This document shows, in pieces, positions 1-64,000 of a stretch of DNA of 64,000 nt. A program made the position numbers and the translations under genes. Below the pieces are notes generated by a model. That model did no database searches and had not been told where the DNA came from. It saw only the letters and a program-made list of their open reading frames with translations. Origin of the DNA: Bacteroidia bacterium (lineage in GTDB: Bacteria > Bacteroidota > Bacteroidia > NS11-12g > UBA955); contig JBIISM010000003.1 in assembly GCA_044341025.1 (NCBI GenBank), positions 117,105 to 181,104 of the forward strand. Reading direction: 5' to 3'. Positions within the stretch are counted from its first letter, which is position 1, and every line of letters begins with the position of its first letter.

Positions 1-879
1 ATTGTTTCCTGCGTATTTAACAGCATTTTGAAACAGATTACTAAAAACCAATTTTAAAGAAATTTCATCTCCTAATATGCGCGTTTCTTGTTCATGGAAA
101 ATAAATTGGCCTGTAAAATTTGGTTGGCATAAAACCAAATCTGCAGTCTTGTGAATCAATTCTGTCAAGTCTATCATCGACATGTTGTAATTGTAACTTT
201 TGCCATCAATTCTGGTCGCTAACAATACATTGTCCAACAATTCATTTAGTCGGTCTGAGTTGTTGACGATTTGCTGTATTAAGGTTCCTTGAATTTCAGC
301 ATCAATTTTTCTATGCTGCAGGGTTTGAGAACTTAACTTAATAGCAGTTAATGGCGTCTTCAATTCATGGGTTACAGACAATAAAAAATTGTTCTGCATT
401 TTGTTTAGATTTAACAATGACTCTAATTTTCCGAACACCCATAGCACGCCTGAAATGACTAAAATGGTAAAGAATATAACTTCTGAATAAAAAGCCCTTT
501 GTTTCTTAATAAAGGTTTTTTGGATGGCTTTAAATTCTTCAGGGGAAATATCTATTTTTAGTAAATTGTATAAATTTCCATTGCTGTCAACGAGCGACAA
601 ACTGGTCTTTATATTATACCTATTATTTAGGTTTTGGTGCAATGAATTAATTTCCTTTACATGCTTTTTATAAATAGAGTATGGAGATTGGGTCTCACTG
701 GCTTGTAACTTATCTATGTATTCATTTATCTGATTGTGTATGACAAATGAATTTAACTTCAAATTGTTGGATTCCAATTTGTACTCCTTTTCTGTATAAT
801 TAATGAATGAATACAACCACCAGCCGAAAACCGCGATGATGTATACAATTACAAAAACAAGAAATAGTCTTAACTTCAA
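1..879 (-). CDS. Sensor histidine kinase, partial; the C-terminal HATPase part runs past the window start. N-terminal TM segment plus a HisKA H-box
   Basis: The minus-strand translation reads ...LSVTHELKTPLTAIKLSSQTLQH..., a classic H-box, upstream of a hydrophobic N-terminus (LFLVFVIVYIIAVFGWWLY). The ORF is open to position 1. The start is uncertain; a TTG near 879 is the best candidate and there is no in-frame ATG. Confidence 0.6.
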   Translation of the reverse strand, partial: MKLRLFLVFVIVYIIAVFGWWLYSFINYTEKEYKLESNNLKLNSFVIHNQINEYIDKLQASETQSPYSIYKKHVKEINSLHQNLNNRYNIKTSLSLVDSNGNLYNLLKIDISPEEFKAIQKTFIKKQRAFYSEVIFFTILVISGVLWVFGKLESLLNLNKMQNNFLLSVTHELKTPLTAIKLSSQTLQHRKIDAEIQGTLIQQIVNNSDRLNELLDNVLLATRIDGKSYNYNMSMIDLTELIHKTADLVLCQPNFTGQFIFHEQETRILGDEISLKLVFSNLFQNAVKYAGNN

Positions 880-930
880 AATCAGATTATATTTGTGAGC
901 TACAAAATTAAGGCATTTCAAACATCTCAG

Positions 931-1161
931 ATGGAAGCAAAATATACTTTACAACAATTGGCACTAAGAAATGGGCAAGACAAACCAGAAATTTGGGTTG
1001 CCTATTTGGGCAAAATTTACGACGTTACAGAAAGTCGACTTTGGCGCAATGGCAAGCATTACGAGCACTGGGCAGGGCAAGATTTAAGTGCAGAACTTAA
1101 AGATGCACCCCATACTGAAACCGTATTCCAGAAATTTAAGCAAGTGGGTATTTTAATCTAA
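931..1161 (+). CDS. Cytochrome b5-like heme/steroid-binding domain protein (COG4892-like). The ORF track starts it at GTG 895; the ATG at 931 is more plausible
   Basis: The 76-aa product reads ...TLQQLALRNGQDKPEIWVAYLGKIYDVTESRLWRNGKHYEHWAGQDLSAELKDAPH..., which matches the pattern of the predicted heme/steroid-binding domain family. It is followed by a strong terminator. Confidence 0.5.
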   Translation: MEAKYTLQQLALRNGQDKPEIWVAYLGKIYDVTESRLWRNGKHYEHWAGQDLSAELKDAPHTETVFQKFKQVGILI

Positions 1162-1193
1162 TTATGACAGTATTTTTACATTAAAACATCTGC

Positions 1194-1230
1194 AAAAGAA
1201 AACGGGTTCCAATTGGAACCCGTTTTTTAT
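1194..1230. terminator. Bidirectional rho-independent terminator between the cyt-b5-like gene (+) and ald (-)
   Basis: A-run, then aacgggttcc-aatt-ggaacccgtt (a perfect 10-bp stem), then tttttat. A-tract on the left and T-tract on the right. Confidence 0.75.
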
Positions 1231-1268
1231 TGTCATTTCTAAAAGAAATGCATGTGGGAAATTGTCAA

Positions 1269-2381
1269 TTATAACACTTGCTCTACCGGAGTGTATGGTA
1301 AGTTGAAAGCATCTGATACACCTTTGTATACCACTTTACCTGCAACAACGTTTAAACCAAGCAATAATTCAGCATTTTGTTTGCATGCTTCTTTCCATCC
1401 TTTGTTTGCCAATTGAATTGCATACGGAAGCGTTGCGTTGGTTAATGCAAGTGTTGATGTACAAGGAACTGCGCCTGGCATGTTGGCCACGCAATAATGA
1501 ATGATTTCATCAATTACATAAGTAGGCTCAGCATGGGTAGTTGCTTTAGTGGTTTCAAAACATCCACCTTGGTCAACTGCAACGTCTACCAATACTGCAC
1601 CTTTTTTCATCAGCTTTAACATGTCTCTAGTGATCAAGTGTGGCGCCTTAGCACCTGGAATCAAAACACCGCCAATAACCAAATCGGCCGTTTTAATTGC
1701 TTGTCTGATGTTGTAACCATTGCTATACAAAGTTTGCACATTTGCAGGCATGATGTCGTCCAATTGTCTTAATCTTGGAATAGAAATATCCATAATGGTA
1801 ACATGAGCCCCTAATCCAGCCGCCATTTTAGCCGCTTGAGTACCTACAATCCCGCCACCCAATACAAGAACATCCGCAGGTTTAACACCTGGTACGCCGC
1901 CTAAAAGAATGCCGCGGCCGCCCATTGGTTTTTCTAAATATTTAGCTCCCTCTTGAATACTCATTCTACCTGCAACCTCACTCATTGGAACCAATAAAGG
2001 CAATGAACGGTCTGCTTTTTCAACAGTTTCATAAGCCAAGCATACAGCTCCGCTTTCAATCATGGCATTGGTTAAAGGTTGGTGAGAAGCAAAGTGGAAA
2101 TAAGTAAACAACAATTGATCTTTCTTAATCAATTTGTATTCGCTTTCAATTGGTTCTTTAACTTTAACAATCATATCAGCAATTGCATATACTTCCTCGA
2201 TTGTTGACATTAACTGGGCACCTGCCTCAATGTATTCCTCATTTGTAAAAGCACTTCCCTCGCCTGCAGCACTTTGCACATACACTGTATGTCCATGTCT
2301 TACAAATTCACTAACACCTGCTGGGGTTACCGCAACACGGTTTTCGTTATTTTTAATTTCTTTTGGAACTCCTATGATCAT
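1269..2381 (-). CDS. ald: Alanine dehydrogenase
   Basis: 370 aa. N-terminus [23 protein letters not shown]... and an NAD-binding [24 protein letters not shown] Rossmann motif, both typical of the AlaDH/PNT family. Length fits Ald. Confidence 0.8.
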
Positions 2382-2533
2382 ATTCTTATATATTTTAAAA
2401 AAAGTTGTGCAAAAATAGTTAATTCCATTTGTATAGAAAAAAAATGTTTAAAATTGAGGTTTTTAAAAGGTGTTTTATTGATGGTAAATATTGCGTAACA
2501 CAACAATAAGATGCGCATATTCAAAAAAAATAT

Positions 2534-2541
2534 TACATTTG
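2534..2541 (+). promoter_or_regulatory. Candidate Bacteroidota sigma-A -7 element (TAnnTTTG) for the pntAA operon
   Basis: tacatttg lies 8 nt upstream of the pntAA ATG (2549). The same motif-to-start spacing recurs at ruvB, glnN, ftsE and the ORF at 19857. Confidence 0.3.
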
Positions 2542-2548
2542 CCGGTAA

Positions 2549-3649
2549 ATGATCATTGGAACTGTAAAAGAGACCAAAGCCTCTGAAAATCGCGTCGCTT
2601 TGAGTCCCGAAGTAGTAAAAAACCTAATTAAACAAGGATTTGAATGTTGCATCGAAGCAGGTGCAGGTGTTGCTTCAAATTTCTCAGATGCAGCCTACGA
2701 AACTGCAGGAGCAAAAATCATACAAACAGCTAAAGACGTATGCAATCAATCTAATGTTTTGGTAAAAGTAAATGCACCATCAATTGAGGAGATTGCAAAT
2801 CTTAAGGAGGGCTCTGCATTATTATCCTTTATTTACCATTTAAACAATGCAGATTTAATTTCCCAGTTAAATGCCAAGAGAGTAACTGTATTTTCAATGG
2901 ATGCTATACCGCGTATTTCACGTGCTCAAAGCATGGACGCTTTAAGTTCACAAGCAAACCTCGCAGGGTATAAAGCTGTTATACTTGGTGCTCAGCATTC
3001 TGCTAGAATATTCCCAATGCTAATGACGGCGGCAGGAACCATTACGCCTTCTAAAGTTTTAATCTTTGGCGCAGGCGTTGCTGGTTTGCAAGCCATTGGA
3101 ACAGCGAAACGTTTGGGCGCTGTGGTCGAAGTTACTGATATCAGACCTGAAACCAAAGAACAAGTTGAATCTTTAGGAGGTAAATTCATCAGTTTCGATA
3201 CGGGTGAAGTTAAGATTGAAGGTGGATACGTAAAAGAAACAAGCGAAGATACCCTAAAAAAACAAAGAGAAATATTAGGCAAACATTTAGCTGCGGCAGA
3301 TATTGCAATCACCACTGCCTTAATACCAGGCAAAAAAGCCCCAATATTAATTACTGAAGACATGGTTAAAACCATGAAATTAGGAAGTGTTATTGTTGAT
3401 ATGGCTGTAGAACAAGGTGGAAACTGCGAGATAAGTGAAGCTGGAAAAGTGGTAGTTAAACATGGGGTTAAAATTGTAGGTGAGGTTAATTTGCCTTCAC
3501 AATTGGCTCAAAATGCCAGCGAAAGCTACTCTAAAAATATCTATGCTTTCTTAACCCACTTAGCCAATAAAGATGGTTTTAAATGGGAAATGGAAGAAGA
3601 AATAACCAAAGGAACTCTGATTTGCAAAGAAGGAAACTTACTAAAATAA
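2549..3649 (+). CDS. pntA: NAD(P) transhydrogenase subunit alpha, part 1 (soluble dI domain)
   Basis: 366 aa. MIIGTVKETKASENRVALSPEVV... and VLIFGAGVAGLQAIGTAKRLGAVVEVTD. It is a paralog of the adjacent ald. Followed by a small membrane subunit and pntB. Confidence 0.85.
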   Translation: MIIGTVKETKASENRVALSPEVVKNLIKQGFECCIEAGAGVASNFSDAAYETAGAKIIQTAKDVCNQSNVLVKVNAPSIEEIANLKEGSALLSFIYHLNNADLISQLNAKRVTVFSMDAIPRISRAQSMDALSSQANLAGYKAVILGAQHSARIFPMLMTAAGTITPSKVLIFGAGVAGLQAIGTAKRLGAVVEVTDIRPETKEQVESLGGKFISFDTGEVKIEGGYVKETSEDTLKKQREILGKHLAAADIAITTALIPGKKAPILITEDMVKTMKLGSVIVDMAVEQGGNCEISEAGKVVVKHGVKIVGEVNLPSQLAQNASESYSKNIYAFLTHLANKDGFKWEMEEEITKGTLICKEGNLLK

Positions 3650-3668
3650 ACAATACGAATAATTTATA

Positions 3669-3974
3669 ATGGAAGCCATATTAACCTTTATCTCCAACAA
3701 TCAATTAATGATCTATATGGTCGTTCTTATGATTTTTGTTGGAATTGAATTGATCGAAAAAGTACCGTCTGTACTGCATACCCCATTAATGAGTGGCGCC
3801 AATGCAATCCATGGGGTTGTAATTATAGGTGCTATTATTATAATGGGACAAGCTGAAAGCATATTTGCAATTGTCCTTGGTTTTATAGCCGTTGTGCTTG
3901 GAACACTAAACGTTGTTGGTGGTTTTGTTGTTACCGATAGAATGTTGGATATGTTTAAAAAGAAAAAGAAATGA
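3669..3974 (+). CDS. pntA: NAD(P) transhydrogenase subunit alpha, part 2 (membrane dII segment)
   Basis: 101 aa, all-hydrophobic with 3 TM helices. Positioned between pntAA and pntB. Its stop overlaps the pntB start in an ATGA (3971-3974). Confidence 0.75.
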   Translation: MEAILTFISNNQLMIYMVVLMIFVGIELIEKVPSVLHTPLMSGANAIHGVVIIGAIIIMGQAESIFAIVLGFIAVVLGTLNVVGGFVVTDRMLDMFKKKKK

Positions 3975-5377
3975 AACAGTCAATTTTAGATATAATTTAC
4001 ATGATTGGTGCCGTGGGTTTCATATTCGGCATTAAAATGTTGGGCAATCCTGAAAAAGCTAAAAAAGGAAATCTTATCGCTGCCTTTGGTATGGGCTTGG
4101 CTATTTTTGGTACTATATTTTTATACGAGCACAATGGCAAACCTCTGAATAATTACGTTTGGATTTTCGGTGGTCTAATTGTTGGGACAGTTATAGGAAC
4201 AATGATGGCAAAAAAAGTCAAAATGACTGGAATGCCACAAATGGTGTCTTTCTTCAACGGCATGGGTGGTGCTTGTGCAGCTTTAATCTCCTTGGTAGAA
4301 TTTAATCATTTATCACATGAAGGAGATTTCACTCAAGCGCCTGTATTAAAATTAATCATCATTTTCCTAGGCCTTATTATCGGTTCAATATCTTTTGCCG
4401 GCAGTATGATTGCTTTTGGAAAATTAGATGAGAAGATAAAAGATAAAACCCTACCACTTCAACAAGTAATTAATGTTGGACTAATGGTGGTTTTGTTAGG
4501 AATTGCTTTCGCCGCTTCTTTCGGACTTATCTCAAACCCAATGGTTCTATATTTATTATTGGTTTTGTCATTAATTTACGGCGTGCTATTCGTGATGCCA
4601 ATAGGTGGTGCTGATATGCCAGTGGTAATCTCTTTATTAAACTCCTTCACGGGAGTAGCTGCAGCAATGGGCGGATTTTTATACGACAACAAGGTTATGT
4701 TGTTTGGCGGTATCTTAGTTGGTAGCGCTGGTACATTGTTAACGGTTGTAATGTGTAAAGCCATGAACAGATCTTTAACCAATGTTCTGATTGGTAATTT
4801 TGGTGGCGGATCTGCAGCAGCAGGAGAAGGCAAAGAAATAACAGGAAGTGTTAAAGAAATTAGCAAAACAGACGCTGCTGTTTTAATGAAATACAGCAAG
4901 AAAGTGGTTATAGTGCCTGGTTATGGATTGGCTGTAGCACAAGCTCAGCACGTTTGTCATGAACTTGAACAAGTATTAGAAGAGGAAGGTGTTGAGGTAA
5001 AATATGCCATTCACCCGGTTGCTGGTCGTATGCCTGGTCACATGAATGTATTGCTTGCAGAAAGCAATGTGAGCTACGATAAATTAATTGAAATGGACGA
5101 CATCAACCCAGAATTTAAAACAACCGATGTTGTACTAATTGTTGGTGCAAACGACGTTGTTAATCCAGCAGCTAAAAACGATCCAAGTTCTCCAATATAC
5201 GGCATGCCAATTTTAGAAGTAGAAGACGCTGCCCATACTATTGTTATGAAACGCAGTATGAAAGCTGGTTATGCAGGTATAGAAAATGAACTTTTCTACA
5301 GCAGTAAAAATAGCATGTTGTTTGGAGACGCTAAAAAGACCTTAACTGATTTGGTTACTGAACTTAAAAGTTTGTAA
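3971..5377 (+). CDS. pntB: NAD(P) transhydrogenase subunit beta
   Basis: 468 aa. N-terminal multi-TM region and a C-terminal NADP(H)-binding dIII region (...KVVIVPGYGLAVAQAQH...GANDVVNPAA...). Confidence 0.85.
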   Translation: MKQSILDIIYMIGAVGFIFGIKMLGNPEKAKKGNLIAAFGMGLAIFGTIFLYEHNGKPLNNYVWIFGGLIVGTVIGTMMAKKVKMTGMPQMVSFFNGMGGACAALISLVEFNHLSHEGDFTQAPVLKLIIIFLGLIIGSISFAGSMIAFGKLDEKIKDKTLPLQQVINVGLMVVLLGIAFAASFGLISNPMVLYLLLVLSLIYGVLFVMPIGGADMPVVISLLNSFTGVAAAMGGFLYDNKVMLFGGILVGSAGTLLTVVMCKAMNRSLTNVLIGNFGGGSAAAGEGKEITGSVKEISKTDAAVLMKYSKKVVIVPGYGLAVAQAQHVCHELEQVLEEEGVEVKYAIHPVAGRMPGHMNVLLAESNVSYDKLIEMDDINPEFKTTDVVLIVGANDVVNPAAKNDPSSPIYGMPILEVEDAAHTIVMKRSMKAGYAGIENELFYSSKNSMLFGDAKKTLTDLVTELKSL

Positions 5378-5392
5378 CATTTAAGATATTAC

Positions 5393-5428
5393 AAAAAAGG
5401 CCGATACGAAAGTATTGGCTTTTTTTTA
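5393..5428. terminator. Bidirectional rho-independent terminator serving pntB (+) and the convergent STN-repeat outer-membrane gene (-)
   Basis: aaaaaa-ggccgatac-gaaa-gtattggc-tttttttt. An 8-bp stem (one G-U pair) with a GAAA tetraloop, flanked by an A-run and a T-run. Confidence 0.75.
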
Positions 5429-5449
5429 TACAGCATGTTAAAATTCCAT

Positions 5450-7399
5450 TTATAAAAACCTAATCCCGAACTGAAATCCAGAAAACATTTTCTGTGCAAA
5501 TCTTGCTTCATGTGTCCAAAATGCATCAGCTCCAAAGTTTTTAAAATGCTTGCTGTAATTGACATCATTTTTATCATTTAAAAGATGGTTCAATGATCCA
5601 GAAGCAAATATAGACAAACCTTTGATGATTCTGTATTCTAAACCTAGATCAAGTCTGTTGTGCAAATTCAAATGGTCTGAACGAAAGTCTATAGTCATAT
5701 GCCTTGAACTTAATGCAGCATTGATGTAAAAATGCTTGCTTAATTTGATGTTTGAACCTAAACCATACCCATAGGTGATGATGGTTGCCGAATCAGAATT
5801 TAAACTTTGTGTATTGATTAACGCAATGCTGTGCAATTTCTCCATACCAGAGCGGTAAGCCAATCCGTTTTGTTTGGATTCGTTTAAACTAAATTCTATT
5901 TGATGCAGTCCATTTCTAACAAAATTAAAAATACCGAACATAAATCCATTAACCGTATCGGCAATGTTGACTATACCCAATTGCATGCCTTGCACTTTTC
6001 TCGCTATATTTAAAAACCCTGCCACTTGCATGCCTTTAATTTCATTGGCTACATTCATAAATCCAGCCGCCTGAAACAATTGCGATTTTCCGCCACTTGC
6101 ATTCATAAAACCTGCTACTTGAACCCCTTCGGTCCCTTTACTTAAATTCATAAACCCAGCAGCTTGTATGCCATGAATGCGTCTTGTTACATTCATAAAT
6201 CCTGCACCTTGTATGCCTTCCATTTCCATGGTGTTTAAATTCATAAATCCAGCCATTTGTATTCCATGCACAAATCCGTGGTTCATGTTGTAAAAACCTG
6301 CACATTGAATGCCATTCATGCTGCTTAAATTGTGGTTAAAAAACCCTCCAAATTGAGCTCCGTTGACTTCGCCTCCTACAAGGTTACCAAAACCAGAAAA
6401 CTGTGCCCCATGCATGTTTGATTTTAACACATTCAAAAAGCCTCCGAATTCTGCGCCATCCAAACTGCCATTATATCCTCCAATCAAATTAATCGACAAT
6501 TTATTTTGCACCAATCCACTTAAAATACCATTGGTTCCAATACCTGGCAACAAACTAATTTGCCAATCGCGCTGAAATGAATCGCGTATGTTTTTCTCAT
6601 TAAGCTTTTGCACTGTACCCACAAACCATTTCCCCACGCGGGTATCTTCAACTTTAATTTTCTTGCTTACATTATTGGTATCACTCCATGCAATAAGAGT
6701 TTGAGTGCTGCTGTCTGTATTTAAAGTATCTGTAATGATAGGAGAAGCCACGAATGGGCTGTCAGTTTCGGTTTGTAATTCAGAAGGAAAAACAGACTGC
6801 ATACTCATGTGCATTTCTATTAAACCGTTGTTCTGAAATTTCACATTGATCAGAGTATCTCTATAGTCTTTCTTCGTATACTTAACGTAAATGCTTGGTG
6901 ACTTACATACAACGGCCAAACGGTAGTAACCATAATCAGAGGAAACTGTACCAGAAAGCGTTTGCTTTTCATAAATACTACTGCCAACGATTCCGTCTCC
7001 ACTTTGTGAATTTCTAATATACCCAGTAATTAAATAATTGTATTTATTAGACTGGCCTGTTTTATCATCTATCTGAGTGGTTTTAGCTACTGGTTTTTTC
7101 TGTAAAATTAAATGGGTTCCTATTTGTTGGTATACAATCTCATGGTTGAATAGCTGATCTAAAACTTCTCGAACACTGCGGTTTTCAGCCATTATACTTA
7201 CTATTTTATTTCCCTTTAATACATTGCTGTTGTAGGAGAAATGAAAGTTAGCAGTTTCTTCAATAATGCCAAGTGTTCTTGACATGGTCTGCTTAATAAC
7301 CTTGATTGATATTTTTCGCTCTAATATGGCTATATTACTTTGAGCAAAAAGCCCATCGAAATGGCTAAGCAAAGTCAAGCAAATGATTAATAGTCTCAT
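5450..7399 (-). CDS. Outer-membrane protein: signal peptide, STN (secretin/TonB N-terminal) signalling domain, CarbopepD_reg-like domain, ~210-aa tandem G-x-Q-x-A-G-F-x-N repeat region, C-terminal beta-barrel ending in Phe
   Basis: The track ORF 5450..7450 starts at an upstream Met. The signal peptide (MRLLIICLTLLSHFDGLFAQS) begins at the Met at 7399, whose ATG overlaps the FecR stop as ATGA. STN-like N-terminus: NIAILERKISIKVIKQTMSRTLGIIEETANFHFSYN. Then ITGYIRNSQSGDGIVGSSIYEK...YGYYRL, then at least 10 repeats (GIQAAGFMN, GIQMAGFMN, GVQVAGFMN ...). The C-terminus alternates hydrophobic residues and ends ...GFQFGIRFL. Confidence 0.6.
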   Translation of the reverse strand: MRLLIICLTLLSHFDGLFAQSNIAILERKISIKVIKQTMSRTLGIIEETANFHFSYNSNVLKGNKIVSIMAENRSVREVLDQLFNHEIVYQQIGTHLILQKKPVAKTTQIDDKTGQSNKYNYLITGYIRNSQSGDGIVGSSIYEKQTLSGTVSSDYGYYRLAVVCKSPSIYVKYTKKDYRDTLINVKFQNNGLIEMHMSMQSVFPSELQTETDSPFVASPIITDTLNTDSSTQTLIAWSDTNNVSKKIKVEDTRVGKWFVGTVQKLNEKNIRDSFQRDWQISLLPGIGTNGILSGLVQNKLSINLIGGYNGSLDGAEFGGFLNVLKSNMHGAQFSGFGNLVGGEVNGAQFGGFFNHNLSSMNGIQCAGFYNMNHGFVHGIQMAGFMNLNTMEMEGIQGAGFMNVTRRIHGIQAAGFMNLSKGTEGVQVAGFMNASGGKSQLFQAAGFMNVANEIKGMQVAGFLNIARKVQGMQLGIVNIADTVNGFMFGIFNFVRNGLHQIEFSLNESKQNGLAYRSGMEKLHSIALINTQSLNSDSATIITYGYGLGSNIKLSKHFYINAALSSRHMTIDFRSDHLNLHNRLDLGLEYRIIKGLSIFASGSLNHLLNDKNDVNYSKHFKNFGADAFWTHEARFAQKMFSGFQFGIRFL

Positions 7400-8364
7400 G
7401 GTGTACACCCCTTTCCTTCTATTATATAACAATTTTTCTTTTGATCCCAACGCACCTCAACATTCATGGTTGCTTTGATGACTTCCAATACATTCTCCAA
7501 TTTTTCATTTTCAAAATTTGCACTCAGCTTACAGTCTTTTAATTCTTTTGCCAATACAATGGGTCTATCGCTATAATATTGATTCAAACTTTCTACAACT
7601 TCATTCAATGACTGTTCGTTAAAATGTAAGGACTTGCTCACATAAGAAAATGCGTTCTCGTCTTTTATTTCTTCCTCTTTAATAAGATGCGATTGAAACT
7701 GATAATTTACAGCTTGATTGGCCACTAAAATACGTTCTCCATCTTGGCAACTGAATTTTACCTTACCTTCTTTCACTCTAACTTGAATACTTGAAGCAGA
7801 TTTTCGCAATTCAAATTGAGTCCCGAGAACTGTTATCCTTGCTTGTCCTAGCTCAATTACAAATGGTTTAGATGCATCCTTAGCTACTTTAAAAAAGGCA
7901 GTTCCATTTTCCAATACCACGGTGCGCTGCGACTGAATAAATTCTTCTGGAAAAGAGAAATTTCCTTCTCTCAATATGACTTCAGTACCATCTCCCAATT
8001 TGTATTGAATATTTTGTTGCTTGTTGGCACTTAAATGCAGCATTGGTTCTTGTTTATACACATTGAACAAAGCAAGTGAAACACCGAGTAACAATATCAA
8101 AGATGCAGCAGCAAGCCAAACCTTGCTTAGTGGAAATACCTTTGTATTTTTTTCTTGGCTAATTTGCGCATTTACCATGCTCCAAGCTTTGTCGACATCA
8201 ATTTTCCCAAGTGGATTAATGGCTTTCGAATTGCTCCAAATGCGTTCATAATCTCGAAATATTTTTTCATTTTCCTCGGATGAATTTATCCAATTCTGTA
8301 TAAGGGCATTTTCGTGTGCCTCTGTTTCACCGGCTAGGTGCTTTACAATTAATTCTTCGTTCAT
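7396..8364 (-). CDS. FecR-family anti-sigma factor (transmembrane sensor)
   Basis: 322 aa. The N-terminal ~80 aa has the FecR pattern (ELIVKHLAGETEAHENALIQNWINSSEENEKIFRDYERIW). One TM helix (VWLAAASLILLLGVSLALFNVY). Sits directly downstream of an ECF sigma gene. Confidence 0.75.
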   Translation of the reverse strand: MNEELIVKHLAGETEAHENALIQNWINSSEENEKIFRDYERIWSNSKAINPLGKIDVDKAWSMVNAQISQEKNTKVFPLSKVWLAAASLILLLGVSLALFNVYKQEPMLHLSANKQQNIQYKLGDGTEVILREGNFSFPEEFIQSQRTVVLENGTAFFKVAKDASKPFVIELGQARITVLGTQFELRKSASSIQVRVKEGKVKFSCQDGERILVANQAVNYQFQSHLIKEEEIKDENAFSYVSKSLHFNEQSLNEVVESLNQYYSDRPIVLAKELKDCKLSANFENEKLENVLEVIKATMNVEVRWDQKKNCYIIEGKGCTP

Positions 8365-8368
8365 GTTT

Positions 8369-8932
8369 TTACTTTTTGATAAAATAAATAATAACCAGTA
8401 GTATGGTTAAAAAGTCTGACAGATTGTGTCGCATTAACTTCAATGCTTTACCCATTTGGTTTTCTACTGTCTTAATCGAAATATTCAAAACATCTGCAAT
8501 TTCTCTGTACTTTAAATCTTCGAATCTGCTCATACTAAATATCAATTTACATTGCTCTGGCAGTGTATTCAAAGCCTTTTCTATTCGTGTTTCTAGCTCT
8601 TTTAAGCTTTGATTTGACTGTATTTCGTTTTCTTGAATTTGTGACTGCTTCATGTGTAAATATTCCTCCTTAATTTTTTGATGTTTAATGGTGTTTAATG
8701 CTGAATGGTAAACCGATTTATACAGGTAAGATTTTAACGAGGTACTGATATGTATCTTCTCTCTTTTCTCCCACAATTGCACAAACACCAATTGAACAAT
8801 TTCCTCCGATTCATCTGTATCTTTTAACCACATGGAAGCATAACGACAAAGTCCTTCGTAATACTGCTTAAATACGGTTTCAAATTCAGAATGGTTCTTA
8901 AAATAATTCATTGCTTCTGTTTTCTCACACAA
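8369..8932 (-). CDS. RNA polymerase ECF-type sigma-70 factor
   Basis: 187 aa. Region-2-like segment FETVFKQYYEGLCRYASMWLKD...VQLVFVQLWEKRE and a region-4 HTH (LKYREIADVLNISIKTVENQMGKALKLMR). There is a 4-nt gap before the FecR gene. Confidence 0.8.
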   Translation of the reverse strand: MCEKTEAMNYFKNHSEFETVFKQYYEGLCRYASMWLKDTDESEEIVQLVFVQLWEKREKIHISTSLKSYLYKSVYHSALNTIKHQKIKEEYLHMKQSQIQENEIQSNQSLKELETRIEKALNTLPEQCKLIFSMSRFEDLKYREIADVLNISIKTVENQMGKALKLMRHNLSDFLTILLVIIYFIKK

Positions 8933-8940
8933 ATATATTA

Positions 8941-9156
8941 CTATTCTGTTCCATTAAGTTCAATGCGGAATACACTGTCTTCATACAATTCAACATCTGC
9001 TGAAATTGAGAGTGAAATACCCGTAAAGCTGCTGCTCGATCTTGTGTTGCTAACATTATCGCCTTCCCCTTTTATCCAATGTCTGTCTTTGCTGCAAGAA
9101 ACTGCGCTTAACATGATGATGAATAAAATGCTGAAATAAAAAATTACTTGTTTCAT
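8941..9156 (-). CDS. Small hypothetical lipoprotein, 71 aa
   Basis: Signal peptide plus lipobox (MKQVIFYFSILFIIMLSAVSCSKD). Wedged between the TonB receptor and the sigma-factor gene. No recognisable domain. Confidence 0.35.
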   Translation of the reverse strand: MKQVIFYFSILFIIMLSAVSCSKDRHWIKGEGDNVSNTRSSSSFTGISLSISADVELYEDSVFRIELNGTE

Positions 9157-9177
9157 ATATGTTTATTTATTGTTGTG

Positions 9178-11520
9178 TTAAAATTCAAGTTTGTAACTAA
9201 AAACTGGGATTAATGGGGTTTGATACCAAGTCTTAACGGCCCCATTATTAACGTCGTAATAGGTGCCTCCAATATTTTTCCTATTGCTCGCATTTTGTAT
9301 GTCTAAACTCCAAATGCTGTTGTATTTCGCATGGTTGATGCGGTAAGAAAATTTCAAATCTGTTCTAAAATAATTTGCCAGTTGTATGCTAAATGGTTTT
9401 GTTTCGTCGTACATAGTTGTTTGGTACAAACGAGACATATTCGCATCCACAGGTGTTTGTCTAAATCCACCATACCAAGTGGTTTTAATGTTGAAGCCAA
9501 ACAATTTTTTACCCCCTTTTATTTTGAATTCTTTCCCGCCTGTAAAAGTCATTGCATGTTTTCCATTGAAGCGGGTGTTATACGATTGACCAGTCATTGT
9601 TTGATACTCACTTTGATACAACGATGCTGAAAGTATGTAATACAAACCCTTGTTTAAAAAACGTTCAGCCGTTAACTCAATTCCATAATTTCTGCCCTTT
9701 CCTTTATTTACCAAAGCTTCATTTACCAAACCAAAATTCAAGTTCAAGATTGAAAAAGTGCTGTTTGCTGCAAGTCCAATTGGAATATTGAACAAGTGCT
9801 GATAATAGGCTTCTAACTTAATTCTTGTTTGACTCTTAAAAACCATTTCATATCCCGCAACAAAATGATGGGCCTTACTCAATCCAAGATTTTTATTTGG
9901 ATAGTGCTTTTCGCCATTTTCATTTTGCAACTGCGTAAAATAAACACCTGGCAATTGTAACTGACTGTGCAAACCATATCCGAAAGTCGCAGTTTGTTTG
10001 GAATTAAGCTCATAGCGCGCAGATAACCTCGGCTCTAAGGAACTTGTCTTATTTAAGCCTAAAAAGATGCCATGAGCGCCCGCAAAGACGTTCAGCTTGC
10101 TATTGAACCTCCATTTAACTTGTGAAAATGCTTGGGCATAAAAAGCTTGATCTTTGCTGTCTAAAAATGTCCTCAAGCGACCATTGCTATCCAAATCTCT
10201 TTGTTCAGTTTTAAAAGCCCAATAATTGGCAATGAATCCAGATCTTAAATGAAGCTTATTGCTAATTTTATGGTTAAGTGTGCTGCTCCAAGCCAATTTA
10301 TTATTGCCAATATTGTTTTTCCAATGGGTGTAAAAATGGGTGTAATCCTTTTCTAAATATTCCCCTTTATCGGTGATGGTATTAGAGGAATACAAGACAA
10401 CAGTTCTCAATGTATTTCTTTTATTGATGTTCAATAAATGGGTCATGCCAGATGCAATGGTGTTGCTGCCATAAAAAATATCGTAACGGTCAGATTGGAA
10501 TTTCCATAATACTGAGTCCTTTTTAGCACTTTGCAGTTGTGCACTAATTCCGGCAAAGCCAAAAAAAGCGATGTTTCCGATTCTAGATTTTGGTAAGGCA
10601 ATATTATATGCTAGGTCTTGAAACAAGGTAGAACTTTCTCCTATTTTTATGCCGAGTTGCTTGATGATTCCAAGAGTAGAATATCTGTAATTTACCAAAT
10701 AGCTTCCGCCCTTTTTACTTAAAGGCCCTTCGGTTGCCAAATCCAATCCTAAAAATCCGGCCTGTAGAGTGTATTCTCTTTTCTTACTGTTGCCTTTGCG
10801 CAAACGCAAATCGAAGACACCGCTTAAAGCATTTCCATATTCTGCAGCAAAAGCACTGCTCATAAAATCTGAATTCCCCAATAGCTGTGCACTCAATATT
10901 GAAATACCACCGCCACTGCCATTAAAACTAGAAAAATGATTTGGTCCCGGGATATCAATGCCCTCCATTCTCCACAACAGTCCAGTTGGGGAATTGCCTC
11001 TTATAACAATGGTATTATTGCCGTCATCGGCTCCAATTACACCTGCAAAGGATGTTGCCATGCGGGCTGGATCATTAACTGCTGCTGCAAATTTTTGTGT
11101 TTCTTCTACCGAAAATGTGCGCGTACTAACCGTTGCCATTTCATTCAATGGCTTTATTTTACTGGCTTTTCCACGCACAACAAAAGCAGATTTTTCTTTA
11201 ATTTGTTCTTCCAATTGAAAATTAACCACCAATTCTTTGCCACTCGTTAATAGTAAATTGGGAATACTCTGTTCGGCATAAACTTTATGTGAAGCCGTTA
11301 TTCTTATGCGACCAACAAGAACATGCTTAAATTCATAATTGCCATTTGAGTCGCTTAAAACAAAATTACTGCTATCTCCATTTAAGTATAGTTTGACTCC
11401 TTCAATGGGGCTAATTAAATTTTTATCGCTAACAGTGCCTTTTATATTTTGTGTGAAGTTTTGCGACCAGGCATCAAAACTGCTCAAAACCAAAATCAAA
11501 ATAAGTGTGTATTTCATCAT
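9178..11520 (-). CDS. TonB-dependent outer-membrane receptor (SusC/RagA-like). It has CarbopepD_reg and plug domains but no STN domain
   Basis: 780 aa. Signal peptide, then IKGTVSDKNLISPIEGVKLYLNG...GNYEFKHVLVGRIRI (CarbopepD_reg), then a plug region (TVSTRTF...IVIRGNSPTGLLWRMEGIDI), a long beta-barrel, and a C-terminal ...FSYKLEF. Confidence 0.8.
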   Translation of the reverse strand: MMKYTLILILVLSSFDAWSQNFTQNIKGTVSDKNLISPIEGVKLYLNGDSSNFVLSDSNGNYEFKHVLVGRIRITASHKVYAEQSIPNLLLTSGKELVVNFQLEEQIKEKSAFVVRGKASKIKPLNEMATVSTRTFSVEETQKFAAAVNDPARMATSFAGVIGADDGNNTIVIRGNSPTGLLWRMEGIDIPGPNHFSSFNGSGGGISILSAQLLGNSDFMSSAFAAEYGNALSGVFDLRLRKGNSKKREYTLQAGFLGLDLATEGPLSKKGGSYLVNYRYSTLGIIKQLGIKIGESSTLFQDLAYNIALPKSRIGNIAFFGFAGISAQLQSAKKDSVLWKFQSDRYDIFYGSNTIASGMTHLLNINKRNTLRTVVLYSSNTITDKGEYLEKDYTHFYTHWKNNIGNNKLAWSSTLNHKISNKLHLRSGFIANYWAFKTEQRDLDSNGRLRTFLDSKDQAFYAQAFSQVKWRFNSKLNVFAGAHGIFLGLNKTSSLEPRLSARYELNSKQTATFGYGLHSQLQLPGVYFTQLQNENGEKHYPNKNLGLSKAHHFVAGYEMVFKSQTRIKLEAYYQHLFNIPIGLAANSTFSILNLNFGLVNEALVNKGKGRNYGIELTAERFLNKGLYYILSASLYQSEYQTMTGQSYNTRFNGKHAMTFTGGKEFKIKGGKKLFGFNIKTTWYGGFRQTPVDANMSRLYQTTMYDETKPFSIQLANYFRTDLKFSYRINHAKYNSIWSLDIQNASNRKNIGGTYYDVNNGAVKTWYQTPLIPVFSYKLEF

Positions 11521-11573
11521 TACACCCTTAAGACAATCGAAATTGGTTTTACCCCTATGCCAAAATAAAAAAA

Positions 11574-13199
11574 TTATTCGCGCTCTATTCTCAACAAATA
11601 ATTCGCCTCAATAAAAGCGTATAAATCAAAGCGATTATCCAATTCAATTACAATTGGTTTATCAGAAACTACAATACCAATGACTTCACCATTGGTCAAT
11701 TTAATGTTTAATGGAAGTTTCAAATCTTTAAGATCCGACTCCAAACGTATGCTATAGCTTATGTTGCCATTGTTTAATATGCTTTGTTTAATTTCCAATT
11801 CAGGTATAGATTTTTTATATAAATACTGCTTGAAAAATAGATCCCAATTATACCTTGTTTTTTTATTAAAGAATTGAACGGTCTCTTCTGTATTAACAAT
11901 CTTATGAAAATATATCGAATTCATTTCCTTTAAACAAGCAAACCACAACGAATCATTATTTAAAATACTGCGCATGGTATGCAGCATCCATGTGCCTTTA
12001 TAATAAATATCACTATCGGTTCTGCCATGGTAAAAAACACCTCTTGGTCCTTGCATTGGATATTTAGATACAATCTTTTTTTTCTGTTCGCTAAGGTATT
12101 CAATTGCTCTTGTTTTATCTACCTGATATTCCATATACAAGGCTTCTGAATAGGTGGTAAAACTCTCGTGTATCCACATATCAGCAGCATCAGATGCCGT
12201 AATGCTGTTGCCGAACCATTCGTGACCACTCTCATGTATGATGATGAAATCAAATCCATAATTATTGTTGTTATAGTTGTTTCCATAAGCGATACAACTT
12301 TGATGTTCCATTCCCCAATAAGGTGTCTCTACCAATTTGTATGAATCGTCTTTAAATGGATATTGACCAAAGTAATACTCAAATGCCTCTAGCATGCCGT
12401 GGACCTGCAAAAAATGCTTTTCTGCTGCAGCTTGGTTATAATCTAATACATAATAGGAAAGCGGCAGTTTATTGATACCAGAAAAAGTATCTACAATGTT
12501 GACATACCGCCCAACATTGATGCTGATACTGTAGTTGTTAATTGGATTAACGACTCTCCAATGAAATGCTTTAAAAGCGCTGTCAACAATTTTTTCATCG
12601 ATTAATTTACCATTGGAAACACCCGTGAGGTCATTCGGTACAATTAATGTAATGTCTGCGCCTTCTGCCTCATCGCTCCAATGGTCTTTGCAAGGCAGCC
12701 AAGCTGATGCTCCCAAACCTTCACAGGCCAAGCCAACCCAATCGTATCCATTATTGTCTTTACGCCATACAAAGCCTCCATCCCAAGGGGCAAGTTTAGC
12801 CTCTAAAGGTTTTCCTGAAAAATAAAGCAGCAAATTATGACTTGAATTTTTGAGTAACCCCCCTGGAAAATCAAACAACACGATATTGCCTTTTCGCTTA
12901 AATGCAATTGGCTTGCCCAAATACTCAGCGCTATCAAGGTTCATAGATTTCGAATAATCCAATTGAATTTTTGATGAGGCTTCCAACATTTTAAACTCAA
13001 TGGCATTACTTCCTGAAATAAATCTTTCAATCGGTTTTATTTTTACCTCTATGTCATAATGTATAACATCAAAGCAAGAGCGCTCAAATACCAATTTGCC
13101 AATATCTTTCCTTTTTGCTTTGGCATGCAGAGACTGCACATTTACAAACGAAATGAAAAACAATAAAAATGAAAAACAATGGTTTAAGGTGCGCATCAA
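11574..13199 (-). CDS. M1-family zinc metallopeptidase (aminopeptidase N-like), secreted
   Basis: 541 aa. HExxH-(18)-E zincin signature in FIIIHESGHEWFGNSITASDAADMWIHESFTTY, a GMEH-like exopeptidase motif (YWGMEHQS), and an N-terminal signal peptide. Confidence 0.75.
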   Translation of the reverse strand: MMRTLNHCFSFLLFFISFVNVQSLHAKAKRKDIGKLVFERSCFDVIHYDIEVKIKPIERFISGSNAIEFKMLEASSKIQLDYSKSMNLDSAEYLGKPIAFKRKGNIVLFDFPGGLLKNSSHNLLLYFSGKPLEAKLAPWDGGFVWRKDNNGYDWVGLACEGLGASAWLPCKDHWSDEAEGADITLIVPNDLTGVSNGKLIDEKIVDSAFKAFHWRVVNPINNYSISINVGRYVNIVDTFSGINKLPLSYYVLDYNQAAAEKHFLQVHGMLEAFEYYFGQYPFKDDSYKLVETPYWGMEHQSCIAYGNNYNNNNYGFDFIIIHESGHEWFGNSITASDAADMWIHESFTTYSEALYMEYQVDKTRAIEYLSEQKKKIVSKYPMQGPRGVFYHGRTDSDIYYKGTWMLHTMRSILNNDSLWFACLKEMNSIYFHKIVNTEETVQFFNKKTRYNWDLFFKQYLYKKSIPELEIKQSILNNGNISYSIRLESDLKDLKLPLNIKLTNGEVIGIVVSDKPIVIELDNRFDLYAFIEANYLLRIERE

Positions 13200-13261
13200 A
13201 AATATCTTGTATTACAATAATACAACTAATGGTATAATAAAAAAATCGAGGCTTGTGTCAA

Positions 13262-14593
13262 TTAAACCAAGGTAACTATACCAATTTCAGGTCTGATACC
13301 CAATCTGCCAGGATAGCCCAAATAACCGAAGCCTCTGTTAACATAAATATATTGTTCGCCATCTTGGTACAAGCCAGCCCATTGTTTGTACATATATTTT
13401 ATTGGACTCCATTTGAACCCTGCGGTTTCTATTCCAAATTGAGCACCGTGGGTATGACCAGAAAAAGTTAAATTAATATCAGGATATTTCTTAAGAACTT
13501 GGGCTTCCCAATGGCTAGGGTCGTGAGAAAGTAAAATTTTAACCGGCATTTCTTCAGTGCCAGCATAGGCTTCAGACAAAACACCATAGCGCGCAAATCG
13601 ACCTTTGGCTCCATAATTTTCAACACCTATAAGTGCAATTTTATCTGTACCACGTTCCAATATTCTATTCTCATTCATCAACAAATCCCAACCCAATCTT
13701 TTGTGGATTTGAATTAATTGCTCCAAGTTTGCCAACTGCATTGGTGACATATGCGATTTGTTTGAATGCGCATGGTTGCCTATACCCATAATGTCGCGGT
13801 CGGGCCACTGATGGTAGTCTCCATAATCATGGTTTCCCAATATACTAAACACGCCCATTGGTGCTTTTACACGGCTGAATATTTCAATGTAACTTTCGTT
13901 CATCTCATCCGACAGACTGTTGACCAAATCGCCTGTAAAGAAAATAATATCAGGTTTTTCTTGCATCAACATTGCAACACCTCTTTCAACGGCTTTTTTA
14001 TCCCAAAAACTGCCCGAATGTATGTCGCTTAAATGCCCAATTTTCAAACCCTTAAAGCTTGCTGGTAAATTCTTTAATGAAACATCCTTTCTATGTATTT
14101 TATAATCGTGCGCACCTTTAACAATTCCATAGCCCAAACCAGAAAAGGTTAACAAGCCAATGCCTGCGCTAACTTGCGAAATAAAAGTTTTTCTTGACAC
14201 CAAATTGGCTCCACCTTTTTCCTCTGGTTTTGCAATTTGTGGCGCAAAAAGAGAAGTGAGCTTATGAAAAATCCTATACAAATCTTCCATTAACAATGGA
14301 ATAATCATGAATATTTTTGCAAAAAATAATGCGGCAAAAAATCCTGTTACAAAAACATAAATGGAACGTGGTGCATGCACCAAGATTCCTCCCATGGCCA
14401 GCAGTGCCAAAATATATAATGAAATATTAACTACCCAATAGGCAATACGTATTCCTTTTTTAAAACCAGGACTTGAATCAGTTGTCAAAGTTTTAACTGC
14501 TTGGTAGGCATAAAAATCAAAAATCAAAATAAATACCACCATGAAAAATATGCGCAGCATAATGGGGATAAGTGAGGTCACAGATTGAAACAT
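13262..14593 (-). CDS. Membrane-anchored calcineurin-like metallophosphoesterase
   Basis: 443 aa. N-terminal multi-TM region. Phosphoesterase motifs GHLSDIHSG, FFTGDLVN and ILGNHDY, then a GHTHGAQ block. Confidence 0.75.
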   Translation of the reverse strand: MFQSVTSLIPIMLRIFFMVVFILIFDFYAYQAVKTLTTDSSPGFKKGIRIAYWVVNISLYILALLAMGGILVHAPRSIYVFVTGFFAALFFAKIFMIIPLLMEDLYRIFHKLTSLFAPQIAKPEEKGGANLVSRKTFISQVSAGIGLLTFSGLGYGIVKGAHDYKIHRKDVSLKNLPASFKGLKIGHLSDIHSGSFWDKKAVERGVAMLMQEKPDIIFFTGDLVNSLSDEMNESYIEIFSRVKAPMGVFSILGNHDYGDYHQWPDRDIMGIGNHAHSNKSHMSPMQLANLEQLIQIHKRLGWDLLMNENRILERGTDKIALIGVENYGAKGRFARYGVLSEAYAGTEEMPVKILLSHDPSHWEAQVLKKYPDINLTFSGHTHGAQFGIETAGFKWSPIKYMYKQWAGLYQDGEQYIYVNRGFGYLGYPGRLGIRPEIGIVTLV

Positions 14594-14596
14594 AAA

Positions 14597-16243
14597 TTAA
14601 TAATCAAACCTACGCATTTTCTTATTGTTTATATTTAGGATCTGAGAATATTTCTTTAAAACCTCAATAGTTTTCGAGAAAACACCTTCTTCACGGTTTA
14701 TAATTCTAGATCGGCCTTTTTCGCCAAACAATCGATAAGCCAGCGCTGCTTTTAAATGCTTGCGTATAATGTCGGCGGTTTTGCTTGAATACTTTAACCC
14801 GCGCAAATAAGGAATTTTTTTGGCCACTGCTATAAAACGAACCACATCTGCTTGTGAGATGCTGAACTCATTTTGAAACACTATTTCATTCTTTAAAAAC
14901 TTAGTCTCATTCTTTAAAATTTCAGACATAAAGTCCAATACATAAATGTCAAATATTCGACTATAAAACAAGCCTGGCATGAGCATTTCTATTTCTGTAC
15001 TATCTGGAATGGTGTCTCGCAACACAACATCAGGCCTTATGCCACCTCCAGGAGTCAACAAACGGCCATTCTTGCTGAAAAACTCCTTTTTAATTGTAGA
15101 ATCTAAATTGGGGTTTAGCGTGTCTCTACTCTGATCACGCACATATATTTCATTCCTGTATTTCTCGATATCCTTAGTGTATGCCTTTTGAATACTTCGT
15201 CCACTTGGTGTGTAGTATCTTGCAATGGTTAAGCGCAACATGGCTCCATCAGACAATCTAAATGGTTCTTGAACCAAGCCCTTGCCAAATGAACGGTTAC
15301 CTATAATTACCGCTCGGTCGTTGTCCTGCAAAGCGCCTGCTAAAATCTCACTGGCAGAAGCGGTGTTGTGGTTAATCAACAATGCCAGTTTTCCATCTTT
15401 AAATCCCCCATTGCCATCAGCTCGGTAATAATTTCTATTTCTGTGGTAACCGAAGGTGTATGAAATCACTTCATCCTTTTGCAAGAATTCATTAGCAATA
15501 GCAGAAGCTTCACTCAATAGGCCTCCTCCATTGTTGCGAAGATCTAAAATCAAATCTTTCATTCCAGCAGCCTTTAATGCATTCATAGATTTTAAAAACT
15601 CAGAATGTGTATTGCTGCTAAAACGTTCAAGCCTTATATAGCCAAGCGATTTGTTAACCATGTAAAAAACTTCTGAACTGTTCATTACAATTTGCTCTCG
15701 TGGCACCGCAAAGTCTAAATATTGGTTCTTACTTCGGCGGTATACTTTTATGCTTAATTTACTTCTACCATCCCCTTGGATGGCCTCTTGTATCTCGGTG
15801 CTACTCATTGAATCTGTTAGCTTCACTTTCCCTGCAAACAACAAACGGTCGCCGGCCATTATTCCAGCTTTTTGCGCTGGTCCACCCTCACTGGTGTTAA
15901 ATACAAATAAAGTGTCGCTAAATTGAATATACTCTATGCCCAATCCCAAATAATTGCCTCGAATCTGACGGTTGTTAATCTCGCTTAATTGTGCAGGGAT
16001 ATAGGCACTGTGCGGGTCGAGCTGAGAGAGCAAATAATCAATGGCATTTTCCTCTAGTAAATCAATCCTTGTGCTGTCTACATAATCTTGATTAATGATG
16101 TCAAATATTTGAGAAAATTTGTCCTTTTTCTCTTTATTGATATTCATCCCACAGAATAAACCAATGGCCAAAAACAAAGCTAAAATCAAAGGACTTAAAG
16201 CTCGGCTTTTTGAATTTTGAATTTCTGGCCTTTCAGTTGACAT
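14597..16243 (-). CDS. S41-family carboxyl-terminal processing peptidase (Ctp/Prc-like)
   Basis: 548 aa. PDZ-like GLGIEYIQFSDTLFVFNTSEGGPAQKAGIMAGDRL, and the S41 catalytic region LLINHNTASASEILAGALQDNDRAVIIGNRSFGKGLVQE. Confidence 0.8.
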   Translation of the reverse strand: MSTERPEIQNSKSRALSPLILALFLAIGLFCGMNINKEKKDKFSQIFDIINQDYVDSTRIDLLEENAIDYLLSQLDPHSAYIPAQLSEINNRQIRGNYLGLGIEYIQFSDTLFVFNTSEGGPAQKAGIMAGDRLLFAGKVKLTDSMSSTEIQEAIQGDGRSKLSIKVYRRSKNQYLDFAVPREQIVMNSSEVFYMVNKSLGYIRLERFSSNTHSEFLKSMNALKAAGMKDLILDLRNNGGGLLSEASAIANEFLQKDEVISYTFGYHRNRNYYRADGNGGFKDGKLALLINHNTASASEILAGALQDNDRAVIIGNRSFGKGLVQEPFRLSDGAMLRLTIARYYTPSGRSIQKAYTKDIEKYRNEIYVRDQSRDTLNPNLDSTIKKEFFSKNGRLLTPGGGIRPDVVLRDTIPDSTEIEMLMPGLFYSRIFDIYVLDFMSEILKNETKFLKNEIVFQNEFSISQADVVRFIAVAKKIPYLRGLKYSSKTADIIRKHLKAALAYRLFGEKGRSRIINREEGVFSKTIEVLKKYSQILNINNKKMRRFDY

Positions 16244-16250
16244 CGAATAA

Positions 16251-17135
16251 CTATAATACGTTGAGCAATTGCTCTTTGATTTTTTCTAACTCTTCTTTCA
16301 TCAAAACAACTGCCTGCTGAATTGGGAAATAATACGCCTTGCTTCCCATGGTATTGATTTCTCTACCCATTTCTTGGGCAATAAAATTAAGCTTTTTTCC
16401 ATTGGCGTCTTTTTCCAAACATTCGATAAAGAAATCCAAGTGGTGGTACAATCGGCTCTTTTCTTCGGCAATATCATACTTCTCTAAATAGTATATTATT
16501 TCTTGCTCAAATCTGTTCTGATCAACACTTACATCTTCTTTGTTGTCGTTCAATGACTGCAACAATTTTCCTTTTATGCTTTCCCTTCTGGGCACTTCCT
16601 CTTTTTCAACCGTTTTTACATAGTTGCGGATTTTGTCTACGCAAGCAATTAAATACAATCCTATAGTCTTTCCTTCTTGCAATCTGAATGCATCAAAACG
16701 TTCGAAAGCTTCGTCGACACTCGATTTCACCATCATCCAATCTTCCTCGGTTGACACATTCTCTTCATATTTAATCACATCTGGGAATGCAATAATGGTA
16801 TTCATCAAATCATTGCTTTGAATATTCAATTCGGAGGCTAATGTCTGAATCTTTTCATAAAAGGATTTGGCTAATGGCAAATTCAAACTTAAATTGTCAT
16901 TTAAAGAAGTCCCATTCTTTTTCTCCGCAGCAATATGAACTGAAACTGAACCTCTATTGATTTTGTTGCTTAGCACTTGTCTAAGCTCAATATCTTTGTC
17001 TTTAAAAGATTTTGGCAAACGAAGATTTAAGTCAAAAAATTTGTTGTTTAATGATTTAATTTCCGTCTTAAGTTTCCATTGTTCATTTTCGATTTCGTAT
17101 GAACCGAAACCCGTCATGCTTTTGATTTGTACCAT
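16251..17135 (-). CDS. yicC: YicC-family stress-induced protein (UPF0701)
   Basis: 294 aa. Diagnostic N-terminus MTGFG (MVQIKSMTGFGSYEIEN...) and a conserved C-terminal ...FIAQEMGREINTMGSKA. Confidence 0.75.
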   Translation of the reverse strand: MVQIKSMTGFGSYEIENEQWKLKTEIKSLNNKFFDLNLRLPKSFKDKDIELRQVLSNKINRGSVSVHIAAEKKNGTSLNDNLSLNLPLAKSFYEKIQTLASELNIQSNDLMNTIIAFPDVIKYEENVSTEEDWMMVKSSVDEAFERFDAFRLQEGKTIGLYLIACVDKIRNYVKTVEKEEVPRRESIKGKLLQSLNDNKEDVSVDQNRFEQEIIYYLEKYDIAEEKSRLYHHLDFFIECLEKDANGKKLNFIAQEMGREINTMGSKAYYFPIQQAVVLMKEELEKIKEQLLNVL

Positions 17136-18013
17136 TGTATTTTTGTTGATGTGATGAATACGCCTGCAAAAATCAACATAATTGCCAATATTTTGTGCAT
17201 GCTAAGTTCATCTTTTTTAAGTAACACCGCTATAATGGCGGCTAGTATAGGTTGTAAATAAATATATGCCCCAACCAATGCTGGTCCGGCTTTTAAAATC
17301 GCGAAGGCATTTAATAGATAAGTGACAAAGGTGGTAAATACAATAATGAACAATACCTCGATTATTATCTTTGCATCCATCAATGCAAACTTTGCTTCGC
17401 TTAATTCGCCTATTCCAAATGGAAAAACCAATATTGCACCTATTAGAAAGGTATACTTTGATACAGTCAAGGTATGGTAATGAACCAATAACTTTTTTAC
17501 TAAAACCAAATATGCGGCATACGAAATGGCATTTAATACAATTAAAATATCGCCCGGCAAAGTATCACCTGAAAAACTGAATGTTCTTCCAGCCATTAAA
17601 ACCAAACAACCAACACTGGCCAATAAAACCCCAAGAAACTGTGCTAGCAACAATTTCTGTTTATTGATCACAACATTTAATACCAATACGAAAATGGGTG
17701 TTGCCAACATTAAGACTGCTCCATTAATTGGGGTAGTAATCTCTAGTCCTTTAAAAAACATCAACATATTGGCTGCTACGCCAAAGACACTACAGGCAAA
17801 TATTCTTAGCCCGTGTGCTTTCCAATCTATCTTTTCACTTTTAATGGCCAGCGAGGCAATCAAAAATAAAAATGCAGCACCAGATACCCTGAGTACAATA
17901 AATCCAAATCCTTGCAAGTAAAAAGGCATAATATCCTTTACCAAACTAAACGTTATAGCATAGATAAATGATACGGTGAAAAGTGCAAAGTGAACGCTAA
18001 AATTTTTATTCAA
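17114..18013 (-). CDS. DMT-superfamily (EamA-like) transporter
   Basis: 299 aa, ~10 TM helices, duplicated EamA-type halves. Overlaps yicC by 22 nt. Confidence 0.65.
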   Translation of the reverse strand: MNKNFSVHFALFTVSFIYAITFSLVKDIMPFYLQGFGFIVLRVSGAAFLFLIASLAIKSEKIDWKAHGLRIFACSVFGVAANMLMFFKGLEITTPINGAVLMLATPIFVLVLNVVINKQKLLLAQFLGVLLASVGCLVLMAGRTFSFSGDTLPGDILIVLNAISYAAYLVLVKKLLVHYHTLTVSKYTFLIGAILVFPFGIGELSEAKFALMDAKIIIEVLFIIVFTTFVTYLLNAFAILKAGPALVGAYIYLQPILAAIIAVLLKKDELSMHKILAIMLIFAGVFITSTKIQWYKSKA

Positions 18014-18024
18014 GATGTAAGTGT

Positions 18025-18789
18025 CTAAGCCTTTCTATGAATCACGCCTGCCATTGGTTGAGCCGTTGGCATAATGGTCATTTCATTGATGTTTACATGT
18101 TCCGGTCTATTGAGCATAAACCAAACACCTTCTGCAACATCCTCGGCAATTAAATTTTCAAATCCTTTGTAAACAGTTGCAGCTCTCTCGGCATCGCCTT
18201 CAAAACGAACCAATGAAAACTCAGTCTCCACAGCTCCAGGATGTATTGCAGATACCTTAATTGGATATTTGCTTAAATCCAAACGCATGCTTCTGTTTAA
18301 AGCATCAACAGCGTGTTTGGTTGCGCAGTATACATTGCCATTGGCATACACTTCTTTTCCAGCTATACTGCCGACATTTACAATATGGCCTTTGCCCTGT
18401 TTAATCATTAATGGAACCAGGTATTTTGTTACATACAATAGACCTTTAATATTTGTGTCAATCATGGTGTCCCAATGTCTGAAATCTCCGTCCTCAATAG
18501 AGGATAAACCCATGGCCAAACCAGCATTGTTTATTAAAACACTTATTTGGTTCCAAGGACTTTCCAAAGAATTCACAAAGGCTTCAACCTCATTCCTATT
18601 ACGCACGTCAAAAACCGCAACCTTACAAGGAACCTGGTACTTAGATTCAATTTCACTTTTTACCTGCTCTAATCGTTCTTCTCTGCGACCACTTAGTATT
18701 AATCCGTAACCATTTTTGGCCAAAATCATGGCACAGGCTTTTCCGATGCCTGAACTTGCTCCCGTTATCAACGCATATTCGGTATTCAT
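18025..18789 (-). CDS. SDR-family short-chain dehydrogenase/reductase
   Basis: 254 aa. TGASSGIG cofactor motif, NNAG, and a catalytic Y-x3-K (YCATKHAV). Confidence 0.8.
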   Translation of the reverse strand: MNTEYALITGASSGIGKACAMILAKNGYGLILSGRREERLEQVKSEIESKYQVPCKVAVFDVRNRNEVEAFVNSLESPWNQISVLINNAGLAMGLSSIEDGDFRHWDTMIDTNIKGLLYVTKYLVPLMIKQGKGHIVNVGSIAGKEVYANGNVYCATKHAVDALNRSMRLDLSKYPIKVSAIHPGAVETEFSLVRFEGDAERAATVYKGFENLIAEDVAEGVWFMLNRPEHVNINEMTIMPTAQPMAGVIHRKA

Positions 18790-18863
18790 AAATTAAATGC
18801 AAAAATAGGTAAATCTTTTTGGGGGCTAGAGGCAAATTTATTGTATTATCGTGGAGAGAAAAC

Positions 18864-19790
18864 ATGAATCCGGAACTGTATATCCTTGGATCTAGCAGCG
18901 CTACCCCAACAAGAGAGCGCCACCCGAGTGCACAAATATTAAAAATCGAAAGTGAGAAAATCCTAATAGATTGTGGGGAAGGCACACAATCTCAAATGAT
19001 AAAATTTGGCATAAGGCATACAGGCATTAACACCATTTGTATAAGCCATTTACACGGTGACCACTATTTTGGATTGATTGGATTAATTTCAACCATGAGT
19101 TTAATGGGAAGAGCCCAAAGACTAACTTTAATTGGCCCTCCGGGACTCAAACAAATTATAGAACTCCAAATAGAACAAGGTGGCATGTCTTTAAGATTTG
19201 AATTGATTTTCATAGACACAAGAATGGATACATCTGAAAAAATTTACGAATCTGATGTTTTCGAAATCAAGACCTTTCCATTAAAACACCGAATTCATTG
19301 CACTGGATTTGTTATTGCGGAAAAGAAAAAAGAACGCAATTTGAATATTGAATGTGCTAAAGAATTTAACGTCCCTATAAGTGCATATAAAGAAATTAAA
19401 TTAGGCGCAAATTTTACCAATGAAAACGGCCAAATCATCGCCAATGAGATATTAACGTTTGACCCTCCTGCACCCAGAACATTCGCCTACTGCTCCGACA
19501 CAATTTTCGATCCCAGTATTGTAGAATTTATTAAAGATTGTACTTTGCTGTACCACGAAGCTACTTATATGAAAAATATGGAAGACCGGGCAGAATTATA
19601 CTTTCATAGCACGGCCGAACAAGCGGCTAAAATAGCTAAGCTTGCAAACGCAGGACATTTAGTCATTGGTCATTTTTCTTCCCGCTACGAACACCTTGGA
19701 CCTCTGTTGGAAGAGGCTAAATCGGTTTTTTCTAAAACGTCTTTGGCAATTGAGGGCGAAAAGCACAATGTCAAAATCCACAACAATTAA
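18864..19790 (+). CDS. rnz: Ribonuclease Z (tRNA 3'-processing MBL-fold nuclease)
   Basis: Start trimmed to the ATG at 18864 (MNPELYILGSSSATPT...). HxHxDH motif ISHLHGDHYFGLIGLI. ~309 aa, typical of RNase Z. Confidence 0.75.
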   Translation: MNPELYILGSSSATPTRERHPSAQILKIESEKILIDCGEGTQSQMIKFGIRHTGINTICISHLHGDHYFGLIGLISTMSLMGRAQRLTLIGPPGLKQIIELQIEQGGMSLRFELIFIDTRMDTSEKIYESDVFEIKTFPLKHRIHCTGFVIAEKKKERNLNIECAKEFNVPISAYKEIKLGANFTNENGQIIANEILTFDPPAPRTFAYCSDTIFDPSIVEFIKDCTLLYHEATYMKNMEDRAELYFHSTAEQAAKIAKLANAGHLVIGHFSSRYEHLGPLLEEAKSVFSKTSLAIEGEKHNVKIHNN

Positions 19791-19831
19791 ATTCAAATAA
19801 GAGTCTCTTTGGCGCTTGGCTAAAATAGTAG

Positions 19832-19839
19832 TAATTTTG
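19832..19839 (+). promoter_or_regulatory. Candidate sigma-A -7 element (TAatTTTG) upstream of the hypothetical-dapA operon
   Basis: taattttg lies ~18 nt upstream of the TTG at 19857, matching the Bacteroidota TAnnTTTG consensus. Confidence 0.25.
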
Positions 19840-19856
19840 ACTTTTCTTTTAAACCC

Positions 19857-20375
19857 TTGAAACCTGCAGCACTCATCAAAAAATCTAAGCAGTTAAAAAT
19901 TGCAAGAAGCGTTATGCCTTATGAACAGGTGCAAAGCGTGCTGTTAATTTGGGATGCCAGTCAAAGCAGAACTGACATCGAAGAATTAAAAATATTTGGT
20001 CATGAGCTGCGTAAAAGTGGCAAAAACATCACTTTCTTAAGTTTTCATCCCATCAAAAAACTAAGTGCAGATATGCAACCTAACGAGTTGCATAAACTTT
20101 GTTGCAAGTCAGATTTTAATTTTTTCGGGGTGCCTAAAAGCAAAAATTTAAAAGACCTGTTAAACCAACCCTTCGATCTTTTTATAAATGCATGTCTAAC
20201 TGAAAATAATTTTTTAAAGACCATTGCAACCTTCACAAAATCAAAATTTAGAATCGGTCCATACCTCGACCAAAAGGATACAAATTTTTACGAATTATTG
20301 ATTAAACCCAATGGGGCAAACCCTTGCGAAAACTACCTGATTGAAACAGGTCGTTACTTGCGTAAAATTATATAA
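19857..20375 (+). CDS. Hypothetical protein, co-transcribed with dapA (6-nt gap)
   Basis: 172-aa ORF with a TTG start. An alternative ATG at 19914 would give 153 aa. No recognisable motifs. Confidence 0.4.
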   Translation: MKPAALIKKSKQLKIARSVMPYEQVQSVLLIWDASQSRTDIEELKIFGHELRKSGKNITFLSFHPIKKLSADMQPNELHKLCCKSDFNFFGVPKSKNLKDLLNQPFDLFINACLTENNFLKTIATFTKSKFRIGPYLDQKDTNFYELLIKPNGANPCENYLIETGRYLRKII

Positions 20376-20381
20376 TAAAAC

Positions 20382-21266
20382 ATGGCACATTCAATTTCAC
20401 AACAATTTAAAGGCACTGGTGTTGCCCTTATAACTCCCTTCAATAACGACTACAGCATTAACTTTGATGCTTTAAAGAAACTTGTTAGGCATCAAATAGA
20501 TGGTGGCACCAATTACTTGGTTATTTTAGGAACAACTGGCGAAAGCACCACGGTTAGTAAGTCGGAAAAACAATCCATTTTGGATTGCATCAGAACTGAA
20601 AATAATGGAAAATTACCTCTTGTACTTGGGGTTGGCGGAAACAATACTTTAGAAGTTGCTGAAACACTAAAAAACCAAGATTTCGATGGCATTTCTGCGG
20701 TATTAAGTGTTAGTCCGTATTACAACAAACCAAATCAAAAAGGCATAGTCCAGCACTACAAATACCTTGCAGATGCCTCTCCATTGCCAATCATACTTTA
20801 CAATGTACCAGGCAGAACCGGCAGCAATGTAGGCGTAGAAGCAACCTTAGAATTGGCCGAGCATCAAAATGTTTTAGGTACCAAAGAAGCCAGCGGAAAT
20901 TTTTCACAGTGCATGGAAATTATCAAACACAAACCGGCTAATTTCTCAGTGATTAGCGGTGATGATGCTTTTACACTTCCTTTTATTTCAATGGGAATGG
21001 ATGGTGTTATTAGTGTTATTGCAAATGCGTATCCTAAAGAATTTAGCACCTTAATTCAATTGGCTTTAGAAAGTAAATTTGAAGCAGCCCGCGAATTGCA
21101 TTATAAATTATTGGATGCAATGAATGTGATTTTTGCTGATGGCAGCCCCGGTGGAATAAAAGTAATCCTTGAAGCTTTGGGAATTTGCGGCACAACTGTG
21201 CGCATGCCTTTGCATGATGTTAGTGATAGCGTGCACCAGCAATTGCTGAATGCGATGTTGAAATAA
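20382..21266 (+). CDS. dapA: 4-hydroxy-tetrahydrodipicolinate synthase
   Basis: 294 aa. FKGTGVALITPF...GTNYLVILGTTGESTTVS...YNVPGRTG. Canonical DapA/NAL family with the active-site Lys region. Confidence 0.85.
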   Translation: MAHSISQQFKGTGVALITPFNNDYSINFDALKKLVRHQIDGGTNYLVILGTTGESTTVSKSEKQSILDCIRTENNGKLPLVLGVGGNNTLEVAETLKNQDFDGISAVLSVSPYYNKPNQKGIVQHYKYLADASPLPIILYNVPGRTGSNVGVEATLELAEHQNVLGTKEASGNFSQCMEIIKHKPANFSVISGDDAFTLPFISMGMDGVISVIANAYPKEFSTLIQLALESKFEAARELHYKLLDAMNVIFADGSPGGIKVILEALGICGTTVRMPLHDVSDSVHQQLLNAMLK

Positions 21267-21290
21267 GCTTTATACAAAAACTCTTTACAT

Positions 21291-21326
21291 AAAAAATGCC
21301 CAGACTGGTCTGGGCATTTTTTATGT
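21291..21326. terminator. Rho-independent terminator after dapA
   Basis: aaaaaatgcccagac-tgg-tctgggcattttttatg. A ~10-bp GC-rich stem with a U-tract. Confidence 0.75.
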
Positions 21327-21421
21327 CATATATTTATCTGACCAAAAATTAAAATAGATTACGCGCCTAAGGTTCCACAAACCAGAGCTAATACGGCGTT
21401 TAAAAATGTTTTTTTATGAAT

Positions 21422-22513
21422 CTATGTGGTGATATCTATTACTATTTTTATTCTTATTTCGGGATTGCTGGGGTCGTTGGTATACACTGTAATATACTTG
21501 GTATGCGAAGCAATAGATTGGTTTACGGTGTCAATGGTTAAAACCAATTGTAAGCTTTCGCCGGCTTCTAAAATCTGTTTTGCAATTTTATAAGTAATAC
21601 ATGAACAATTGGGCAAAATGGAATGCAATTTTAATTGCGATTTCCCCGTATTGCTAATGTTGATGGTATATGAAAACTTTTCTCCCGCTGTATGCTTTCC
21701 CAAATCAACTAGGCCCCTCGGGTCCATTTTAATTGCAGGTGCATTCTTCAATTCCTTTTTGCTCAACTTGGAAAAATCCTCTTTTAAATTGGCATGAACA
21801 TGAAGGATCTTTGTTGATCCATTTGGATCGTCTGTTATCAAACCAAACCGTCTTCTTATTTCTCCGTAAGGACCCAATTTACTTGCATCCACGGTAATTG
21901 TAATGACAATCGAATCGTTAGAATCAATTAAACTATCGCCAATATTTACAGAAATATATTCAGGGGTTTCAACCTCGTAAATGCGAATTGGGTATCCCAT
22001 ATAGTTAAAGGCTTTGTATTTGAATACCCGCTTTTCTGTGTTTAATAAAGTATTCAACTCCGCCATGGTGGTCGTAAAGGCTAAATTAGAATACGTTGTT
22101 GAATAATCACTAGGTCTGTTGGCCAAATTTGCTTCTGGTATTACATAACCCGTAATCATTAAGCTTTGAAACAAATCGGTGTTGTTGTTAAAATACACAA
22201 AAACATTTTTATGAAATTCACCCCCTCTTCCACGTGTACCATATATGGCTTTAACATATCCTGTATCGCCTGGTTGAATGGTATCTTTTACATACTCAGG
22301 TGTGGTACAACCGCAACTGGTTTCAACTTTAGAAATCCAAATTGGTTTGTTGCTAATGTTTCTAAAACTAAAAACAGCAATTGCATTTTCACTTTCTTCT
22401 TTTACATTACCAAATTCATATAGCAGTTTTTTAAACTTAACAGTCGTATTAATCTGCGCAATTAACATAGGCTGCAAACCCATTAAAAGCAAAACAAGGC
22501 CAATTTTTCTCAT
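21422..22513 (-). CDS. DUF1573-domain secreted protein (two DUF1573 repeats)
   Basis: Start trimmed to the Met at 22513, which gives the signal peptide [20 protein letters not shown]. Two Cys-x-Cys motifs typical of DUF1573: SCGCTTP and NCSCITY. Confidence 0.6.
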
Positions 22514-22591
22514 ATTTATTATTCCTTCAAATTTCATACAAATTTTAACCTTAAGAGCAATAATTTTTTCAAAAGGTTGCTTATTCCTGAA

Positions 22592-22599
22592 TATCTTTG
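22592..22599 (+). promoter_or_regulatory. Candidate sigma-A -7 element (TAtcTTTG) for ruvB, giving a near-leaderless transcript
   Basis: tatctttg lies 8 nt upstream of the ruvB ATG (22607). Confidence 0.3.
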
Positions 22600-22606
22600 C
22601 AAAACA

Positions 22607-23632
22607 ATGCTGAATAAAAACCTCGATGCGGATGCTGACAAATTAAGTCAAACTGACAGAGACATAGAAAAAGTGTTGCGCCCTGCTCAATTCGATGACT
22701 TTGCAGGACAAGACAAAATATTGGACAATTTAAAAGTCTTTGTAAAAGCAGCTGTCCAACGTGGAGAAGCGCTCGACCATGTTTTGTTGCACGGACCTCC
22801 TGGCCTTGGCAAAACCACCTTGGCCAACATTATTGCCAACGAATTGCAAAGCAACATTAAAATCACCAGTGGACCGGTACTCGAAAAACCAGGTGATTTG
22901 GCTGGCTTGCTAACCAACTTAGAGGAAGGCGATGTCTTGTTTATTGACGAAATACACCGCTTAAGTCCGGTAGTTGAAGAATATTTATATTCAGCTATGG
23001 AAGACTATAAAATTGACATCGTTTTAGACAGTGGCCCAAGCGCTCGATCGGTTCAAATTAGTTTGGCACCATTTACCCTAGTAGGTGCCACCACGCGTTC
23101 AGGATTATTAACCTCTCCACTGCGCGCAAGGTTTGGAATTACAAACAGACTAGAGTATTACAACACCGACCTTTTGGCGAAAATAGTTACCCGTTCTGCG
23201 GGCATTGTTAAAGTTCCAATTGCAAATGAAGCGGCTTATGAAATTGCAAGACGAAGCAGAGGAACCCCAAGGATTGCAAATGCTTTGTTAAGAAGAACCC
23301 GCGACTTTGCTCAAATCAAAGGCAATGGCGAAATTACTATAGAAATAGCCAAATATGCCTTAGAAGCTCTAAATGTTGATGCCAATGGGCTTGACGAAAT
23401 GGATAACCGCATTTTAAGCACGATAATCGATAAGTTCAAAGGTGGTCCAGTTGGAATCAGCACCATCGCAACTGCAGTAGGCGAAGAAGCTGGAACTATA
23501 GAAGAAGTGTATGAACCTTTCTTAATTCAAGAAGGTTATTTAATGAGGACGGCTAGAGGAAGAGAAGCCACAGAATTAGCCTTCAAACATCTTGGTAGAC
23601 TTCCTTTCAGCAAAGGACACGAATTGTTCTAA
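22607..23632 (+). CDS. ruvB: Holliday junction branch migration ATPase RuvB
   Basis: [19 protein letters not shown]...[21 protein letters not shown], a Walker B ...[10 protein letters not shown], and a C-terminal winged helix. Confidence 0.9.
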
Positions 23633-24180
23633 AAGTACTGAGATTTAAATTTCTCAAAAGAAATTCTACAATTCTCAACCCAATGGCTGTGGTCTCCATC
23701 ATCTGAAACCCATTTGTAGGCAGAAAATTTTACACCAAACTTTCTACAAGCCTTTGCCATGGCATAGCATTCCATATCAAATACAGAATTTGATTTTATA
23801 CCCTGTAAATATTCCTTCGAATATTTCTCACCTTGATTTTGGTCGTAAAAATAATCAGTTGAAAAACATGAAAAAGTCGAAACCCCATCAATTTCAATAA
23901 ACGGTTCTGCGGGTTCAAATGGCGATAGTCCATAACCGCAAATTGGTCTCACATCAATATCCTGATACACCTTTCCAATTTTTAATATCTCGCCATATTG
24001 GTGATTTAATGAGCCGCATGAACCAATATTTATTATCTCAGTAAATCCCTTTTGAATACACTCAAAAACACCAATCGCAGCATTCAATTTTCCTACCCCA
24101 CAAACAAGCACAGGAATGCCGTTTACAGCTTCAGCATGGTTTAATTCTTCACCTACTGCAACCAGAAATACTTTACTCAT
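23629..24180 (-). CDS. mtnN: 5'-methylthioadenosine/S-adenosylhomocysteine nucleosidase, short form
   Basis: 183 aa. Aligns by eye to E. coli Pfs blocks: [10 protein letters not shown]~[21 protein letters not shown]~[23 protein letters not shown]...SAYKWVSD~VEMEATAIAHVC...VVVRAISD. Confidence 0.65.
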
Positions 24181-24658
24181 ACTCGATTAAACTTTTTATT
24201 GACAACTCTGAATTCAAAAATTTCAAATTGATCAGCACCAATTTATCTGTTACATTATAACCTGCATTCAAGGCCAATTGCTCTGCTGCATTCATGGTTC
24301 CGCCTGTGGCAAGAACATCGTCAACAATTACTGCTGTGCCTTCTCCTTGTTTAATTTCTAAAGTATCCGTGCCGTATTCGAGCTGGTATTCTAAAGCAAT
24401 TTTAGGTGGTGGTAATTTTCCTTTTTTTCGGCATAAAACCAAGCCGCCACCATAATGCATTGATAAGGCCGAGGCAAAAATAAATCCTCTAGATTCAATG
24501 CCAATCCAATAATCTGGAATCTCTACCTTTTCACCCATCAATTTTATCGCATCTTTAAAATATTTAGACTTTAAAAGTTGGCTGATGTCTTTAAAATTTA
24601 CACCTAGAATTGGAAAATCTGCGACATCAACTATTTCATTTTTTATGTTCTCTAACAT
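24173..24658 (-). CDS. apt: Adenine phosphoribosyltransferase
   Basis: 161 aa. PRPP-binding motif AVIVDDVLATGGT and IESRGFIFASAL. Overlaps the downstream mtnN start by 8 nt. Confidence 0.85.
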   Translation of the reverse strand: MLENIKNEIVDVADFPILGVNFKDISQLLKSKYFKDAIKLMGEKVEIPDYWIGIESRGFIFASALSMHYGGGLVLCRKKGKLPPPKIALEYQLEYGTDTLEIKQGEGTAVIVDDVLATGGTMNAAEQLALNAGYNVTDKLVLINLKFLNSELSIKSLIEYE

Positions 24659-25894
24659 TTAATTAATATCTATATTTTCAATTGCCTTTAAAACCATCTC
24701 AGTTGCTCCTGAATTTTCTTCTACAAAGCGCTTACATGCCAATCTTGAAGATTGAATTTCATTGCCTTCTAAAAAGATTGCGTGGGCATTTTCAAAATCA
24801 GTCACGTTACTTACGCTCATCGCAATACCTGCCCTTATTGCCAGTTCTGCTTCAGGGTATTTTTCTGTATGAGGGCCAAACACAACAGGAACACCATAAG
24901 CCAATGCTTCCAAAATATTGTGTAAACCTTTGCCAAATGCGCCACCTATAAATGCCAAATCTGCGTACAAATATGCCGATGCCAAATGACCAATCGTATT
25001 GAGCACCATAACATTGGATTCTGTCTCTATCCCATCGCTATACAATTGAGGATTATAGGCCATAAATCTGTTTACTATGTCTGCAATATGAGACTCTGAC
25101 ACATCATGCGGAACAATTAAAATCTTGTATTTATGGTTGGGATTTTTAAGGCAAAACGCATGAAGTATACGTTCTTCTTCTGGCCAGCTGCTTCCTAAAA
25201 TAATCAACTGCTGATCCCCTTTGAACTGAGCAATCTTATCGTTTTCTTGAGCCATAGTTGACAGCTGTTTTACCCTGTCATATCGGGTATCTCCAGATAA
25301 AAATACATTATTCAAACCTTTAGCCATCAGCAATTCTAAGGTGTTTTTGTCTTGAACAAATATGCCTGAATATTGAGGAAGCAGTCTAAATAAAAACTTA
25401 CCTAAGTTCGAAAATAGAAATTGTTTTTTCCTAAAAACAGCTGATATTAAAAACACAGGAATCTTCTGTTTAAAAAGGGCTTTTAAATAAAAATACCAAA
25501 TTTCGTATTTAACAAAGATGGCCACATCGGCTTGTAAATAATGAACTGTTTTTCTAGCAGCCCTAGTACCATCTAAAGGCAAATACATGACAAGATCAGC
25601 CAATGGATAATTGTGCCTTTGTTGGTATCCAGAAGGCGAAAAAAAAGTAAGCACTATGCTGTTGGTGGCATTCTTGCTTTTTAATGCTTCCATCAAAGGT
25701 CTTGCTTGTTCAAATTCGCCCAAACTGGCACAGTGAAACCAAAATCTTAGGCCATTTTTTTCTAAAGGTACACTCGGAATACTTTTTAATTGTGCCTCTA
25801 AAAATTGTTTGGTCTTGCCTTTTTTAATGAAAGGATTGACCACTGGAATTAAGCACTTAAGAATAGACAGTATGCAACGGTAAACAAACAACAT
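24659..25894 (-). CDS. waaA: 3-deoxy-D-manno-octulosonic acid (Kdo) transferase
   Basis: 411 aa. N-terminal LRFWFHCASLGEFEQARPLMEAL and a C-terminal GT-B half (...GGAFGKGLHNILEALAYGVPVVFGPH...), as in KdtA/WaaA. Confidence 0.75.
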   Translation of the reverse strand: MLFVYRCILSILKCLIPVVNPFIKKGKTKQFLEAQLKSIPSVPLEKNGLRFWFHCASLGEFEQARPLMEALKSKNATNSIVLTFFSPSGYQQRHNYPLADLVMYLPLDGTRAARKTVHYLQADVAIFVKYEIWYFYLKALFKQKIPVFLISAVFRKKQFLFSNLGKFLFRLLPQYSGIFVQDKNTLELLMAKGLNNVFLSGDTRYDRVKQLSTMAQENDKIAQFKGDQQLIILGSSWPEEERILHAFCLKNPNHKYKILIVPHDVSESHIADIVNRFMAYNPQLYSDGIETESNVMVLNTIGHLASAYLYADLAFIGGAFGKGLHNILEALAYGVPVVFGPHTEKYPEAELAIRAGIAMSVSNVTDFENAHAIFLEGNEIQSSRLACKRFVEENSGATEMVLKAIENIDIN

Positions 25895-25896
25895 AT

Positions 25897-26721
25897 TTAT
25901 TCGAAGAACCGCTCCTCTTCACCCTTTTTATTGCCTGCTTGTCTTCCAGAAAGAGAAATCATAATGCCAATCTTAAGCCCTAAAAGCATATCGTTGCGCA
26001 ATTCTGAGTCTGCTTTTCGGGTATCATAGTTATAAGAACGTCTGTTTTTTGTGAACCCATTTAACAATTCCATTCCCGCATAAAAGTTCATTCTGCCTTT
26101 TGGATCTATGCGCTGATACCCAAAAAATCCGCGAACCATTAAGCCATTCGTTAAGCGGTCGTAACCCTTGTAGTAATTGTTTTCTAATTGAGGCAACACT
26201 GTTCTTTGGAAGGTGAATTTAAGCTTGTGTTGCATAAACCCTAAACCTCCTGTTATTAATAGCCCAGAATTGCGCTCAAAACTTCCCAATGGAATTAGTT
26301 TGCCAAAATCAATATGCCAATGATAGCCCCTTTCATACATCCTAACATCTGCGTAGGTTCCAGTGTTGTCAATCAACAATCCCCCATTGCCAATCATAGA
26401 ATCTAAAATACCACTTTCTTTAACCCGACCTGAGAATATGGTGTTTACACCGCCTTGCACTTGAAAGTTTTTTCCAAATTTATAGGCCAGCGTAAAACCA
26501 ACTGAATTACTTCCACCAAAACGTTTGCTTAAGAGCCCTATGGGTGCTTGCCTTCCGTAATTCATGCACAAAAGCACAGTGTTTCGGTAATTAGAGTGTT
26601 TCGATGAGGCAACTGAAGCTGTATCAGCAGAAAATGCCCACATTGGGAAAAAAATTAGACAAATAATTACCGCTCTAAAATTGTACACATTGCAAATATA
26701 CAAAAAAACAATCTCAGTCAA
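25897..26721 (-). CDS. Hypothetical outer-membrane beta-barrel-like protein
   Basis: 274 aa. Amphipathic beta-strand alternation throughout, ending in an aromatic-rich segment. Sits between waaA and osmC. No recognisable motif. Confidence 0.4.
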   Translation of the reverse strand: MTEIVFLYICNVYNFRAVIICLIFFPMWAFSADTASVASSKHSNYRNTVLLCMNYGRQAPIGLLSKRFGGSNSVGFTLAYKFGKNFQVQGGVNTIFSGRVKESGILDSMIGNGGLLIDNTGTYADVRMYERGYHWHIDFGKLIPLGSFERNSGLLITGGLGFMQHKLKFTFQRTVLPQLENNYYKGYDRLTNGLMVRGFFGYQRIDPKGRMNFYAGMELLNGFTKNRRSYNYDTRKADSELRNDMLLGLKIGIMISLSGRQAGNKKGEEERFFE

Positions 26722-26737
26722 GAAGCTCTATTAAGAT

Positions 26738-27163
26738 CTAAGCCAATTGACCGTTTACATAAACCGAATGGCTAACATTTGAACCGTATTCTAAAGCTTT
26801 AGAAACAGAACAGTACTTTGTAAATGAGAGCTCTGCCGCGCGCTTTGCTTTGTCTAGATCAACTGTTCCTTGGATTAAAAACTTTACTTCTATGTCTTTA
26901 TATACTGAATGGTCTTCAACCTTTATGCTGTCGCTTTCTACCTCAACTTGAAAATCTTGAATGTCTTGTCTTTGTTTCTTTAATATTGAAATAATATCTA
27001 TTGCACTGCATCCACCTATTGAAACCAATAACAATTGCATAGGACGCATGCCTTTATGATGTCCTCCAATACTTTCTGAACCATCCATCAATAAAGTATT
27101 GTTGGTGTCATTTGTGGCCTCCATTAAAAAGTCATCGTCAATGCGCTTAATATTTATTTTCAT
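26738..27163 (-). CDS. osmC: OsmC/Ohr-family peroxiredoxin-like protein
   Basis: Start trimmed to the Met at 27163 (MKINIKRID...), giving 141 aa. Two conserved Cys regions (SIGGCSAIDIISILKK ... KYCSVSKAL). Confidence 0.7.
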   Translation of the reverse strand: MKINIKRIDDDFLMEATNDTNNTLLMDGSESIGGHHKGMRPMQLLLVSIGGCSAIDIISILKKQRQDIQDFQVEVESDSIKVEDHSVYKDIEVKFLIQGTVDLDKAKRAAELSFTKYCSVSKALEYGSNVSHSVYVNGQLA

Positions 27164-27279
27164 AACGTAATATAATGATGCAAAATAAGGTCTTAGAATT
27201 TCCTTTACAAGTGACAAATACCACAAACAAAAAACATTACACCAAGATTACCTATTCTAAGATAAAGTTGGGTAGCTCC

Positions 27280-27304
27280 TCATGGGGTGGAAAACACCCC
27301 ATGA
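27280..27304. repeat. GC-rich perfect palindrome, copy 1 (tcatggggtg-gaaaa-caccccatga)
   Basis: Seen directly: 10-bp inverted arms with a 5-nt loop. A 28-nt core is identical to copy 2, which lies 81 bp away. No flanking U-tract on either strand. Confidence 0.7.
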
Positions 27305-27359
27305 ACACTTAAAAACTGTAGACTATAGTTTGCTTTACAAAGAAATATTCGGGTAACGA

Positions 27360-27386
27360 TTCATGGGGTGGAAAACACCCCATGAA
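27360..27386. repeat. GC-rich perfect palindrome, copy 2 (ttcatggggtg-gaaaa-caccccatgaa)
   Basis: Seen directly: 11-bp inverted arms. Same core as copy 1. Lies between the stop of the ABC exporter gene and the osmC start. Confidence 0.7.
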
Positions 27387-27400
27387 CATTTATCTAATTA

Positions 27401-29209
27401 TTAAGAATGGGTATTGTGCAATTTGTAATAATACCCTTGTTTAGAAAGCAATTCCTGGTGGTGGCCCCTTTCAACAATGCGGCCCTTGTCCATCACTATA
27501 ATTTCATCTGCATCTTGAATGGTGCTGAGCCTATGCGCAATTACCAGAGTGGTTCTTCCCTGACGCAAACGGTCGAGTGCTTGTTGAACCAATTTTTCAC
27601 TTTCATTGTCTAAGGCAGAAGTTGCCTCGTCCAAAATCAAAATTGGTGGATTCCTTAGCAGAGCCCTAGCAATTGCCAATCGCTGTCTTTGACCACCACT
27701 TAACTTGCTGCCACGCTCACCAATTACAGTTTCAAATCCATGCTCTGTAGCCATAATAAATTCGTAAGCATTTGCCAACTTTGCCGCTTCTTCAACTTCC
27801 TGCATGGTATGGCCAGTTTGACCAAATAAGATATTGTTGCTTATACTGTCGTTGAACAATATTGCCTCTTGAGTTACAATACCCATTAGCGAACGCAAAT
27901 CATCTATTTTATAGTCGCGTATATCTACACCATCTATTTCAATTGCGCCTTCAGCAACATCATAAAAGCGGGGCAACAAGTCAGCCAAGGTACTCTTACC
28001 ACTTCCACTTGATCCTACCAATGCTACTTTTTTGTTTTTAGGTATTTCGAAAGAAACGGCATCCAAAACGTTTTCATTTTTATACGCAAAAGAAATATTC
28101 TTATAGGATACACCCGTTTTTAGCGCTGAAATTGGCACTGGATTAATCTTTTCAATAATTTTTATATCGGTGTTCAATATTTCTTCATAACGGTCCATTC
28201 CTGCTGCACCCCTTTGAACCATTGGAAATGCTTGAGACAGTTGTTTGAATGGCGGAATTACTTGACTGAAAATAGCAAAATATGCCAAGAATGCCGAGCC
28301 CGCGATTTCGCCATTAAACACCATATTTCCCCCAAACCACAGCAATACACCGGCTACAAAAATGGCCAAAGTTTCTGATATCGGGGAAGCCATATCGCCT
28401 CGGTGGTTCACTTTAATGTTTGCGCTTGTAGAGTTGTCGTTTAAATTTTTAAACTTTGACCTGAACACCGTCTCAACCACAAACGCTTTTATAATTCGAA
28501 TGCCGCCTAAAGATTCTTCTAAAAAGGACAAAACAGTGCTTTGTTCCTCTTGGTTGCGCTTCGATTTCCGCCTCAATGATTTTCCCAATAATGCAATTGA
28601 ACCCGCAGCCAAAGGCAATAATATTATGACGTACAATGTGAGTGTTGGACTCATGTAGACCAAAGTCCCAATGTAAAAAACAATACTTACAGGCTCTTTA
28701 AATATCGCTTCCAATGACGCCATCAAACTCCATTCAACTTCTTTCACATCATTGCTCATCCGTGAAATAATATCGCCCTTACGCTCATCGCTAAAATATG
28801 ACATTGGCAAATCTAAAATCTTATCGTAAACCCGTTTGCGAATGTCCTGAATAACACGGTTTCTCAGTATCACCAAATAATACAAAGCCATATACCTGGC
28901 TATGTTTTTTATCACTGTGGCAACAACCAAACTGATGCAAATTAAAAACAAAGCCTCGCGCTTATTGTCTTGCACAAATTCGGTCATCCATTGAATAAAA
29001 TCGCTGTAAAGTGAATTAAAATCGCTGCCTCCTGTTGACTTCTGTCTAAAAGCATCCTTGTTGTTGTTGAACATAAAATCGAGCAAGGGCATAAGCAAGG
29101 CAAGAGAGAAAAGTCCCGCTAAAATCTGAACCAAATTAAACAGCATATTAAGTGCCGCAAGCCCTTTAAAAGGAACTATCAGTCTTATCATGCGCAACAT
29201 GGCTTTCAT
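27401..29209 (-). CDS. ABC transporter, fused permease/ATP-binding (MsbA-like lipid exporter)
   Basis: 602 aa. Six-TM N-terminal half. Walker A GSSGSGKST, signature LSGGQRQR, Walker B ILILDEATSALD. Its neighbourhood with waaA suggests an MsbA-type role. Confidence 0.75.
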   Translation of the reverse strand: MKAMLRMIRLIVPFKGLAALNMLFNLVQILAGLFSLALLMPLLDFMFNNNKDAFRQKSTGGSDFNSLYSDFIQWMTEFVQDNKREALFLICISLVVATVIKNIARYMALYYLVILRNRVIQDIRKRVYDKILDLPMSYFSDERKGDIISRMSNDVKEVEWSLMASLEAIFKEPVSIVFYIGTLVYMSPTLTLYVIILLPLAAGSIALLGKSLRRKSKRNQEEQSTVLSFLEESLGGIRIIKAFVVETVFRSKFKNLNDNSTSANIKVNHRGDMASPISETLAIFVAGVLLWFGGNMVFNGEIAGSAFLAYFAIFSQVIPPFKQLSQAFPMVQRGAAGMDRYEEILNTDIKIIEKINPVPISALKTGVSYKNISFAYKNENVLDAVSFEIPKNKKVALVGSSGSGKSTLADLLPRFYDVAEGAIEIDGVDIRDYKIDDLRSLMGIVTQEAILFNDSISNNILFGQTGHTMQEVEEAAKLANAYEFIMATEHGFETVIGERGSKLSGGQRQRLAIARALLRNPPILILDEATSALDNESEKLVQQALDRLRQGRTTLVIAHRLSTIQDADEIIVMDKGRIVERGHHQELLSKQGYYYKLHNTHS

Positions 29210-29302
29210 AAGGGCAAAGTAAAGCTATTTTTTAACGGAAGTCAAACACTAATTATAACATGAAATGAAGTTTCTAATCAATGTGTAACAAGACTATTTG
29301 AC

Positions 29303-30370
29303 TTACAAATTCAATAAATCTGCGAATTCCTTATTCAAATACAACTTTTCCCTTCCCGAAGATTTCTCTAACAACAAACCCATTTTTACTAGGTGGTCGA
29401 GGTAGGTGTAGGCAGTTTGGCGGTGACAGCCGATGGCCTCACAAATCATCTTAGGTTTAATGTAGGGCTTGTAAAACAGAACATCCAGAAGTTCATTTGC
29501 TGGTAAAATATAATCGGTGTACTTCTCTAACTGGTCTTTGAATTTCTTGCGCAATTGAACATAAAGTTTAGTTGTCTCCAATAAAAGAACAACAGCTTCC
29601 TCAAGCTTTTGGATGATAAATGCCATCCACTTTTCAAAACTTTGATTGATCATTACCTCTCTTAGCAATAAATTATAGGTTTCCTTTTCTTTGAACAAGA
29701 TAAACGAAATAGGAATGCAATTATACAGTATGCCAAGCTCTCTAAAAAAAAGCTTAGTGAGGATTCTAGCACAGTGCCCATTCATTTGTAAATACGGTGC
29801 CAAAGCTCGAAATTGATAATGTATCAAAGCCAAGCCTTGCAAACTGCTCGTTTTCTTCAATTGCTTAAGGGCCTTATCCAAATCAAGCCTTAAATATTGA
29901 ATCAAACTTGGATTATTTGGAGTCGTGTACAAACATAAATTGGTAAAATAACTTTGAATACGTACTTCCTTTTTATCTCTAAACATTTCAAACTGTCTTT
30001 TTGAGAGATGCAAAAACTCAGGAGCCAAATTGTTTACACTGAGAGATTCAATCTCATCCTTCCATTCGATAGATTTAAAAATTATCTTGGCATTCTTTTC
30101 ATTTAAATTATTCTCTGATGAATATGCCTCCAATAAACGCTGAACAGAAATCGAAACACCTTCAAGGTCAAATGAATACTTGCTGTCTACCAATTCAATT
30201 AATTGAAAAAAATTAAGAATGCCATTGTTAAACTGTGCATCCACATATCCGTTTAAATGATAAATTGATTTCCAACATGACTCTGAAATACCGTGTAGCT
30301 CTGAAAGACTTAATATTTTTAATTCATTAAGTGGTTTTAACTGGTTATGCGGTAATTGACTGTTTATCAA
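29303..30370 (-). CDS. Fic/DOC-fold protein with a degenerate active-site motif and a C-terminal winged HTH
   Basis: 355 aa. The central block ALIHYQFRALAPYLQMNGHCARIL aligns to the Fic motif HPFx[DE]GNGRxxR as APYLQMNGHCAR (His, Asp, Gly and Arg are replaced). C-terminal wHTH: ICEAIGCHRQTAYTYLDHLVKMGLL. Confidence 0.45.
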   Translation of the reverse strand: MINSQLPHNQLKPLNELKILSLSELHGISESCWKSIYHLNGYVDAQFNNGILNFFQLIELVDSKYSFDLEGVSISVQRLLEAYSSENNLNEKNAKIIFKSIEWKDEIESLSVNNLAPEFLHLSKRQFEMFRDKKEVRIQSYFTNLCLYTTPNNPSLIQYLRLDLDKALKQLKKTSSLQGLALIHYQFRALAPYLQMNGHCARILTKLFFRELGILYNCIPISFILFKEKETYNLLLREVMINQSFEKWMAFIIQKLEEAVVLLLETTKLYVQLRKKFKDQLEKYTDYILPANELLDVLFYKPYIKPKMICEAIGCHRQTAYTYLDHLVKMGLLLEKSSGREKLYLNKEFADLLNL

Positions 30371-30474
30371 TTTTATGTCGAATTATCTTACAATTTTCGA
30401 CATTTATATTCAATTTATTAAATTTTATTTAAATAATTAATGATTTCAATCAATTAAAATCTCCTCGAATAACT

Positions 30475-30482
30475 TAATTTTG
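30475..30482 (+). promoter_or_regulatory. Candidate sigma-A -7 element (TAatTTTG) for glnN
   Basis: taattttg lies ~19 nt upstream of the glnN ATG at 30501. Confidence 0.3.
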
Positions 30483-30500
30483 CAGTCAAATTTATCAAGA

Positions 30501-32672
30501 ATGTCTTCAACATCAAGCAAGAATTTAATTCAAGAGAAACCACCCCACAAACAAATGAAACAGATATCAGAGTACTTCGGAAAAAGTGTTTTCGGCCCAA
30601 AAGCAATGGCCGAATTCGTTAGCAAAGAAGCCATCAAGGCTGTAAATGAATCAAGAAATACAGGAAAGCAAATGGACCGTAAAATGGCAGACCAGATTGC
30701 AGAAGGTATGAAAAATTGGGCCATCGAAAAAGGTGCCACCCACTACACACACTGGTTCCAACCATTGCGTGGTTCTACTGCAGAAAAACACGATGCATTC
30801 TTCGATCCAACAGGAATTGATACAGGCATTGAAGTGTTTACAGGAAAATCATTGGTACAACAAGAACCAGATGCATCAAGTTTTCCTAATGGTGGCATTA
30901 GAAATACATTTGAAGCTAGAGGCTATAGCGTTTGGGATCCTTCATCTCCAGCTTTTATTATGGAAAAAGCCGGCGGTAAAACCTTGTGCATTCCAACAAT
31001 TTTTGTTGCTTACACAGGAGAAGCGCTCGACTATAAAGCACCTTTAATAAAATCAACTAATTTCTTAACCAAAAACACAACTGCTGTTTGCCAATATTTT
31101 GACGCTAACGTTAAAAACACAAAAGTTTCCTTGGGTATCGAACAAGAATATTTTTTAGTTGATGAGGAATTATACCACCAAAGACCTGACTTGGTTTTTG
31201 CAGGAAGAACTCTAGTTGGTAACATGCCTGCCAAAGGCCAACAATTAGAAGACCATTATTTTGGCAGCATTCCAGAAAGGGTCTACAACTATATGACCGA
31301 CTTTGAAAAAGAAGCTTTAAAATTAGGCATACCCCTCAAGACCAGACACAATGAAGTGGCGCCTGGTCAGTACGAATGTGCACCAATGTTTGAAGAAGCG
31401 GATATCGCCATCGACCACAACTCTTTGCTTATGGATGTTATGCAATCTGTTGCAAGCAGACATAAATTGAAAGTTATTTGGCATGAGAAACCATTCAAAG
31501 GTGTTAATGGTTCTGGTAAACACAACAACTGGTCGCTTATTACAGATACTGGTGTTAATCTACTTTCTCCAGGACATAGTCCTATTGATAACCTGCAATT
31601 TTTAACCTTCTTTATCAATACCATTAAAGCGGTTCACGACCATGCGGATTTGTTAAGAGCCAGTATTGCTACTGCGGCAAATGACCATAGATTAGGGGCT
31701 AACGAAGCGCCTCCTGCTATTATGTCCGTTTTTATTGGTAGCACGCTAAGCGAAGTGTTAAATCAATTCCAAGCAATTAAAACACCGGTTATAACCGGAA
31801 AAGTGAGTGAAAAGACAATCAGTGTGTACCGTATTCCTGAAATACTTTTAGACAACACCGACCGCAACCGTACGTCTCCATTTGCTTTCACAGGAAATAA
31901 ATTTGAATTCAGAGCAGTTGGATCCAGCGACCATTGCGCAAATGCAATCATTGTATTGAACACCATCGTTGGTAACCAATTGGAAGAATTTAAAAAAGAA
32001 GTAGATGCTTTAATTAAAAAGAAAACCAATAAACTTCTTGCCATCGAACAAGTTTTAAAATCGTACGTCAAAGCAAGCAAAAAAATTATTTTTGAAGGCA
32101 ATGGATATGGCGATGAATGGGTAAAAGAAGCTATAAAAAGAGGTCTAAGCAACATCAAAACTACGCCATATGCATTAGATGCCTACAGCACCAAAGCAAG
32201 CAAAGATCTGTTTGTGAAAAACAACATCTTTACCATCAAAGAACTAGAGGCACGTACAGAAATTAAATTTGAAAACTACCTGTTAAAAATTCAAATTGAA
32301 GGCAGAATCTTAGGCGAATTGGTTAAAAATTATGTTATTCCTTCTGCAGTTGAATACCAAAAGAAATTAATTGATACCATTGAAGGGCTTAACAGAATTG
32401 GACAAACCAAAGCAGAAAACAAAGGCTTGTATACCTTAGCTAAAGAAATATCTTACAACGTTAATGCAATTTGGGAAAACAACAACAAAATGGTTGATGA
32501 AAGAATCAAAGCCAACAAATTAACACATGCCGATAAAAAAGCAAAAGCTTATTGCGACAAAGTAAAACCTTATTTTGACAGCATCCGCGAAAGCGCAGAC
32601 AAACTTGAAGAGCTAATCGACAACGACGCTTGGAAACTGCCTAAATACCGCGATTTGTTGTTCTTGAAATAA
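30501..32672 (+). CDS. glnN: Glutamine synthetase type III
   Basis: Start trimmed to the first ATG (MSSTSSKNLIQ...), giving ~723 aa, the GSIII size. The N-terminal region ...WAIEKGATHYTHWFQPLRGSTAEKHDAFF... and a catalytic core (NGSGKHNNWS) match Bacteroides-type GlnN. Confidence 0.8.
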   Translation: MSSTSSKNLIQEKPPHKQMKQISEYFGKSVFGPKAMAEFVSKEAIKAVNESRNTGKQMDRKMADQIAEGMKNWAIEKGATHYTHWFQPLRGSTAEKHDAFFDPTGIDTGIEVFTGKSLVQQEPDASSFPNGGIRNTFEARGYSVWDPSSPAFIMEKAGGKTLCIPTIFVAYTGEALDYKAPLIKSTNFLTKNTTAVCQYFDANVKNTKVSLGIEQEYFLVDEELYHQRPDLVFAGRTLVGNMPAKGQQLEDHYFGSIPERVYNYMTDFEKEALKLGIPLKTRHNEVAPGQYECAPMFEEADIAIDHNSLLMDVMQSVASRHKLKVIWHEKPFKGVNGSGKHNNWSLITDTGVNLLSPGHSPIDNLQFLTFFINTIKAVHDHADLLRASIATAANDHRLGANEAPPAIMSVFIGSTLSEVLNQFQAIKTPVITGKVSEKTISVYRIPEILLDNTDRNRTSPFAFTGNKFEFRAVGSSDHCANAIIVLNTIVGNQLEEFKKEVDALIKKKTNKLLAIEQVLKSYVKASKKIIFEGNGYGDEWVKEAIKRGLSNIKTTPYALDAYSTKASKDLFVKNNIFTIKELEARTEIKFENYLLKIQIEGRILGELVKNYVIPSAVEYQKKLIDTIEGLNRIGQTKAENKGLYTLAKEISYNVNAIWENNNKMVDERIKANKLTHADKKAKAYCDKVKPYFDSIRESADKLEELIDNDAWKLPKYRDLLFLK

Positions 32673-32693
32673 GAATCTTAACAATCCTATAAT

Positions 32694-32730
32694 AGTCCCA
32701 TTTGGAAACAGATGGGACTTTCTTTTTTTA
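32694..32730. terminator. Rho-independent terminator after glnN
   Basis: agtcccat-ttggaaacag-atgggact-ttcttttttt. An 8-bp stem plus a U-tract. Confidence 0.7.
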
Positions 32731-32798
32731 CAGCAATTTTTAAGTTTAATTAAAAAAACAAAACGAATATCGTCTGATTTCATATATTTGAATCGTTC

Positions 32799-34205
32799 AT
32801 GCGCATCAAGGCAACCAATATTTACGCTTCTATCTGTCTGGCAATAGGCATGGCTTGCGTCTATTGCATTTTAGACTATTTATACGGCGTATTTACCCAG
32901 CCCTATTTTTGGGATGAATTAGGCGTATATAGCCGTTCTTCTATGTACCTTAGCGACTACGGACTTAGCCTTTTGCCTGATTCCGTTCCAGATGAATTAT
33001 CGCGCGGCCATCCACTTTTATGCCCTCTTTATTTTGCCTGCGCATTTAAAATTTTAGGCTGCAATCCTTTTGCCGCGCATATAGCTGCGGCTGTATTAAA
33101 TGCCATTGGCTTCTTTTTGGTATTCGCAATATTGCTAAAAAACACAAAACCATTTGTTGCTGCAGCCGCTACTTTGGCCATTTTTGTGCAGGCACTATTT
33201 TTATCTCAGTCGCTACTGATACTACCTGAAATGCCGCTTATGGTTTTCACCCTTGCTGCTGTTTACTTTTATATTAATGATAAGATTCTGGCCTCAGCAT
33301 TGTTTATTGTACTTGCACTTCAAATAAAGGAATCTGCCCTTGTGCTGCCATTTGCTTTTTTGGTTTCCGAATCGCTGAGACAAAAGAAAATATTTACAAA
33401 AAACAACCTTTACCTATTTGCATTTCCTGTTCTAAGCTTTTTAATATTTATAGGCATTCAAAAAATCCAGAGGGGCTATTTCTTTTACCCACTCCATACT
33501 TCTCTAGCCTCGTCTGATCCCTATTATATCAATGAGCGTTGGCAAAATTTTAAACTATTTTTTCTTTACCAACAAGGGCATATTTATTTTTTAATTGCCT
33601 TGGCTTTTATACTTTTATTGAATCTAATTTTAAAGTTTAAAAGCATACCAAATCTAATCAAAAACAAAGCAAGCATTTACCCAATCCTTGTTCTTGGATG
33701 TGTTGCATTCTTGGTTTTAAATTACTTTCTAAGTAGGTATACGCTTTACTTCTTTATCTTTATTTACATTGCTTTCTTTCTCCTTGTATTTAACCTGCTT
33801 AAAGAGAAACAAAATCTTGCCTATTTAATCGCTTTGGCACTAGCTGTTTTAGGGATTATGAATTGGAACACAGACGAAGATTACACCGATATTGACTTCT
33901 CTTACAGCCAACACATTCGGTCAGTTCAAATGGCAATCAACGAACTAAACACGGATTCATTTACCAATAAAACAATAGGTATGGATTTCCCCGTTTCTGC
34001 TGTGTATTGGAATTCAAACAATGGTTTTAAATTAAAAGGAAACCATAAAATGTGCCCACTTTACGACTCAGCATGCTCTAAAGACTTTGTTCTTTTAAGC
34101 CACCCGGGCAACATGGCCGACACCACGAAATTTAATGCGTCTTACACCTTTTACAAAGAGCTCCGCAAAGGATATGCGTATTGTAGAATTTACAAAAAGA
34201 AATAG
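32799..34205 (+). CDS. Polytopic GT-C-fold membrane glycosyltransferase (ArnT/PMT GT39/GT83-like), paralog A
   Basis: 468 aa, ~11 TM helices. N-terminal loop PYFWDELGVYSRSSMYL...LSRGHPLL, similar to ArnT/PMT family loop 1. It is a paralog of 55591..57042 (PYFWDEMGAYASGVLYM...SFGHPLM) with a conserved C-terminal HPGNM block. Confidence 0.5.
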   Translation: MRIKATNIYASICLAIGMACVYCILDYLYGVFTQPYFWDELGVYSRSSMYLSDYGLSLLPDSVPDELSRGHPLLCPLYFACAFKILGCNPFAAHIAAAVLNAIGFFLVFAILLKNTKPFVAAAATLAIFVQALFLSQSLLILPEMPLMVFTLAAVYFYINDKILASALFIVLALQIKESALVLPFAFLVSESLRQKKIFTKNNLYLFAFPVLSFLIFIGIQKIQRGYFFYPLHTSLASSDPYYINERWQNFKLFFLYQQGHIYFLIALAFILLLNLILKFKSIPNLIKNKASIYPILVLGCVAFLVLNYFLSRYTLYFFIFIYIAFFLLVFNLLKEKQNLAYLIALALAVLGIMNWNTDEDYTDIDFSYSQHIRSVQMAINELNTDSFTNKTIGMDFPVSAVYWNSNNGFKLKGNHKMCPLYDSACSKDFVLLSHPGNMADTTKFNASYTFYKELRKGYAYCRIYKKK

Positions 34206-36257
34206 CTAGCGCTCAATTACAATTCGTTTCCAAACTGTATCCGTTCCCAATTCAATGCGAATCAAATACATTCCATTTTGAAGGCTTTGCGTATTGATCA
34301 AATTCTTACTGTATGGAAAAACTTCTTCTTCAATTAATTGTCGTCCATTCAAATCAAATAACGATAATTTAGCCAATTCTGGGACTTCGATTTGTAATTG
34401 TTCTTTTACAGGATTTGGATACAATTTTATCTTTGAGATTTGTGAAGATTGAATAGAACTTGTTCTGTAATCTAATGTAAACCTAAAGGTATCAATTCGA
34501 CCACAACGTCCAATTCCACTATATAAAACAACTGTATAATCACCGCTGTCTATGAATTGTTTTCTACCAATATTTTTTATGAAACTAGAATCATAAAATG
34601 TAGAATCTGTGCGGCCAAATTTCCACATGCACAACAAAGCATTGCTGTCTACATGTTTTATAAAATTCATGCCTAAATCTACCAAATACTGAGTACCGGA
34701 AACTGGGTTTGCAAATGCAGTATACTCTGGTGTTGTTTGAACCAATATATTCAAAGAATCACTCGATGTGCACGTCGTTAGTGGATTGGTATACGTGTAA
34801 AACATTTTATACGGTCCGTGGAATGTATTGGTATGCGGACTGGTTTGCGGATCGAAAAATCTACCGTTCACCAAGCCATTTCCTGACCAGGTGCCAACCA
34901 TGCCTGAGGGTATGATATTAAACAAAGGTGTTAAACCCCTGTTGTAACACACTGTATCTTCGGCATCGATTTGAATAACTGGCAGACCGTTTACATTAGC
35001 AATTACACTGTCCGTGAAATCGCATAAACTGGCATTGGTATACCTCAACAAATATTGGCCAGAACCTGTCCATGGTCTAAAATACTTACCAGCTACTATT
35101 GAACTGTCCAATTTTTCAGCAACACTGGGAATGCTTCGGTTTCTTGATCCTCCGTATTCAATTGTTTCCCAATTACCCCCAAAAACAACCCTATTGTTGC
35201 TGTCTCTAACAAAACTGTCCAACGCAACTATGCCTTGGTTTAAACACAATTTATTTAAAGCATTAAACTTTAATTTAGAACCTAACTTAACCAATACAGT
35301 CGCAGTATCAGATCTTTGACAACCCGTACTTGCATCTTTGAAAGTATATTCAATTAGGTATATTCCATTTGAACTTGAATTAAATGGCGCACTAATATCC
35401 AAAGTAAAGGTAACAGGAACAGTCGGTACACTGCTTATTACAGTGCTTGCATTGGCAGCACTTCCACTAGGAACAGACAAACAACGGAACGATTCAATTC
35501 CTCCAACTCTATTAAATGGTTTAACAACCAAGTTGTTTAAAGTTACTGCATTTTGCTTAATGCAATACATGCCATCTAATACCTGAACTTCAGGATTTGG
35601 ATTGATACGTATTGATTTACACTCGCGGTTGAAGCATGACTTATAGTCTCTGTAATCATAGCAAATGGTGTCACGCAAACCCGTTTTAGGTAAAGATCCG
35701 TTTTGAATAAAATTTTTATAATTGTAAATATATGGTTTCGATCCAACTGGACCACCACTAATCCAAGAGGGCGTTTTCTTTTGGTAATAATGCACATCTG
35801 TAGTTGATACCGTTTTATCACCTGAAAAAGCTTTAACAATATTTCTTTGGGTTAAATTGATTGCACCATCATCATAGCAAAATGGTGGAACACCTGAATA
35901 CATAAAAGTTGGCAAGGCATTCACAACAACAAACATGGTATCATAGGCCGTATACGTAATTTTATTCTTTACCCTTTGAACCCTTAATTCAAAAGTTCTA
36001 TTTGTCAGGGAAGTGATTTTCAATCTCAAAAGACTGGCATTGGAATAAACCACCCCATTGCTTAAATCTTTCCATTGGTAGGTTCCTGTATCACCAGTAT
36101 TTAAACCTGAACCCACTGCATTTAAAGTATCCAAGTAACAGATTTCTATATCTAGTCCCGCATTGGCTGTGGCTTGTGCTTGCGTTTTAGAAATGAATAC
36201 AAATATGATTAAGCATACGGTAAGGATTTTCTTCATACTTAGTTGAACTTTTATCAA
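34206..36257 (-). CDS. Secreted hypothetical protein with a T9SS type-A C-terminal sorting domain
   Basis: 683 aa. Signal peptide. C-terminal ~75 aa (KLYPNPVKEQLQIEVPEL...GMYLIRIELGTDTVWKRIVIE) matches the Por/T9SS CTD pattern. Zero intergenic gap to the convergent GT-C gene. Confidence 0.65.
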   Translation of the reverse strand: MIKVQLSMKKILTVCLIIFVFISKTQAQATANAGLDIEICYLDTLNAVGSGLNTGDTGTYQWKDLSNGVVYSNASLLRLKITSLTNRTFELRVQRVKNKITYTAYDTMFVVVNALPTFMYSGVPPFCYDDGAINLTQRNIVKAFSGDKTVSTTDVHYYQKKTPSWISGGPVGSKPYIYNYKNFIQNGSLPKTGLRDTICYDYRDYKSCFNRECKSIRINPNPEVQVLDGMYCIKQNAVTLNNLVVKPFNRVGGIESFRCLSVPSGSAANASTVISSVPTVPVTFTLDISAPFNSSSNGIYLIEYTFKDASTGCQRSDTATVLVKLGSKLKFNALNKLCLNQGIVALDSFVRDSNNRVVFGGNWETIEYGGSRNRSIPSVAEKLDSSIVAGKYFRPWTGSGQYLLRYTNASLCDFTDSVIANVNGLPVIQIDAEDTVCYNRGLTPLFNIIPSGMVGTWSGNGLVNGRFFDPQTSPHTNTFHGPYKMFYTYTNPLTTCTSSDSLNILVQTTPEYTAFANPVSGTQYLVDLGMNFIKHVDSNALLCMWKFGRTDSTFYDSSFIKNIGRKQFIDSGDYTVVLYSGIGRCGRIDTFRFTLDYRTSSIQSSQISKIKLYPNPVKEQLQIEVPELAKLSLFDLNGRQLIEEEVFPYSKNLINTQSLQNGMYLIRIELGTDTVWKRIVIER

Positions 36258-36333
36258 ATGTAGAAAAAATGCCTCATAAATCCAATATTAATTGATTTTA
36301 TGACTAAAAAATGAGCTCTGGTTTTAAATAAAT

Positions 36334-37353
36334 TTAACTCGTCTTGCGCTTGCGGCCTTTGTCAAAAACCAAACGGCCAAAGTTCTTGCCTTTGCGCAAT
36401 TCCTTTTGCTCATCTTCCGGCAATAAAGCAATATGGGTGCACTCTTCACTGCAACAGTTATGAGTCTTTTCTTTGCACTTCTCACATTGAATAAACAACA
36501 AGTTGCAAGCCACGTTGGCGCAGTTGGTATGGGTATCAGATAAGTCTCCACATTGGTGGCATTTCGAAATTATTTCATTGGAAATACTCTCGCCCAAGCG
36601 TTCATCAAATACAAAGTTCTTTCCGTGAAACTTGTTTTTTAGTCCTTTGTCTTTAACCTGGTTGGCGTAATGAATGATGCCACCTTCTAACTGATAAACC
36701 TCCTTAAAGCCTCTGTACAACATGTACGCACTCGCTTTCTCGCAACGAATGCCTCCAGTGCAATACATCACCACTGCTTTGTCTTTTTGATCTTTTAGCA
36801 TTTCAGCAACCTGAGGCAATTGTTCTCTGAAATTAACCACATCGGGAAGTATTGCATTTTCAAAATGCCCAACTTCACTTTCATAGTGGTTGCGCATATC
36901 AACTATAATCACATCGTCTCTATCGGTAAGCCCATTGAATTCTTCAGCTTTTAAATGCTTGCCAATTTTGGTCACATCAAAATTTGGATCGTCTATGCCA
37001 TCGGCTACAATTTTACGGCGAACCTTTATTGCCAATTTGAAAAATGATTTGCCATCATCGTCAACCGCAATGTTCAAACGGTTACCCGCTAAGAAATCTA
37101 TACTTTCTAAATGGGCTTTTAATGCATCTAAATTTTCAGTTGGCACAGAAAATTGGGCATTGATACCCTCATCTGCAACATAAATTCTACCAAGAACACC
37201 AAGCTCATTCCATCTCAAATACAATGCATCTCTAAAGGCCTTTGGATCTTTGATATGATGATACTTGTAAAAGGATATAGTGGTTCTTAACAGACCGCTT
37301 TCTTTGATCTTTTGCTTTAATACTTCTGCGTTTATCTTATTGTGTAATACCAC
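36334..37353 (-). CDS. trhO: Rhodanese-domain tRNA uridine(34) hydroxylase (YceA/TrhO family)
   Basis: 339 aa. UPF0176 N-terminal region, rhodanese catalytic Cys (MYCTGGIRCEKAS), and a Cys-rich C-terminal tail. Confidence 0.7.
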   Translation of the reverse strand: MVLHNKINAEVLKQKIKESGLLRTTISFYKYHHIKDPKAFRDALYLRWNELGVLGRIYVADEGINAQFSVPTENLDALKAHLESIDFLAGNRLNIAVDDDGKSFFKLAIKVRRKIVADGIDDPNFDVTKIGKHLKAEEFNGLTDRDDVIIVDMRNHYESEVGHFENAILPDVVNFREQLPQVAEMLKDQKDKAVVMYCTGGIRCEKASAYMLYRGFKEVYQLEGGIIHYANQVKDKGLKNKFHGKNFVFDERLGESISNEIISKCHQCGDLSDTHTNCANVACNLLFIQCEKCKEKTHNCCSEECTHIALLPEDEQKELRKGKNFGRLVFDKGRKRKTS

Positions 37354-37418
37354 CTTGCAAAACTAATATCCAGTAGGCACTTGTTAAATATGACTTACGT
37401 CAGTCTTATTGACGAAAA

Positions 37419-38090
37419 CTATTTTTTCTTGCTTAAATCGATCATCTCAACACCGGCATGCTCAGCTGCATTGAATACAAAAACCTTGTCATCCATCGCT
37501 GCATTTGGTGTTTGAGAAGTAACAGTGTAGGTTTGCTTATTGCCCGCTTTAAATGACACCTTAAGATTTTGAACCGTTTTAGCTCCTTTATCAACTTCTA
37601 AGTTCATCAAGAAATATGGCTTGTTCTTATCTGTTGGTGTTAACTTAATTTTTTCAATATCAGCAGTCCCTTTTTTAGTTGTACCATCGCTTGCATATAA
37701 AAAACCTTTTTCCCATACTGTAAATATTTTGGAAGGGTTTAAACCAGAACTAGAATTAGGATTGTAATTGTCCTTGATGCATTCATTGGTCTCTTTGGTG
37801 TAAGTCCAAATGGTCTTGCCATCGCAGAATATTTCTTGTCCGCCAAAAATCAATTTGAAACTGTTGCCTTTTGAATATAAAGTGCCCTTCTCTGTTTTAC
37901 TCTTAGCTTTTGTATCGGCAGGCTCATTCAACATGGTGAACTCAGCTTTCAAAGTCTTGTATCCTTTGTACTTTTTAGAAACTTCTTTTAATAGTTTATT
38001 GACCGCCTTGTCTTTCTCGACATTTGCTGGAACGAAGGCTAAACTGGCCAAAGCAATTAAAAAGACAGATATTATGCCTGATTTATTCAT
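37419..38090 (-). CDS. lolA: LolA-like outer-membrane lipoprotein carrier protein
   Basis: Start trimmed to the Met at 38090, giving the signal peptide MNKSGIISVFLIALASLAFVPA. ~220 aa, with the conserved position immediately downstream of ftsK. The track ORF extends to 38132 and abuts the ftsK stop. Confidence 0.55.
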   Translation of the reverse strand: MNKSGIISVFLIALASLAFVPANVEKDKAVNKLLKEVSKKYKGYKTLKAEFTMLNEPADTKAKSKTEKGTLYSKGNSFKLIFGGQEIFCDGKTIWTYTKETNECIKDNYNPNSSSGLNPSKIFTVWEKGFLYASDGTTKKGTADIEKIKLTPTDKNKPYFLMNLEVDKGAKTVQNLKVSFKAGNKQTYTVTSQTPNAAMDDKVFVFNAAEHAGVEMIDLSKKK

Positions 38091-38132
38091 TAGATACTGT
38101 AGGTTAAATTTAAAAGGTGCGAAAATAATCAA

Positions 38133-40709
38133 TTATTTGTTATAAAGATTATCCAAAAAGCGTTCCAAAGAACTTTCGTCTGGAATCAGGACTTTACGGG
38201 CCTTTGCGCCTTCAAATGGACCTACAATTCCCGCCTGTTCCATTTGATCGACCAATCTTCCCGCTCTATTATAACCCAATTTCAATTTTCTTTGGATTAA
38301 AGATGTGCTGCCTTGTTGGGTCATTACAACCAACCTTGCCGCATCTTCAAACAGCGCATCGCGCTCGTTAGGGTCAAAGTCGTCCCTCGATCCATCGTCG
38401 TCGGCACCTTTGAACTCCGGCAATATCATAGCACTCGAGTAGCCGCGTTGGTTGCCTATAAATTCTGTAATTCTTTCCACCTCAGGGGTGTCAACAAATG
38501 GACATTGCAAACGGATTAGGTCATTGCCTGTGCTGTAGAGCATATCTCCTTTACCTATCAACTGATCCGCTCCATTGCTGTCTAAGATGGTACGCGAGTC
38601 GATTTTTGAGGTTACCCTAAAGGCCAAACGAGCAGGGAAGTTGGCTTTAATGGTACCAGTGATAATATTTACCGATGGTCTTTGTGTGGCCAATATAACG
38701 TGTATACCAACCGCTCTGGCCAATTGCGCCAAACGGGCAATTGGTGTTTCCACTTCTCTTCCCGCTGTCATCATCAAGTCGGCAACCTCGTCTATCACCA
38801 CAACAATGTAAGGCAAGAATCTATGTCCTTCAGTTGGCAACAACTTGCGCTCCCTAAACTTGGTGTTGTATTCAATAATATTGCGTTTTCCAGCACCTTT
38901 TAACAATTCATAACGCTCATCCATTTCCATACACAATGAATTTAGCGTATTGGTCACCAATTTGGTGTCGGTTATGATGGCATCACCATCGCCTGGCAAT
39001 TTGGCCAAATAATGGCGCTCAATTTTATTGTATAAAGTTAGCTCTACCTTCTTCGGGTCGACCAATACAAACTTTAATTCCGATGGGTGTTTCTTGTACA
39101 ACAATGAAACAATCAAGGTATTCAAACCAACCGATTTACCTTGCCCTGTCGCACCTGCGCACAATAAATGCGGCATCTTACTCAAATCGGCAATGTACAA
39201 TTCGTTTGAAATGGTCTTGCCCAAAATAACCGGCAATTCAAAGTTACATTCTTGGAACTTCTTACTGGCAACCATTTGTCTAATTGGCACCATTTCAGGT
39301 TTCTTGTTTGGAACCTCTATACCAATAGTACCTCTTCCTGGAATAGGTGCAATAATACGAATACCCAAGGCGGCCAAACTTAAAGCGATATCATCTTCTA
39401 AGTTCTTGATACGCGAAATCTTTACTCCCGGCGCTGGAACAATTTCATACAGTGTTACTGTTGGCCCGATATTGGCTTTAATTTCAGAAATCCCAATATT
39501 GTAGTTCTTTAATGTTTCAACAATTAAATTCTTACTGGTTTCGAGTTCCGTGCGGTCAACTTCAATTTTGGTAAATTCATAATCTTGCAATAAATCTAAA
39601 GTTGGCATTTGATAACCAGCCAAATCTAAAGTCGGATCGTACAAATCGTCTAAGCCAGCTGAAGGTCTAGTTTCTACAACATTGGACTCAACGATCTCTT
39701 CCACCTGAGGTGCTTCAATCTTTAATTCAAAATCTTTAGGTGCTTCTGCTTTCTTTGGTCTTACATTGTCAACGGCAAAAGAAATAGGAGCGGTAGGCGC
39801 ATCTATTGTATCTTCTAATGTTTCTGCTTTTAGCTCGTCCGAATTAGTTAAGGTAATTAAATCTATACCCTCTGCTTCATCTTGAATCTCTGTGGCAGAA
39901 ATATCCTCTAAATTAACATCTGTATCGTCCGGCTGATCTCCAAAATGTGTTTTAATGGCTTCGGCTTCTAGCTCATGATCACTGAAAGGAGCTGCAGAAC
40001 CTTTTGAGTCTTCTGAGGGAAGACCCTGAACCAAATTTGACATCTTAAAACGAAAATCGACGTTGTAAACCGCTATCATAAAAACTGCAGCATACAAGAT
40101 TAAAAACAAGACCATTCCTATACTTCCAAACAAACTCTTGAACCACAAGAATCCAAAATAACCAAATCCTCCGCCCATAAATAAATTATAGCTATGGAAA
40201 ATAAATCCCATCAGTAAGGATACCCACACCACGATAAAAAAAGTATAGCGCAGTATTTTTCCAATTGGGTACATCTGCCAATTGAAAAGCAATTTAGTGC
40301 CAAAAGTAAAGATGCTGAATAAAATAATAAACGATGCGACACCAAACCACTTATGAATAAACAAGTGACCAAACCAAGCGCCCAAATACCCCATCAAATT
40401 TGCTGAGCCTTTTGGATTATTTGTCTTATACCATTGCCAACTGCCACTTTGAAGCAAATCTTGGTCTGTTTCAAAACTCCACAAATTGATGATGTGAGAC
40501 GTAAAAGACAACAATAAAAAGAGTGAAAACAAGACGAAAAATGCACCAATTATCCTCAGGGTTCGCTCGTCTTTAACCCATGCCATACGAGCGCCTTTCA
40601 AAGGTTTTTTACTTTCCTTTTCTTCAGCTTGAAAATCGTCTGCTGAATTTCTAAAACTATTGCTATTTTTTCCGGCCATGGGTTTGCTTCTCGCAAATGT
40701 AAAACGCAA
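38133..40709 (-). CDS. ftsK: DNA translocase FtsK/SpoIIIE
   Basis: 858 aa. N-terminal 4-TM domain, an acidic/Pro-rich linker, Walker A LLCAGATGQGKSV, Walker B VVVIDEVADLM, and a C-terminal gamma winged helix. Confidence 0.9.
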   Translation of the reverse strand: MRFTFARSKPMAGKNSNSFRNSADDFQAEEKESKKPLKGARMAWVKDERTLRIIGAFFVLFSLFLLLSFTSHIINLWSFETDQDLLQSGSWQWYKTNNPKGSANLMGYLGAWFGHLFIHKWFGVASFIILFSIFTFGTKLLFNWQMYPIGKILRYTFFIVVWVSLLMGFIFHSYNLFMGGGFGYFGFLWFKSLFGSIGMVLFLILYAAVFMIAVYNVDFRFKMSNLVQGLPSEDSKGSAAPFSDHELEAEAIKTHFGDQPDDTDVNLEDISATEIQDEAEGIDLITLTNSDELKAETLEDTIDAPTAPISFAVDNVRPKKAEAPKDFELKIEAPQVEEIVESNVVETRPSAGLDDLYDPTLDLAGYQMPTLDLLQDYEFTKIEVDRTELETSKNLIVETLKNYNIGISEIKANIGPTVTLYEIVPAPGVKISRIKNLEDDIALSLAALGIRIIAPIPGRGTIGIEVPNKKPEMVPIRQMVASKKFQECNFELPVILGKTISNELYIADLSKMPHLLCAGATGQGKSVGLNTLIVSLLYKKHPSELKFVLVDPKKVELTLYNKIERHYLAKLPGDGDAIITDTKLVTNTLNSLCMEMDERYELLKGAGKRNIIEYNTKFRERKLLPTEGHRFLPYIVVVIDEVADLMMTAGREVETPIARLAQLARAVGIHVILATQRPSVNIITGTIKANFPARLAFRVTSKIDSRTILDSNGADQLIGKGDMLYSTGNDLIRLQCPFVDTPEVERITEFIGNQRGYSSAMILPEFKGADDDGSRDDFDPNERDALFEDAARLVVMTQQGSTSLIQRKLKLGYNRAGRLVDQMEQAGIVGPFEGAKARKVLIPDESSLERFLDNLYNK

Positions 40710-40880
40710 TGTCCATATACTTTCTTATGTGGGCTGAATAAAATCCACATCTATTTGAATGTGTGCAGATAAATGGAATACTTAATTTAAGATACAAAAA
40801 ACAAACTTAAAATACCATAGCACAATTTTGAAATAAGCATTTTAATTTTACGATAAGATTTTACACAAAACTCAAAAAAC

Positions 40881-41540
40881 ATGAAAAAAACATTTAAAAT
40901 TTACGTTTGCATCTTTGCACTCATTGGTCTCCAATCTTGCGGTATTGTTACAAAAACACACTATGGAAATGGCCTAAAATTAAATCTAGGAATTGGATGC
41001 AAAAAAGAAAATCCTCAAGCCCAAAACAGATTTAACAAATCGAACTTAAAACCACAAGTCACGTTAAATTTTCTCAGCCATGCAAACATTCCTTTTGAAA
41101 ATTTAAACCCTGTTTCTTCATTGAAATCTTTTTCAAAAAACAAGAGTAAATCTTTTAACACGAATGTAGTTTTAGTCCATTCAACATCAAAAATTCCTTT
41201 ATCGAAAGGGATTAAACCAATCAAAAACCACAAGACCAAAGAGCCGAACAAACTTAAAAAGGAACTCGAACCACATGTAAAAATTGGTGGTATTTTATTT
41301 TATGCCTCAATACTTGGTTCCATGATCATGAGCTTTTTCCCTTTCCCATTGTTAGCAAGTATCTTAGGGCTTGGTTTGCTGGCAGGTATTGTTTTAACCC
41401 TAATCGGAAAAAAATTTATGAAAAAAAATCCAGAGCAATTTAGAGGCTACGGCTTAATGTGGAGTGTACTCATTGCCTGCTCTTTGTTTCTGTTATTAAC
41501 CTTTATAAACTTGGCTTTTTTTATTGTAGCCTTTGCATAA
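40881..41540 (+). CDS. Hypothetical lipoprotein/membrane protein
   Basis: 219 aa. Lipobox LIGLQSCG, a Lys/Asn-rich middle, and two C-terminal TM helices. No recognisable domain. Confidence 0.4.
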   Translation: MKKTFKIYVCIFALIGLQSCGIVTKTHYGNGLKLNLGIGCKKENPQAQNRFNKSNLKPQVTLNFLSHANIPFENLNPVSSLKSFSKNKSKSFNTNVVLVHSTSKIPLSKGIKPIKNHKTKEPNKLKKELEPHVKIGGILFYASILGSMIMSFFPFPLLASILGLGLLAGIVLTLIGKKFMKKNPEQFRGYGLMWSVLIACSLFLLLTFINLAFFIVAFA

Positions 41541-41553
41541 GTTGCAAAGTATT

Positions 41554-41592
41554 AAAGCCCGATGCTGTATTTGAAGAGCATTGGGCTTTTTA
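41554..41592. terminator. Bidirectional rho-independent terminator between the lipoprotein gene (+) and ligA (-)
   Basis: aaagcccgatgct-gtatttgaag-agcattgggctttttat. A 12-bp stem with one G-U pair, flanked by an A-run and a T-run. Confidence 0.65.
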
Positions 41593-41597
41593 TAAAA

Positions 41598-43616
<2,019 letters not shown>

Positions 43617-43685
43617 TCAAAAATAAGATTATTATTACATTATTTAAACAAAACACTTAATTTCGAACACCTAATATTAGCAAGA

Positions 43686-44342
43686 ATGCCAAGTTGGAAA
43701 AGCCTATTTATTGAAGAACAAGCAAAAGACTATTTTATTAAATTAAATGCTTTTCTAGCTTCTGAAATTGCTGCTGGCAAAACCATATTTCCACCTGAAG
43801 ACAAGCGCTATTCTGCTTTTGATTTATGCCCTTTTGAACAGGTTAAAGTCGTTGTTATTGGTCAAGACCCTTACCACGATTTTTCACAGGCACATGGACT
43901 GAGTTTCAGTGTGCCACAAGGTGTTGACATACCACCTTCTTTGCGCAATATTTTTAAAGAACTAAAAGCAGATTTAAATTGCCAAATACCTAGTCATGGA
44001 AATTTAGAACAATGGGCACAACAAGGTGTTTTACTCTTGAATGCATGCTTAAGTGTTGAAGCCCACAAGGCAGGCAGCCACCGAAATAAAGGCTGGGAAA
44101 TATTTACCGATCAAATGATTAAATCTTTAAATGAAAATAAAGAGAATTTGGTCTTTTTGCTTTGGGGAAATTATGCCAGAAGTAAAAAACATTTAATTGG
44201 AAACCAACACCTTGTTCTTGAAGCTGCACATCCTTCTCCGCTCTCAGCCTATAAGGGTTTTTTCAACTGCAAACACTTTTCAAAAACCAATGAATTTTTA
44301 GCCAAGCACGGCCTTCAAAAAATAGATTGGCAAATACGTTAA
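43686..44342 (+). CDS. ung: Uracil-DNA glycosylase (family 1)
   Basis: Start trimmed to the Met at 43686 (MPSWKSLF...). Water-activating loop VVIGQDPYH, and HPSPLSA near the C-terminus. Confidence 0.85.
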   Translation: MPSWKSLFIEEQAKDYFIKLNAFLASEIAAGKTIFPPEDKRYSAFDLCPFEQVKVVVIGQDPYHDFSQAHGLSFSVPQGVDIPPSLRNIFKELKADLNCQIPSHGNLEQWAQQGVLLLNACLSVEAHKAGSHRNKGWEIFTDQMIKSLNENKENLVFLLWGNYARSKKHLIGNQHLVLEAAHPSPLSAYKGFFNCKHFSKTNEFLAKHGLQKIDWQIR

Positions 44343-44429
44343 TCTTCTAGTGTCCGATAAAGTGCAATTTTAATGTCTTTTGTGCAGAATCTCTGTGCTT
44401 TAACTTGAAGTATTGTGAAGTAAAAAAGT

Positions 44430-44437
44430 TAATTTTG
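44430..44437 (+). promoter_or_regulatory. Candidate sigma-A -7 element (TAatTTTG) for ftsE
   Basis: taattttg lies ~20 nt upstream of the ATG at 44458. Confidence 0.3.
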
Positions 44438-44457
44438 CCCAACTCAAAGCAGATATT

Positions 44458-45165
44458 ATGCAAGAACAAGCCGTTATTCATTTACAAGAAGCTGATATTT
44501 TTCAAGAGAAGAATTTGGTGCTACACCAAGTCAATTTGGATATCCGCAAAGGTGAATTCGCCTACCTTATTGGAAAAACTGGTAGTGGAAAAAGTTCTTT
44601 ATTAAAGACCTTGCACGGCGAACTAAAACTTGAATTAGGCAGTGGCAGTGTGGCTGGTTTCGATTTAATTAAGTTAAAGCGCAGACAAGTGGCCAAACTT
44701 AGACGCCGCTTGGGCATTATCTTCCAAGATTTTCAATTGCTTACCGACCGAAATGCCAAAGACAATCTTTTATTTGTTTTGCGCGCTACAGGTTGGAAAA
44801 ACAAAATGGAAATGTTCAAACGTGTAAGTGAAGTTTTGCAGATTGTTGGTCTTGAAACCAAAGACTATAAAATGCCTCACCAATTAAGTGGTGGCGAACA
44901 ACAGCGTTTGGTCATTGCACGTGCTTTGTTGAACAAACCTGAAATCATCTTGGCCGATGAACCAACTGGAAATCTTGACCCAGATATTTCAAACGACATC
45001 ACCAAACTTTTACAACAAATTGCAAAAGACGAGGGAACCGCAGTACTCATGGCAACCCATGAACACCGCTTACTTGAAAAATTCCCAGCCCGCGTGATAA
45101 AAGTTGAAAACAACAAAGTGCACAACGACCCGGCTTACGAAGGCAATATAGAAGTGCACGAATAA
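44458..45165 (+). CDS. ftsE: FtsE-like cell-division ABC ATPase
   Basis: 235 aa. Walker A GKTGSGKSS, signature LSGGEQQR, Walker B IILADEPTGNLD. FtsE size. No ftsX directly downstream. Confidence 0.6.
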   Translation: MQEQAVIHLQEADIFQEKNLVLHQVNLDIRKGEFAYLIGKTGSGKSSLLKTLHGELKLELGSGSVAGFDLIKLKRRQVAKLRRRLGIIFQDFQLLTDRNAKDNLLFVLRATGWKNKMEMFKRVSEVLQIVGLETKDYKMPHQLSGGEQQRLVIARALLNKPEIILADEPTGNLDPDISNDITKLLQQIAKDEGTAVLMATHEHRLLEKFPARVIKVENNKVHNDPAYEGNIEVHE

Positions 45166-45534
45166 AAATCATTTCTTTTAAAGTAGAAATAAGGTTTAAA
45201 AACAAAAAACCATTTGTCATATTTTCAAATTAAATGTAGATAGTTCAAAAAAACGCGTATTTTTGTTTGGAAGGAAGAATAAAAACGCTTGTTTACTTCT
45301 ATACTTCGCAGCCGCTAAAAAACTAGGCACTTTAATCTTAAAAACAACTATGAAAAAAAACAGACCAAACACATTTTTAAATCCAAATTTCTAATTTGAA
45401 GCAACTTTGGTATCAAACCATTGAAATGCGCGAACATCTATTTTATAGGTCTTTTCCTATCTCTTACACAAAGAGTCGGGCAGTATTAACTGCACTTAAA
45501 TTTTAGTTCCAATTTTTAAAAAATCAATTATTTT

Positions 45535-45774
45535 ATGAAAAATTTAGTTTTCAAAACGTTTCTTTTATTGGCTTTTGTAATGGTGTCTTTTATTGGTAAA
45601 GCACAGAATTATCTCAATTTTACCATTACAAATAACAGCACAGCTTGTTCTGGAAGTGGTTGTGTTGGCACAGGTATTACAGCAAACAGCACTATGCCTG
45701 GTCCAGTCGGCCCTCCACCTGGTGGGTGTGGCTTTTTAGGTTTTCTTTATACCTTAACAATTAATTTATATTAA
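45535..45774 (+). CDS. Small secreted Gly/Cys/Thr-rich peptide (79-aa precursor, ~55-aa mature)
   Basis: Signal peptide MKNLVFKTFLLLAFVMVSFIGKAQ, then NYLNFTITNNSTACSGSGCVGTGITANSTMPGPVGPPPGGCGFLGFLYTLTINLY with 3 Cys and a PGPVGPPPGG segment. Lies 95 bp upstream of the large T9SS adhesin. Confidence 0.4.
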   Translation: MKNLVFKTFLLLAFVMVSFIGKAQNYLNFTITNNSTACSGSGCVGTGITANSTMPGPVGPPPGGCGFLGFLYTLTINLY

Positions 45775-45868
45775 TCCTAAACAAAATACACTTAAAGAAC
45801 TTTATTGTAAAAATAGAATTCTTTGAGTGTATTTTTGATTTGATTTTATTAGACAAAAAAATACCTGA

Positions 45869-48800
45869 GTGCGAAAGTTTTACATTTTTCTGATTTTTGT
45901 TTTCTTCCTAGCTGACGCTCGGGGGCAAAACTTCAAATGGTTAAAATCTTTTGGGACAAAAAATTCAGGAGAATCTATTGTTGCATCGTTAATTACTTCA
46001 AATAATGAATCTGTATTTCTATTAAAAATTTCCGCAAGCATTTCTAATACTAATTCTGATACAATCGAATTTGATACTTTTAAATTTATCATTCCTCCGG
46101 GCATCGATGCAATTAGAAGTTTTTTAGTGAAAGTAGACACTGACGGAAAGGTAATTAAAGCGGTCTTACTTGGAAAATTTGGTGTCGAATCAATGTGTAA
46201 AGACCACAATGATAATTTCTATATAGTTGGTAATTTTAATATAATAGATACAAATCCAATCTCTATTCTTGGAAAATCAACAAACTTGGTTCCTAAAAAT
46301 GGAAACTATTTGTATTTCAAAATAGATAGTAATCTCAACTTGTTATGGCATAAACAAATTGGCAATCTTTACACCAATGTACTTTATGTCCAAAATATTC
46401 AATTTTTAAATAAAAGTATTTATTTTCTTGCCAGATCAAAAGGCAAAACTGTTGTGGGTGATAGCACTTATAATCTTGATGCAAATTCATATTCATCAAT
46501 TTATGGAGAAATAAATTTAAGCAATGGAAGTGTTGTTTGGTCTAATTGTTTATTCAAAAACAATTCTCCAGGGACAGCTGAAGTTATATTCCAAGGTATT
46601 ACTCGAATAAATGGTAATTTATTTATTTCAGGATTTAATAATTCGGGGAACAATTTTACTATTGCCTCAGATATTTTTTATAATCAAACACCTTTTATCA
46701 TAAAGACAGATTCTGTAGGAAAATATAAAGGGATGTTTACTCTAAATAACAACAGACCTGTTTCATTTACAAATGTTGTTACAGATGGTAAAAATTTGTT
46801 TTTCGGAGGTAGTTTTTCTGATAGCCTTACTTTTAAGCAAAAAGTTAAAATTGTACCATATTTCCCATCGGGATCAGCGAAGAAAGAAATGTTTGTAGCA
46901 TCAATTAGTTCTTCATTTGAACCTATATGGTTTTTCCATCCTGAAGTTAAGGATTTTAGCGCAAAAAATGGTGGAGAAATGGATTACCTATTATGTACAG
47001 AGAATTTTCTTTATGTGAGTGGTATATTAAGTGCTCGTGTAAGTATAAATGGAGATATTCTTAATCCCTATTCTCTTTCAAAGTATGATTTGATAATAAT
47101 GAAAATGGATGTAATTGGAAATGTTCTTTGGGCAAAAAATAGTGTGTCTTATGGTATCACAAAATTTATAGATGCAAAGAACGAATCATTGGTTCATTTT
47201 AGCGGTTTTTATAGAGATTCAATCCGATTTGATAAGTTCAAAGTAATTTCTAAAGGTCAAGCCGACGCCTTCATCACCAAACTCTCCGACAACGCCATTA
47301 TCCGTGGTCAGGTAAAGGCTGGTCCTTATTGTGCTGGCGATACCTTGCGCATTCCTTACCGCAAGATAGGCGATTATGACACCTCCAATGTCTTTATCGC
47401 TGAACTCAGTGATGCCGATGGTAACTTTACAGGTGCGCACCGTCAACTTGGTAGACTAAAGTCCAATAAAGATAGCGTGATTATTGCACGTTTGCCTTTG
47501 TTTCAGGTCGGCTCTTCTGAAAAGTACAGAATTCGAATATTAAGTACCGCCCCTGCTGTGCAAAGCTATTATAAGGTCGATACGCTGAGGCTTTTGATCT
47601 ACTCTAAAGACAAGGCCTTTGCTGGCAATGATACCACAATCTGCAATGGCGATTCGGTAAACCTTCAAACCTATGGCGGTACCAAATGGAGCTGGATCCC
47701 TAGCTATAAATTAAAAGACAGCACTGCCCGCAAGACGCCTGCTTGGCCCGATAAAACCACGCGTTATAAAATTATTATTGCCGATAGCAGTGGCTGTGGT
47801 ATGGCCGATACCGCTTTTAAAACCATAGTGGTGCGCAAGCTTCCAAGCATACAATTTCACACACCCAAAGACACAGGTGTTTGCATTGGAGGCCGCATGC
47901 CTTTAATTGCTTCTTTCCATGGTGGCGATTCTTTAGGTTACTCTTGGCAATGGGCCATTATTGACGGCTTAGGCAATTATAGTTTTCCGCGCTCAGGTTC
48001 TGGTAAACTAGCCGATACACTGCTTTACACCATGCCTGTGAATGAATTGGATTCTATGCGTTTTGTGTTGTACCTCAACGATGGCTGTACACCCAAAACT
48101 GCCTTTTACAATTATACCCTAAAAGTTAAAAAGCAAAAGTCAAGGGCTAAGTTTAATGGCTTAGACACATTGGTATGCCCTGGTAAAGCCATTGGTATAG
48201 TGGCTGGTTTTGATGCGGGCGATTACAGTTTGTATTCTTGGACTTGGCAAGAACAAAACCTCTCAGGCTCTTGGAACAACAGACGCTTTGGAAGCAATAA
48301 AGGTGCTGATACCTTTATGTACACCTTAAGTCCTTTGTGGCAAGGAAAGAAAAAACTGCGTGTGTTGCTTAAAGACCAATGCACCGGTCTGAGCGATACT
48401 GCTGTTTATTCTCTTATTCCAAGAGATACCTTATCGCTAAGTCTTAATAGCAGTGACACCACCCTGTGCCAAGGCAGTCAATATGTGTTTAAAGCAAAAG
48501 CAAAGGGAGGCAATCCAAGTACTTACCAATATCGATGGATCAACACCAATAACCAAGACACCTTAACGCTAACAGACAGTTTGCTTTACAAACCAAAAAC
48601 ATCAACGGCCCTAATGGTGGAAGTAAGCGATGGCTGCATGCAAAGGTCTATTCAAAAAACCATTCAAGTATATATGTTACCTGCATTGATAACAGACATA
48701 TACAGCCAATCAAAAAAGGCAAAAGACAGCACCTTGTGTTACGGGCAAGTGCTTAAGCTATATGCCCAAAGCAGTGGCGGTATAGGCAGTGGCTATAATT

Positions 48801-50200
48801 ACTTATGGAAATACAATGGGGTAAGCATTGGTCAAAAAGACAGTATGGCATTTACACCTTATCAAAGTGCAGTCCTTGAACTTATAAGCAGCGATGGCTG
48901 CTCGGTAAATGACAGCAGCCGCATAAACATAAATGTATTGCCTAAGCTAGAATCTAATATCAAAACCCAAGACAGTCTTTGCTTGCCAAGTACTTTGAGT
49001 CTAAAAGCTCTGGCTCAAGGAGGCAAAGGAAACTACAGCTACCAATGGCTAAGTTCAAGCAATGTATTGCTAGGAACTAAAGACAGTTTGCAAATCAGCT
49101 ACAGTGATAAAACCCAAACTGGTTTACTAGTTTATAGCTTGATTATACAAGATGGCTGTTCCAACAATGACAGCACAAAAATAAACCTCCATTTATTGCC
49201 CGGTTTGAGTCTTGCTCTAAAGACCCAAGATACTTGTATTAGTTCGTCAACTGTATTGACTGCTTTAGCTTCAGGAGGAAAATCAAATAAGCATCAAATT
49301 ACTTGGTTTAAAAATGGGGTGTTTTTAAGCTCAGGACCAAGCAGCAGTTTAAACATTGCAGCACAAAGTGCAAGGTACAGCGCCGTCTTAAACGATGGCT
49401 GCAGCAAGGCCTCAGACACTGCCAGCATAAGGGTTTACACCAAAGCACAAGTCAGCATAAGAGTGAGCAATCCTTGTTACGGTGATACCAGTGTTTTAAA
49501 AGCAAGACTGCTCAGCAGCAACCCAATATCCAATTACAATTGGTTAATTGACAACACTAACACAAGCACCATTGATAGTGTATTGAAATTTAGGTTTAAC
49601 AGTATTGGATTGCACACCATTGTTTTAAAAGCAGGCACAGGCCAATGTGTGGGCAAAGATTCCATCCGTTTTACCATCATTGAAAAACCAAAGGCAGCCT
49701 TTGATTTTACCCATTTGCCTAACACCAACACAGGCATACCTTTCCAGTTTAACGACCGCTCATTGCTAGCCAATTCATGGGCTTGGACCTTTGGAACTTA
49801 CGGGCAAGTAAGCTCCAAAAACCCTAAGTTTACTTTCCCTGACTCAGGTTTTATACGCATCAAATTGCGTGTTGGAAAACAAAACCTTTGCTTTGACAGT
49901 ACAGAACAAAATATTCCAATTTACGAACGGATAGAATTCTATTTTCCTGATGCAATAAGCATTGACGGCAATGGCATAAACGATGCCTTTGGTTTAAACC
50001 CAGGGCAATATCCATTTGTAAAAACCTACCGCTTAAGCATCTTCAACCGCTGGGGTGAAAAGGTATTTGACTCCGATGTTAAAGAAGAAACCTTTAGCAT
50101 TTCTAGTGCACTGCAAGGTGTTTACGTTTACAAAGTATTTATCAAAGATATTTATGATGTAACCCATACGCTGGAAGGGACCTTGACGGTGTTGAAATGA
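45869..50200 (+). CDS. Large cell-surface adhesin-like protein: SprB/Ig-like repeats plus a T9SS type-B (gliding-motility CHU_C) C-terminal sorting domain
   Basis: 1443 aa. Signal peptide. At least 7 repeats of ~90 aa, each containing C-x-G-D/Q...GG-x-x-x-Y-x-Y-x-W (e.g. AQGGKGNYSYQWLSS). The C-terminus FPDAISIDGNGINDAFGLN...YRLSIFNRWGEKVFDS matches the type-B T9SS CTD. Confidence 0.65.
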   Translation: MRKFYIFLIFVFFLADARGQNFKWLKSFGTKNSGESIVASLITSNNESVFLLKISASISNTNSDTIEFDTFKFIIPPGIDAIRSFLVKVDTDGKVIKAVLLGKFGVESMCKDHNDNFYIVGNFNIIDTNPISILGKSTNLVPKNGNYLYFKIDSNLNLLWHKQIGNLYTNVLYVQNIQFLNKSIYFLARSKGKTVVGDSTYNLDANSYSSIYGEINLSNGSVVWSNCLFKNNSPGTAEVIFQGITRINGNLFISGFNNSGNNFTIASDIFYNQTPFIIKTDSVGKYKGMFTLNNNRPVSFTNVVTDGKNLFFGGSFSDSLTFKQKVKIVPYFPSGSAKKEMFVASISSSFEPIWFFHPEVKDFSAKNGGEMDYLLCTENFLYVSGILSARVSINGDILNPYSLSKYDLIIMKMDVIGNVLWAKNSVSYGITKFIDAKNESLVHFSGFYRDSIRFDKFKVISKGQADAFITKLSDNAIIRGQVKAGPYCAGDTLRIPYRKIGDYDTSNVFIAELSDADGNFTGAHRQLGRLKSNKDSVIIARLPLFQVGSSEKYRIRILSTAPAVQSYYKVDTLRLLIYSKDKAFAGNDTTICNGDSVNLQTYGGTKWSWIPSYKLKDSTARKTPAWPDKTTRYKIIIADSSGCGMADTAFKTIVVRKLPSIQFHTPKDTGVCIGGRMPLIASFHGGDSLGYSWQWAIIDGLGNYSFPRSGSGKLADTLLYTMPVNELDSMRFVLYLNDGCTPKTAFYNYTLKVKKQKSRAKFNGLDTLVCPGKAIGIVAGFDAGDYSLYSWTWQEQNLSGSWNNRRFGSNKGADTFMYTLSPLWQGKKKLRVLLKDQCTGLSDTAVYSLIPRDTLSLSLNSSDTTLCQGSQYVFKAKAKGGNPSTYQYRWINTNNQDTLTLTDSLLYKPKTSTALMVEVSDGCMQRSIQKTIQVYMLPALITDIYSQSKKAKDSTLCYGQVLKLYAQSSGGIGSGYNYLWKYNGVSIGQKDSMAFTPYQSAVLELISSDGCSVNDSSRININVLPKLESNIKTQDSLCLPSTLSLKALAQGGKGNYSYQWLSSSNVLLGTKDSLQISYSDKTQTGLLVYSLIIQDGCSNNDSTKINLHLLPGLSLALKTQDTCISSSTVLTALASGGKSNKHQITWFKNGVFLSSGPSSSLNIAAQSARYSAVLNDGCSKASDTASIRVYTKAQVSIRVSNPCYGDTSVLKARLLSSNPISNYNWLIDNTNTSTIDSVLKFRFNSIGLHTIVLKAGTGQCVGKDSIRFTIIEKPKAAFDFTHLPNTNTGIPFQFNDRSLLANSWAWTFGTYGQVSSKNPKFTFPDSGFIRIKLRVGKQNLCFDSTEQNIPIYERIEFYFPDAISIDGNGINDAFGLNPGQYPFVKTYRLSIFNRWGEKVFDSDVKEETFSISSALQGVYVYKVFIKDIYDVTHTLEGTLTVLK

Positions 50201-50204
50201 TTAA

Positions 50205-52805
50205 TTAAAGCATCTTCTTCAATTCCTGCAATTTCATCAAGGCATCTATAGGGGTCATGGCATTGACTTCCAAAGCACTTAATTGTCTGTGCAGTTCTTC
50301 CAATTTGGGGTCGTTGACACCAAACATGCTTAATTGATATTGCGGAACCTTTAGCGTTTTTAAAGTCTCCCTGCCACTTATTTGGGCACGGTCTTTTTCA
50401 AGCTCTATTAATATTTCTTCAGCTCTTTGTAAAACGGTCTTTGGAACGCCCGCCATTCGGGCTACATGGATACCAAAACTATGCTCACTTCCACCTTTTA
50501 CCAGCTTGCGTAAAAACAATACCTTATCTTTTGTTTCACGCACCGAAATATGGTAATTAACTATGCCCTCAATATTTTTTTCCAATTCATTCAACTCATG
50601 GTAATGGGTTGCGAATATTGTTTTTGGTTGCTCTGGATGTTTGCCTAAATACTCTGCAATAGCCCATGCCAAACTTACCCCATCGAAAGTACTGGTTCCT
50701 CTTCCAATTTCGTCTAATAGTATTAAACTGCGGTTCGAAATATTATTCAAAATTCCGGCAGTTTCTATCATCTCAACCATGAATGTACTCTCGCCACCAG
50801 AAATATTATCACTAGCCCCTACCCTTGTGTATATGCGGTCTACCAATCCAAAGGCGGCTTCATCTGCTGCAACAAAACAACCAATTTGTCCCATCAAAAC
50901 TGTCAAAGCGGTTTGACGTAAAACAGCACTCTTACCACTCATATTGGGTCCTGTAAGAATCACTATCCTTTGGGTTTCTAAATCCAACTCAATGTCATTG
51001 GGTATATACGCATTGTCTACCGGCAGTTGCTTTTCAATTACTGGATGTCTGCAACCCAATAACTTCAAATTAAATCCTTCATCAATCAAAGGTCTAACAT
51101 AACGGTTGTCTTGAGAAATGCGGGCAAAACTCATCAAACAATCCAAACGGGCCAATAAATGGCTGTTCAATTGAACAGGATTGATGTAATCGCCCATGTG
51201 CAACAATAGATTGCTGTATATCGTGTTTTCAATTTCTAATATGCGGCTCTCGGCACTTAATATTTTATCCTCGTATATCTTTAATTCTTGGGTAATATAA
51301 CGCTCTGCATTGCTTAAAGTCTGCTTGCGAATCCACTCCTCAGGAACCTTGTCTTTATGTGTATTTGTAACCTCTAAATAATATCCAAATACATTGTTGA
51401 ATGCAATTTTTAATGAAGAAATTCCCGTTGCTTCTGCTTCGCGTTTTTGTATCTCTAATAACTTCTCCTTGCCGTTCAATTGCAAATTGCGCAATTCATC
51501 CAATTCTTCATCAACGCCATCGTTGATAACACCGCCCTTATTAATCAAAATTGGCGTATCGTGTTTCAGCTCTTTGAATATCTTTTCTGCCAACTGTATA
51601 CACGGATTTAATTGCTCTGCATAAATCTGCATTTCAGCACTAGGCATGTCCATGCAAATTTCTCTAATTTGCTTAACACAATCCAAAGCCCTAGCCAGTT
51701 GTAAAACTTCTCTAGGATTGGCACGCAACAAGGATATCTTTGAAATGATACGCTCTATATCCCCACATTGTGACAGCAAATTGGCAATTTTTTCTGCTGC
51801 GTCCTTGTATTGAATAAAACCTTCAACCGTATTTAACCTTGCATTTATCTGCTGCAAATCCTTCAATGGCAATACAACCCATTTTTTCATTAAACGGCTG
51901 CCCATAGGGGTTTGCGTTTTGTCCAAAATATCTGCCAGAGTTTTGCCTCCGGGATTCGATGGATATAAAACTTCTAAATTGCGAATCGTAAACTGATCAA
52001 ACCATACATATTTATCCTCATCCATACGGCTAATCGCATTGATGTGTTTGATGTTGTTTTGTTGGTTGTGCTCCAAGTAATACAAAGCACTTCCGGCAGC
52101 TACAATGGCTGAACTTAAATGCCCGATACCGAATCCTTTTAATGTACTCGTACCAAAATGATTCAATAATTTCTCTTCCGCATAATCCGATTGGAAAACC
52201 CAATCTTCTAAGGCAAAATGGTAATACTTATCTGCGGTTAACTGTTTAAATAAATTGCTCTGCGGTTTGCTTATAATCACTTCCGCAGGCTTTAAACTGC
52301 TCAACAATTTATTGATGTAATCTGAGGAGCCTTCTGCCACCATAAACTCGCCCGTCGATATATCTAAAAAAGCAACGCCTGTGTGGTCTTTTCCAAAATA
52401 AACTGAGGCTAAAAAATTACTGGTGTTAATGTCTAAAACTTTGTCGTTAAAAACAACGCCAGGCGTAACCAATTCTGTAACCCCTCTTTTTACAATACCC
52501 TTGGCCATTTTTGGGTCTTCCAATTGCTCGCATATTGCAACCCTGTGTCCGGCCCTCACCAATTTAGGCAAATAGGTGTCTAAGGAATGGTGCGGAAACC
52601 CAGCCAGCTCAATTTCACTGCTGCTGCCAGCACCACGCTTGGTTAATACGATGCCCAAGACCTTCGATGCAAGCACTGCATCTTCTCCAAAGGTTTCGTA
52701 AAAGTCGCCCACACGGAACAACAAAAGTGCTCCAGGGTACTTCTGTTTGAACCCTGAATACTGTTTCATCAATGGTGTCTGATTATCTGTTATCTTTGCG
52801 GACAT
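50205..52805 (-). CDS. mutS: DNA mismatch repair protein MutS
   Basis: 866 aa. N-terminal mismatch-binding FYETFGEDA (Phe-x-Glu), Walker A TGPNMSGKS, and a C-terminal HTH dimerisation region. Confidence 0.9.
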   Translation of the reverse strand: MSAKITDNQTPLMKQYSGFKQKYPGALLLFRVGDFYETFGEDAVLASKVLGIVLTKRGAGSSSEIELAGFPHHSLDTYLPKLVRAGHRVAICEQLEDPKMAKGIVKRGVTELVTPGVVFNDKVLDINTSNFLASVYFGKDHTGVAFLDISTGEFMVAEGSSDYINKLLSSLKPAEVIISKPQSNLFKQLTADKYYHFALEDWVFQSDYAEEKLLNHFGTSTLKGFGIGHLSSAIVAAGSALYYLEHNQQNNIKHINAISRMDEDKYVWFDQFTIRNLEVLYPSNPGGKTLADILDKTQTPMGSRLMKKWVVLPLKDLQQINARLNTVEGFIQYKDAAEKIANLLSQCGDIERIISKISLLRANPREVLQLARALDCVKQIREICMDMPSAEMQIYAEQLNPCIQLAEKIFKELKHDTPILINKGGVINDGVDEELDELRNLQLNGKEKLLEIQKREAEATGISSLKIAFNNVFGYYLEVTNTHKDKVPEEWIRKQTLSNAERYITQELKIYEDKILSAESRILEIENTIYSNLLLHMGDYINPVQLNSHLLARLDCLMSFARISQDNRYVRPLIDEGFNLKLLGCRHPVIEKQLPVDNAYIPNDIELDLETQRIVILTGPNMSGKSAVLRQTALTVLMGQIGCFVAADEAAFGLVDRIYTRVGASDNISGGESTFMVEMIETAGILNNISNRSLILLDEIGRGTSTFDGVSLAWAIAEYLGKHPEQPKTIFATHYHELNELEKNIEGIVNYHISVRETKDKVLFLRKLVKGGSEHSFGIHVARMAGVPKTVLQRAEEILIELEKDRAQISGRETLKTLKVPQYQLSMFGVNDPKLEELHRQLSALEVNAMTPIDALMKLQELKKML

Positions 52806-52862
52806 AAGGCTTAGTCTTGGTTTACAATTTTAGAAAAATAATTTTACAATTTACCCGAAAAA

Positions 52863-53387
52863 ATGTACCGCAAGTTACACACACATCAACTTAACCGATT
52901 AACAATTTATCAATACCAAACCACGCCCCTAAACCCCATTTGCGTTGTGCTCGACAATGTTAGAAGCATGAACAATATTGGCAGTATTTTTAGAAGCTCT
53001 GATGGTTTTGGTGCTGAGCATGTGCATCTTTGTGGCATAAGTGCTTGTCCTCCCCACCGCGATATCCATAAAACAGCTCTTGGTGCTGAACTAAGTATGC
53101 CTTGGACCTACCACAAATCATGCTTGGAAGCTTGCATTGAACTTAAAAAACAAAACTATTTATTGGTTGCTGTTGAACAAGTTGAAAACAGCGTTTTTTT
53201 ACAAGACTTTAAAGCCCATTCTGAACAAAAAATTGCACTCATTTTAGGCAATGAAACCGATGGCGTTTCACAAGAAGTTTTGGATGTATGCGACCATTGT
53301 ATTGAAGTGCCTCAATTTGGAACCAAACATTCTTTCAATGTTTCTGTTTGTGCAGGCATTGTTCTTTGGGAATTGACCAAATTATAG
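52863..53387 (+). CDS. SpoU/TrmH-class RNA 2'-O-methyltransferase
   Basis: 174 aa. SPOUT motifs: NIGSIFRSSDGFG, LILGNETDGVS, VPQFGTKHSFNVSVCAGIVLWEL. Confidence 0.7.
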   Translation: MYRKLHTHQLNRLTIYQYQTTPLNPICVVLDNVRSMNNIGSIFRSSDGFGAEHVHLCGISACPPHRDIHKTALGAELSMPWTYHKSCLEACIELKKQNYLLVAVEQVENSVFLQDFKAHSEQKIALILGNETDGVSQEVLDVCDHCIEVPQFGTKHSFNVSVCAGIVLWELTKL

Positions 53388-53550
53388 TTGTTTTTCATCT
53401 ATAAAACATTCATTTGCATTTTAATTAATGTACAAGATAATATTCATTGCACTTCAATTGCGTATATTTAACTTTTTTTATTTCACTGATTTGAGTCAAC
53501 TTGCATTTGATTTTTTTAATGGCACCATTTTTGAAAATCTTAAAATAAAC

Positions 53551-55596
53551 ATGAAGTATTTCATACTCTTACTATTTGCTAACCTATTGCCCTCTTTGCA
53601 GTTTGCCCAAAACAAAGCCGTGGCCCTTGATTGGCAAAACCAAATTGATTTTGAACAAAACCGCTTCGATATTTTGGATGGTGATTTGGATGGCAAAATA
53701 GAACTAAGCAGTGAAAACCAAAGCACTATAGCCACCAAACTCTATTTAGAACGCATCGATTTGTTTCAAACCCAAATTAAATCGCTTGATGCTGTTCAAT
53801 CAAAACAATACGCCAGAGGCTTGTTCGAATATCTTAAGAAGATTCAAAAACAAGACATTGTCCATTTGTCTTCTTCCCAACGCAACATCGATTTACTAGA
53901 CAAATTAATTAACTTAAAAAACGACAGCAAAGAGCTTGAACTTTTAAAAACAGACATTAAAACGGGTTTAAATTTAAGCGATATCATCAACCTCAAAACC
54001 TATGCTAAAACCTATTGGTTATATGCCGCTGGCTTTTACCCTACAGACGTGTTGAATGTATTTAAAAACTTAGCTTACTCGCCTCTCGGCAATGATGTGT
54101 TACTTGCCTTAGCCCGCATCGATCCTGCAGCCATCAAACAATACTTTGGTTCCAACCACATCATCGATAGGGCGATTAAAAATTCTAAAGACAGCATTGC
54201 CATCTTATTGTACGATATCTACAAACAATTTGGCACACAATCTCGGGCCTATGCACTCATAGAATACATTTCTAAAAAACAATTGAGCATCGCTGAAGCA
54301 GATCAAATTGCAAAAGACCCCAAACGCTTTTTTTCTAAACTCATAGAGCTGAGAAAAAAACAAAATATCTTGGCCGATTACACCGTCGACAAAGAACTCG
54401 AATCGATTGGTATGGAGCGGGTAGTTGAAATAAATCTAAGACACGAAGAAACCGAAGTGTACAGATTTTCACCCATTCAAAATGACAATGCCTACGAAAT
54501 TTATACGTCCATTGTCTATTGTCCTCAAGAAATATTTACCTCAACTTTCCTTGGTATGTATAGCCGTCTCATGGAAAAAAGAAAGGAAACGTCCTCTTAC
54601 CTGTTCCTGAAAAAAATGAACTACAACAAGTTCAGAATCTTTCTAAAACAATGCGCAGGCTATAACAAATTAGACGATTTCTTTTCTCATATGAACGACA
54701 GCCAAGCCAACGCACTTATCCAAGCATTTGCAGGTGGCTTGTACAATTATGGTGGCGATCTGGGCCCGGCGGTTGATGTTGCTGATACCTACGGAAGTTT
54801 AGATAACGAAAAAATTAAGGCTATTTTCCTAAACACCATTGAAAAAGAATTGAAAAAATGCATTCTTGAAAGCAATGAACACGGTATAAAAATATATGGT
54901 CTATTGCTCAAACTTTGTGGCGGAAATCCTACTAGCTATAGCAATAAATTTACTTTTGATATCCCCAATTTAGACCGTGTGCGTTCTGCCGACTTATTCC
55001 CCGATAGCTTACACATTCAACAACACTTTTTCTTTGATGATGAAGACGGTGAAACCGCTTTTAACAACTGGTTAAGCTTGTACCCTGCTGCCATTTATAA
55101 AAAAGAGGACAAGGGAACCTACATCGTTTTCAAAACCATTAAAGGAAAGCGCATGGCAATTTATGCCAACAAACCCCATTCAGAAATTGAGGGTAGAAAG
55201 GCGCTTAGCGCTTACTTCGAAAGCATAAACCGTTTTCCAGATTTAATCGTTCACCGCGGTCATTCTTACTATATTGAAAACACGCTCGACAACATGAGCA
55301 ACAGCAACAAAGTGGCTATTTTAGGGAGTTGTGGTGGTTATCAAAACATTAGTAAAGCAATGGAAAACGCCTTCGATGTTCAAATTATCAGCACCAAACA
55401 AGTGGGAACTATGGCCGTTAATACCGTCCTTATTCAAGAAATTACTGAAACAATTAGAGCCGGAAAAGACCTTGTATGGTTGGATGTTTGGAAGCAAATA
55501 AGCATCAAACTTAAAAACAATCCGCAGTTTAAAGATTACATCCCTCCATACAAAAATTTAGGTGCCAAATTCATTCGTGCTTACAACGAATTATAG
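53551..55596 (+). CDS. Large secreted hypothetical protein
   Basis: Start trimmed to the Met at 53551 (signal peptide MKYFILLLFANLLPSLQFAQ), giving ~681 aa. Mostly helical, with no recognisable motif. Its 3' end overlaps the convergent GT-C paralog B by 6 nt. Confidence 0.45.
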   Translation: MKYFILLLFANLLPSLQFAQNKAVALDWQNQIDFEQNRFDILDGDLDGKIELSSENQSTIATKLYLERIDLFQTQIKSLDAVQSKQYARGLFEYLKKIQKQDIVHLSSSQRNIDLLDKLINLKNDSKELELLKTDIKTGLNLSDIINLKTYAKTYWLYAAGFYPTDVLNVFKNLAYSPLGNDVLLALARIDPAAIKQYFGSNHIIDRAIKNSKDSIAILLYDIYKQFGTQSRAYALIEYISKKQLSIAEADQIAKDPKRFFSKLIELRKKQNILADYTVDKELESIGMERVVEINLRHEETEVYRFSPIQNDNAYEIYTSIVYCPQEIFTSTFLGMYSRLMEKRKETSSYLFLKKMNYNKFRIFLKQCAGYNKLDDFFSHMNDSQANALIQAFAGGLYNYGGDLGPAVDVADTYGSLDNEKIKAIFLNTIEKELKKCILESNEHGIKIYGLLLKLCGGNPTSYSNKFTFDIPNLDRVRSADLFPDSLHIQQHFFFDDEDGETAFNNWLSLYPAAIYKKEDKGTYIVFKTIKGKRMAIYANKPHSEIEGRKALSAYFESINRFPDLIVHRGHSYYIENTLDNMSNSNKVAILGSCGGYQNISKAMENAFDVQIISTKQVGTMAVNTVLIQEITETIRAGKDLVWLDVWKQISIKLKNNPQFKDYIPPYKNLGAKFIRAYNEL

Positions 55597-57042
55597 TTTT
55601 CTCTTTTTAAATAAATACGATTTGGCATAACCTGATTCGAACTGCTTTACCAAGCTGTATATTTGGGTATCAGGTGCATTCCATTCCATATTTCCAGGAT
55701 AACAATATACCCTGTACTGAGCAGTTTTTGAAAACGTGGTGTCTAATTTAAATTGTCTTTCTTTAATGTAACCAAAACGGCTATCAACAGCTGCCAATTG
55801 CAAAGGAAAGGCAAAGCCAATGCTGTCATTTCTGTAATCGCCTGAATTAACAAAATTCAACATTTGGGCATTGGCTTTTATCATATGTCTATACCCTAAA
55901 TCCACTTCTGTAAACCTAGTCTTGTTTTCTAAATTAAACACACCTGTTACGTAGGCAAGCAATACGCCTAATACGACTAGCATTGGATGAAAGCGTTTGA
56001 AATACACTATGCCTTTTGCAAATAACACCACCACAAAAGGGAGCAATATTAAAAAGTATCGGTCCAATACCGCTGCTATGCCTGAAAATGCGATAAATCC
56101 AAAACAATAAATGCCCAGCAAAATAAGATCAGAATCCAATTTAAATCGGATTTTATTTTTTTGAATTAAAGATACCACCAAGGCAAGAACACAAATGCCC
56201 GATAACACCAATCTACCTTGGTCTTTAAATGCTATTTCCAAAGGATAATCCCAGGTCTTTTGAAGTATACTGCCCAAACTTGGTTTTAAATTTCCCAAAT
56301 TCCCTGGATGCAAATACCATCCAAATGTTGCCTTTGTAAGCAATAAAAAGGCAAAGAAAAATCCTATAGGCAAGAGAAATAATATCGATTCTTTAAAGAC
56401 CTTCCTTTTGTCTTGGTCAAACAGTAATAGGTAGACTCTATGGGTCAAAAACGCAATGGCTAAGACCAGCCCAGTTTCTTTTGTTAATAGTCCAAAAACA
56501 CAAAACACAATCGCCAATACATAGTTTTTGCGCATGTAAAAAAGCAAGGCAAAAGTGGTGTTCATGGCCAAGAATACTTCCAATAAAATTTGTGTTGAAA
56601 GAGCCAAGACCATAGGCTGCATTAAAAACAACAAAAATGATGTGAGCGCTATCAAACGGTCTTTGCTCAAATGAAGGGCCAATAAATACGTGCCTAATGA
56701 TAATAGGTAAGTAAACAAAAGGTTGCAGACATGCAAGCTGGCAACACTTGAACCAAAAACTTTTGCAAAAAGTGAAAACACAAGATGCATCATCAGTGGA
56801 TGACCAAAACTCAATGAGGCCGGCAAAGCAGAAGGCAAGATGGAAATGCCATGGTCGTGCATATACAATACCCCACTCGCATAAGCGCCCATCTCATCCC
56901 AAAAATAGGGTAAGAAAATGTCGTTCCATTTTACCATTAGAAAAACAAGCCAAGCCAAGCCCATCAATATGTTTCGGTAGATTGCTTTCTCTACCCATCC
57001 AAACCACTTGCTTTGAATTGTATGTTCTTTTTCTACTGACAT
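55591..57042 (-). CDS. Polytopic GT-C-fold membrane glycosyltransferase (ArnT/PMT-like), paralog B
   Basis: 483 aa, ~12 TM helices. PYFWDEMGAYASGVLYMHDHGISILPSALPASLSFGHPLM and a C-terminal YPGNM block are shared with 32799..34205. Confidence 0.5.
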   Translation of the reverse strand: MSVEKEHTIQSKWFGWVEKAIYRNILMGLAWLVFLMVKWNDIFLPYFWDEMGAYASGVLYMHDHGISILPSALPASLSFGHPLMMHLVFSLFAKVFGSSVASLHVCNLLFTYLLSLGTYLLALHLSKDRLIALTSFLLFLMQPMVLALSTQILLEVFLAMNTTFALLFYMRKNYVLAIVFCVFGLLTKETGLVLAIAFLTHRVYLLLFDQDKRKVFKESILFLLPIGFFFAFLLLTKATFGWYLHPGNLGNLKPSLGSILQKTWDYPLEIAFKDQGRLVLSGICVLALVVSLIQKNKIRFKLDSDLILLGIYCFGFIAFSGIAAVLDRYFLILLPFVVVLFAKGIVYFKRFHPMLVVLGVLLAYVTGVFNLENKTRFTEVDLGYRHMIKANAQMLNFVNSGDYRNDSIGFAFPLQLAAVDSRFGYIKERQFKLDTTFSKTAQYRVYCYPGNMEWNAPDTQIYSLVKQFESGYAKSYLFKKRKL

Positions 57043-57153
57043 CTAAACCTTTACGTTTGGGCAAAATTAAACTAATTCGTTTTAAATTAAGTCTTGCAAT
57101 AATAATCAAGTATAAGTATTTGTATTGAAACTAAACATCAAGTTTGAATTAAC

Positions 57154-57390
57154 TTGGCGTTTCAAACCATTAAATTGAATATGGACGGTTTTGAATTCAT
57201 TGCACAAGCACTCGGTGAAGGATTGATTCACCCATTCCTAAAATCAATTGGAACCCTTCTGCGTTGGCCATTTTTATTTAGAAAATACACCCTTAAAGAA
57301 ATCTATAAAAAACCTTGGAACACAAGGATTGGGGGGATTGGAATTGCGGTATTAGTTTGCTTATTGTTAATTTATAAATACTATTTTTAA
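57154..57390 (+). CDS. Hypothetical small membrane protein, 78 aa
   Basis: ORF with a C-terminal TM helix (GGIGIAVLVCLLLIYKYYF) in an AT-rich segment. Weak support. Confidence 0.25.
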   Translation: MAFQTIKLNMDGFEFIAQALGEGLIHPFLKSIGTLLRWPFLFRKYTLKEIYKKPWNTRIGGIGIAVLVCLLLIYKYYF

Positions 57391-57576
57391 ATATAAATAT
57401 TCGAATTAATAAAAAGAATTAACTTTATGTATTGTAAATGTATTTTAAAAATAAAAAAGGTTGCTATTTTAAAAAATCTTTGTCCAAAAAAAAATAAAAA
57501 TCAATGCAAATAAATTATTAATTAATACATTAACTTTGATGTTAAAAGATGAATTTAAATTTTAAATAAAAAATAT

Positions 57577-57957
57577 ATGAAATTAAATAAAAACCAAATA
57601 GCAATTGCTTGCTTTTTTAAGGTGAACACTATTTTATCAAAAACCAATATTAGTCAAGAACTTGCAGAAGTTTTTATTCAAGTTTTAGATGAAACAGATG
57701 AACTTTATTACGATTCTGATGATTATCAGCTAGTTCGTGCCAATAATTCAAACATTGAAGAATATGATCTTGAACAACAATTTGGAGCTTTAGAATTACT
57801 TACAAAGTATAGAATTCTTCTCGTTATTCTAACGTCATTTAGCAGACACTTTGGGCAAATGGAATATGACGATCAAAGAAAAGTCAATTGGTACAATTTA
57901 GGCTCTCAGAATGGCGTAGATATGGATGCCTGGAAAAAATGGCAAAGAGATAGATAA
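57577..57957 (+). CDS. Hypothetical acidic protein, 126 aa
   Basis: ORF inside the AT-rich tRNA-proximal segment. Rich in Asp/Glu (LDETDELYYDSDDYQL). Immediately followed by direct repeat DR1, which looks like a terminator. Confidence 0.35.
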   Translation: MKLNKNQIAIACFFKVNTILSKTNISQELAEVFIQVLDETDELYYDSDDYQLVRANNSNIEEYDLEQQFGALELLTKYRILLVILTSFSRHFGQMEYDDQRKVNWYNLGSQNGVDMDAWKKWQRDR

Positions 57958-57968
57958 TAAACAATATA

Positions 57969-58019
57969 TTTTCTTTTTCTATGCCTCCAAATGCTCAAAT
58001 CAGAGCCTTTGGCATTTTG
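57969..58019 (+). repeat. 51-bp direct repeat, copy 1 (DR1): terminator-like hairpin CCAAAUGCUC-AAAUCA-GAGCCUUUGG followed by CAUUUUG
   Basis: Seen directly: 51/51 nt identical to 58401..58451. It brackets the tandem array on the left. Confidence 0.8.
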
Positions 58020-58029
58020 CTGGAAAAGG

Positions 58030-58400
58030 GACAGGATTACCTAAAGGTGGTCCTAAAGGGGTGGCTTAACAAAGAATGAAGAATGTGCTGGCCTGCTTCG
58101 CATGCCTTCCATTTTTTATTTTGTAAAATTGCTCAAAGCAAAGGCAGAGCTTTAAGACAGGATTACCTAAAGGTGGTCCTAAGGGAATGGCTTAACAATG
58201 AAAACAAAATCAGAAGTCTGCTGCGAATGAATCTTAAAAGGACAGGATTACCTAGCGGTGGTCCTAAAGGGGTGGCTTAACAAAGAAAACAAAATCAGAA
58301 GTCTGCTGCGCATGAATGTTAAAAAGACAGGAGTACCTAACGGTGGTCCTAAGGGGGTGGCTGAACAAATAAAACAAAATCAGAAGTCTGCTGCGCATCC
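58030..58400 (+). repeat. Tandem array of an ~85-bp unit (2 full and 2 partial copies) beginning gacaggattacctaaaggtggtcctaaaggggtggcttaacaaagaaaacaaaatcagaagtctgctgcgcatgaatgttaaaaa
   Basis: Seen directly. Unit starts fall at 58030, 58156, 58241 and 58326. Units 2 and 3 are 85 bp with a few substitutions. Each unit holds an internal near-duplication cctaaagg(g)gtgg. The unit 2/3 junction encodes ATG-...-TAA MNLKRTGLPSGGPKGVA (58227..58280). Confidence 0.8.
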
Positions 58401-58451
58401 TTTTCTTTTTCTATGCCTCCAAATGCTCAAATCAGAGCCTTTGGCATTTTG
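58401..58451 (+). repeat. 51-bp direct repeat, copy 2 (DR2)
   Basis: Identical to DR1. Lies between the tandem array and the tRNA-proximal terminator. Confidence 0.8.
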
Positions 58452-58455
58452 TGGC

Positions 58456-58485
58456 ATAAAAAAAGCCGCTAACGCGGCTGATTTT
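58456..58485 (-). terminator. Rho-independent terminator downstream of tRNA-fMet
   Basis: On the minus strand: AGCCGC-GUUA-GCGGCU followed by UUUUUUUU. An A-run on the other side makes it bidirectional. Confidence 0.7.
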
Positions 58486-58495
58486 GTTTCCTTTG

Positions 58496-58567
<72 letters not shown>

Positions 58568-58665
58568 ATTTTTTGGGACTGCAAATATACAGGTTATTAT
58601 TAAATTTACAAGATATTAATCTTAAGTTTATTAAATCTGGTCGAATTTGAATGCATTTTTAGGTG

Positions 58666-60081
58666 CTATTCTTGCTCCAATTCAGCAGCAACATTGCCCA
58701 TGTGCATGTGGCTCGAAAAACTTCCAAGGCGGTCTAAAATTGGATATATGCCTTGCTTCTTTTTTAATTTGTAAGCCAATATATACAATATGGCCTCGGT
58801 GCTAATTAAAATTGTTTTCTTAATGTCTGTGTTCCAATTGATATAAGAAACAAATGAGTTGTATAAATCGCTAAAGTGATTTGAGACCAAAATATAACTT
58901 ACTTTCTTGTATCCCTCTTTGCTCAATGACTTTAAATTATCTGAAATATACTCCTTAACAATTCTGCGGTCGTTTTCTTTTTGGAAATCTGCACTGCTTG
59001 GATGGGCATCCAATACGATGGCAATATTTTCTTCGCGAAACTTAAGCACCGCATAGGCATTTTTTTCTTTGTTTTGATCCAATACCTCAACCTGAAAATC
59101 CAATTGTGAAAATGCTTCTAAAACCAAGGCTGAAAAACTATTCTCTGCATCATCTTGAACATACCCATTACTTAACAAGCGGCTTAAGCGGGGCATTAAA
59201 TATTCTTGGTAATTTATGAGATCCTTGCTCGCCATTGCATGGTCAATTTGCACTTGACTTCTCTCCTCGAGCTCAGCATCTTGAGGAGTCTCTGCGTTTG
59301 CAGATAGAACTGTAATTGCTTCTTTTACAAGGGCTTTTATAGGCCCAGCCTTTGGGCTCGGGATTAATTCTGCGACGTAAGACAAGGCCTCAGGTTTAAA
59401 TTTGAAATTCCATAAAGCATGCTCAAGTTCCCAATAACTTACCTCTCTACCAGCTATTTCTTCAATAATGCCTTTAACTTGGTTGTATACCGATAAATAA
59501 GCCTCATAAGTTGCCTTTTGGGTTTTTTGCTCTTCCCATACATCCAACTCCTTGAACGAACTGATTAAATTTGGGTATAAAATTGGCCATTTTTTATAGT
59601 TGCTAATTTGCCAAAAATAGGACAAGAAAAAACCAACCGATCCAGGATATGGCGCATTGTGTTTGTCTTTCGATTTGGTGTAAATGGCAATTGTCATTTT
59701 TTCCAAAGTTTCTATTTTGCTTAAGGCCTCTCTTAAATTTTTAGGCTCTGTTATAAGTTCTTTTAAAGCTGCCTCTAATTTGTCTAAACTGTTCTCGTTG
59801 TATTTAATCATTTGATTAAAATACATTTGTCCCAATTTAGCTGTGAATCCCCATAAATTATTGTGTTTGTTGTAACTGTCTAATGCCGTTCTGAAATCGT
59901 TCACATCAAAATCACCTTTCATGAAATTATGAATGATAATTTTAACCACCTCGATGGCATACACGCGGCTGTCGTCAATATTATTGCCGCTCTGACCCTC
60001 GGCATCCTTTTCTGTCTTTACAGTTGAAACATGCTCGTTCCAAACCTCCAGAATTTGACTCCTTAAATGTTCTTGTGACAT
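58666..60081 (-). CDS. Hypothetical 471-aa protein with no recognisable domain; possibly a C-terminal PD-(D/E)xK-like nuclease fold
   Basis: Long ORF with no signal peptide or TM helix and a mostly helical N-terminal two-thirds. The C-terminal third (FSALVLEAFSQLDFQVEVLDQNKEKNAYAVLKF...IAIVLDAH) alternates beta-strand and helix with acidic and Lys positions, reminiscent of restriction-endonuclease-like folds but not diagnostic. Confidence 0.5.
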   Translation of the reverse strand: MSQEHLRSQILEVWNEHVSTVKTEKDAEGQSGNNIDDSRVYAIEVVKIIIHNFMKGDFDVNDFRTALDSYNKHNNLWGFTAKLGQMYFNQMIKYNENSLDKLEAALKELITEPKNLREALSKIETLEKMTIAIYTKSKDKHNAPYPGSVGFFLSYFWQISNYKKWPILYPNLISSFKELDVWEEQKTQKATYEAYLSVYNQVKGIIEEIAGREVSYWELEHALWNFKFKPEALSYVAELIPSPKAGPIKALVKEAITVLSANAETPQDAELEERSQVQIDHAMASKDLINYQEYLMPRLSRLLSNGYVQDDAENSFSALVLEAFSQLDFQVEVLDQNKEKNAYAVLKFREENIAIVLDAHPSSADFQKENDRRIVKEYISDNLKSLSKEGYKKVSYILVSNHFSDLYNSFVSYINWNTDIKKTILISTEAILYILAYKLKKKQGIYPILDRLGSFSSHMHMGNVAAELEQE

Positions 60082-60878
60082 TGCTATTCCTTTTAACAGT
60101 TACTCGTAATCAAGATAATTAAATCCTAGCTTGCCGCTATGCAGAACAGAGAAATAAAGATTGTAATAAAATAGTTGAATTGATCTGATTTTTAGCTGTT
60201 AATCCGGGCGCAATAAATGAGCCCCCCGGCATAAGACCGGCCTTGAATTGTGATTTCATTTCTTTGTGCATTTGTGTTTGTCGTTTTGGTGACCTGCATC
60301 CCTTCGGATGGAAATTATGAAGTTTGCTTTTGTTTTATTTTTACTAAAGCATAAGCTCGCCTCACTTTTTCTTCGGTGCAAAGATGATAAAAATTTTAAG
60401 TATTATATACTAATTACCCTAATTCTTATGGTATTTTTAATCCTATACCTTTAACTTACATATAAGTAGCTGATTAATTGATTGTTAACAATTTGTGTAT
60501 AATGTCAAAATGAAGGAAATTGTAGTATATAGATGGTTTTTTTAGTATTATTTACTCAAAAAATATTCTTCAAAATTTGATTTAAAATATAAATTCCTGC
60601 TATTCAGGCTGATGAATCAAACAAAATAGATCAATATTAACCTGACGTATTTTCTCTACTATTTGTTTAATATTTTGGTGGGGCATGATTCCGTGTTTAA
60701 AAATAGACAATATTGAGGCCTATAATTTGATTCATAACATAGGTTTTCTCTTAATTTTATATTAACGAAGACAAAGCACTTAAAGCATTTCGCAATATTT
60801 ATTGCCATCACTTGTGCGTCGTTTTAATGCCTATAAAATTTCTTACTTTATCATTGACATTTTAAGTAAATTTGCTTT

Positions 60879-61256
60879 ATGAAGCCAGATATAAAAACGG
60901 AAAAAGACATTGAAAACTGGCAAAATGCTTTTTATTCCAAACTACTTGCCGACCCTATAACTGCGCCTAAATTTGTACACCTTGACTTGCCAAAACATTT
61001 GCCTAGAATCGTCGAATTTTGGGCTTTTGTTTTACTTGAAAAAGAAGGTTACAAAACGAATGTATTTGAAAAACATATGTTTCTTGGTCTTGAAAAAATT
61101 CACTTTGATAAATGGCTGAAATATTTCTTTGAAACAACAAATGAATTGTTTGAAGGCCCCAATGCTGAAACAGCCAAAAATAGGGTAAAATTATTGGCCA
61201 CAACATTTATGCATAAATTAAGTGGTGAATATTTCCTCTTTGATGATGTAAAGTAA
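60879..61256 (+). CDS. Truncated-hemoglobin-like globin (group II/III trHb-like)
   Basis: 125 aa. F-x-x-W-L-K-x-F-x-E-T (FDKWLKYFFETT) and the surrounding helices resemble truncated-hemoglobin signature regions. Tentative. Confidence 0.4.
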   Translation: MKPDIKTEKDIENWQNAFYSKLLADPITAPKFVHLDLPKHLPRIVEFWAFVLLEKEGYKTNVFEKHMFLGLEKIHFDKWLKYFFETTNELFEGPNAETAKNRVKLLATTFMHKLSGEYFLFDDVK

Positions 61257-61298
61257 AGTCATTTTGCAAAAGTTATGGCAAATAGATGTGATTGATTT

Positions 61299-63545
61299 GT
61301 GTTATATTTGTTCTTCATATTTATGAAGATACTTTTTACCTTTCTGTTTTTTGTTTTCTTTACGGCTTTTACATTTGGCCAAACTTCTTATTCAAATAGC
61401 AGTAAGATGGCCCTAAATCCCGACTTGAAAGACCTTACACTTATTGACGAACAAGGATTTATTCATGCCTTGGCCTATTGTTCAAGCAATTCCTGTGACT
61501 CAGAATTATTGGAAAAGGGAATAAAAATAAATGGCCATTTTGGCCCAGTAATTTCTATACAAGTAAAATTAGAGCAACTTGAATCTATCCAAAATCTTTC
61601 TTGTATTACCTATGTCGAAATTTCATCAAGAAGCAACTCTACCCATTTTAAAAATGACATAGAACGACAAACAACATCAGTAGACAAAGTGCAAAATGGA
61701 TTGAGCAATGGATTGCCAATGAATTACACTGGAAAAGGCGTGGTGGTTGGTATAGTGGATGTCGGTTTTCAATGCAACAACCCTACATTTTTCACTGCAG
61801 ATGGGAAAAGAAACCGTATTGTACGCTATTGGCAACAAAGCAATAAGCAAGGTCCAGCACCAAGTGGATTTAATTATGGCACTGAACTTATAGACTCAAA
61901 TACCATCATTCCCGCAAACGACCTTGATGGCTCTCATGCGACCCATGTGGCAGGCATCGCCGCGGGAAGCGGGCACACCACAACAAATTTACAATATAGA
62001 GGTGTGGCACCAGAGGCAGAATTGGTTTTTGTTTCCATTAAATACAGCAACGACACTTTGGCCGGCTCTGCCCTAGGTGATTACGTTGTTGCAAACCCCA
62101 CTATTTTAGATGCCTATAAATACATCTTTGACTATGCAGCATCGGTTGGAAAACCGGCAGTCATTAATTTGAGTTGGGGCATGCACACAGGCCCACACGA
62201 TGGTAAAAGTTTGTTTGATATTGCGACTGAATCATTGGTTGGCAAAGGCAAGGTATTGGTTGGTGCAAATGGAAATGAAGGCGACAACAACATGCATTGG
62301 AATTATCAATTTAACCGTGATACAGCATCAACCATAATGATTGAAAACAATAGACAATGGAGACAAAGAGAAAGTGTTTATTCAGATTTTTGGGGCAGCA
62401 AAAACTCCAATTTTGCAATCCAAATTGAGTTTATTGATACCGCTAAAAAAAGCATAGCTAAAAGCCCATTCATCTATTCATCATCTGATAAGGTTTCTGT
62501 TTTTAAATTTAACACCGACAGCTCAGTGTTTTCGGTGGCATTTATTTGTCAAGCCAAAAACCCATTGAACCAAAAGCCAAACATAACCGTTATGGCCGAC
62601 CATAAGAACCAAAGAAAGTACGCAATAATTGCCCATATAATTTCAGACAGCTCTTTGGTTCATGCATGGAATAGTGGCGCCACCCGAGAATGGACAAGTG
62701 GTTCGTTTACCAATAAATTAAATAAACTTGATTTTTCGAAGTCATATACCAATGGAAACACCAAGTACACAGCGGGCGAAAATGGTGGCAGCTCCAAAGC
62801 GGTCATTTCAGTTGGTGCTCTTGCCGCTAGAAGTGCCTTCAGAAATGTTAAAGGTGTTTGGGTAAACGATTCAGGATACGTGGTTCCGGTTAACATCACC
62901 CGTTTTTCGAGCAAAGGCCCAAGTGTGGATGGTCGCATAAAACCCAATATTTCAGCACCAGGTTTTTATGTGCCTTCCGCGATAAACAACAAACAATTTA
63001 GTGGCTGGATGCTCGATAAAACCTTATTAAAATCAGTGTTTAGAAATGATACACAATATTGGTCCGTTTCCAGTGGTACCTCTATGGCAGCACCTCATGT
63101 AACTGGTATTGTTGCTCTGATTTTACAAGCCAATCCTAATCTTACAGCCGCTCAAGTGAAAACCATTTTAGAAACAACTGCAACGGTTGATCAAAACACT
63201 GGCGCAGTTCCTAACAACAGTTATGGGTATGGAAAGGTTAATGCATACAATGCAGTTTTAATGGCCCTGCAATACGCAGGAATAAATGCTTTAAACAAAG
63301 GCAACAATTTGACCGTTTACCCAAACCCATTCGATTGCGAATTGAATATTGTATTGCCTGTTATTTCAAACTCTGCCAAGATTGAAATTTTTAGCTTAGA
63401 TGGAAAATTAGTCAAATCCAGTCATTTAGATCCTCAACAATCCACCGACTTAACGATTCAAACCTCTGACCTAGAAAAAGGGATTTACATTTTGAAATTC
63501 ACGAATGGTGGAGAAATATTCATTTTGAAATTAGTCAAAAACTAA
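61299..63545 (+). CDS. S8-family subtilisin-like serine peptidase with a T9SS type-A C-terminal sorting domain
   Basis: 748 aa. Catalytic triad blocks VVGIVDVGF (Asp), DGSHATHVAGIAAG (His) and SGTSMAAPHVTGIVALI (Ser). The C-terminus LTVYPNPFDCELNI...GIYILKFTNGGEIFILKLVKN matches the T9SS CTD. An alternative start is at 61323. Confidence 0.8.
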   Translation: MLYLFFIFMKILFTFLFFVFFTAFTFGQTSYSNSSKMALNPDLKDLTLIDEQGFIHALAYCSSNSCDSELLEKGIKINGHFGPVISIQVKLEQLESIQNLSCITYVEISSRSNSTHFKNDIERQTTSVDKVQNGLSNGLPMNYTGKGVVVGIVDVGFQCNNPTFFTADGKRNRIVRYWQQSNKQGPAPSGFNYGTELIDSNTIIPANDLDGSHATHVAGIAAGSGHTTTNLQYRGVAPEAELVFVSIKYSNDTLAGSALGDYVVANPTILDAYKYIFDYAASVGKPAVINLSWGMHTGPHDGKSLFDIATESLVGKGKVLVGANGNEGDNNMHWNYQFNRDTASTIMIENNRQWRQRESVYSDFWGSKNSNFAIQIEFIDTAKKSIAKSPFIYSSSDKVSVFKFNTDSSVFSVAFICQAKNPLNQKPNITVMADHKNQRKYAIIAHIISDSSLVHAWNSGATREWTSGSFTNKLNKLDFSKSYTNGNTKYTAGENGGSSKAVISVGALAARSAFRNVKGVWVNDSGYVVPVNITRFSSKGPSVDGRIKPNISAPGFYVPSAINNKQFSGWMLDKTLLKSVFRNDTQYWSVSSGTSMAAPHVTGIVALILQANPNLTAAQVKTILETTATVDQNTGAVPNNSYGYGKVNAYNAVLMALQYAGINALNKGNNLTVYPNPFDCELNIVLPVISNSAKIEIFSLDGKLVKSSHLDPQQSTDLTIQTSDLEKGIYILKFTNGGEIFILKLVKN

Positions 63546-63573
63546 GGTTTTAACTAATCTTGCAGATTCAATC

Positions 63574-64000
63574 ATGAGTTCAGAAATAACCTTTTTTACC
63601 CTCTTCATAGGCTTTATAATGATCGTTTTAGCCCTTGACCTTGGCGTGTTTTCAAAATCAAATAAAGCGGTCACATTTAAAAATGCCCTTTCCTGGACAA
63701 GTGTTTGGGTGAGTTTCGCCATCATGTTCTTCTTGTTATTAAAACAATATGGGCATTTAATTCATGGCATCATGAGCCAAGATCAATTAATTGCTTTAGC
63801 CAAAAACTATCAACCCGATATGGATTTCAGCAAAGGTGATTTTGCTTCTGAAATTATCCGATACAATGACCGAATTTCTCTCGATTTCCTCACAGGTTAC
63901 TTTATTGAATATTCTTTATCGGTTGATAATCTATTTGTAATATTATTAATATTTTCTTCCTTTTCAGTTCCACCAGTATACTATAAAAAAGTATTGTTTT
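63574..64000 (+). CDS. TerC-family integral membrane protein, partial (continues past the window end)
   Basis: MSSEITFFTLFIGFIMIVLALDLGVF... and the TerC signature EYSLSVDNLFV. The ORF is open at 64000. Confidence 0.6.
   Translation, partial: MSSEITFFTLFIGFIMIVLALDLGVFSKSNKAVTFKNALSWTSVWVSFAIMFFLLLKQYGHLIHGIMSQDQLIALAKNYQPDMDFSKGDFASEIIRYNDRISLDFLTGYFIEYSLSVDNLFVILLIFSSFSVPPVYYKKVLF

Follow-up and report, generated by a model that had tools for sequence, protein, structure and literature searches.

Gene organization of the locus

The window, that is, the whole 64-kb stretch of DNA analysed here, carries on its reverse strand a predicted transcription unit whose first gene encodes a TonB-dependent transporter of 780 aa without an STN domain (9178..11520). 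The transporter comprises a signal peptide, a CarboxypepD_reg/N-terminal-extension (NTE) domain (residues 26-115), a TonB-box-like SAFVVRG, a plug and a barrel of ~22 strands. This assignment draws on Pfam (CarboxypepD_reg, E 2e-11; Plug match weak), on homologues that match both Plug and TonB_dep_Rec and are named TonB-dependent receptor, and on an AF2 model (pLDDT 71) that Foldseek matched to FptA, BauA, FhuA and FpvA at E ~1e-17. For the plug region the model is of low quality (pLDDT <50, residues 109-240), and it was used for the barrel and the overall fold only.

Following the transporter is a 71-aa remnant of a DUF2807/'Toastrack' beta-helix lipoprotein (8941..9156, reverse strand), truncated by a ~545-bp deletion that, in the alignment, falls between short direct repeats. 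An intact gene of 240-245 aa fills the same slot in related loci (L001 and L004-L017), and in L001 its product matches DUF2807 (Pfam, E 7.5e-42). The loss of this gene, which speaks against the split transducer proposed below, suggests that the module may be partly decayed here or that its DUF2807 member may be dispensable. The link of Toastrack/DUF2807 proteins to envelope-stress signalling favours the stress-sensor explanation discussed below over a split transducer.

Next on the same strand are an ECF sigma factor of the Bacteroidetes type (8369..8932; TIGR02985, 170 bits against a cut-off of 126.4, with matches to Sigma70_r2 and r4_2), which starts with TTG at 8932 and has its first ATG at 8911, and a 322-aa FecR-type anti-sigma factor (7396..8364; Pfam FecR E 2.9e-15, FecR_C E 3.5e-12). 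The latter has a cytoplasmic N-terminus, a transmembrane helix at residues ~83-104 and periplasmic FecR and FecR_C domains.

The last gene lies in the open reading frame 5450..7450 (reverse strand), and its translation from the ATG at 7399 yields a product of 649 aa, hereafter the STN protein. It begins MRLLIICLTLLSHFDGLFAQ, a signal peptide of residues 1-20 (start codon and signal peptide, 7340..7399, reverse strand; helix at 2-17 in the model) that ends in ...LFAQ before S. At the junction with FecR, which reads ...ACACC-ATGA-GACTA, the ATG of the STN protein (7399-7397) overlaps the TGA of FecR (7398-7396). Translation and junction thus bear out the initial annotation of a 649-aa reading frame with a signal peptide whose start overlaps the FecR stop as ATGA; the stoichiometric co-expression that it also proposed had been deduced from this overlap rather than observed. 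Directly after the stop codon of the STN gene lies an A-tract, GC hairpin and T-tract (5390..5430; folding energy -11.4 kcal/mol, z-score a modest -1.9), likely a bidirectional terminator in common with the convergent pntB, which ends at 5377. Generic sigma-70 and terminator scans remained at chance level, the sigma-70 model being one that does not cover Bacteroidota promoters.

An N-terminal signalling module outside a TonB-dependent transporter

An STN signalling domain occupies residues ~29-102 (7094..7315, reverse strand), as judged from Pfam, matches within the family, BLASTP and the model, which has the fold beta-alpha-beta-beta-alpha-beta-beta. Pfam matched STN at residues 52-102 with E 3e-5 and 24.1 bits, under the gathering score of 28.4; across the family, the domain is matched in 52 of 61 members (E<=1e-3), the best E being 1.3e-11. 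It is followed by a SusC-type NTE, a CarboxypepD_reg-like Ig-fold domain at residues ~120-200 (6800..7042, reverse strand). Here the Pfam match is to CarbopepD_reg_2 (residues 124-200, E 2.5e-4), likewise under the gathering score, and the domain is present in 56/61 members. Both domains had been predicted initially, and both hold at the level of the family, the scores of the window protein alone being sub-threshold. Further substantiating this, a canonical FecR-linked transporter has an N-terminus colinear with residues 2-183 (BLASTP E 7e-10); in this transporter the NTE spans 116-197 and the Plug 225-304.

Beyond the NTE, a disordered linker rich in Asp, Ser and Thr (residues 201-249) leads into capping helices (250-274), as seen from model pLDDT and the alignment (6578..6799 for both, reverse strand). 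The linker is variable and modelled with pLDDT <50 at 207-246, while the capping helices are conserved (KIKVE-T--GKW...NI-D) and modelled as helices at 254-259 and 262-270. Inspection of the linker for a TonB box after the NTE gave no convincing candidate; the sole conserved stretch past the NTE, K-I-K-V-E-E/D-T, is confined to close relatives and modelled as helix. Both the sub-threshold Pfam scores of the STN and NTE domains and the lack of a convincing TonB box were counted against the split-transducer reading set out below.

Neither a Plug nor a 22-stranded TonB_dep_Rec barrel was matched by Pfam in the window protein (for the Plug, at E<=1) or in any of the 61 family members, in agreement with the earlier claim that this is not a SusC-type TonB transporter. 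The protein had further been taken for an outer-membrane sensor that feeds FecR without itself being a transporter; the system does, however, include a transporter, the STN-less TonB-dependent one encoded by the first gene of the predicted operon.

A beta-solenoid of 15-16-aa repeats

Residues 275-497 (5909..6577, reverse strand) are predicted to form a beta-solenoid of ~14 coils of 15-16 aa each, with the unit consensus G-h-Q-h-A-G-F-x-N-h-x-x-G-x-h-x. Ten of these repeats are strict in G-h-Q-h-A-G-F-x-N. All ten that the initial annotation had quoted were found, at residues 331-478, and the span given for them (nt 5920-6555) agrees with that of the solenoid; the strict repeats themselves are encoded at nt ~5960-6457. 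An eleventh, GAEFGGFLN, begins at residue 315, and degenerate coils flank both sides. Spacing from unit to unit is 16, 16, 16, 16, 16, 15, 15, 16 and 15 aa. The pattern [QE]xxG[FIVLAY]xN occurs 10 times, compared with a mean of 0.19 and a maximum of 3 in 20,000 shuffles of the same protein, and the Q3/N9/G6 pattern is nearly invariant in 572 repeat units of the family. At the DNA level, TRF found no tandem array in 5400-7500 and the units share a mean nucleotide identity of 52%, which indicates that the repeats are old and conserved at the protein level only.

Pfam gave no family match for the repeat-barrel region or for short paralogues, and a search of the PDB by sequence and profile matched the NTE domain alone. 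The repeat had at first not been recognised as a named family. It corresponds to the NCBIfam LA_2272_repeat (NF047436), which is named though uncharacterised: 42/61 family members match at E<=1e-3 (best E 2.1e-19). Homologues and short paralogues score 26-40 bits, the short paralogues passing the curated cut-off of 25 bits, as against 15.7 bits (E 0.0097) for the window protein. By sequence, membership is therefore a property of the family and not of the window protein by itself. The solenoid would form a rigid stalk ~6-7 nm in length. The solenoid-barrel module also stands alone as proteins of ~360-470 aa.

A small outer-membrane barrel and the predicted orientation of the solenoid

The remainder of the protein, residues 498-649 (5450..5908 including the stop codon, reverse strand), is an OmpA-like outer-membrane beta-barrel. 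Eight amphipathic antiparallel strands close a barrel of ~150 aa in the confident model, which matches OmpA, NspA and OmpW. The small C-terminal barrel initially proposed is hence recovered in the predicted structure, with one correction: it was said to end in Phe, and the sequence ends ...GIRFL, with Leu last and Phe penultimate, so that the aromatic C-terminal residue of a beta-signal is missing. Among 61 family members, the terminal residue is Phe in 38 and Leu in 16.

The turns on the side of the barrel that holds its N- and C-termini are short (4, 4 and 2 aa), and three of the four loops on the opposite side (3, 8, 7 and 24 aa) are longer than these turns. Given these lengths, and because the solenoid sits between the periplasmic STN and NTE domains and the first strand of an even-stranded barrel, the solenoid is predicted to be periplasmic; the stalk probably points into the periplasm. 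Of the earlier proposal of a beta-solenoid acting as a ligand-binding module, the solenoid thus remains, and a binding role at the cell surface is unlikely on the barrel topology of the model.

Conservation, synteny and a shared upstream motif

An architecture of ~600-690 aa recurs in >900 homologues. The family comprises at least 944 clusters at 90% identity, with at least 554 matched stretches among species-representative genomes, and the solenoid-barrel module as such forms 5,462 clusters at 50% identity. Carriers include the cultured genera Terrimonas, Niastella, Chitinophaga, Pinibacter, Larkinella and Spirosoma, and the gene set is widespread in Bacteroidota.

In 65/65 loci the STN gene has an ECF gene upstream of it, and in 63 of the 65 it directly adjoins FecR. 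The adjacency to FecR is thus kept in orthologous loci, a check that the initial annotation had proposed, and it often comes with an overlap (a gap of -4 nt in 13 loci and of -1 nt in 4). The usual companions of this three-gene core are the transporter and the DUF2807 lipoprotein. Of 48 related loci, 31 have a transporter homologue at a distance of up to 7 kb, encoded on the same strand in 30 of these cases, and three out of three independently picked transporter homologues sit in modules of ECF, FecR, STN protein, transporter and DUF2807. No transporter homologue lies within 7 kb in 17/48 loci, and 10/48 hold ECF, FecR and STN protein alone, which suggests that the core may work without this transporter and counts against a split transducer.

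A candidate promoter motif for the ECF sigma factor, TAGGGGTAAAACCAATTTCGATTGT (11533..11557, reverse strand), ends 13 nt before the ATG of the transporter. In the family the consensus reads CATAGGGGTAA-N11-AGTTGTC, preceded by an A/T-rich tract. In the 64-kb window the motif occurs once, even with one mismatch allowed, a count that is weak when taken alone, as 25 of 100 shuffles also match. Across related loci, the fixed-spacing motif gave 81 matches in 57/86 loci, all 81 on the coding strand of the module. With a looser motif, 65/74 sites are found at most 260 nt upstream of a gene for ECF, transporter, short paralogue or DUF2807. The spacing is fixed, 76 of 94 sites sharing one offset, and the motif never directly precedes the FecR or STN gene in these loci. 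Such a distribution is as expected for one sigma-dependent regulon, and conservation and position suggest that the motif acts as a promoter. An Rfam scan of 5300-11800 reached no family's gathering score, indicating that the motif is not a known RNA element.

Proposed function and alternative explanations

We tentatively favour, at somewhat short of an even chance, a split cell-surface-signalling transducer in which the STN protein is the signalling subunit. The 8-stranded barrel would anchor it in the outer membrane, and the rigid solenoid of ~14 coils would extend from the barrel into the periplasm, followed by the flexible linker of ~40 aa, the NTE and the STN domain, in the order known from canonical Bacteroidota FecR-linked TonB transporters. 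The STN-less transporter of the module would serve as ligand receptor, probably working with the DUF2807 lipoprotein in most relatives. From the domain architecture, the family conservation, the synteny and the shared upstream motif, we infer that the loading of the transporter with substrate, or the action of TonB on it, would be relayed through contact of the STN protein with FecR. The ECF sigma factor, once freed, would then recognise and transcribe from CATAGGGGTAA-N11-AGTTGTC promoters, and the promoter in the window would drive the whole unit of transporter, DUF2807 remnant, sigma factor, FecR and STN protein.

It is also possible, though doubtful, that the locus encodes an undescribed trans-envelope device widespread in Bacteroidota, in which an 8-strand outer-membrane anchor with a rigid periplasmic solenoid stalk presents STN to FecR under the control of a conserved sigma-specific promoter of its own. 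Its defined regulon would consist of the transporter, the Toastrack lipoprotein and the solenoid paralogue. Such a device might be a detachable signalling subunit of the STN-less transporter, or it might gauge the dimensions or the integrity of the periplasm.

Rather unlikely, on the whole, is an autonomous envelope sensor or spacer, in which the periplasmic solenoid reports the state of the envelope and STN passes the signal to FecR. Its inputs could be, for example, outer-membrane assembly, the distance between outer membrane and peptidoglycan, or a periplasmic polymer bound to the Gln/Asn ladders, and the transporter, the DUF2807 lipoprotein and the short solenoid paralogue would be outputs of the regulon rather than input. 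The invariance of the ECF-FecR-STN core, which in 17/48 loci has no transporter nearby, agrees with this, as does the existence of solenoid-barrels on their own, which implies a function independent of STN. The near-invariant Q3/N9/G6 positions in turn suggest a conserved periodic surface or core, and DUF2807/Toastrack partners are typical of the envelope-stress systems Lia, Vra and PspC. However, in all three samples the transporter subfamily is closely bound to the module, with which it has the upstream motif in common, and STN domains are known elsewhere as relays of the state of a transporter.

Still less probable is a co-expressed brake or anchor for FecR. Here STN would keep the periplasmic domain of FecR inhibitory or protected at the outer membrane and would sense nothing; the protein would reset the system after induction, given that its gene would be sigma-dependent and overlaps FecR. 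The ATGA or 1-nt overlaps in the clade of the window, the close adjacency elsewhere, the position of the gene inside a predicted autoregulated unit and the small extracellular loops (3, 8, 7 and 24 aa) would all suit such a role, which sequence alone cannot tell from that of a split transducer. Nevertheless, it leaves the conserved ~14-coil solenoid and the retained NTE unexplained.

A surface-exposed solenoid, as the initial annotation implied, is highly improbable; here the C-terminal barrel would display the repeats outside the cell, in the manner of an autotransporter passenger, for ligand binding or adhesion. On the face of it, a protein that has a beta-helix at its N-terminal end and a barrel at its C-terminal end looks like a type V autotransporter, and the NCBI name of the repeat contains 'surface'. 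Against this, the barrel, with 8 strands and ~150 aa, matches OmpA, NspA and OmpW and is not a 12-strand translocator with a pore-spanning helix; the STN and NTE domains, necessarily periplasmic, precede the solenoid on the same chain; and the lengths of loops and turns place the N-terminus of the barrel on the periplasmic side. An autotransporter was rejected on barrel size, with no helix between solenoid and barrel.

That the gene is an annotation artefact, or that it encodes a SusC/TonB transporter which has degenerated or been truncated and has low-complexity loops, is effectively refuted by the lack of Plug and TonB barrel in 61/61 members, the full-length conservation over the clusters and genome stretches counted above, the confident barrel model, the stop codon followed directly by the terminator and the convergent gene, and the absence of any second copy or fragment matching the family profile elsewhere in the 64-kb window; the weak match of one of the 61 members to TIGR04056 SusC/RagA (E 3e-4) probably stems from the shared N-terminal module. 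Likewise, domain content, length conservation in the family and the terminator, with pntB downstream, rule out a frameshift or a fragment of a longer transporter.

Relation to known systems

In the current view, FecR-type cell-surface signalling belongs to TonB-dependent transporters with an STN domain of their own, and this logic governs many nutrient-uptake loci of Bacteroidota. The split transducer that we favour shares much with FecA/FecR/FecI, FpvA/FpvR and STN-bearing SusC-like transducers: an ECF sigma factor and FecR are combined with an outer-membrane protein with an N-terminal STN domain, the gene of the STN protein comes after FecR, a TonB-dependent transporter belongs to the system, and the module of STN and then NTE is colinear with that of the canonical FecR-linked transporter. 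In contrast to these transducers, the STN carrier has a beta-solenoid and an 8-strand barrel in place of a recognised TonB box, plug and 22-strand barrel, and the transporter of the module has an NTE and no STN.

A precedent for an STN protein that is no transporter yet acts with an ECF/FecR-type pair comes from PUMA3 (VreA-VreI-VreR) of Pseudomonas aeruginosa. Its VreA, a mostly soluble periplasmic protein of ~23 kDa whose C-terminal domain resembles TolA/TonB, has been proposed as a bridge from an outer-membrane receptor of unknown identity to the regulator (PMC2729926). Both proteins have an STN domain without a transporter barrel and are encoded in an ECF/FecR-type operon. Unlike VreA, the STN protein is anchored in the outer membrane by its own barrel and has an NTE and a solenoid; Pfam found no TonB_C-type domain in it, its C-terminal part being solenoid and membrane barrel. 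As the architectures differ beyond STN, VreA is an analogue and not a member of the family. FecR/ECF242 pairs lacking a transporter have also been noted (PMC7826278).

The same kind of 15-16-aa repeat is shared with the NCBIfam families LA_2272 surface repeat (NF047436) and VC2662 (NF047437), both of which have a name but no characterisation. One paper refers to VC2662 as a hypothetical protein that is uncharacterised (PMC10865864), and the name LA_2272 assumes surface exposure, whereas in the STN protein the repeat is joined to STN/NTE and an 8-strand barrel and predicted to lie in the periplasm. Among the closest known structures are the short-coil beta-solenoids of MpAFP region IV (3p4g) and curli CsgA (8c50), at an identity of only 16%, and no functional link to them is implied; compared with the 19-aa coils of MpAFP, those of the STN protein have 15-16 aa and lack the Ca2+-binding GTGND motif. 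Unlike OmpA, OmpX, OmpW and NspA, the barrel matches no Pfam family and terminates in Leu, and the order is the reverse of that in OmpA, with the barrel C-terminal to a large periplasmic part. A search of the literature on the NCBI product names, LA_2272, VC2662, Bacteroidetes FecR and DUF2807 yielded no functional study of this architecture. What sets this locus apart is that STN and a SusC-type NTE reside on a separate, non-transporting outer-membrane protein, while the associated transporter has lost its STN domain.

If the locus encodes a trans-envelope device, the stand-alone solenoid-barrel proteins would represent a new class of outer-membrane proteins with a periplasmic stalk. If the split transducer is correct, signal relay would be physically separable from transport, and the sigma factor, anti-sigma factor and promoter would form a compact and portable set. 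The functions of the still unexplained NTE and of the LA_2272 repeat would then become testable, by experiments that are feasible since the family occurs in cultured genera.

Architecture of the STN protein

The minus-strand ORF at 5450..7450 in the ORF listing contains an in-frame ATG at 7399 that gives the 649-aa STN protein, with a signal peptide (MRLLIICLTLLSHFDGLFAQ, followed by S) at its N-terminus. As the initial annotation had proposed, this ATG and the TGA that ends the preceding FecR ORF (7396..8364) overlap in an ATGA. Pfam matches to STN (residues 52-102, E 3e-5) and CarbopepD_reg_2 (residues 124-200, E 2.5e-4) fell under the gathering score in the window's protein, and the two domains were found in 52 and 56 of the 61 tested family members, respectively. 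Furthermore, in the related locus L020 a canonical TonB transporter encoded next to FecR has an N-terminus colinear with residues 2-183 (E 7e-10); this transporter carries a SusC-type N-terminal extension (NTE) at 116-197 and a Plug at 225-304. Together, the family-level domain matches and this colinearity indicate that the N-terminal 200 aa are a standard Bacteroidota transducer head of signal peptide, STN, and NTE. The domain search detected neither a Plug nor a TonB_dep_Rec barrel in any of the 61 members, which bears out the earlier statement that this is not a SusC-type TonB transporter; a reading as a degenerate SusC was rejected. A profile search of PDB sequences with the STN protein matched 9hfj (E 6.8e-6).

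Behind the head follow a variable linker of ~40 aa, short capping helices, a modelled beta-solenoid of ~14 coils (residues 275-497), and an 8-strand barrel (residues 498-649), a layout in agreement with the solenoid and small barrel guessed initially. According to model and alignment, the final 150 aa comprise exactly eight strands, each with a hydrophobic and a polar face across the family. The protein does not end in Phe as first described, but in ...GIRFL, with Leu as last residue; within the family, Phe (38/61) and Leu (16/61) both occur at this position.

All of the repeats originally quoted are present in the translated protein. Units begin at residues 315, 331, 347, 363, 379, 395, 410, 425, 441, 456, and 471, a period of 15-16 aa, and are flanked on both sides by degenerate units. 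The pattern [QE]xxG[FIVLAY]xN occurs 10 times, compared to a mean of 0.19 and a maximum of 3 in 20,000 shuffles of the same protein. In nucleotide sequence the units share only ~52% identity, and TRF found no tandem array in the gene, which marks the repeat as old and kept at the protein level, with no recent expansion.

The repeat family and its distribution

The repeat had not been recognised initially as a named family, but it belongs to a named, though unstudied, NCBIfam family, LA_2272_repeat (NF047436). The match is weak in the window's protein (15.7 bits; cut-off 25); among the 61 family members, 42 are matched (best E 2.1e-19), and 28 are matched by VC2662_fam. We found no Pfam model for this type of repeat, and VC2662 appears in the literature solely as an uncharacterised hypothetical protein. 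LA_2272_repeat takes its name from Leptospira LA_2272. The consensus of 572 units, G1-h2-Q3-h4-A5-G6-F7-x8-N9-h10-[AVN]11-x12-G13-x14-h15-x16, in which Q3 reaches 90% and G6 and N9 are set by the search pattern itself, has the hallmark of a solenoid with stacked ladders.

Full-length homologues of the STN protein form at least 944 clusters at 90% identity, some named 'STN and carboxypeptidase regulatory-like domain-containing protein' by NCBI, and relatives are encoded in at least 554 matching stretches of a set in which each bacterial or archaeal species is represented by one genome. The 80 loci listed come from Bacteroidota (Chitinophagales, Cytophagales, Sphingobacteriales, Crocinitomicaceae, Prolixibacteraceae, and Bacteroidia bins) or unclassified metagenome bins. 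When only the solenoid-barrel part was used as query, an exhaustive HMMER search returned 5,462 clusters at 50% identity, 1,188 of them at E<=1e-30. These proteins fall into two length classes: ~590-750 aa, with the solenoid-barrel part at the C-terminus, and ~360-470 aa, where it stands alone after a signal peptide. Short paralogues of ~375-410 aa (L020:8844-10049, L023:8994-10118, L029:8907-10106, L080:8849-9973, and others), which account for roughly one in four of the 150 best matches, consist of signal peptide, solenoid, and 8-strand barrel and nothing else. They score above the LA_2272_repeat cut-off and often lie between the STN and transporter genes with their own copy of the upstream motif described below.

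Predicted topology

To our knowledge, all known transducers have their STN and NTE in the periplasm. In the model, the solenoid joins strand 1 of the even-stranded barrel directly, and the barrel connections measure 3/4/8/4/7/2/24 aa in order, with the short ones (4, 4, and 2) on the side of the termini. In outer-membrane proteins, short turns, and hence termini, usually face the periplasm. The solenoid is thus predicted to be periplasmic as well, which argues against the surface ligand-binding module initially envisaged. Fourteen coils at ~4.8 Å would form a stalk of roughly 6-7 nm, and only a 24-aa loop would be appreciably surface-exposed. Autotransporter-like display of the solenoid at the surface is unlikely, as it would need a 12-strand barrel and the STN protein is modelled with eight strands.

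Gene neighbourhood and the associated transporter

Of the 80 related loci, 65 were informative; in all 65 the STN gene has an ECF sigma gene upstream, and in 63 it directly adjoins FecR, confirming the expected linkage. FecR and STN genes overlap by 4 nt in 13 loci and by 1 nt in 4; elsewhere the gap between them is mostly <30 nt.

The first gene of the window's predicted operon (9178-11520, minus strand) encodes a 780-aa transporter with a CarboxypepD_reg/NTE domain, a TonB-box-like SAFVVRG, and a weak Plug; Pfam detected no STN domain in it. Its homologues are annotated TonB-dependent receptors with Plug and TonB_dep_Rec matches. The AF2 model (pLDDT 71) resembles FptA, BauA, FhuA, FpvA, and a B. 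theta B12 transporter (E~1e-17), with the plug, the most conserved region (~109-240), poorly modelled (pLDDT <50). Among the 48 loci in which both flanks could be examined, 31 have a transporter homologue within 7 kb of the STN gene, and in 30 of these 31 the two genes share a strand. Moreover, three independent transporter homologues from different families (~50% identity) all reside in ECF-FecR-STN protein-transporter-DUF2807 clusters. Across families, transporter sequences diverge much less than those of the STN protein (~49-50% vs ~30-35% identity), which suggests a conserved substrate.

A DUF2807 lipoprotein gene was found in 43/80 loci and a short paralogue in 13/48. The 48 loci show the order transporter-DUF2807-ECF-FecR-STN protein typical of the window's clade (10), ECF-FecR-STN protein-(short paralogue)-transporter-DUF2807 (12), ECF-FecR-STN protein-transporter (5), ECF-FecR-STN protein only (10), or other combinations (11). 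In the window, a 71-aa remnant of the DUF2807/'Toastrack' lipoprotein (8941-9156, minus strand; lipoprotein-like MKQVIFYFSILFIIMLSAVSC, followed by SKD...) occupies the slot that holds an intact 240-245-aa gene in relatives, including locus L001, whose STN protein is 91% identical. About 545 bp are missing, and both ends of the deletion fall within short direct repeats (AACA[A/G]AA); this genome has therefore lost one conserved member of the module. The flanking genes (1269-5377 and 11574-14593) encode alanine dehydrogenase, the transhydrogenase pntA/pntB, an M1-family peptidase, and a membrane metallophosphoesterase. These neighbours recur in the relative L083, which places the module in a conserved chromosomal neighbourhood and on no obvious mobile element.

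A conserved motif upstream of module genes

K-mer enrichment upstream of ECF genes revealed TAGGGGTA, which extends to a bipartite motif of an A/T-rich tract, C-A-TAGGGGTAA, 11 nt, and (A)G-TTGT-C-n-T-A. Spacing is rigid, with TTG exactly 21 nt past the T of TAGGGGT in 76/94 sites, and the T following TTG is invariant without being required by the search. The exact form TAGGGGTA-N13-TTGT gave 81 matches in 57/86 loci, all on the module's coding strand. A looser pattern gave 74 sites, of which 65 precede an ECF (32), transporter (23), short paralogue (5), or DUF2807 gene (5) by no more than 260 nt, and none immediately precedes FecR or the STN gene; of the nine left unassigned, most sit ahead of mis-called ECF starts or at locus ends.

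The single match in the window (11533-11557, minus strand) ends 13 nt upstream of the transporter ATG, and none precedes the ECF gene. One or more matches also turned up in 25 of 100 shuffles, so the site is not significant by itself; it draws its weight from position and from conservation in relatives, of which the close ones L001 and L004-L017 share the arrangement. No Rfam family reached its gathering score. Judging from position, strand, and conservation, the simplest reading is a promoter for the module's own sigma factor. On this reading, the window's transcription unit would extend between ~11557 and a hairpin at 5390-5430 and comprise transporter, DUF2807 remnant, sigma factor, FecR, and STN protein. 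This A-tract/GC hairpin/T-tract, between the convergent pntB (ending at 5377) and STN gene (ending at 5450), looks like a bidirectional terminator; a sub-threshold Rfam 'Thr_leader' match there (29 bits vs 55) can most likely be dismissed as an artefact of the hairpin. In L020, the site of another ECF-FecR-transporter set (~4002, minus strand) has the motif's CATAGGGGTAA half in common and differs in the downstream half, which would be consistent with a common -35 and a -10 that discriminates. Across Bacteroidota, CATAGGGGTAA-N11-AGTTGTC is a candidate ECF-subgroup promoter marking the starts of the module's transcription units.

A possible split transducer

ECF/FecR signalling, STN, NTE, the LA_2272 repeat, and small outer-membrane barrels are known parts. 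We found no published description of their combination, of an STN separated from the transporter, of a solenoid stalk predicted to be periplasmic, or of the conserved promoter-like motif. Functionally, the nearest parallel is VreA of P. aeruginosa, a barrel-less STN protein in an ECF/FecR-type system, for which a bridging role between the regulator and an unidentified outer-membrane receptor was proposed (PMC2729926). A paper on ECF classification notes that no TonB-dependent receptors accompany the FecR-linked ECF242 sigma factors of Spirochaetes (PMC7826278).

As the best-supported model, we tentatively regard the STN protein as part of a split cell-surface-signalling transducer. Rather unlikely, in our estimate, is an autonomous periplasmic or envelope sensor, to which the 17/48 loci without a nearby transporter and the general tie of DUF2807/'Toastrack' domains to envelope-stress signalling would point. 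That the protein is a co-expressed brake on FecR seems improbable.

The NTE is kept by both STN protein and transporter; in SusC it is essential, with a function that is unknown and possibly concerns TonB specificity (PMC7782687). It is conceivable, as speculation, that the two proteins are coupled via a shared TonB/NTE contact. In a split transducer, the transporter, together with its lipoprotein in most relatives, would take in the signal, the outer-membrane-anchored stalk protein would offer its STN to FecR, and the sigma factor, once free, would drive the whole module.

Follow-up and report, generated by a model that had tools for sequence, protein, structure and literature searches.

A probable split cell-surface-signaling cassette in Bacteroidota that carries its STN domain on a protein other than the TonB-dependent transporter

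The TonB-dependent transducers of FecIRA-type signaling include FecA, FpvA, and PupB, and in Bacteroidota this role falls to SusC-like transporters that bear an STN-NTE extension and whose genes follow a sigma/anti-sigma pair. Models of cell-surface signaling assume that the plug of the same transporter, by changing its conformation, pulls on the STN domain or releases it. An STN 'receptor' without a 22-strand barrel, which does not act as a transporter, occurs in the VreA-VreI-VreR (PUMA3) system of Pseudomonas aeruginosa, where the 23-kDa VreA protein is periplasmic and mostly soluble, and its C-terminal domain is TolA/TonB-like (PMC2729926). Here we describe a split cassette that is probably a previously undescribed variant of cell-surface signaling; a search of the literature found no description of its five genes as a unit.

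The cassette was identified in a 64-kb window, the whole stretch of DNA that was analyzed. Six genes on the minus strand encode, in order of transcription, an M1 peptidase, a TonB-dependent receptor, a 71-aa ORF, a sigma factor, a FecR protein, and an STN protein, an order that a preliminary description of the locus had reported correctly. No paralogues of the cassette genes were found elsewhere in the window, and no Rfam RNA elements were found in the region. An S41 peptidase is encoded three genes upstream and is conserved in near relatives only.

Domain content of the sensing module and the transporter

The ECF sigma factor (8369..8911, minus strand) matches TIGR02985 (E=4.6e-50), contains the Sigma70_r2 and r4_2 domains, and is 180 aa long when read from the ATG at 8911, the likely start of an ORF listed as 8932..8369. 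It is followed by a 322-aa FecR-type anti-sigma factor (7396..8364, minus strand; PF04773, E=3e-15; PF16344, E=3.5e-12) that spans the membrane once and has FecR and FecR_C domains, the latter at residues 246-314, on the periplasmic side. The locus thus pairs a single-pass FecR with an ECF sigma factor, as in FecIR-type cell-surface signaling, and a predicted STN-bearing outer-membrane partner is encoded with them. As in FecIRA-type loci, the anti-sigma factor has a periplasmic C-terminal domain and the gene for the STN-bearing protein comes right after it, its ATG at 7399 overlapping the fecR stop codon as ATGA.

The STN protein (5450..7399, minus strand; 649 aa, from the ATG at 7399 to its end at 5450) begins with a predicted signal peptide, followed by an STN domain (residues 29-101, nt 7097-7315) and a CarbopepD_reg/NTE domain (residues 120-200, nt 6800-7042), the same N-terminal order as in SusC-type transducers. 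Next come a disordered linker (about residues 205-245) in which a D-[ST] is conserved, a beta-solenoid of 15-16-residue GxQxAGFxN repeats (residues 275 to about 495, nt 5915-6577) and a predicted outer-membrane barrel of ~8 strands (about residues 498-649, nt 5453-5908). The STN assignment of this protein is a full-length match to the Pfam model at 24.1 bits (E=3e-5), below the cut-off of 28.4; across an alignment of 31 family members, STN was matched by Pfam at E<=1e-3 in 29, with a best value of 1e-11. Foldseek matches to N0/STN-type domains, namely the PilQ N0 domain and DotD, were also obtained, and the predicted C-terminal barrel matched OprF, NspA, and OmpA. Searching the PDB with a sequence profile found the NTE domain only, and not the solenoid. 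The D-[ST] after the NTE is conserved in about 70% of members and might tentatively be regarded as a TonB box. In place of the plug and 22-strand barrel of a transporter, this polypeptide is predicted to carry the solenoid and the ~8-stranded barrel, an architecture which argues that it is not a transporter, as the preliminary description had also proposed.

The transporter (11520..9178, minus strand; 780 aa) comprises, according to Pfam, an AF2 model, and Foldseek, a signal peptide, a CarboxypepD_reg domain (NTE), a TonB-box-like SAFVVRG, a putative plug, and a ~22-strand barrel. The candidate TonB box was read from the sequence. Pfam matched CarboxypepD_reg at E=2e-11 and the plug weakly (E=0.008, 17.1 bits vs a cut-off of 23.9); some homologues pass PF07715, and some match PF00593. 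In the AF2 model (pLDDT 75.8, falling below 50 in the plug region), the NTE is the only domain before the plug, and Foldseek aligned the model with FptA, BauA, FhuA, and FpvA over about 600 columns (E 1e-20 to 1e-17). Here too, a sequence profile against the PDB found the NTE domain only, and neither barrel nor plug. The TonB-dependent transporter fold with its 22-strand beta-barrel is predicted from the model and its Foldseek matches. The transporter shares 45-50% identity across orders, which is unusually high conservation. The STN domain (PF07660) was not matched in the 780-aa protein even at E<=0.1, nor in any of the 120 best of its >7,700 homologues. The preliminary description had suggested a search for PF07660 in both outer-membrane proteins, and the outcome, absence from one and a sub-threshold but full-length match in the other, agrees with its view that the STN domain is carried by a polypeptide other than the TonB-dependent transporter.

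This division sets the cassette apart from FecIRA-type systems, in which one protein carries both the STN domain and the plug and 22-strand barrel. It differs from them further in that the STN carrier bears a beta-solenoid and a small barrel, and in that the transporter retains an NTE of its own. Unlike SusC-type systems, the cassette contains no SusD-like gene, but instead a gene for a DUF2807 lipoprotein. Recent fission of a single transducer gene was considered and rejected: a pairwise comparison detected no similarity between the NTEs of the transporter and the STN protein, and the cassette is therefore not a simple gene fission. With VreA, the STN protein shares the property of being an STN receptor of a cell-surface-signaling system that lacks a 22-strand barrel. 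However, VreA is small, soluble, and barrel-less, whereas the STN carrier described here is a 649-aa protein with an NTE, a solenoid, and a predicted outer-membrane barrel; no TolA/TonB-like domain was found in it, its gene is linked with that of a dedicated transporter, and it belongs to a different phylum.

Linkage and layout across Bacteroidota

The preliminary description regarded the arrangement as unusual, but the split cassette is widespread in Bacteroidota rather than a local oddity. The STN-protein family comprises 1,327 clusters at 50% identity (E<=1e-30), and the sigma factor, FecR, and STN protein are encoded in that order on the same strand, with fecR immediately upstream of the STN-protein gene, in 64 of 67 related loci; in essentially all loci the sigma gene precedes fecR. 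Cultivable carriers of the cassette occur in Algoriphagus, Spirosoma, Larkinella, Niabella, and Parabacteroides (for instance NQ542_RS07340-07355). A DUF2807 lipoprotein usually accompanies the sigma factor, FecR, STN protein, and transporter. The usual order is sigma factor, FecR, STN protein, transporter, and the order found in the window (transporter, DUF2807, sigma factor, FecR, STN protein) is a permutation of this very common cassette.

When loci were collected starting from the transporter, the STN protein was also present in 51 of the 57 that could be decided, and the remaining six lacked the module. Starting from the STN protein, the transporter was present in 12 of 24 long loci. Niabella loci encode the sigma factor, FecR, STN protein, and DUF2807 protein, but no member of the transporter family was found within 10 kb. 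Because of these three sets of loci, the STN protein and the transporter cannot be regarded as obligate partners. Across dozens of distant Bacteroidota loci, the transporter gene lies upstream of the module, downstream of it, or on the opposite strand, depending on the lineage, which argues for selection on linkage and not for common descent of one arrangement. The co-occurrence of the two genes in several gene orders thus points to a functional link between the STN protein and the transporter. Incidental co-regulation can be read from a Parabacteroides RNA-seq table, in which an 'STN and carboxypeptidase regulatory-like' gene is about 4-fold down, as is a CarboxypepD_reg gene at a distance of three locus tags (PMC12893687).

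The ORF initially described as a 71-aa lipoprotein is present at 9156..8941, but it is not an intact gene. Alignment with the DNA of a related locus (L002), which encodes an STN protein 91% identical to that of the window and a full-length 244-aa DUF2807 protein (PF10988, E=7.5e-42), revealed that about 545 bp have been deleted, the junction falling between 8951 and 8950. The 71 codons (8941..9156, minus strand) are the 5' remnant of a DUF2807/GIN-domain lipoprotein gene and hence a pseudogene. An identical deletion is found in an independent JGI contig (L046). Given that the window's strain has lost DUF2807, the protein must be dispensable at least there. A DUF2807 adhesin is the subject of a published paper.

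Candidate promoters

A bipartite motif, TAGGGGTA-N15-GTCWTA, was found in these loci. In the 64-kb window it has a single match, even with 1 mismatch allowed: GGGGTAAAACCAATTTCGATTGTCTTA (11529..11555, minus strand), which ends 8 nt before the transporter ATG within the 53-nt spacer that follows the M1 stop codon. Across 1.71 Mb of related loci there were 59 exact matches vs 0.34 expected, an enrichment of about 170-fold, and 51 of the 59 lie 25-200 nt upstream of the starts of sigma, transporter, or DUF2807 genes. The motif is asymmetric, its 15-nt spacer is fixed, and flanking positions that the search had left free are invariant. Its position suggests that it is a candidate ECF-type promoter read by the cassette's own sigma factor. 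The preliminary description had implied that the transporter gene depends on this sigma factor, and on the transporter side no result contradicts its account, with an ECF-type motif before the gene and no STN domain found in the product.

The sensing operon of the window itself appears to use a housekeeping-type promoter. The -7 box of Bacteroidetes housekeeping promoters is reportedly TAnnTTTG, and a match to it, TATATTTG (8930..8937, minus strand), is located 18 nt upstream of the ATG of the sigma gene; an exact TAnnTTTG is present at that place in 14 of the 16 loci with the gene order of the window. A scan for E. coli-type promoters and terminators found fewer sites than in shuffled sequence and is uninformative for a Bacteroidota genome.

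Possible routes of signaling

We consider it probable, if well short of certain, that the ECF sigma factor, FecR, the STN protein, the STN-less transporter, and the DUF2807 beta-helix lipoprotein form a self-contained five-gene cell-surface-signaling cassette. In such a cassette, the sigma factor would be held at the inner membrane by FecR. The 649-aa protein would be co-produced with FecR and fixed in the outer membrane through its small barrel so that, given the usual barrel topology, the solenoid, NTE, and STN domain would hang into the periplasm, where the STN domain could contact FecR_C. Arrival of a signal would then release the sigma factor, which would use the TAGGGGTA-N15-GTCWTA promoter to transcribe the transporter gene, along with the DUF2807 gene, and in most lineages its own operon as well. 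Judging by motif position, a TonB-dependent transporter would thus be the regulated target, as in FecIRA-type systems. The most likely signal may be the state of the partner transporter or of a DUF2807 complex, which the STN protein would pass on in trans. As to how the STN protein might do so, we can offer only a tentative proposal: it could be a trans-acting adaptor whose solenoid 'arm' spans the periplasm to hold FecR and lets an otherwise signaling-incompetent transporter, with DUF2807, signal, or else it could mechanically sense the spacing of the envelope or the state of the outer membrane.

A clearly less likely possibility is that the STN protein is an autonomous envelope sensor that does not report on the transporter, in which the rigid, outer-membrane-anchored solenoid and long linker would tether FecR across the periplasm and sense the integrity or spacing of the outer membrane or periplasm, or a periplasmic ligand, with the transporter and DUF2807 protein as outputs only. 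Such a role would be consistent with the fixed core of sigma factor, FecR, and STN protein around which the positions of the transporter and DUF2807 genes vary, with the absence of the transporter from Niabella-type loci, and with a predicted architecture that, given the usual barrel topology, has no surface-exposed ligand-binding part. However, co-occurrence seen from the transporter side is very high (51/57) and the genes are most often adjacent, and the conservation of the transporter across orders points to a shared, specific substrate more readily than to the output of a generic stress response.

The preliminary description also proposed a peptide-sensing and peptide-uptake regulon, in which the secreted M1 aminopeptidase would make peptides, the transporter would import them, and the sigma factor would control both genes. 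In the window, as in L002 and L017, the M1 gene (13199..11574 of the window, minus strand; Pfam Peptidase_M1_N and Peptidase_M1) does lie directly upstream of the transporter on the same strand, with a gap of 53 nt, and two Niabella loci have an M1 peptidase beside the sigma gene, although an unrelated and divergent one. However, the window contains no motif before the M1 gene, and a promoter-like motif of the transporter's own lies in the spacer between the two. In L006, the M1 and transporter genes have three unrelated genes between them, including one on the opposite strand; the M1 gene is absent from L005, L008, L011, L016, and L018, as well as from nearly all of roughly 80 transporter-seeded loci, and in most related loci it is either absent or set apart by unrelated and opposite-strand genes. 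The missing motif, the interruption in L006, and the absence in relatives speak against a functional tie to the cassette, and the M1 peptidase is in all likelihood an unrelated neighbor and bystander. Synteny in related loci thus upholds the linkage of STN protein and transporter but not that of the M1 peptidase, and because the latter is not part of the unit, a peptide regulon is left without a basis and is very improbable.

Classical (type Va) autotransporters have a 12-strand C-terminal barrel, a linker helix, and a surface-exposed passenger. It is equally improbable that the STN protein is an autotransporter-like adhesin, its solenoid a surface passenger through the C-terminal barrel, DUF2807 a fellow adhesin, and the STN domain vestigial, given that the modeled barrel segment (about 150 residues) has 8 strands and not 12 with no helix before it, that export would have to include the STN and NTE domains, which precede the solenoid, that the gene is invariably placed after fecR, often overlapping it, and that 29 of the 31 family members have a conserved STN domain. 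We know of no STN, NTE, or FecR linkage in the LA_2272-type, YadA/UspA1-type, or autotransporter beta-solenoid families, from which the STN protein also differs in its predicted small, monomeric barrel; its match to LA_2272-type surface repeat proteins (NCBIfam NF047436) is below the cut-off.

The presence of an STN domain on a separate non-transporter protein, in a very common cassette (>1,300 clusters at 50% identity), puts to the test the assumption that STN domains are moved by the transporter's own plug. The cassette offers five defined partners for genetics, and the window's strain is a natural variant that lacks the DUF2807 partner. The candidate motif could be used to predict the regulon in any cassette-bearing genome. 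If the proposed mechanism is true, cell-surface signaling would not need an STN domain on the transporter itself, and thousands of 'orphan' sigma/FecR pairs in Bacteroidota would gain a defined partner and a regulon that is predictable via TAGGGGTA-N15-GTCWTA.

Distribution of the STN domain and the transporter over two proteins

All six minus-strand genes of the preliminary description were found where it had placed them. An M1 peptidase of 541 aa (13199..11574; Peptidase_M1_N and Peptidase_M1) is followed by the 780-aa TonB-dependent transporter (11520..9178), which matched CarboxypepD_reg at E=2e-11 and, weakly, Plug at E=0.008. Beyond a 71-aa ORF (9156..8941) lie the genes for the ECF sigma factor (likely ATG at 8911, end at 8369; TIGR02985, E=5e-50), the 322-aa FecR anti-sigma factor (8364..7396; FecR and FecR_C) and the 649-aa STN protein, the last starting with an ATG at 7399 in an ATGA overlap with the FecR stop codon. 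In the stretches 2549-5377 (plus strand) and 1269-2381 (minus strand), the NAD(P) transhydrogenase genes pntA and pntB run towards the end of the STN-protein gene and so delimit the cassette, with an alanine-dehydrogenase/PNT-like gene further along; at L002, a related locus, about 6 kb of additional DNA separates the STN-protein gene from pntB. A 62-aa ORF (5389-5577, minus strand), read in a different frame, overlaps the STN-protein gene at its 3' end; its conservation reaches only as far as that of the overlapping gene, so it is unlikely to be a true gene. The sole Rfam match in the window is a tRNA gene (58496-58567, minus strand).

No STN domain was matched in the 780-aa protein even at E≤0.1, and PF07660 (STN) occurred in 0 of its 120 best homologues. 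The 649-aa protein matched the whole 52-position STN model at 24.1 bits (E=3e-5), which is below the Pfam cut-off of 28.4; 29 of 31 diverse members of its family matched STN at E≤1e-3 (best 1e-11), and precomputed PF07660 is present in most of its 120 best homologues. The earlier observation that the STN domain and the transporter reside on separate polypeptides therefore holds.

An AlphaFold2 model of the STN protein, built with 103 homologues (mean pLDDT 90.6), begins with a signal peptide, continues with the STN fold at residues 29-101 and, at 120-200, a transthyretin-like domain of the CarbopepD_reg/NTE type, and then passes through a disordered linker (213-244) into an unbroken all-beta region (275-649). 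Foldseek matches were concordant with this layout and included the N0/STN-type domains of PilQ (N0) and DotD; from model and matches together, the STN protein is predicted to be a non-transporter. The solenoid, NTE and STN domains would lie in the periplasm, provided that the barrel is oriented as usual and has its two termini on the periplasmic side. In approximately 70% of members the NTE is directly followed by a conserved D-[ST] and then by hydrophobic residues; this is the position of the TonB box in SusC-type transducers, so the STN protein may be a target of TonB. The 780-aa protein was modeled with 64 homologues (pLDDT 75.8; barrel ~85, plug <50) and resembles the solved TonB-dependent transporters FptA, BauA, FhuA and FpvA (E ~1e-20). 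A search of its sequence profile against the PDB found nothing beyond the NTE domain, and it is therefore a divergent transporter, yet one very well conserved inside Bacteroidota (>7,700 matches, 45-50% identity across orders).

Gene order and linkage across related loci

To compare gene order, tblastn and jackhmmer searches with the proteins of the window were used to annotate 41 genome loci seeded with the STN protein and 80 metagenome loci seeded with the transporter. The sigma, FecR and STN-protein genes are contiguous and in the same order almost everywhere, with FecR immediately upstream on the same strand for 64/67 STN-protein genes. The STN-protein family comprises 1,327 clusters at 50% identity at E≤1e-30 and 3,452 at E≤1e-10. 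Common orders are sigma-FecR-STN-transporter-DUF2807 and sigma-FecR-STN-DUF2807-transporter, exemplified by L043 and L045, whose called genes have the same Pfam families. The window's lineage has the permuted order transporter-DUF2807-sigma-FecR-STN (L002, L005-L012, L016-L019, L021, L022, L048, L050, L051), and in L106 the cassette is divided between divergent strands. That linkage persists through these rearrangements argues for a functional tie among the cassette genes. The STN protein was also present in 51 of 57 transporter-seeded loci with enough flanking DNA. The partnership is not obligate, given that six transporter loci are without the sigma-FecR-STN module and that only 12 of 24 long STN-protein-seeded loci contain the transporter (DUF2807, 19/24). 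In Niabella aurantiaca (L029, 8460-13544), a transporter-less cassette encodes sigma, FecR, an STN protein of 577 aa, an STN-less solenoid/barrel paralogue of 338 aa for which no Pfam match was found, and DUF2807; this variant recurs in L025-L028, L038 and L040.

The 71-aa ORF, described earlier as a lipoprotein, proved to be a truncated remnant. Its counterpart in L002, where the STN protein is 91% identical, is a DUF2807/GIN-domain lipoprotein gene of 244 codons (PF10988, E=7.5e-42), and DNA alignment places a deletion of ~545 bp in the window at a junction between 8951 and 8950. An identical deletion in L046, an independent JGI contig 99% identical to the window, indicates a true variant and rules out assembly error.

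The M1 peptidase had been proposed as a co-located member of a peptide-sensing and peptide-uptake regulon. The window, L002 and L017 are the only loci where it directly adjoins the cassette; in L006, three unrelated genes, one on the opposite strand, intervene between it and the transporter, and it was not found in the flanks of L005, L008, L011, L016 and L018 or of nearly all transporter-seeded loci. A different M1 peptidase stands divergently beside sigma in two closely related Niabella loci and is absent from the others. We read this proximity as regional synteny and chance, which leaves the peptide regulon without support. An S41 C-terminal processing peptidase (Prc/CtpA-type, PDZ-containing; 14597-16243, minus strand) lies three genes upstream of the cassette, an arrangement kept only in near relatives (L002, L017). 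In Pseudomonas, site-1 cleavage of FecR-type anti-sigma factors is the work of Prc.

A candidate ECF promoter motif

In 16/16 loci with the window's gene order, a near-invariant TAGGGGTA-N15-(T)GTCWTA precedes the transporter ATG. GGGGTA-N15-GTCWTA occurs once in the 64-kb window, even with one mismatch allowed, at 11555..11529 (minus strand), 8 nt before the transporter ATG and within the 53 nt that lie between this ATG and the M1 stop codon; none was found before the M1 gene. Non-redundant loci totalling 1.71 Mb gave 59 exact matches, where base composition predicts 0.34; of the 59, 51 are located 25-200 nt upstream of starts (transporter, 22; sigma, 14; DUF2807, 14; FecR, 1). Positions that the search left unconstrained are likewise invariant, with TA before GGGG at 57/57 sites and T before GTC at 56/57. 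Asymmetric, bipartite, fixed in spacing and placed before the sigma gene and its neighbours, the motif looks like an autoregulated ECF promoter, and we infer that the cassette sigma factor reads it. The median distance from motif end to transporter ATG is 8.5 nt, so that the transporter mRNA would be almost leaderless. The sigma gene of the window's lineage is without the motif; 14/16 loci have TAnnTTTG upstream instead (TATATTTG at 8937..8930, minus strand, in the window), which in Bacteroidetes serves as the -7 box of housekeeping promoters. In L008, a second motif copy precedes a 100-aa duplicate of the transporter 5' end (1014-1351), a partial duplication or insertion scar separated from the intact transporter by three inserted genes.

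Proposed signaling in trans

We propose that the cassette operates like FecIRA- and SusC-type trans-envelope signaling systems. Its STN, plug and barrel are spread over more than one polypeptide, and by that defining test it does not qualify as a TonB-dependent transducer. Simple gene fission was rejected as the origin of this division, as each protein has its own NTE and the two are without detectable similarity. The literature search found no description of the cassette, the NCBI family name indicating only that the domain pair was noticed, and the sole described precedent found for a non-transporter STN carrier was VreA of the P. aeruginosa PUMA3 system. VreA is small, periplasmic and for the most part soluble, and its C-terminal domain is TolA/TonB-like (PMC2729926). 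Architecture and anchoring set the 649-aa protein apart from it, as does the presence of a dedicated transporter. The earlier interpretation is partly supported: the split between STN domain and transporter is real, general and linked to the transporter, but the tie to the peptidase, the lipoprotein call and the peptide hypothesis are not upheld.

What the STN protein reports on admits two readings. The main rival is that it senses something itself, in keeping with the absence of the transporter from some loci; because transporter-STN linkage is tight, we prefer the reading that it relays the state of the transporter. Weak and incidental support for co-regulation comes from a Parabacteroides RNA-seq table, in which two genes three locus tags apart, one listed as 'STN and carboxypeptidase regulatory-like' and the other of the CarboxypepD_reg type, are jointly ~4-fold down (PMC12893687).

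The best-supported account is one of cell-surface signaling with the STN function provided in trans by an outer-membrane protein dedicated to it. FecR would sequester sigma, and the STN domain would engage the FecR_C domain; upon a signal, sigma would be freed to transcribe the transporter and DUF2807 genes and, in most lineages, its own operon. In the window's lineage, where a TAnnTTTG box replaces the motif before the sigma gene, the sensing operon is probably constitutive, and only the transporter, formerly together with DUF2807, would be sigma-dependent.

Follow-up and report, generated by a model that had tools for sequence, protein, structure and literature searches.

The gene located between an MsbA-like ABC exporter and the type III glutamine synthetase gene glnN in the window (the whole stretch of 64,000 nucleotides that was analysed) raises the question of what becomes of a Fic protein when most of its catalytic signature is replaced. 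The boundaries of its open reading frame are exactly those of the first-pass annotation (Table 1), and its TTG start is supported by the orthologues, in which an ATG is aligned with it (MINSQ...). [quoted passage not shown] The model PF02661 (Fic) gives 13.8 bits, under its cutoff of 24, and the SoFic adenylyltransferase equivalog NF046030 of NCBIfam gives 112.9 bits for a cutoff of 550, which leaves pseudo-Fic outside this equivalog. In a phmmer search of the PDB sequences, the chains of SoFic (SO_4266 from Shewanella oneidensis; 3EQX, 3ZCN and 9TB0), the closest relative with a solved structure, align with pseudo-Fic over the full length (E ~1e-22). The AlphaFold2 (AF2) model of pseudo-Fic (pLDDT 91, pTM 0.90) was submitted to Foldseek and matches SoFic (3zcn) over its whole length with a TM-score of 0.78. 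Probabilities of 1.00 were obtained for SoFic, FICD, BT_2513 and others, and further structural matches include CbFic2 (8cil) and CccR (7xux, E 5.5e-6). The model contains the alpha-helical core, the beta-hairpin flap and the active-site loop between two helices that characterize the Fic/Fido superfamily, and by alignment to SoFic the same chain carries an N-terminal inhibitory helix with the motif (S/T)xxxE(G/N) of class II Fic proteins. Alignment and model identify pseudo-Fic as a class II Fic protein of the SoFic/CccR type, complete in length and ending in a winged helix; the Fic fold and winged helix proposed in the first-pass annotation are thus borne out, including by the AlphaFold model that it had suggested to look for the helical core.

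The canonical Fic signature is HPFx[D/E]GNGRxxR. The segment APYLQMNGHCAR of pseudo-Fic is in register with HPFIDGNGRTGR of SoFic and displays the substitutions His to Ala, Phe to Tyr, Asp to Gln, first glycine (Gly-1) to Met and first arginine (Arg-1) to His, Pro, Asn, Gly-2 and Arg-2 being retained. This register, for which an HMM alignment had been proposed as a check, is unambiguous: no intact motif was found elsewhere in pseudo-Fic by HMM, phmmer or clade alignment. The degeneration described earlier was correct for the His, the acid and the first Arg, but the glycine said to be lost, the second one, is actually kept and it is Gly-1 that is replaced. The clade is small: its multi-alignment comprises 47 sequences, and it occurs in 29 GTDB species of uncultured Bacteroidia, all carriers being MAGs. 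The gene neighbourhood was compared in 36 related loci and the intergenic region in 32 non-redundant loci. At the catalytic position the alignment contains Ala (29 sequences), Ser (17) or Gly (1) and in no case the His, which to our knowledge is required by every characterised Fic/Doc activity. The Gly-1 position is occupied by M, L or F, the Arg-1 position by H, L, V or A, and the acid position is variable; S66, E/D70, N197 and R202 are kept across the clade. The alignment shows pseudo-Fic to have lost its catalytic His, the acid that binds Mg2+, the first anion-hole glycine and the first Arg, which places pseudo-Fic outside the catalytically competent Fic proteins (HxFx[D/E]GN[G/K]R with an invariant His). 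The bulky M/L/F at Gly-1 should fill the phosphate-binding anion hole. In silico, the latch of the inhibitory-helix Ser and Glu onto the last Arg remains in place (S66 is invariant and position 70 is Glu in 36 sequences and Asp in 11).

The alternative of the first-pass annotation, an altered chemistry, here taken as a Fic enzyme that relies on other residues for catalysis, is very unlikely. Several chemistries do occur on Fic folds (PMC4454073), and the conservation of Pro, Asn, Gly-2, Arg-2 and the inhibitory Ser/Glu would be compatible with it. However, the His, acidic, Gly-1 and Arg-1 positions are variable or blocked clade-wide, the His to Ala exchange is the very one carried by the laboratory-made inactive SoFic (PDB 9tb0), and one subgroup described below is devoid of the whole motif and of the flap.

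Table 1. Coordinates of the pseudo-Fic gene, of its domains and motifs and of the neighbouring elements in the window.
Feature	Residues	Position	Strand	Description
pseudo-Fic gene	1-355	29303..30370	-	355 aa + stop, TTG start; Fic fold and C-terminal wHTH, degenerate motif
Conserved loop MINSQxPYNQLP at the N-terminus, with the long helix alpha-1	1-45	30236..30370	-	AF2 helix at 22-45
Inhibitory-helix motif SFDLEG, (S/T)xxxE(G/N)	66-71	30158..30175	-	aligned on SoFic SSEIEN
Beta-hairpin flap	125-152	29915..29998	-	clade-specific signature R..KSYFTNLxLYTxP, from conservation
Degenerate Fic signature APYLQMNGHCAR	191-202	29765..29800	-	register from phmmer to SoFic and clade alignment
wHTH (SoFic-like_C)	291-355	29306..29500	-	PF21248, AF2; recognition helix beginning with CHRQTAYTYL, wing SGREKLYL
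Palindrome TGTCGAATTATCTTACAATTTTCGACA, TGTCGA-N15-TCGACA		30376..30402	.	27 bp; candidate operator, ends 5 nt ahead of the start codon of pseudo-Fic
glnN -7 promoter box TAATTTTG		30475..30482	+	Bacteroidota type TAnnTTTG, read from sequence; 86 bp from palindrome centre
glnN, type III glutamine synthetase		30501..32672	+	divergent from pseudo-Fic; GSIII_N/Gln-synt_C/Gln-synt_C-ter on orthologues
MsbA-like ABC exporter		27401..29209	-	co-directional, 93 bp downstream of pseudo-Fic; head of msbA-osmC-hyp-waaA

The reading frame is intact in the 29 species. The dN/dS ratio is about 0.1 (overall 0.04-0.13) and stays below 0.2 in each domain (unsaturated comparisons, two closest orthologues), which indicates that the clade is under purifying selection and that the gene is functional. 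The wHTH ranks among the most conserved segments: its elements in the AF2 model are the helices 291-298, 306-313 and 317-329 and the strands 334-338 and 341-345, and the residues C315, H316, R317, R340 and E341 are invariant in the 47 sequences. In the N-terminal segment the conserved residues are N3, S4, Q5, P7, N9, L11, L39 and G41. The dimer interface of both SoFic and CccR is situated at the N-terminus (bioRxiv 10.64898/2026.07.09.737422; PMC9755527), and by analogy residues 1-45 of pseudo-Fic would correspond to this dimerisation element and pseudo-Fic would itself be a dimer.

From a search of 1.84 billion representatives, all matches bearing CHR[QH][TS]A are without the canonical motif, and most of the other relatives read HPFxDGNGRxGR. 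This suggests that catalysis was lost repeatedly with the wHTH retained, about 13 other lineages being concerned in the representative search. A distant subgroup (27-29% identity) has the flap deleted (loci L030-L036) and all remnants of the motif gone, and retains the wHTH signature CHRQTAY...GREKLY, the adjacency to glnN and the palindrome. The wHTH is thus, from these alignments, the common denominator of the main clade and of the distant subgroup.

The gene glnN, whose true start is the ATG at 30501 and not the TTG at 30480, is divergent and next to pseudo-Fic in all 36 loci, even where the gene order has changed on both outer sides. In the canonical relatives P0054 and P0065 the gene lies away from glnN, which makes the linkage a particularity of the degenerate clade. 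On the other side, the msbA-osmC-hyp-waaA cluster is conserved and msbA is co-directional with pseudo-Fic in 28 of the 36 loci; an operon is plausible from this arrangement, and no terminator-like site was detected between the two genes (29210-29302). The statements of the first-pass annotation that both neighbours follow an opposite transcription logic and that pseudo-Fic is probably not in an operon are consequently revised: msbA lies on the same minus strand and only glnN is divergent. In seven loci (L029-L033, L035 and L036) msbA no longer follows pseudo-Fic and the gene order beyond glnN has changed too, and the glnN/pseudo-Fic pair persists together with the palindrome. The neighbouring proteins are quite similar among the loci (83-99% identity for glnN, with a 68% outlier in L034, and 86-99% for ruvB), so that part of the synteny may reflect shared ancestry and not selection.

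The palindrome TGTCGA-N15-TCGACA is unique within the window, where none is expected. About 25 of the 32 non-redundant loci have it with identical sequence and spacing and at the corresponding position, ending 2-7 nt ahead of the pseudo-Fic start codon with an invariant 27-bp geometry. Its spacer is variable and the information content exceeds 2 bits solely at the two half-sites, which are 21 bp apart from centre to centre, that is two helical turns. With the relaxed pattern TGWYGA-N15-TCRWCA and one mismatch allowed, five matches were obtained in the 64 kb for 1.8 expected; the intergenic site alone is perfect, and the others look like chance, the one that was placed (17152) being in a coding sequence. 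With one good site in 64 kb, no regulon is definable from the window, and the residues of the recognition helix showed no clean co-variation with the half-site variants. The consensus TAnnTTTG is known for the -7 box of Bacteroides and Flavobacterium promoters, and CAAAnnTA is present in 31 of the 32 non-redundant loci. Measured from the centre of the palindrome, the glnN -7 box lies at distances of three classes, 83-86, 73-74 and 62-64 bp, with none between (26 loci, those where the search pattern also located the palindrome). These steps of about 11 bp suggest a helical phasing, given by only about four independent insertion-deletion events.

Folded as RNA, the palindrome would form a moderately stable hairpin (-8 kcal/mol, z = -2.05). 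An RNA hairpin was rejected as the main explanation of the palindrome: 28 of the 42 half-site deviations from the consensus break base pairing, which argues against a selected RNA helix, and it is the sequence and not pairing alone that is conserved. The Rfam scan of the window detected a tRNA at 58496-58567 only, the intergenic region being without match. The palindrome could also be the site of some other regulator. Both possibilities enter into a further explanation, that pseudo-Fic is a decaying, functionless relic of a SoFic-type anti-phage or toxin system, which would fit its match to the SoFic model of PADLOC (115.9 bits) and the stability of the hairpin. Such a relic is extremely improbable with the low dN/dS in all domains, the intact frame, the pairing-breaking deviations and a fixed housekeeping context that is not a defence island, viral relatives being absent. 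An active SoFic anti-phage system (PADLOC PDLC03963), for which a toxic AMPylase activity and usually a variable, island-like setting are characteristic, was likewise rejected, a canonical relative reaching 367.6 bits with this model and pseudo-Fic combining a fixed context with a dead motif. A mobile or phage origin was rejected as well, no relatives of pseudo-Fic being found in IMG/VR.

Taken as a whole, pseudo-Fic is most likely a transcription factor and not an enzyme, which agrees with the earlier proposal of a pseudoenzyme or DNA-binding regulator on a Fic scaffold: the motif register, the fold, the conserved wHTH and the palindrome at the 5' end of the gene all point in this direction. 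The Fic core would have been kept as a scaffold after the loss of the catalytic residues, and the homodimer would act as a sequence-specific DNA-binding protein whose two wHTH domains bind the half-sites of the palindrome. We consider it fairly probable, by analogy and from the arrangement of the sequences, that pseudo-Fic binds as a dimer to its own promoter and represses it, with a probable action on glnN as well. In CccR the HTH of the dimer recognises an inverted repeat in the -35/-10 region of its gene and causes autorepression, and the SoFic dimer binds the 100-bp stretch that precedes the start codon of its gene (PMC9755527; bioRxiv 10.64898/2026.07.09.737422). The conserved palindrome lies at the place expected for such an autoregulator, over the 5' end and presumably the promoter of pseudo-Fic, and by this precedent pseudo-Fic would repress the transcription of its own gene; for the main clade, the repression would probably extend to the co-directional msbA cluster. 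The bound protein may also act on the divergent glnN promoter, because no neighbour other than glnN is invariant and the palindrome is helically phased with the glnN -7 box, and pseudo-Fic would thereby be tied to nitrogen assimilation.

The reach of this repression could nevertheless be narrower. It is rather unlikely, but to be considered, that pseudo-Fic is a local autoregulator or regulates the msbA-osmC-waaA envelope cluster only, the adjacency to glnN being an inherited gene order. The palindrome is indeed placed relative to the start codon of pseudo-Fic, as in the autorepression of CccR, msbA usually follows in the same direction with no terminator-like site in the window, and the genomes are fairly closely related. 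Against this limited role, the glnN/pseudo-Fic pair and the palindrome survive the rearrangement of the flanks in the seven loci mentioned above, and the spacing to the glnN -7 box shifts only by steps of about 11 bp.

A pure DNA-binding role leaves the strong conservation of the flap in the main clade unexplained. With 1.20 bits, the flap has the lowest entropy among all segments, and seven of its residues are invariant (R131, S140, T143, N144, Y148, T149 and P151). These values, together with the constant adjacency to glnN, would suit a substrate-trap pseudoenzyme whose dead cleft and flap hold a protein partner, such as the glnN product (GSIII) or a protein of nitrogen signalling, the DNA binding being secondary or modulated by the partner. 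In Fic enzymes the target peptide is docked by the flap, and VopS without catalytic activity has a tighter hold on its target (PMC2686095); for Bartonella BepC, a recruitment of host proteins by Fic domains devoid of catalysis is reported (PMC7842960). Yet the flapless distant subgroup keeps the adjacency to glnN, the palindrome and the wHTH, so that partner binding cannot be the function of the whole family, and we regard a substrate trap as improbable. A bolder version of the regulator, which we hold as doubtful, is that a toxin- or defence-type Fic protein was domesticated in one freshwater lineage of Bacteroidia as a dedicated transcription factor for glnN; in the main clade, the inactive catalytic site and the invariant flap would still act as a sensor and capture a protein or a ligand indicative of the nitrogen status. 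If true, no glnN regulator would have been described before in Bacteroidota, and no natural Fic pseudoenzyme in the role of a housekeeping regulator.

The preferred reading, a dimeric repressor on a Fic scaffold, has partial counterparts among known systems. SoFic has the same domain order and shares with pseudo-Fic the SoFic-like_C wHTH, but it is an active AMPylase/deAMPylase of EF-Tu from a family involved in anti-phage defence, and pseudo-Fic is without its His, Asp, Gly-1 and Arg-1. CccR (YPK_0951 from Yersinia pseudotuberculosis, 7XUX) is structurally less similar (TM ~0.5) and has in common the class II fold, the inhibitory helix and the C-terminal HTH; its N-terminal dimerisation and its autorepression on an inverted repeat are demonstrated, and would apply by analogy to pseudo-Fic. 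CccR differs by its intact motif (His192), by the AMPylation of FtsZ as a T6SS effector, by an operator of the type 10-N26-10 instead of the candidate 6-N15-6 and by a location that is not beside glnN; its regulatory and enzymatic activities are separable (PMC9755527). CbFic2 from Coxiella burnetii (8CIL) also combines a Fic domain with a wHTH, and it dimerises through the N-terminal helix and binds DNA, as is proposed for pseudo-Fic; it is however active, its histone H3 AMPylation is stimulated by DNA and its DNA binding is largely non-specific (PMC10628234). Bartonella BepC, other Beps with a degenerate motif and AvrB have kept the Fido scaffold although the signature was lost or altered, and use it for binding and not for AMP transfer, but these are secreted host-targeting effectors without wHTH and with other motif changes, and not chromosomal regulators.

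For glutamine synthetase promoters, DNA-binding proteins are known with GlnR and TnrA in Bacillus and with NtcA for the cyanobacterial glnN, the latter being the subject of a review (PMC6316151). The analogy is in function only: GlnR and TnrA have the MerR fold and NtcA the CRP fold, both unrelated to Fic, and none of them derives from a Fic enzyme. Our literature search yielded no description of the control of the type III glutamine synthetase gene in Bacteroidota, for which pseudo-Fic is a concrete candidate regulator, and no Fic pseudoenzyme or transcription factor matching the clade, the nearest cases found being CccR, SoFic, CbFic2 and BepC. SoFic, CccR and CbFic2 are enzymes that also bind DNA; in the pseudo-Fic clade the enzyme half appears to be switched off and the DNA-binding half kept, along with a candidate operator and a fixed gene partner. 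The clade would thus represent a natural case of separation of function in the Fic-wHTH family, an enzyme or toxin turned into a regulator, of which the distant subgroup, with flap and motif erased, would be a later stage. The proteins of the clade are currently annotated as "Fic family protein"; this label, and the one that defence-system models would give them, would both mislead.

The pseudo-Fic gene lies exactly where the first-pass annotation had placed it, and its TTG start is backed by the ATG found at the same aligned position in the orthologues (MINSQ...). The sole Pfam match of its product (the window protein) is the SoFic-like_C winged helix PF21248 (residues 291-349, 56 bits for a cutoff of 27). 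The Pfam Fic model (13.8 bits, cutoff 24) and the NCBIfam SoFic equivalog (112.9 bits, cutoff 550) both score below their cutoffs, and the protein lacks the intact signature that marks Fic enzymes able to catalyse. Shewanella SoFic (9tb0, 3eqx, 3zcn) aligns with the entire window protein in a phmmer search of PDB sequences (E ~1e-22). [quoted passage not shown] The window protein is a Fic-fold member of the class II, SoFic-like wHTH group, in agreement with the scaffold and C-terminal winged helix initially proposed.

Features of the pseudo-Fic/glnN region and its surroundings in the window
Feature	Position	Strand	Details
Envelope-related cluster, msbA side	24659-29209		MsbA-like exporter, OsmC, 274-aa protein, WaaA (Glycos_transf_N)
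Hairpin TTCATGGGGTGGAAAACACCCCATGAA	27360-27386		between msbA and osmC; 11-bp stem, GC-rich, terminator-like
MsbA-like ABC gene	27401-29209	minus	93 bp downstream of the pseudo-Fic gene
Pseudo-Fic gene	29303-30370	minus	355 aa, TTG start
Palindrome TGTCGAATTATCTTACAATTTTCGACA	30376-30402		divergent pseudo-Fic/glnN intergenic region
Second short palindrome TGATTTCAATCA	30441-30452		between glnN -7 box and operator candidate, roughly -40 of glnN
glnN -7 box TAATTTTG	30475-30482
Envelope-related cluster, glnN far side	32799-34205		468-aa multi-pass membrane protein
tRNA gene	58496-58567	minus	sole Rfam match in the window

The phmmer alignment also puts the degenerate motif APYLQMNGHCAR on the Fic signature, HPFx(D/E)GNGRxxR, in register with HPFIDGNGRTGR of SoFic. 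Relative to SoFic, His is replaced by Ala, Phe by Tyr, Asp by Gln, the first Gly by Met and the first Arg by His; Pro, Asn, the second Gly and the second Arg are retained. The first-pass annotation was right about the loss of His, acid and first Arg and the retention of Pro, Asn and second Arg, and had named the wrong glycine. The laboratory SoFic chain 9tb0 carries the same His to Ala replacement. Among the 47 aligned homologues of the pseudo-Fic clade, the catalytic His site is occupied by Ala (29), Ser (17) or Gly (1) and never by His, the Mg2+-binding acid site is variable, the first Gly, of the anion hole, is bulky in every member (Met, Leu or Phe in 42 of 47), and the first Arg site contains His, Leu, Val or Ala. 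Ser66 of the inhibitory helix and Arg202 are invariant, Asn197 is nearly so (46/47), and position 70 retains Glu (36) or Asp (11). These counts indicate that a structural latch between inhibitory helix and motif loop was retained and the chemistry lost; a Fic enzyme with altered chemistry is ranked lower. The dN/dS values against close orthologues (0.04-0.13, Nei-Gojobori), which stay below 0.2 in every domain for unsaturated comparisons with the two closest orthologues, indicate purifying selection, and a functionless relic is likewise placed below the regulatory reading. Conservation is highest in two segments, the flap hairpin (signature KSYFTNLxLYTxP, residues 125-152) and the wHTH (CHRQTAYxYL...SGREKLYL, residues 291-355).

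In a large protein database, 49 clusters (29-93% identity, E <= 8e-32) match PF21248 alone. Below them come canonical Fic_N + Fic + SoFic-like_C proteins (~25% identity, E ~1e-21), and a clean break separates the clade from them. When 1.84 billion representatives were searched with a profile, 5293 relatives were recovered, the bulk with the motif HPFxDGNGRxGR; all matches to the signature CHR[QH][TS]A lack a canonical Fic motif. No relative was detected in viral contigs. Outside the clade, ~13 of ~125 SoFic-like wHTH representatives lack the catalytic His (P0098, P0104, P0125, P0138, P0140, P0159, P0160, P0176, P0178, P0192, P0202, P0206 and P0207), replaced by N, Q, S, Y, R, C, A or M. Catalysis thus seems to have been lost repeatedly with the wHTH retained. 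A distant subgroup of the clade (loci L030-L033, L035 and L036; 27-29% identity, ~320 aa) shows a later stage of decay: ~25 flap-forming residues are deleted and no remnant of the Fic motif is left, with the wHTH nearly unaltered and the RLFEAxxSEN helix and LNGY turn retained. Hence the members of the family share the scaffold and the DNA-binding domain throughout; the active site is not shared.

The palindrome upstream of the gene occurs once in the 64-kb window (0 expected). The element TG[T/A][C/T]GA-N15-TC[G/A][A/T]CA is present in ~25 of 32 non-redundant loci, in diverged versions in the distant subgroup, with a constant length of 27 bp and a variable, A/T-rich spacer. Information content exceeds 2 bits at the two half-sites only (0-0.5 bits over most of the remaining intergenic region), and the half-sites are 21 bp apart centre to centre, or two helical turns. 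In the main clade, the palindrome ends 2-7 nt before the start codon and its right half overlaps TAATTTCG; in the distant subgroup TATTTG lies just downstream of the right half. The Bacteroidota -7 box has the consensus TAnnTTTG, and by this resemblance the sequence is a putative promoter of the pseudo-Fic gene. The palindrome could fold as an RNA hairpin (-8 kcal/mol, z = -2.05), a reading disfavoured because 28 of 42 half-site deviations from the consensus break pairing.

The architecture of the window protein is shared by CccR of Yersinia pseudotuberculosis. CccR dimerises via an N-terminal helix and loop, and its HTH binds AGATAATCAT-N26-ATGATAATCT at the -35/-10 region of its own promoter; the autorepression is independent of the FtsZ-AMPylating activity of CccR (PMC9755527). 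The SoFic dimer binds the 100 bp that precede its own start codon, and SoFic AMPylates EF-Tu (bioRxiv 10.64898/2026.07.09.737422); the SoFic family also acts in anti-phage defence. CbFic2 binds DNA (PMC10628234). Most likely, the window protein acts as a pseudo-Fic repressor whose dimer would sit on the palindrome over its own promoter, repressing its own gene and probably acting on the divergent glnN promoter too. Autoregulation only is ranked lower, as is a protein-trapping adaptor. Secreted effectors such as BepC and AvrB are known examples of Fido scaffolds that do not catalyse. Our literature searches returned neither a naturally dead Fic-wHTH protein described as a chromosomal regulator nor a glnN regulator described for Bacteroidota. 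The proposed enzyme-to-regulator transition is clean and testable in vitro; its carriers are uncultured and the glnN link is inferential.

The mechanically listed glnN start, TTG 30480, falls within the glnN -7 box, so the true start is almost certainly ATG 30501, 18 nt past the box; many glnN orthologue alignments begin no earlier than query residue 4-26. Measured from this box, the centre of the palindrome is 83-86 bp away in most loci, those of the distant subgroup among them. It is 73-74 bp away in L005, L006 and L018 and 62-64 bp away in L007 and L012, which makes steps of ~11 bp with no intermediate values. A constant helical face may be needed, a reading that is suggestive only, since about four independent indels underlie it. 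The second short palindrome may be the site of another factor; its position is occupied by differing yet palindromic sequences in L001 TGACAATAGTCA, L010 TGATGCCAATCA, L011 TGATGAAAATCA, L002 TGGATGATTCATCCA, L018 TTGAATGGATTTCAA and L019 AGATAAGCTTATCT.

The window neighbours were mapped onto 36 related loci, including 29 GTDB species representatives. In 36/36 loci the pseudo-Fic gene has glnN, the gene for type III glutamine synthetase, as its divergent neighbour. A co-directional msbA lies downstream in 28/36; where the contig extends, osmC, the gene of a 260-aa protein and waaA usually come next. The MsbA-like gene and glnN had been thought to share an opposite transcription logic; this is incorrect for the former, and no terminator-like site was detected between it and the pseudo-Fic gene. 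In seven loci (L029-L033, L035 and L036) msbA is gone from the downstream side, replaced by a convergent PMT_2-like gene or by asd and gdh, and the glnN far side is rearranged too, with the glnN/pseudo-Fic pair intact. glnN is not near the canonical relatives P0054 and P0065. Similarity of the neighbours between loci is fairly high (glnN 83-99%, apart from L034 at 68%; ruvB 86-99%), so part of the synteny reflects shared ancestry.

A conserved envelope-related cluster lies on both sides of the pair; its 274-aa protein has no Pfam match, and orthologues of the 468-aa protein match PMT_2 weakly (ArnT-like glycosyltransferase). The hairpin after msbA suggests where a pseudo-Fic/msbA transcript, if any, ends. 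In L036 the pseudo-Fic gene has a second gene of nitrogen assimilation nearby, for a glutamate dehydrogenase (ELFV_dehydrog, 11286-12548), located 2.3 kb downstream. All carriers are uncultured Bacteroidia MAGs, several of which are labelled as coming from lake sampling series. The ENA records of L009, L025, L012, L026 and L035 are titled 'Chitinophaga pinensis' or 'uncultured Chitinophaga sp.', names that look unreliable; near-identical loci are titled only 'Bacteroidia bacterium'.

Follow-up and report, generated by a model that had tools for sequence, protein, structure and literature searches.

Two genes for membrane glycosyltransferases of the GT-C type, here GT_A and GT_B, bracket an interval of some 21 kb within the stretch of DNA analysed (64,000 nucleotides, the window), and each lies tail to tail with the gene for a large secreted protein. 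The question raised is whether such a repeated pairing marks enzymes dedicated to glycosylating the proteins encoded beside them, as a sequence-only reading of the locus had suggested. The coordinates given there for both glycosyltransferase genes are correct (Table 1) and so are the junctions. The TAG of GT_A ends at 34205 and the stop of its minus-strand neighbour, T9nbrA, begins at 34206, a gap of 0 nt, and the stop of GT_B (55591-55593) falls within a 6-nt overlap with the plus-strand frame of nbrB, which ends at 55596.

Table 1. Features of the two glycosyltransferase loci and of the interval between them (window coordinates).
Feature	Position	Strand	Basis or remark
Type III glutamine synthetase, conserved upstream flank of GT_A	30480..32672	+	Pfam
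GT_A, 468-aa GT-C glycosyltransferase, PMT_2/ArnT-like subfamily	32799..34205	+	C-terminal alpha/beta domain of ~110 aa, predicted periplasmic
GT_A D39-E40 codons, putative catalytic motif, first periplasmic loop (predicted)	32913..32918	+	Invariant in 60-sequence alignment
T9nbrA, secreted, ~676 aa, type-A T9SS C-terminal sorting domain	34206..36236	-	Convergent with GT_A; Por_Secre_tail, TIGR04183
UPF0176 rhodanese, conserved downstream flank	36334..37353	-	Pfam
1443-aa T9SS type-B (CHU_C) adhesin-like protein	45869..50200	+	CHU_C 7.2e-8
MutS	50205-52805	-	Pfam; housekeeping block with nbrB (block 50205..53387)
SpoU methylase	52863-53387	+	Pfam; housekeeping block with nbrB
nbrB, 681-aa secreted protein, N-terminal helical and C-terminal caspase-like (separase/CHAT-like) domain	53551..55596	+	Overlaps GT_B
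GT_B, 483-aa paralogue of GT_A	55591..57042	-	Pfam PMT_2 match; BLASTP to GT_A
GT_B D49-E50 codons, equivalent acidic pair	56893..56898	-	BLASTP aligns GT_A residue 35 with GT_B residue 45; column invariant

GT_A and GT_B share 27% identity (47% positives) over 450 amino acids (BLASTP, E 3e-41), and all-against-all BLASTP found no third paralogue in the window. Two of the motifs ascribed to both proteins are indeed present, as PYFWDELGVY and GHPLL in GT_A and as PYFWDEMGAY and GHPLM in GT_B; the third, YPGNM, is found only in GT_B, its equivalent in GT_A being HPGNM, with PGNM alone common to the two. They occur together in at least seven MAGs, and both are under purifying selection (dN/dS 0.07-0.12 for the glycosyltransferase genes, 0.11-0.12 for GT_B). 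They are anciently diverged paralogues within one uncharacterised GT-C subfamily of PMT/ArnT type, which comprises 992 clusters at 50% identity (full-length matches, E <= 1e-30).

There is very little doubt that both are GT-C enzymes, and the original assignment to the ArnT/PMT type holds. GT_B passes the gathering cutoff (26.1) of Pfam PMT_2 (PF13231) with 37.2 bits and 4.4e-9, GT_A falls under it with 19.6 bits, and many homologues in the A clade have a precomputed PF13231 match. With Pfam PMT (PF02366) GT_B scores 17.9 bits, under the cutoff of 22.7, and GT_A has no match. In a fold search the multi-pass membrane GT-C fold was recovered, every structural match for the two proteins being a GT-C enzyme, and the nearest relatives by structure and by sequence are protein O-mannosyltransferases. 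Neither protein has a Pfam MIR match, the model being free of an inserted luminal domain, and neither matches an NCBIfam ArnT family at E <= 0.1. The identity that would have been fatal to the assignment, that of O-antigen ligases, is ruled out by the fold matches and by Pfam and NCBIfam, where neither protein has a Wzy_C or O-antigen ligase match.

Across an alignment of 60 sequences W38-D39-E40 of GT_A (W48-D49-E50 of GT_B) is invariant, as are, in GT_A numbering, a G-H-P, E144, K177-E178 and R313-Y314. The check by structure proposed earlier for an acidic loop was made on a model of GT_A, in which the D-E pair directly follows TM1 (helix 5-29). This loop is probably periplasmic because the N-terminus carries R2/K4 (the positive-inside rule), and the same rule assigns the conserved C-terminal domain to the periplasmic side. 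Transmembrane counts from DSSP have an inconsistent parity across helices 2-7, a bar to placing E144 or K177-E178 on either face of the membrane. The 'DE' motif of PMTs is the catalytic precedent among GT-C enzymes, and by analogy D39 and E40 have a putative catalytic role. GT_A and GT_B are uncharacterised members of a known enzyme class.

At the A locus the neighbour does have the type-A T9SS sorting domain attributed to it (residues 612-681; PF18962, Por_Secre_tail, 1.1e-13; TIGR04183, 2.3e-12). Its N-terminus, MKKILTVCLIIFVFISKTQAQ, includes a signal peptide, and translation probably begins with the ATG at 36236 within an ORF reaching 36257, which gives 676 residues and matches the calls made on two related loci (L001 and L002). 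T9nbrA is itself constrained (dN/dS 0.14-0.15), and full-length orthologues of 36-41% identity adjoin GT_A orthologues, in a gene order (glutamine synthetase, GT_A, the T9SS gene where present, rhodanese, LolA, FtsK, LigA) kept down to 41% GT_A identity. The pairing is not conserved throughout: of the 14 A-clade loci that could be scored, 8 have the orthologue and six lack it, the two closest relatives (92-93%) included, and it is absent from L007, L008, L012, L013 and L014. Where it is missing the rhodanese gene is what GT_A abuts; the two overlap by 4 nt in L012-L014 and stand 28 nt apart in L007/L008, and in the latter two loci GT_A is retained at a dN/dS of 0.08. In three A-clade loci (L003, L009 and L011) orthologous T9SS cargo genes flank GT_A on both sides. 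T9nbrA is ancestral but dispensable.

At the B locus nbrB most likely starts at 53551, with a signal-peptide-like MKYFILLLFANLLPSLQFAQ. Sequence searches against Pfam, NCBIfam and PDB profiles returned nothing significant for it, whereas the fold search was informative and gave the resemblance to separase and CHAT, clan CD cysteine peptidases. H571 and C594 are its candidate His...Cys dyad. It adjoins GT_B only in relatives at 90% identity or above, has at least 245 matches as against 45 for GT_B, and keeps its order with MutS and SpoU in two loci (L087 and L088) with no GT-C gene within 8 kb. This broadly conserved protein belongs to the MutS-SpoU block and not to GT_B, and is not a T9SS cargo. 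What accompanies GT_B in relatives at 45-51% identity is a same-strand cluster, in which a secreted Cys-rich peptide of 56-65 aa precedes GT_B and a 1745-aa PKD/CHU_C T9SS adhesin follows it, with nbrB beyond. The adhesin lies 3' of GT_B, at gaps of 53-210 nt, in L005, L039, L055, L073, L081, L089, L090 and L091; in L071 the contig ends with the peptide alone visible. In all, the cluster is counted in 8-9 relatives. These adhesins are 55-64% identical to each other over their full length, and the peptide is conserved in seven loci, its best Pfam match being a non-significant PBCV_basic_adap (E 0.085). No terminator-like site was found in the gap between glycosyltransferase and adhesin in L089 or in L060, a member of a third clade, and tblastn of the window detected no leftovers of adhesin or peptide. 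The overlap of GT_B with nbrB is a deletion scar, the peptide and adhesin having been lost from the locus in the source lineage.

Nor is close abutment unusual here. The window is 92% coding and in four of its eight convergent pairs the genes are no more than 4 nt apart, among them pairs of unrelated genes (RuvB with a PNP-family gene, and adhesin with MutS), and zero-spacer junctions are a matter of genome compaction, not coupling. The interval between the two enzymes, to which meaning had also been attached, holds largely housekeeping genes (rhodanese, LolA, FtsK, LigA, UDG, an ABC ATPase, MutS and SpoU) and is rejected as a functional island. The 1443-aa protein encoded in it was described as an SprB-repeat T9SS adhesin; it is adhesin-like and has a type-B CHU_C C-terminal domain (CTD), while Pfam did not bear out the SprB repeats. 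Orthology between it and the adhesin found 3' of GT_B in relatives was also considered and rejected, all that it shares with the 1745-aa proteins being the CTD of about 100 aa and scattered Ig-level similarity.

The abutment argument mostly fails, but a general link between the subfamily and T9SS cargo is moderately and independently supported by other relatives. T9SS CTD genes account for 23 of 133 immediate neighbours of the glycosyltransferases against 23 of 527 (OR 4.6, P 2e-6); the enrichment persists on collapse to clusters at 60% identity (12 observed, 4.2 expected, P ~2e-4) and is not significant with strict clustering at 40% (2 observed, 0.76 expected, P 0.17). In the third clade (L060, L067 and L079) the glycosyltransferase is followed on the same strand by a 1524-aa adhesin and then by PorP/SprF (4.7e-32), and this adhesin is 26-27% identical to that of the B clade over some 1250 aa. 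T9SS cargo genes further adjoin the subfamily in L019/L020, L036 and L080, and in a Chitinophagales clade a conserved gene for an exported lipoprotein lies downstream on the same strand. Among the loci a GT2 synthase is found near the glycosyltransferase only in L080, where a homologue is two genes away, and in cable bacteria, where a DUF2304-PMT_2 fusion, a GT-C enzyme and a GT2 synthase form an operon.

That each enzyme would be dedicated to the protein it abuts, GT_A to the T9SS protein (34206-36257) and GT_B to the 680-aa protein (53551-55596), has in its favour that both junctions are real, that T9nbrA is an orthologous partner in over half of the scorable A-clade loci and that it has nine D(S/T)(A/I/L/V/M/T) motifs. 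It is nonetheless very unlikely, and for GT_B already largely refuted by synteny: the convergent orientation rules out co-transcription, the rhodanese gene takes up the same abutting position when T9nbrA is gone, and nbrB is the commoner gene and is tied to MutS-SpoU where no GT-C gene is near. Since the glycosyltransferase genes persist under purifying selection after loss of the cargo (GT_A in L007/L008, GT_B in the window), the enzymes are not dedicated to their neighbours. We suggest, tentatively and at somewhat less than even odds, that the acceptors are surface or secreted proteins of adhesin type, glycosylated in a PMT-like manner in the periplasm before T9SS export, because T9SS cargo recurs in several clades and the closest relatives are protein O-mannosyltransferases. 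On the periplasmic side of the inner membrane each enzyme would take a single sugar from a polyprenyl-phosphate-sugar and pass it to the exported acceptor, with D39/E40 as candidate catalytic acid-base pair; the adhesins would then be exported by the T9SS, and the substrate range of each enzyme may be broader than the adjacent gene product. The GT2 synthase and second GT-C enzyme of the cable-bacterial operon fit such a donor. Counting against adhesin acceptors, the subfamily is also found in cable bacteria, Myxococcales and Verrucomicrobia, phyla in which a T9SS is not known, T9SS cargo genes are numerous and mobile in Bacteroidota genomes, and the window contains no GT2 synthase or flippase. 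A bolder and rather unlikely version has the subfamily as adhesin-specific O-glycosyltransferases, bacterial counterparts of TMEM260 and of TMTC1-4, which act on cadherin domains. They would decorate PKD, cadherin or Big domains of giant T9SS adhesins before export, the order of Cys-rich peptide, glycosyltransferase and adhesin (with or without PorP/SprF) would be ancestral, and GT_A and GT_B would be orphaned enzymes working in trans on several cargoes.

The Gram-negative PMT_2-type enzymes so far characterised, ArnT and its relatives, have lipid A or the LPS core as acceptor, and it is possible, with a lower probability than adhesin acceptors, that GT_A and GT_B likewise modify the envelope, passing the sugar of an Und-P-sugar to one of its polymers or glycolipids such as lipid A, LPS core or O-antigen/A-LPS. 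The T9SS proximity would then be incidental, in line with cargo genes being numerous and clustered in variable regions. Against it, none of the Bacteroidia loci examined has arn-type, lipid A or polysaccharide genes next to either enzyme, and the lack of an NCBIfam ArnT match speaks the same way. Since adhesins with type-B CTDs, the partners in the B and third clades, are held by PorP/SprF-type proteins and not by A-LPS, an A-LPS role fails to explain them. A PMT-like role on adhesins is favoured over an ArnT-like role on LPS. Least probable of all is that GT_A and GT_B are the initiating transferases still missing from the general O-glycosylation of Bacteroidota, of which a review states that the OTase, core-glycan flippase and ligase 'remain undiscovered' and suggests seeking homologues of O-mannosylation enzymes (PMC12871550). 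Both proteins are PMT-like and periplasm-facing, and the D(S/T)(A/I/L/V/M/T) motif is over-represented in exported proteins of the window. The notion is rejected on the patchy distribution of the subfamily, which is not phylum-wide (45 clusters for GT_B and 120 in a word-indexed search) and whose 80 genome loci are all from MAGs or cable bacteria. The genera in which the system was defined (Bacteroides, Flavobacterium, Tannerella and Porphyromonas) contribute none of these loci, an indication that B. fragilis, F. johnsoniae, T. forsythia and P. gingivalis lack the subfamily; two paralogues and further clades also point to specialised enzymes. Literature searches found no paper linking a PMT_2/GT39-type enzyme to the T9SS.

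As it stands the window holds two ordinary-looking, conserved GT-C genes, with abutments explained by compaction and deletion. Should the link to adhesins be true, the surface adhesins of the T9SS would have a periplasmic glycosylation step of their own, and a first function would be known for this PMT-like GT-C subfamily, which numbers about 1000 clusters among diderm bacteria and is too patchy to be the general protein-glycosylating enzyme of Bacteroidota.

Set beside known systems, GT_A and GT_B are only 10-16% identical to the GT39 enzymes Pmt1/2/4 of yeast, are shorter (~470 aa against >700 aa), lack the MIR domain, have a distinct C-terminal alpha/beta domain and stay under the Pfam PMT cutoff; GT39 also includes the actinobacterial Pmt, such as Rv1002c of M. 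tuberculosis. To ArnT (GT83) they are 10% identical, with no NCBIfam match. ArnT is encoded in an arn operon with ArnA-D and ArnE/F, and the neighbours here are instead glutamine synthetase, a T9SS protein, rhodanese and the MutS/SpoU block; the conserved neighbours of the subfamily in relatives are adhesins, and not the lipid A genes expected for ArnT and other lipid A/core enzymes. Three-component systems of GT2 synthase, flippase and GT-C enzyme, which decorate glycans, are matched by the cable-bacterial operon and approached by the GT2 homologue of L080, whereas no synthase or flippase adjoins the enzymes in the window or in Bacteroidia relatives (PMC11127046). The general O-glycosylation of Bacteroidota and the N-glycosylation of T9SS CTDs in Cytophaga hutchinsonii, the transferases for which are still unidentified, are alike in being periplasmic, in acting on exported proteins or T9SS cargo and in preceding secretion (PMC12871550, PMC11611037), although the former is phylum-wide and the A/B subfamily patchy (PMC12871550). 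The eukaryotic, domain-specific O-mannosyltransferases TMEM260, for IPT domains (PMC10214176), and TMTC1-4 (PMC7801869) are PMT-clan GT-C enzymes dedicated to Ig-like adhesion domains; GT_A and GT_B have neither TPR domains nor a detectable specific sequence relationship to them, and the likeness is one of analogy, to a glycosyltransferase encoded with PKD, cadherin or Big_9 adhesins.

GT_A and GT_B, the two membrane glycosyltransferases (GTs) of the window, have the ORF coordinates that the sequence-only reading gave them, and an all-against-all BLASTP of the window ORFs found no third paralogue there. They share 27% identity and 47% positives across 450 residues (BLASTP, E 3e-41), and of the motifs said to be common to both, PYFWDELGVY in A answers to PYFWDEMGAY in B and GHPLL to GHPLM, but YPGNM occurs in B only, A having HPGNM. 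B passes Pfam PMT_2 (37.2 bits, cutoff 26.1) and A falls below it (19.6 bits). AF2 models A with very high confidence (pLDDT 93.7, pTM 0.92), as a membrane domain made up of helices alone and, after it, an alpha/beta domain (residues 360-468). The model's significant Foldseek matches in the PDB (E <= 1e-3) are all GT-C, namely ALG12 (1.7e-8), ArnT (5e-6), ALG9 and Pmt4, with OST, PglB and DPY19 weaker (E 1.6e-3 to 1e-2), and the one PDB sequence that the alignment profile picks up is yeast Pmt1 (E 4e-4). A and B are therefore GT-C enzymes of PMT/ArnT type; the same fold matches and profile rule out an O-antigen ligase. Invariant in a 60-sequence alignment (A1; A numbering) are W38, D39, E40, Y44, P60, G70, H71, P72, E144, K177, E178, R313 and Y314. 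GT-C enzymes carry catalytic residues in the first periplasmic loop, where the positive-inside rule would place the D-E acidic pair, as it would the C-terminal domain in the periplasm.

Features of the window (sequon, D(S/T)(A/I/L/V/M/T))
Feature	Position	Strand	Length	Sequons
AlaDh_PNT paralogue	1269-2381	-		
AlaDh_PNT paralogue	2549-3649	+		
S41 peptidase	14597-16243			7
DUF1573 protein	21422-22537			4
GT_A	32799-34205	+	468 aa	
T9nbrA, T9SS neighbour of A	34206-36257	-		9
CHU_C adhesin-like protein	45869-50200	+	1443 aa	30
nbrB, secreted neighbour of B	53551-55596	+	681 aa	
GT_B	55591-57042	-	483 aa	
tRNA-Met	58495-58567	-		

The subfamily is modest-sized, with 992 clusters (50% identity) of full-length matches at E <= 1e-30 in an exhaustive HMMER search. 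Both paralogues co-occur in at least 7 MAGs (A/B contig pairs L007/L085, L008/L069, L009/L083, L024/L075, L021/L073, L018/L039 and L016/L071, these handles denoting loci in relatives) and both genes are under purifying selection (dN/dS 0.07-0.085 for A, 0.11-0.12 for B), which makes the duplication an old one of which neither copy has been lost. In MAG JAWKNQ01 (L021 7998-9400 and 1622-3684) GT_A and the GSIII gene are each broken into two ORFs, for which an assembly or frameshift error is more likely than a pseudogene, and L021 was left out of counts.

That each GT abuts a convergent secreted protein had been taken to suggest dedicated glycosylation of secreted or T9SS cargo, or of LPS serving as its anchor. 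The junctions are indeed as described, the TAG of A ending at 34205 and the minus-strand T9nbrA stop starting at 34206 (0 nt), and the stop of B (55591-55593) overlapping by 6 nt the plus-strand nbrB ORF that ends at 55596. Zero spacer is however the local norm: the window is 92% coding and 4 of its 8 convergent gene pairs have a gap of at most 4 nt, including pairs with no functional relation (RuvB/PNP-family gene, -4 nt; CHU_C adhesin/MutS, +4 nt), so that abutment loses its force as evidence. Co-transcription is impossible for convergent genes. Where T9nbrA is missing, the rhodanese gene is the one beside GT_A, with an overlap of 4 nt in L012-L014 and a gap of 28 nt in L007/L008. Compaction of the genome, synteny of housekeeping genes that has been conserved, and one deletion account for the apparent pairing.

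At the A locus GT_A orthologues lie within a conserved housekeeping block (SoFic-like, GSIII, GT_A, rhodanese, LolA, FtsK, LigA), its order kept at GT_A identity as low as 41%. T9nbrA is a type-A T9SS protein, as proposed (PF18962, 1.1e-13; TIGR04183, 2.3e-12), whose orthologues are full-length in L003, L017 and L018 (36-41% identity) and cut by contig ends in L011 and L016 (~470 C-terminal residues), L009 and L010 having copies at ~80%. Its presence beside GT_A in these relatives shows the adjacency to be ancestral. T9nbrA is absent from the closest relatives, L007 (93%) and L008 (92%), and from L012-L015; all have GT_A, at dN/dS ~0.08 in L007/L008. L003, L009 and L011 have upstream of GT_A another orthologous T9SS cargo, 1299-1349 aa long, which the window lacks (58-69% identity among copies; Cadherin_5, Big_9 and Por_Secre_tail by Pfam in that of L003). 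On metagenome contig L001 GT_A is 100% identical, rhodanese and LolA are 97% identical and the T9SS neighbour (L001 7408-9438) just 78%, and the GT_A stop codon itself seems to mark a recombination boundary or the start of a hypervariable surface-protein locus.

At the B locus the likeliest start of nbrB is 53551, where the sequence resembles a signal peptide; the protein matches no Pfam or NCBIfam family. It adjoins GT_B only in relatives at >=90% identity (L069, L083, L085) and has >245 homologues versus 45 for GT_B. Genomes that encode it at 65% and 36% identity have it third in a MutS(-)/SpoU(+)/nbrB(+) block, and the genes called there within 8 kb include no GT-C. Where GT_B identity is 45-51%, the relatives share an order kept on a single strand: the gene of a secreted Cys-rich peptide (56-65 aa), whose stop overlaps the GT_B start, then GT_B and, after 53-210 nt, a 1745-1749-aa PKD/CHU_C adhesin (L005, L039, L055, L073, L081, L089, L090 and L091; 55-64% identity, full length); the L071 contig ends after showing just the peptide. 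Contigs that reach past the adhesin all have nbrB there, convergent with it in L055, L081, L089 and L090, whereas L005 has the two genes on one strand. Peptide and adhesin are both absent from the window and close relatives, and tblastn finds in the window only CTD- (T9SS sorting domain) and Ig-level similarity, to the unrelated CHU_C protein. Given a partner cluster conserved in the 45-51% relatives and missing here, the 6-nt overlap is the scar of a deletion that took out B's conserved partner. The peptide (L005 7810-8004, L089 7822-8007, L090 7831-8001; present too in L039, L055, L071 and L091) has the pattern KPKPCGKYxGxxLYKGxKGGCYYLK..KVKVYVDK..C.C and no significant Pfam match (best PBCV_basic_adap, E 0.085), and could be acceptor, partner subunit or regulator.

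A distant third clade (L060/L067/L079) has GT, a 1524-aa adhesin 75-76 nt on and PorP/SprF (4.7e-32), the adhesin being 26-27% identical to that of the B clade over ~1250 residues; neither L089 nor L060 has a terminator-like site in the GT-adhesin spacer. Unlike the type-B adhesins of L060 and L079, the window CHU_C adhesin has no adjacent PorP/SprF gene, and the 703 nt upstream of it (45166-45868) hold no ORF >=90 aa and no Rfam match at gathering threshold. Cargo genes adjoin the GT in other clades (L019/L020, IgGFc_binding + CTD; L036; L080). Scored with an iteratively built CTD model, CTD carriers make up 23/133 immediate GT neighbours versus 23/527 other genes within 8 kb (OR 4.6, P 2e-6), the loci being phylogenetically non-independent; collapsed to 60%-identity clusters adjacency occurs in 12 versus 4.2 expected (P about 2e-4), and at 40% in 2 versus 0.76 (P 0.17). 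A family-wide association with T9SS cargo is suggestive, not conclusive. The Chitinophagales clade has, in place of cargo, a conserved same-strand lipoprotein downstream of the GT. Cable bacteria (Electronema, Electrothrix) have a tight DUF2304-PMT_2 fusion/GT/GT2 operon (L032 5644-10091; L028, L031, L040, L045, L051 and L076 alike), the fusion, a second GT-C of 740-786 aa, preceding the family member and a 247-aa GT2 following it in all but L076; this fits a polyprenyl-phosphate-sugar donor. In L080, a Bacteroidetes MAG, a very close homologue of the cable GT2 (E 1.6e-106) lies two genes from the GT-C, beside the T9SS cargo gene.

Across the window the Bacteroidota O-glycosylation sequon is concentrated in exported proteins (Table), most cytoplasmic ones having 0-2, a distribution which suggests that the organism uses the general system of O-glycosylation. 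The tRNA-Met lies 1.45 kb upstream of GT_B in what looks like a small and variable tRNA islet: the ORFs around it at 57577-61256 (126, 92, 471 and 125 aa) resist annotation, and the non-coding gaps are large (534, 708 and 797 nt); the L005 homologue of the 471-aa ORF has a FokI cleavage domain. The divergent AlaDh_PNT paralogues are 28% identical, and one heads a pntA/pntB transhydrogenase operon, an ordinary arrangement.

The analysis shows the fold, the invariant acidic loop, purifying selection and the gene contexts; mechanistically, a GT2 synthase would make a polyprenyl-phosphate monosaccharide as donor, from which each GT would transfer sugar on the periplasmic face. The main rival to glycosylation of surface adhesins is that the acceptor might be lipid A, LPS or another glycan, in the manner of ArnT, a possible though not the favoured reading. 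Precedent speaks for it, in the PMT_2-type enzymes known from Gram-negative bacteria, and so do the survival of the GTs where their neighbours have been lost and the occurrence of the family in phyla without described T9SS. That each GT serves its abutting secreted protein, as the sequence-only reading had it, is improbable: for B the model is largely refuted by where nbrB lies in more distant genomes, and for A the ancestral adjacency favours it but the loss of T9nbrA in the closest relatives, with GT_A kept, weakens it. A more interesting lead than such pairing is the order of peptide, GT and giant T9SS adhesin (then PorP/SprF) conserved outside the window, which would allow a test for periplasmic glycosylation that is specific to adhesins. 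The general Bacteroidota O-OTase is still to be identified (PMC12871550), and that A and B should be that enzyme is very improbable because the family is patchy; they add members to a known class, the GT-C enzymes of PMT_2 type.
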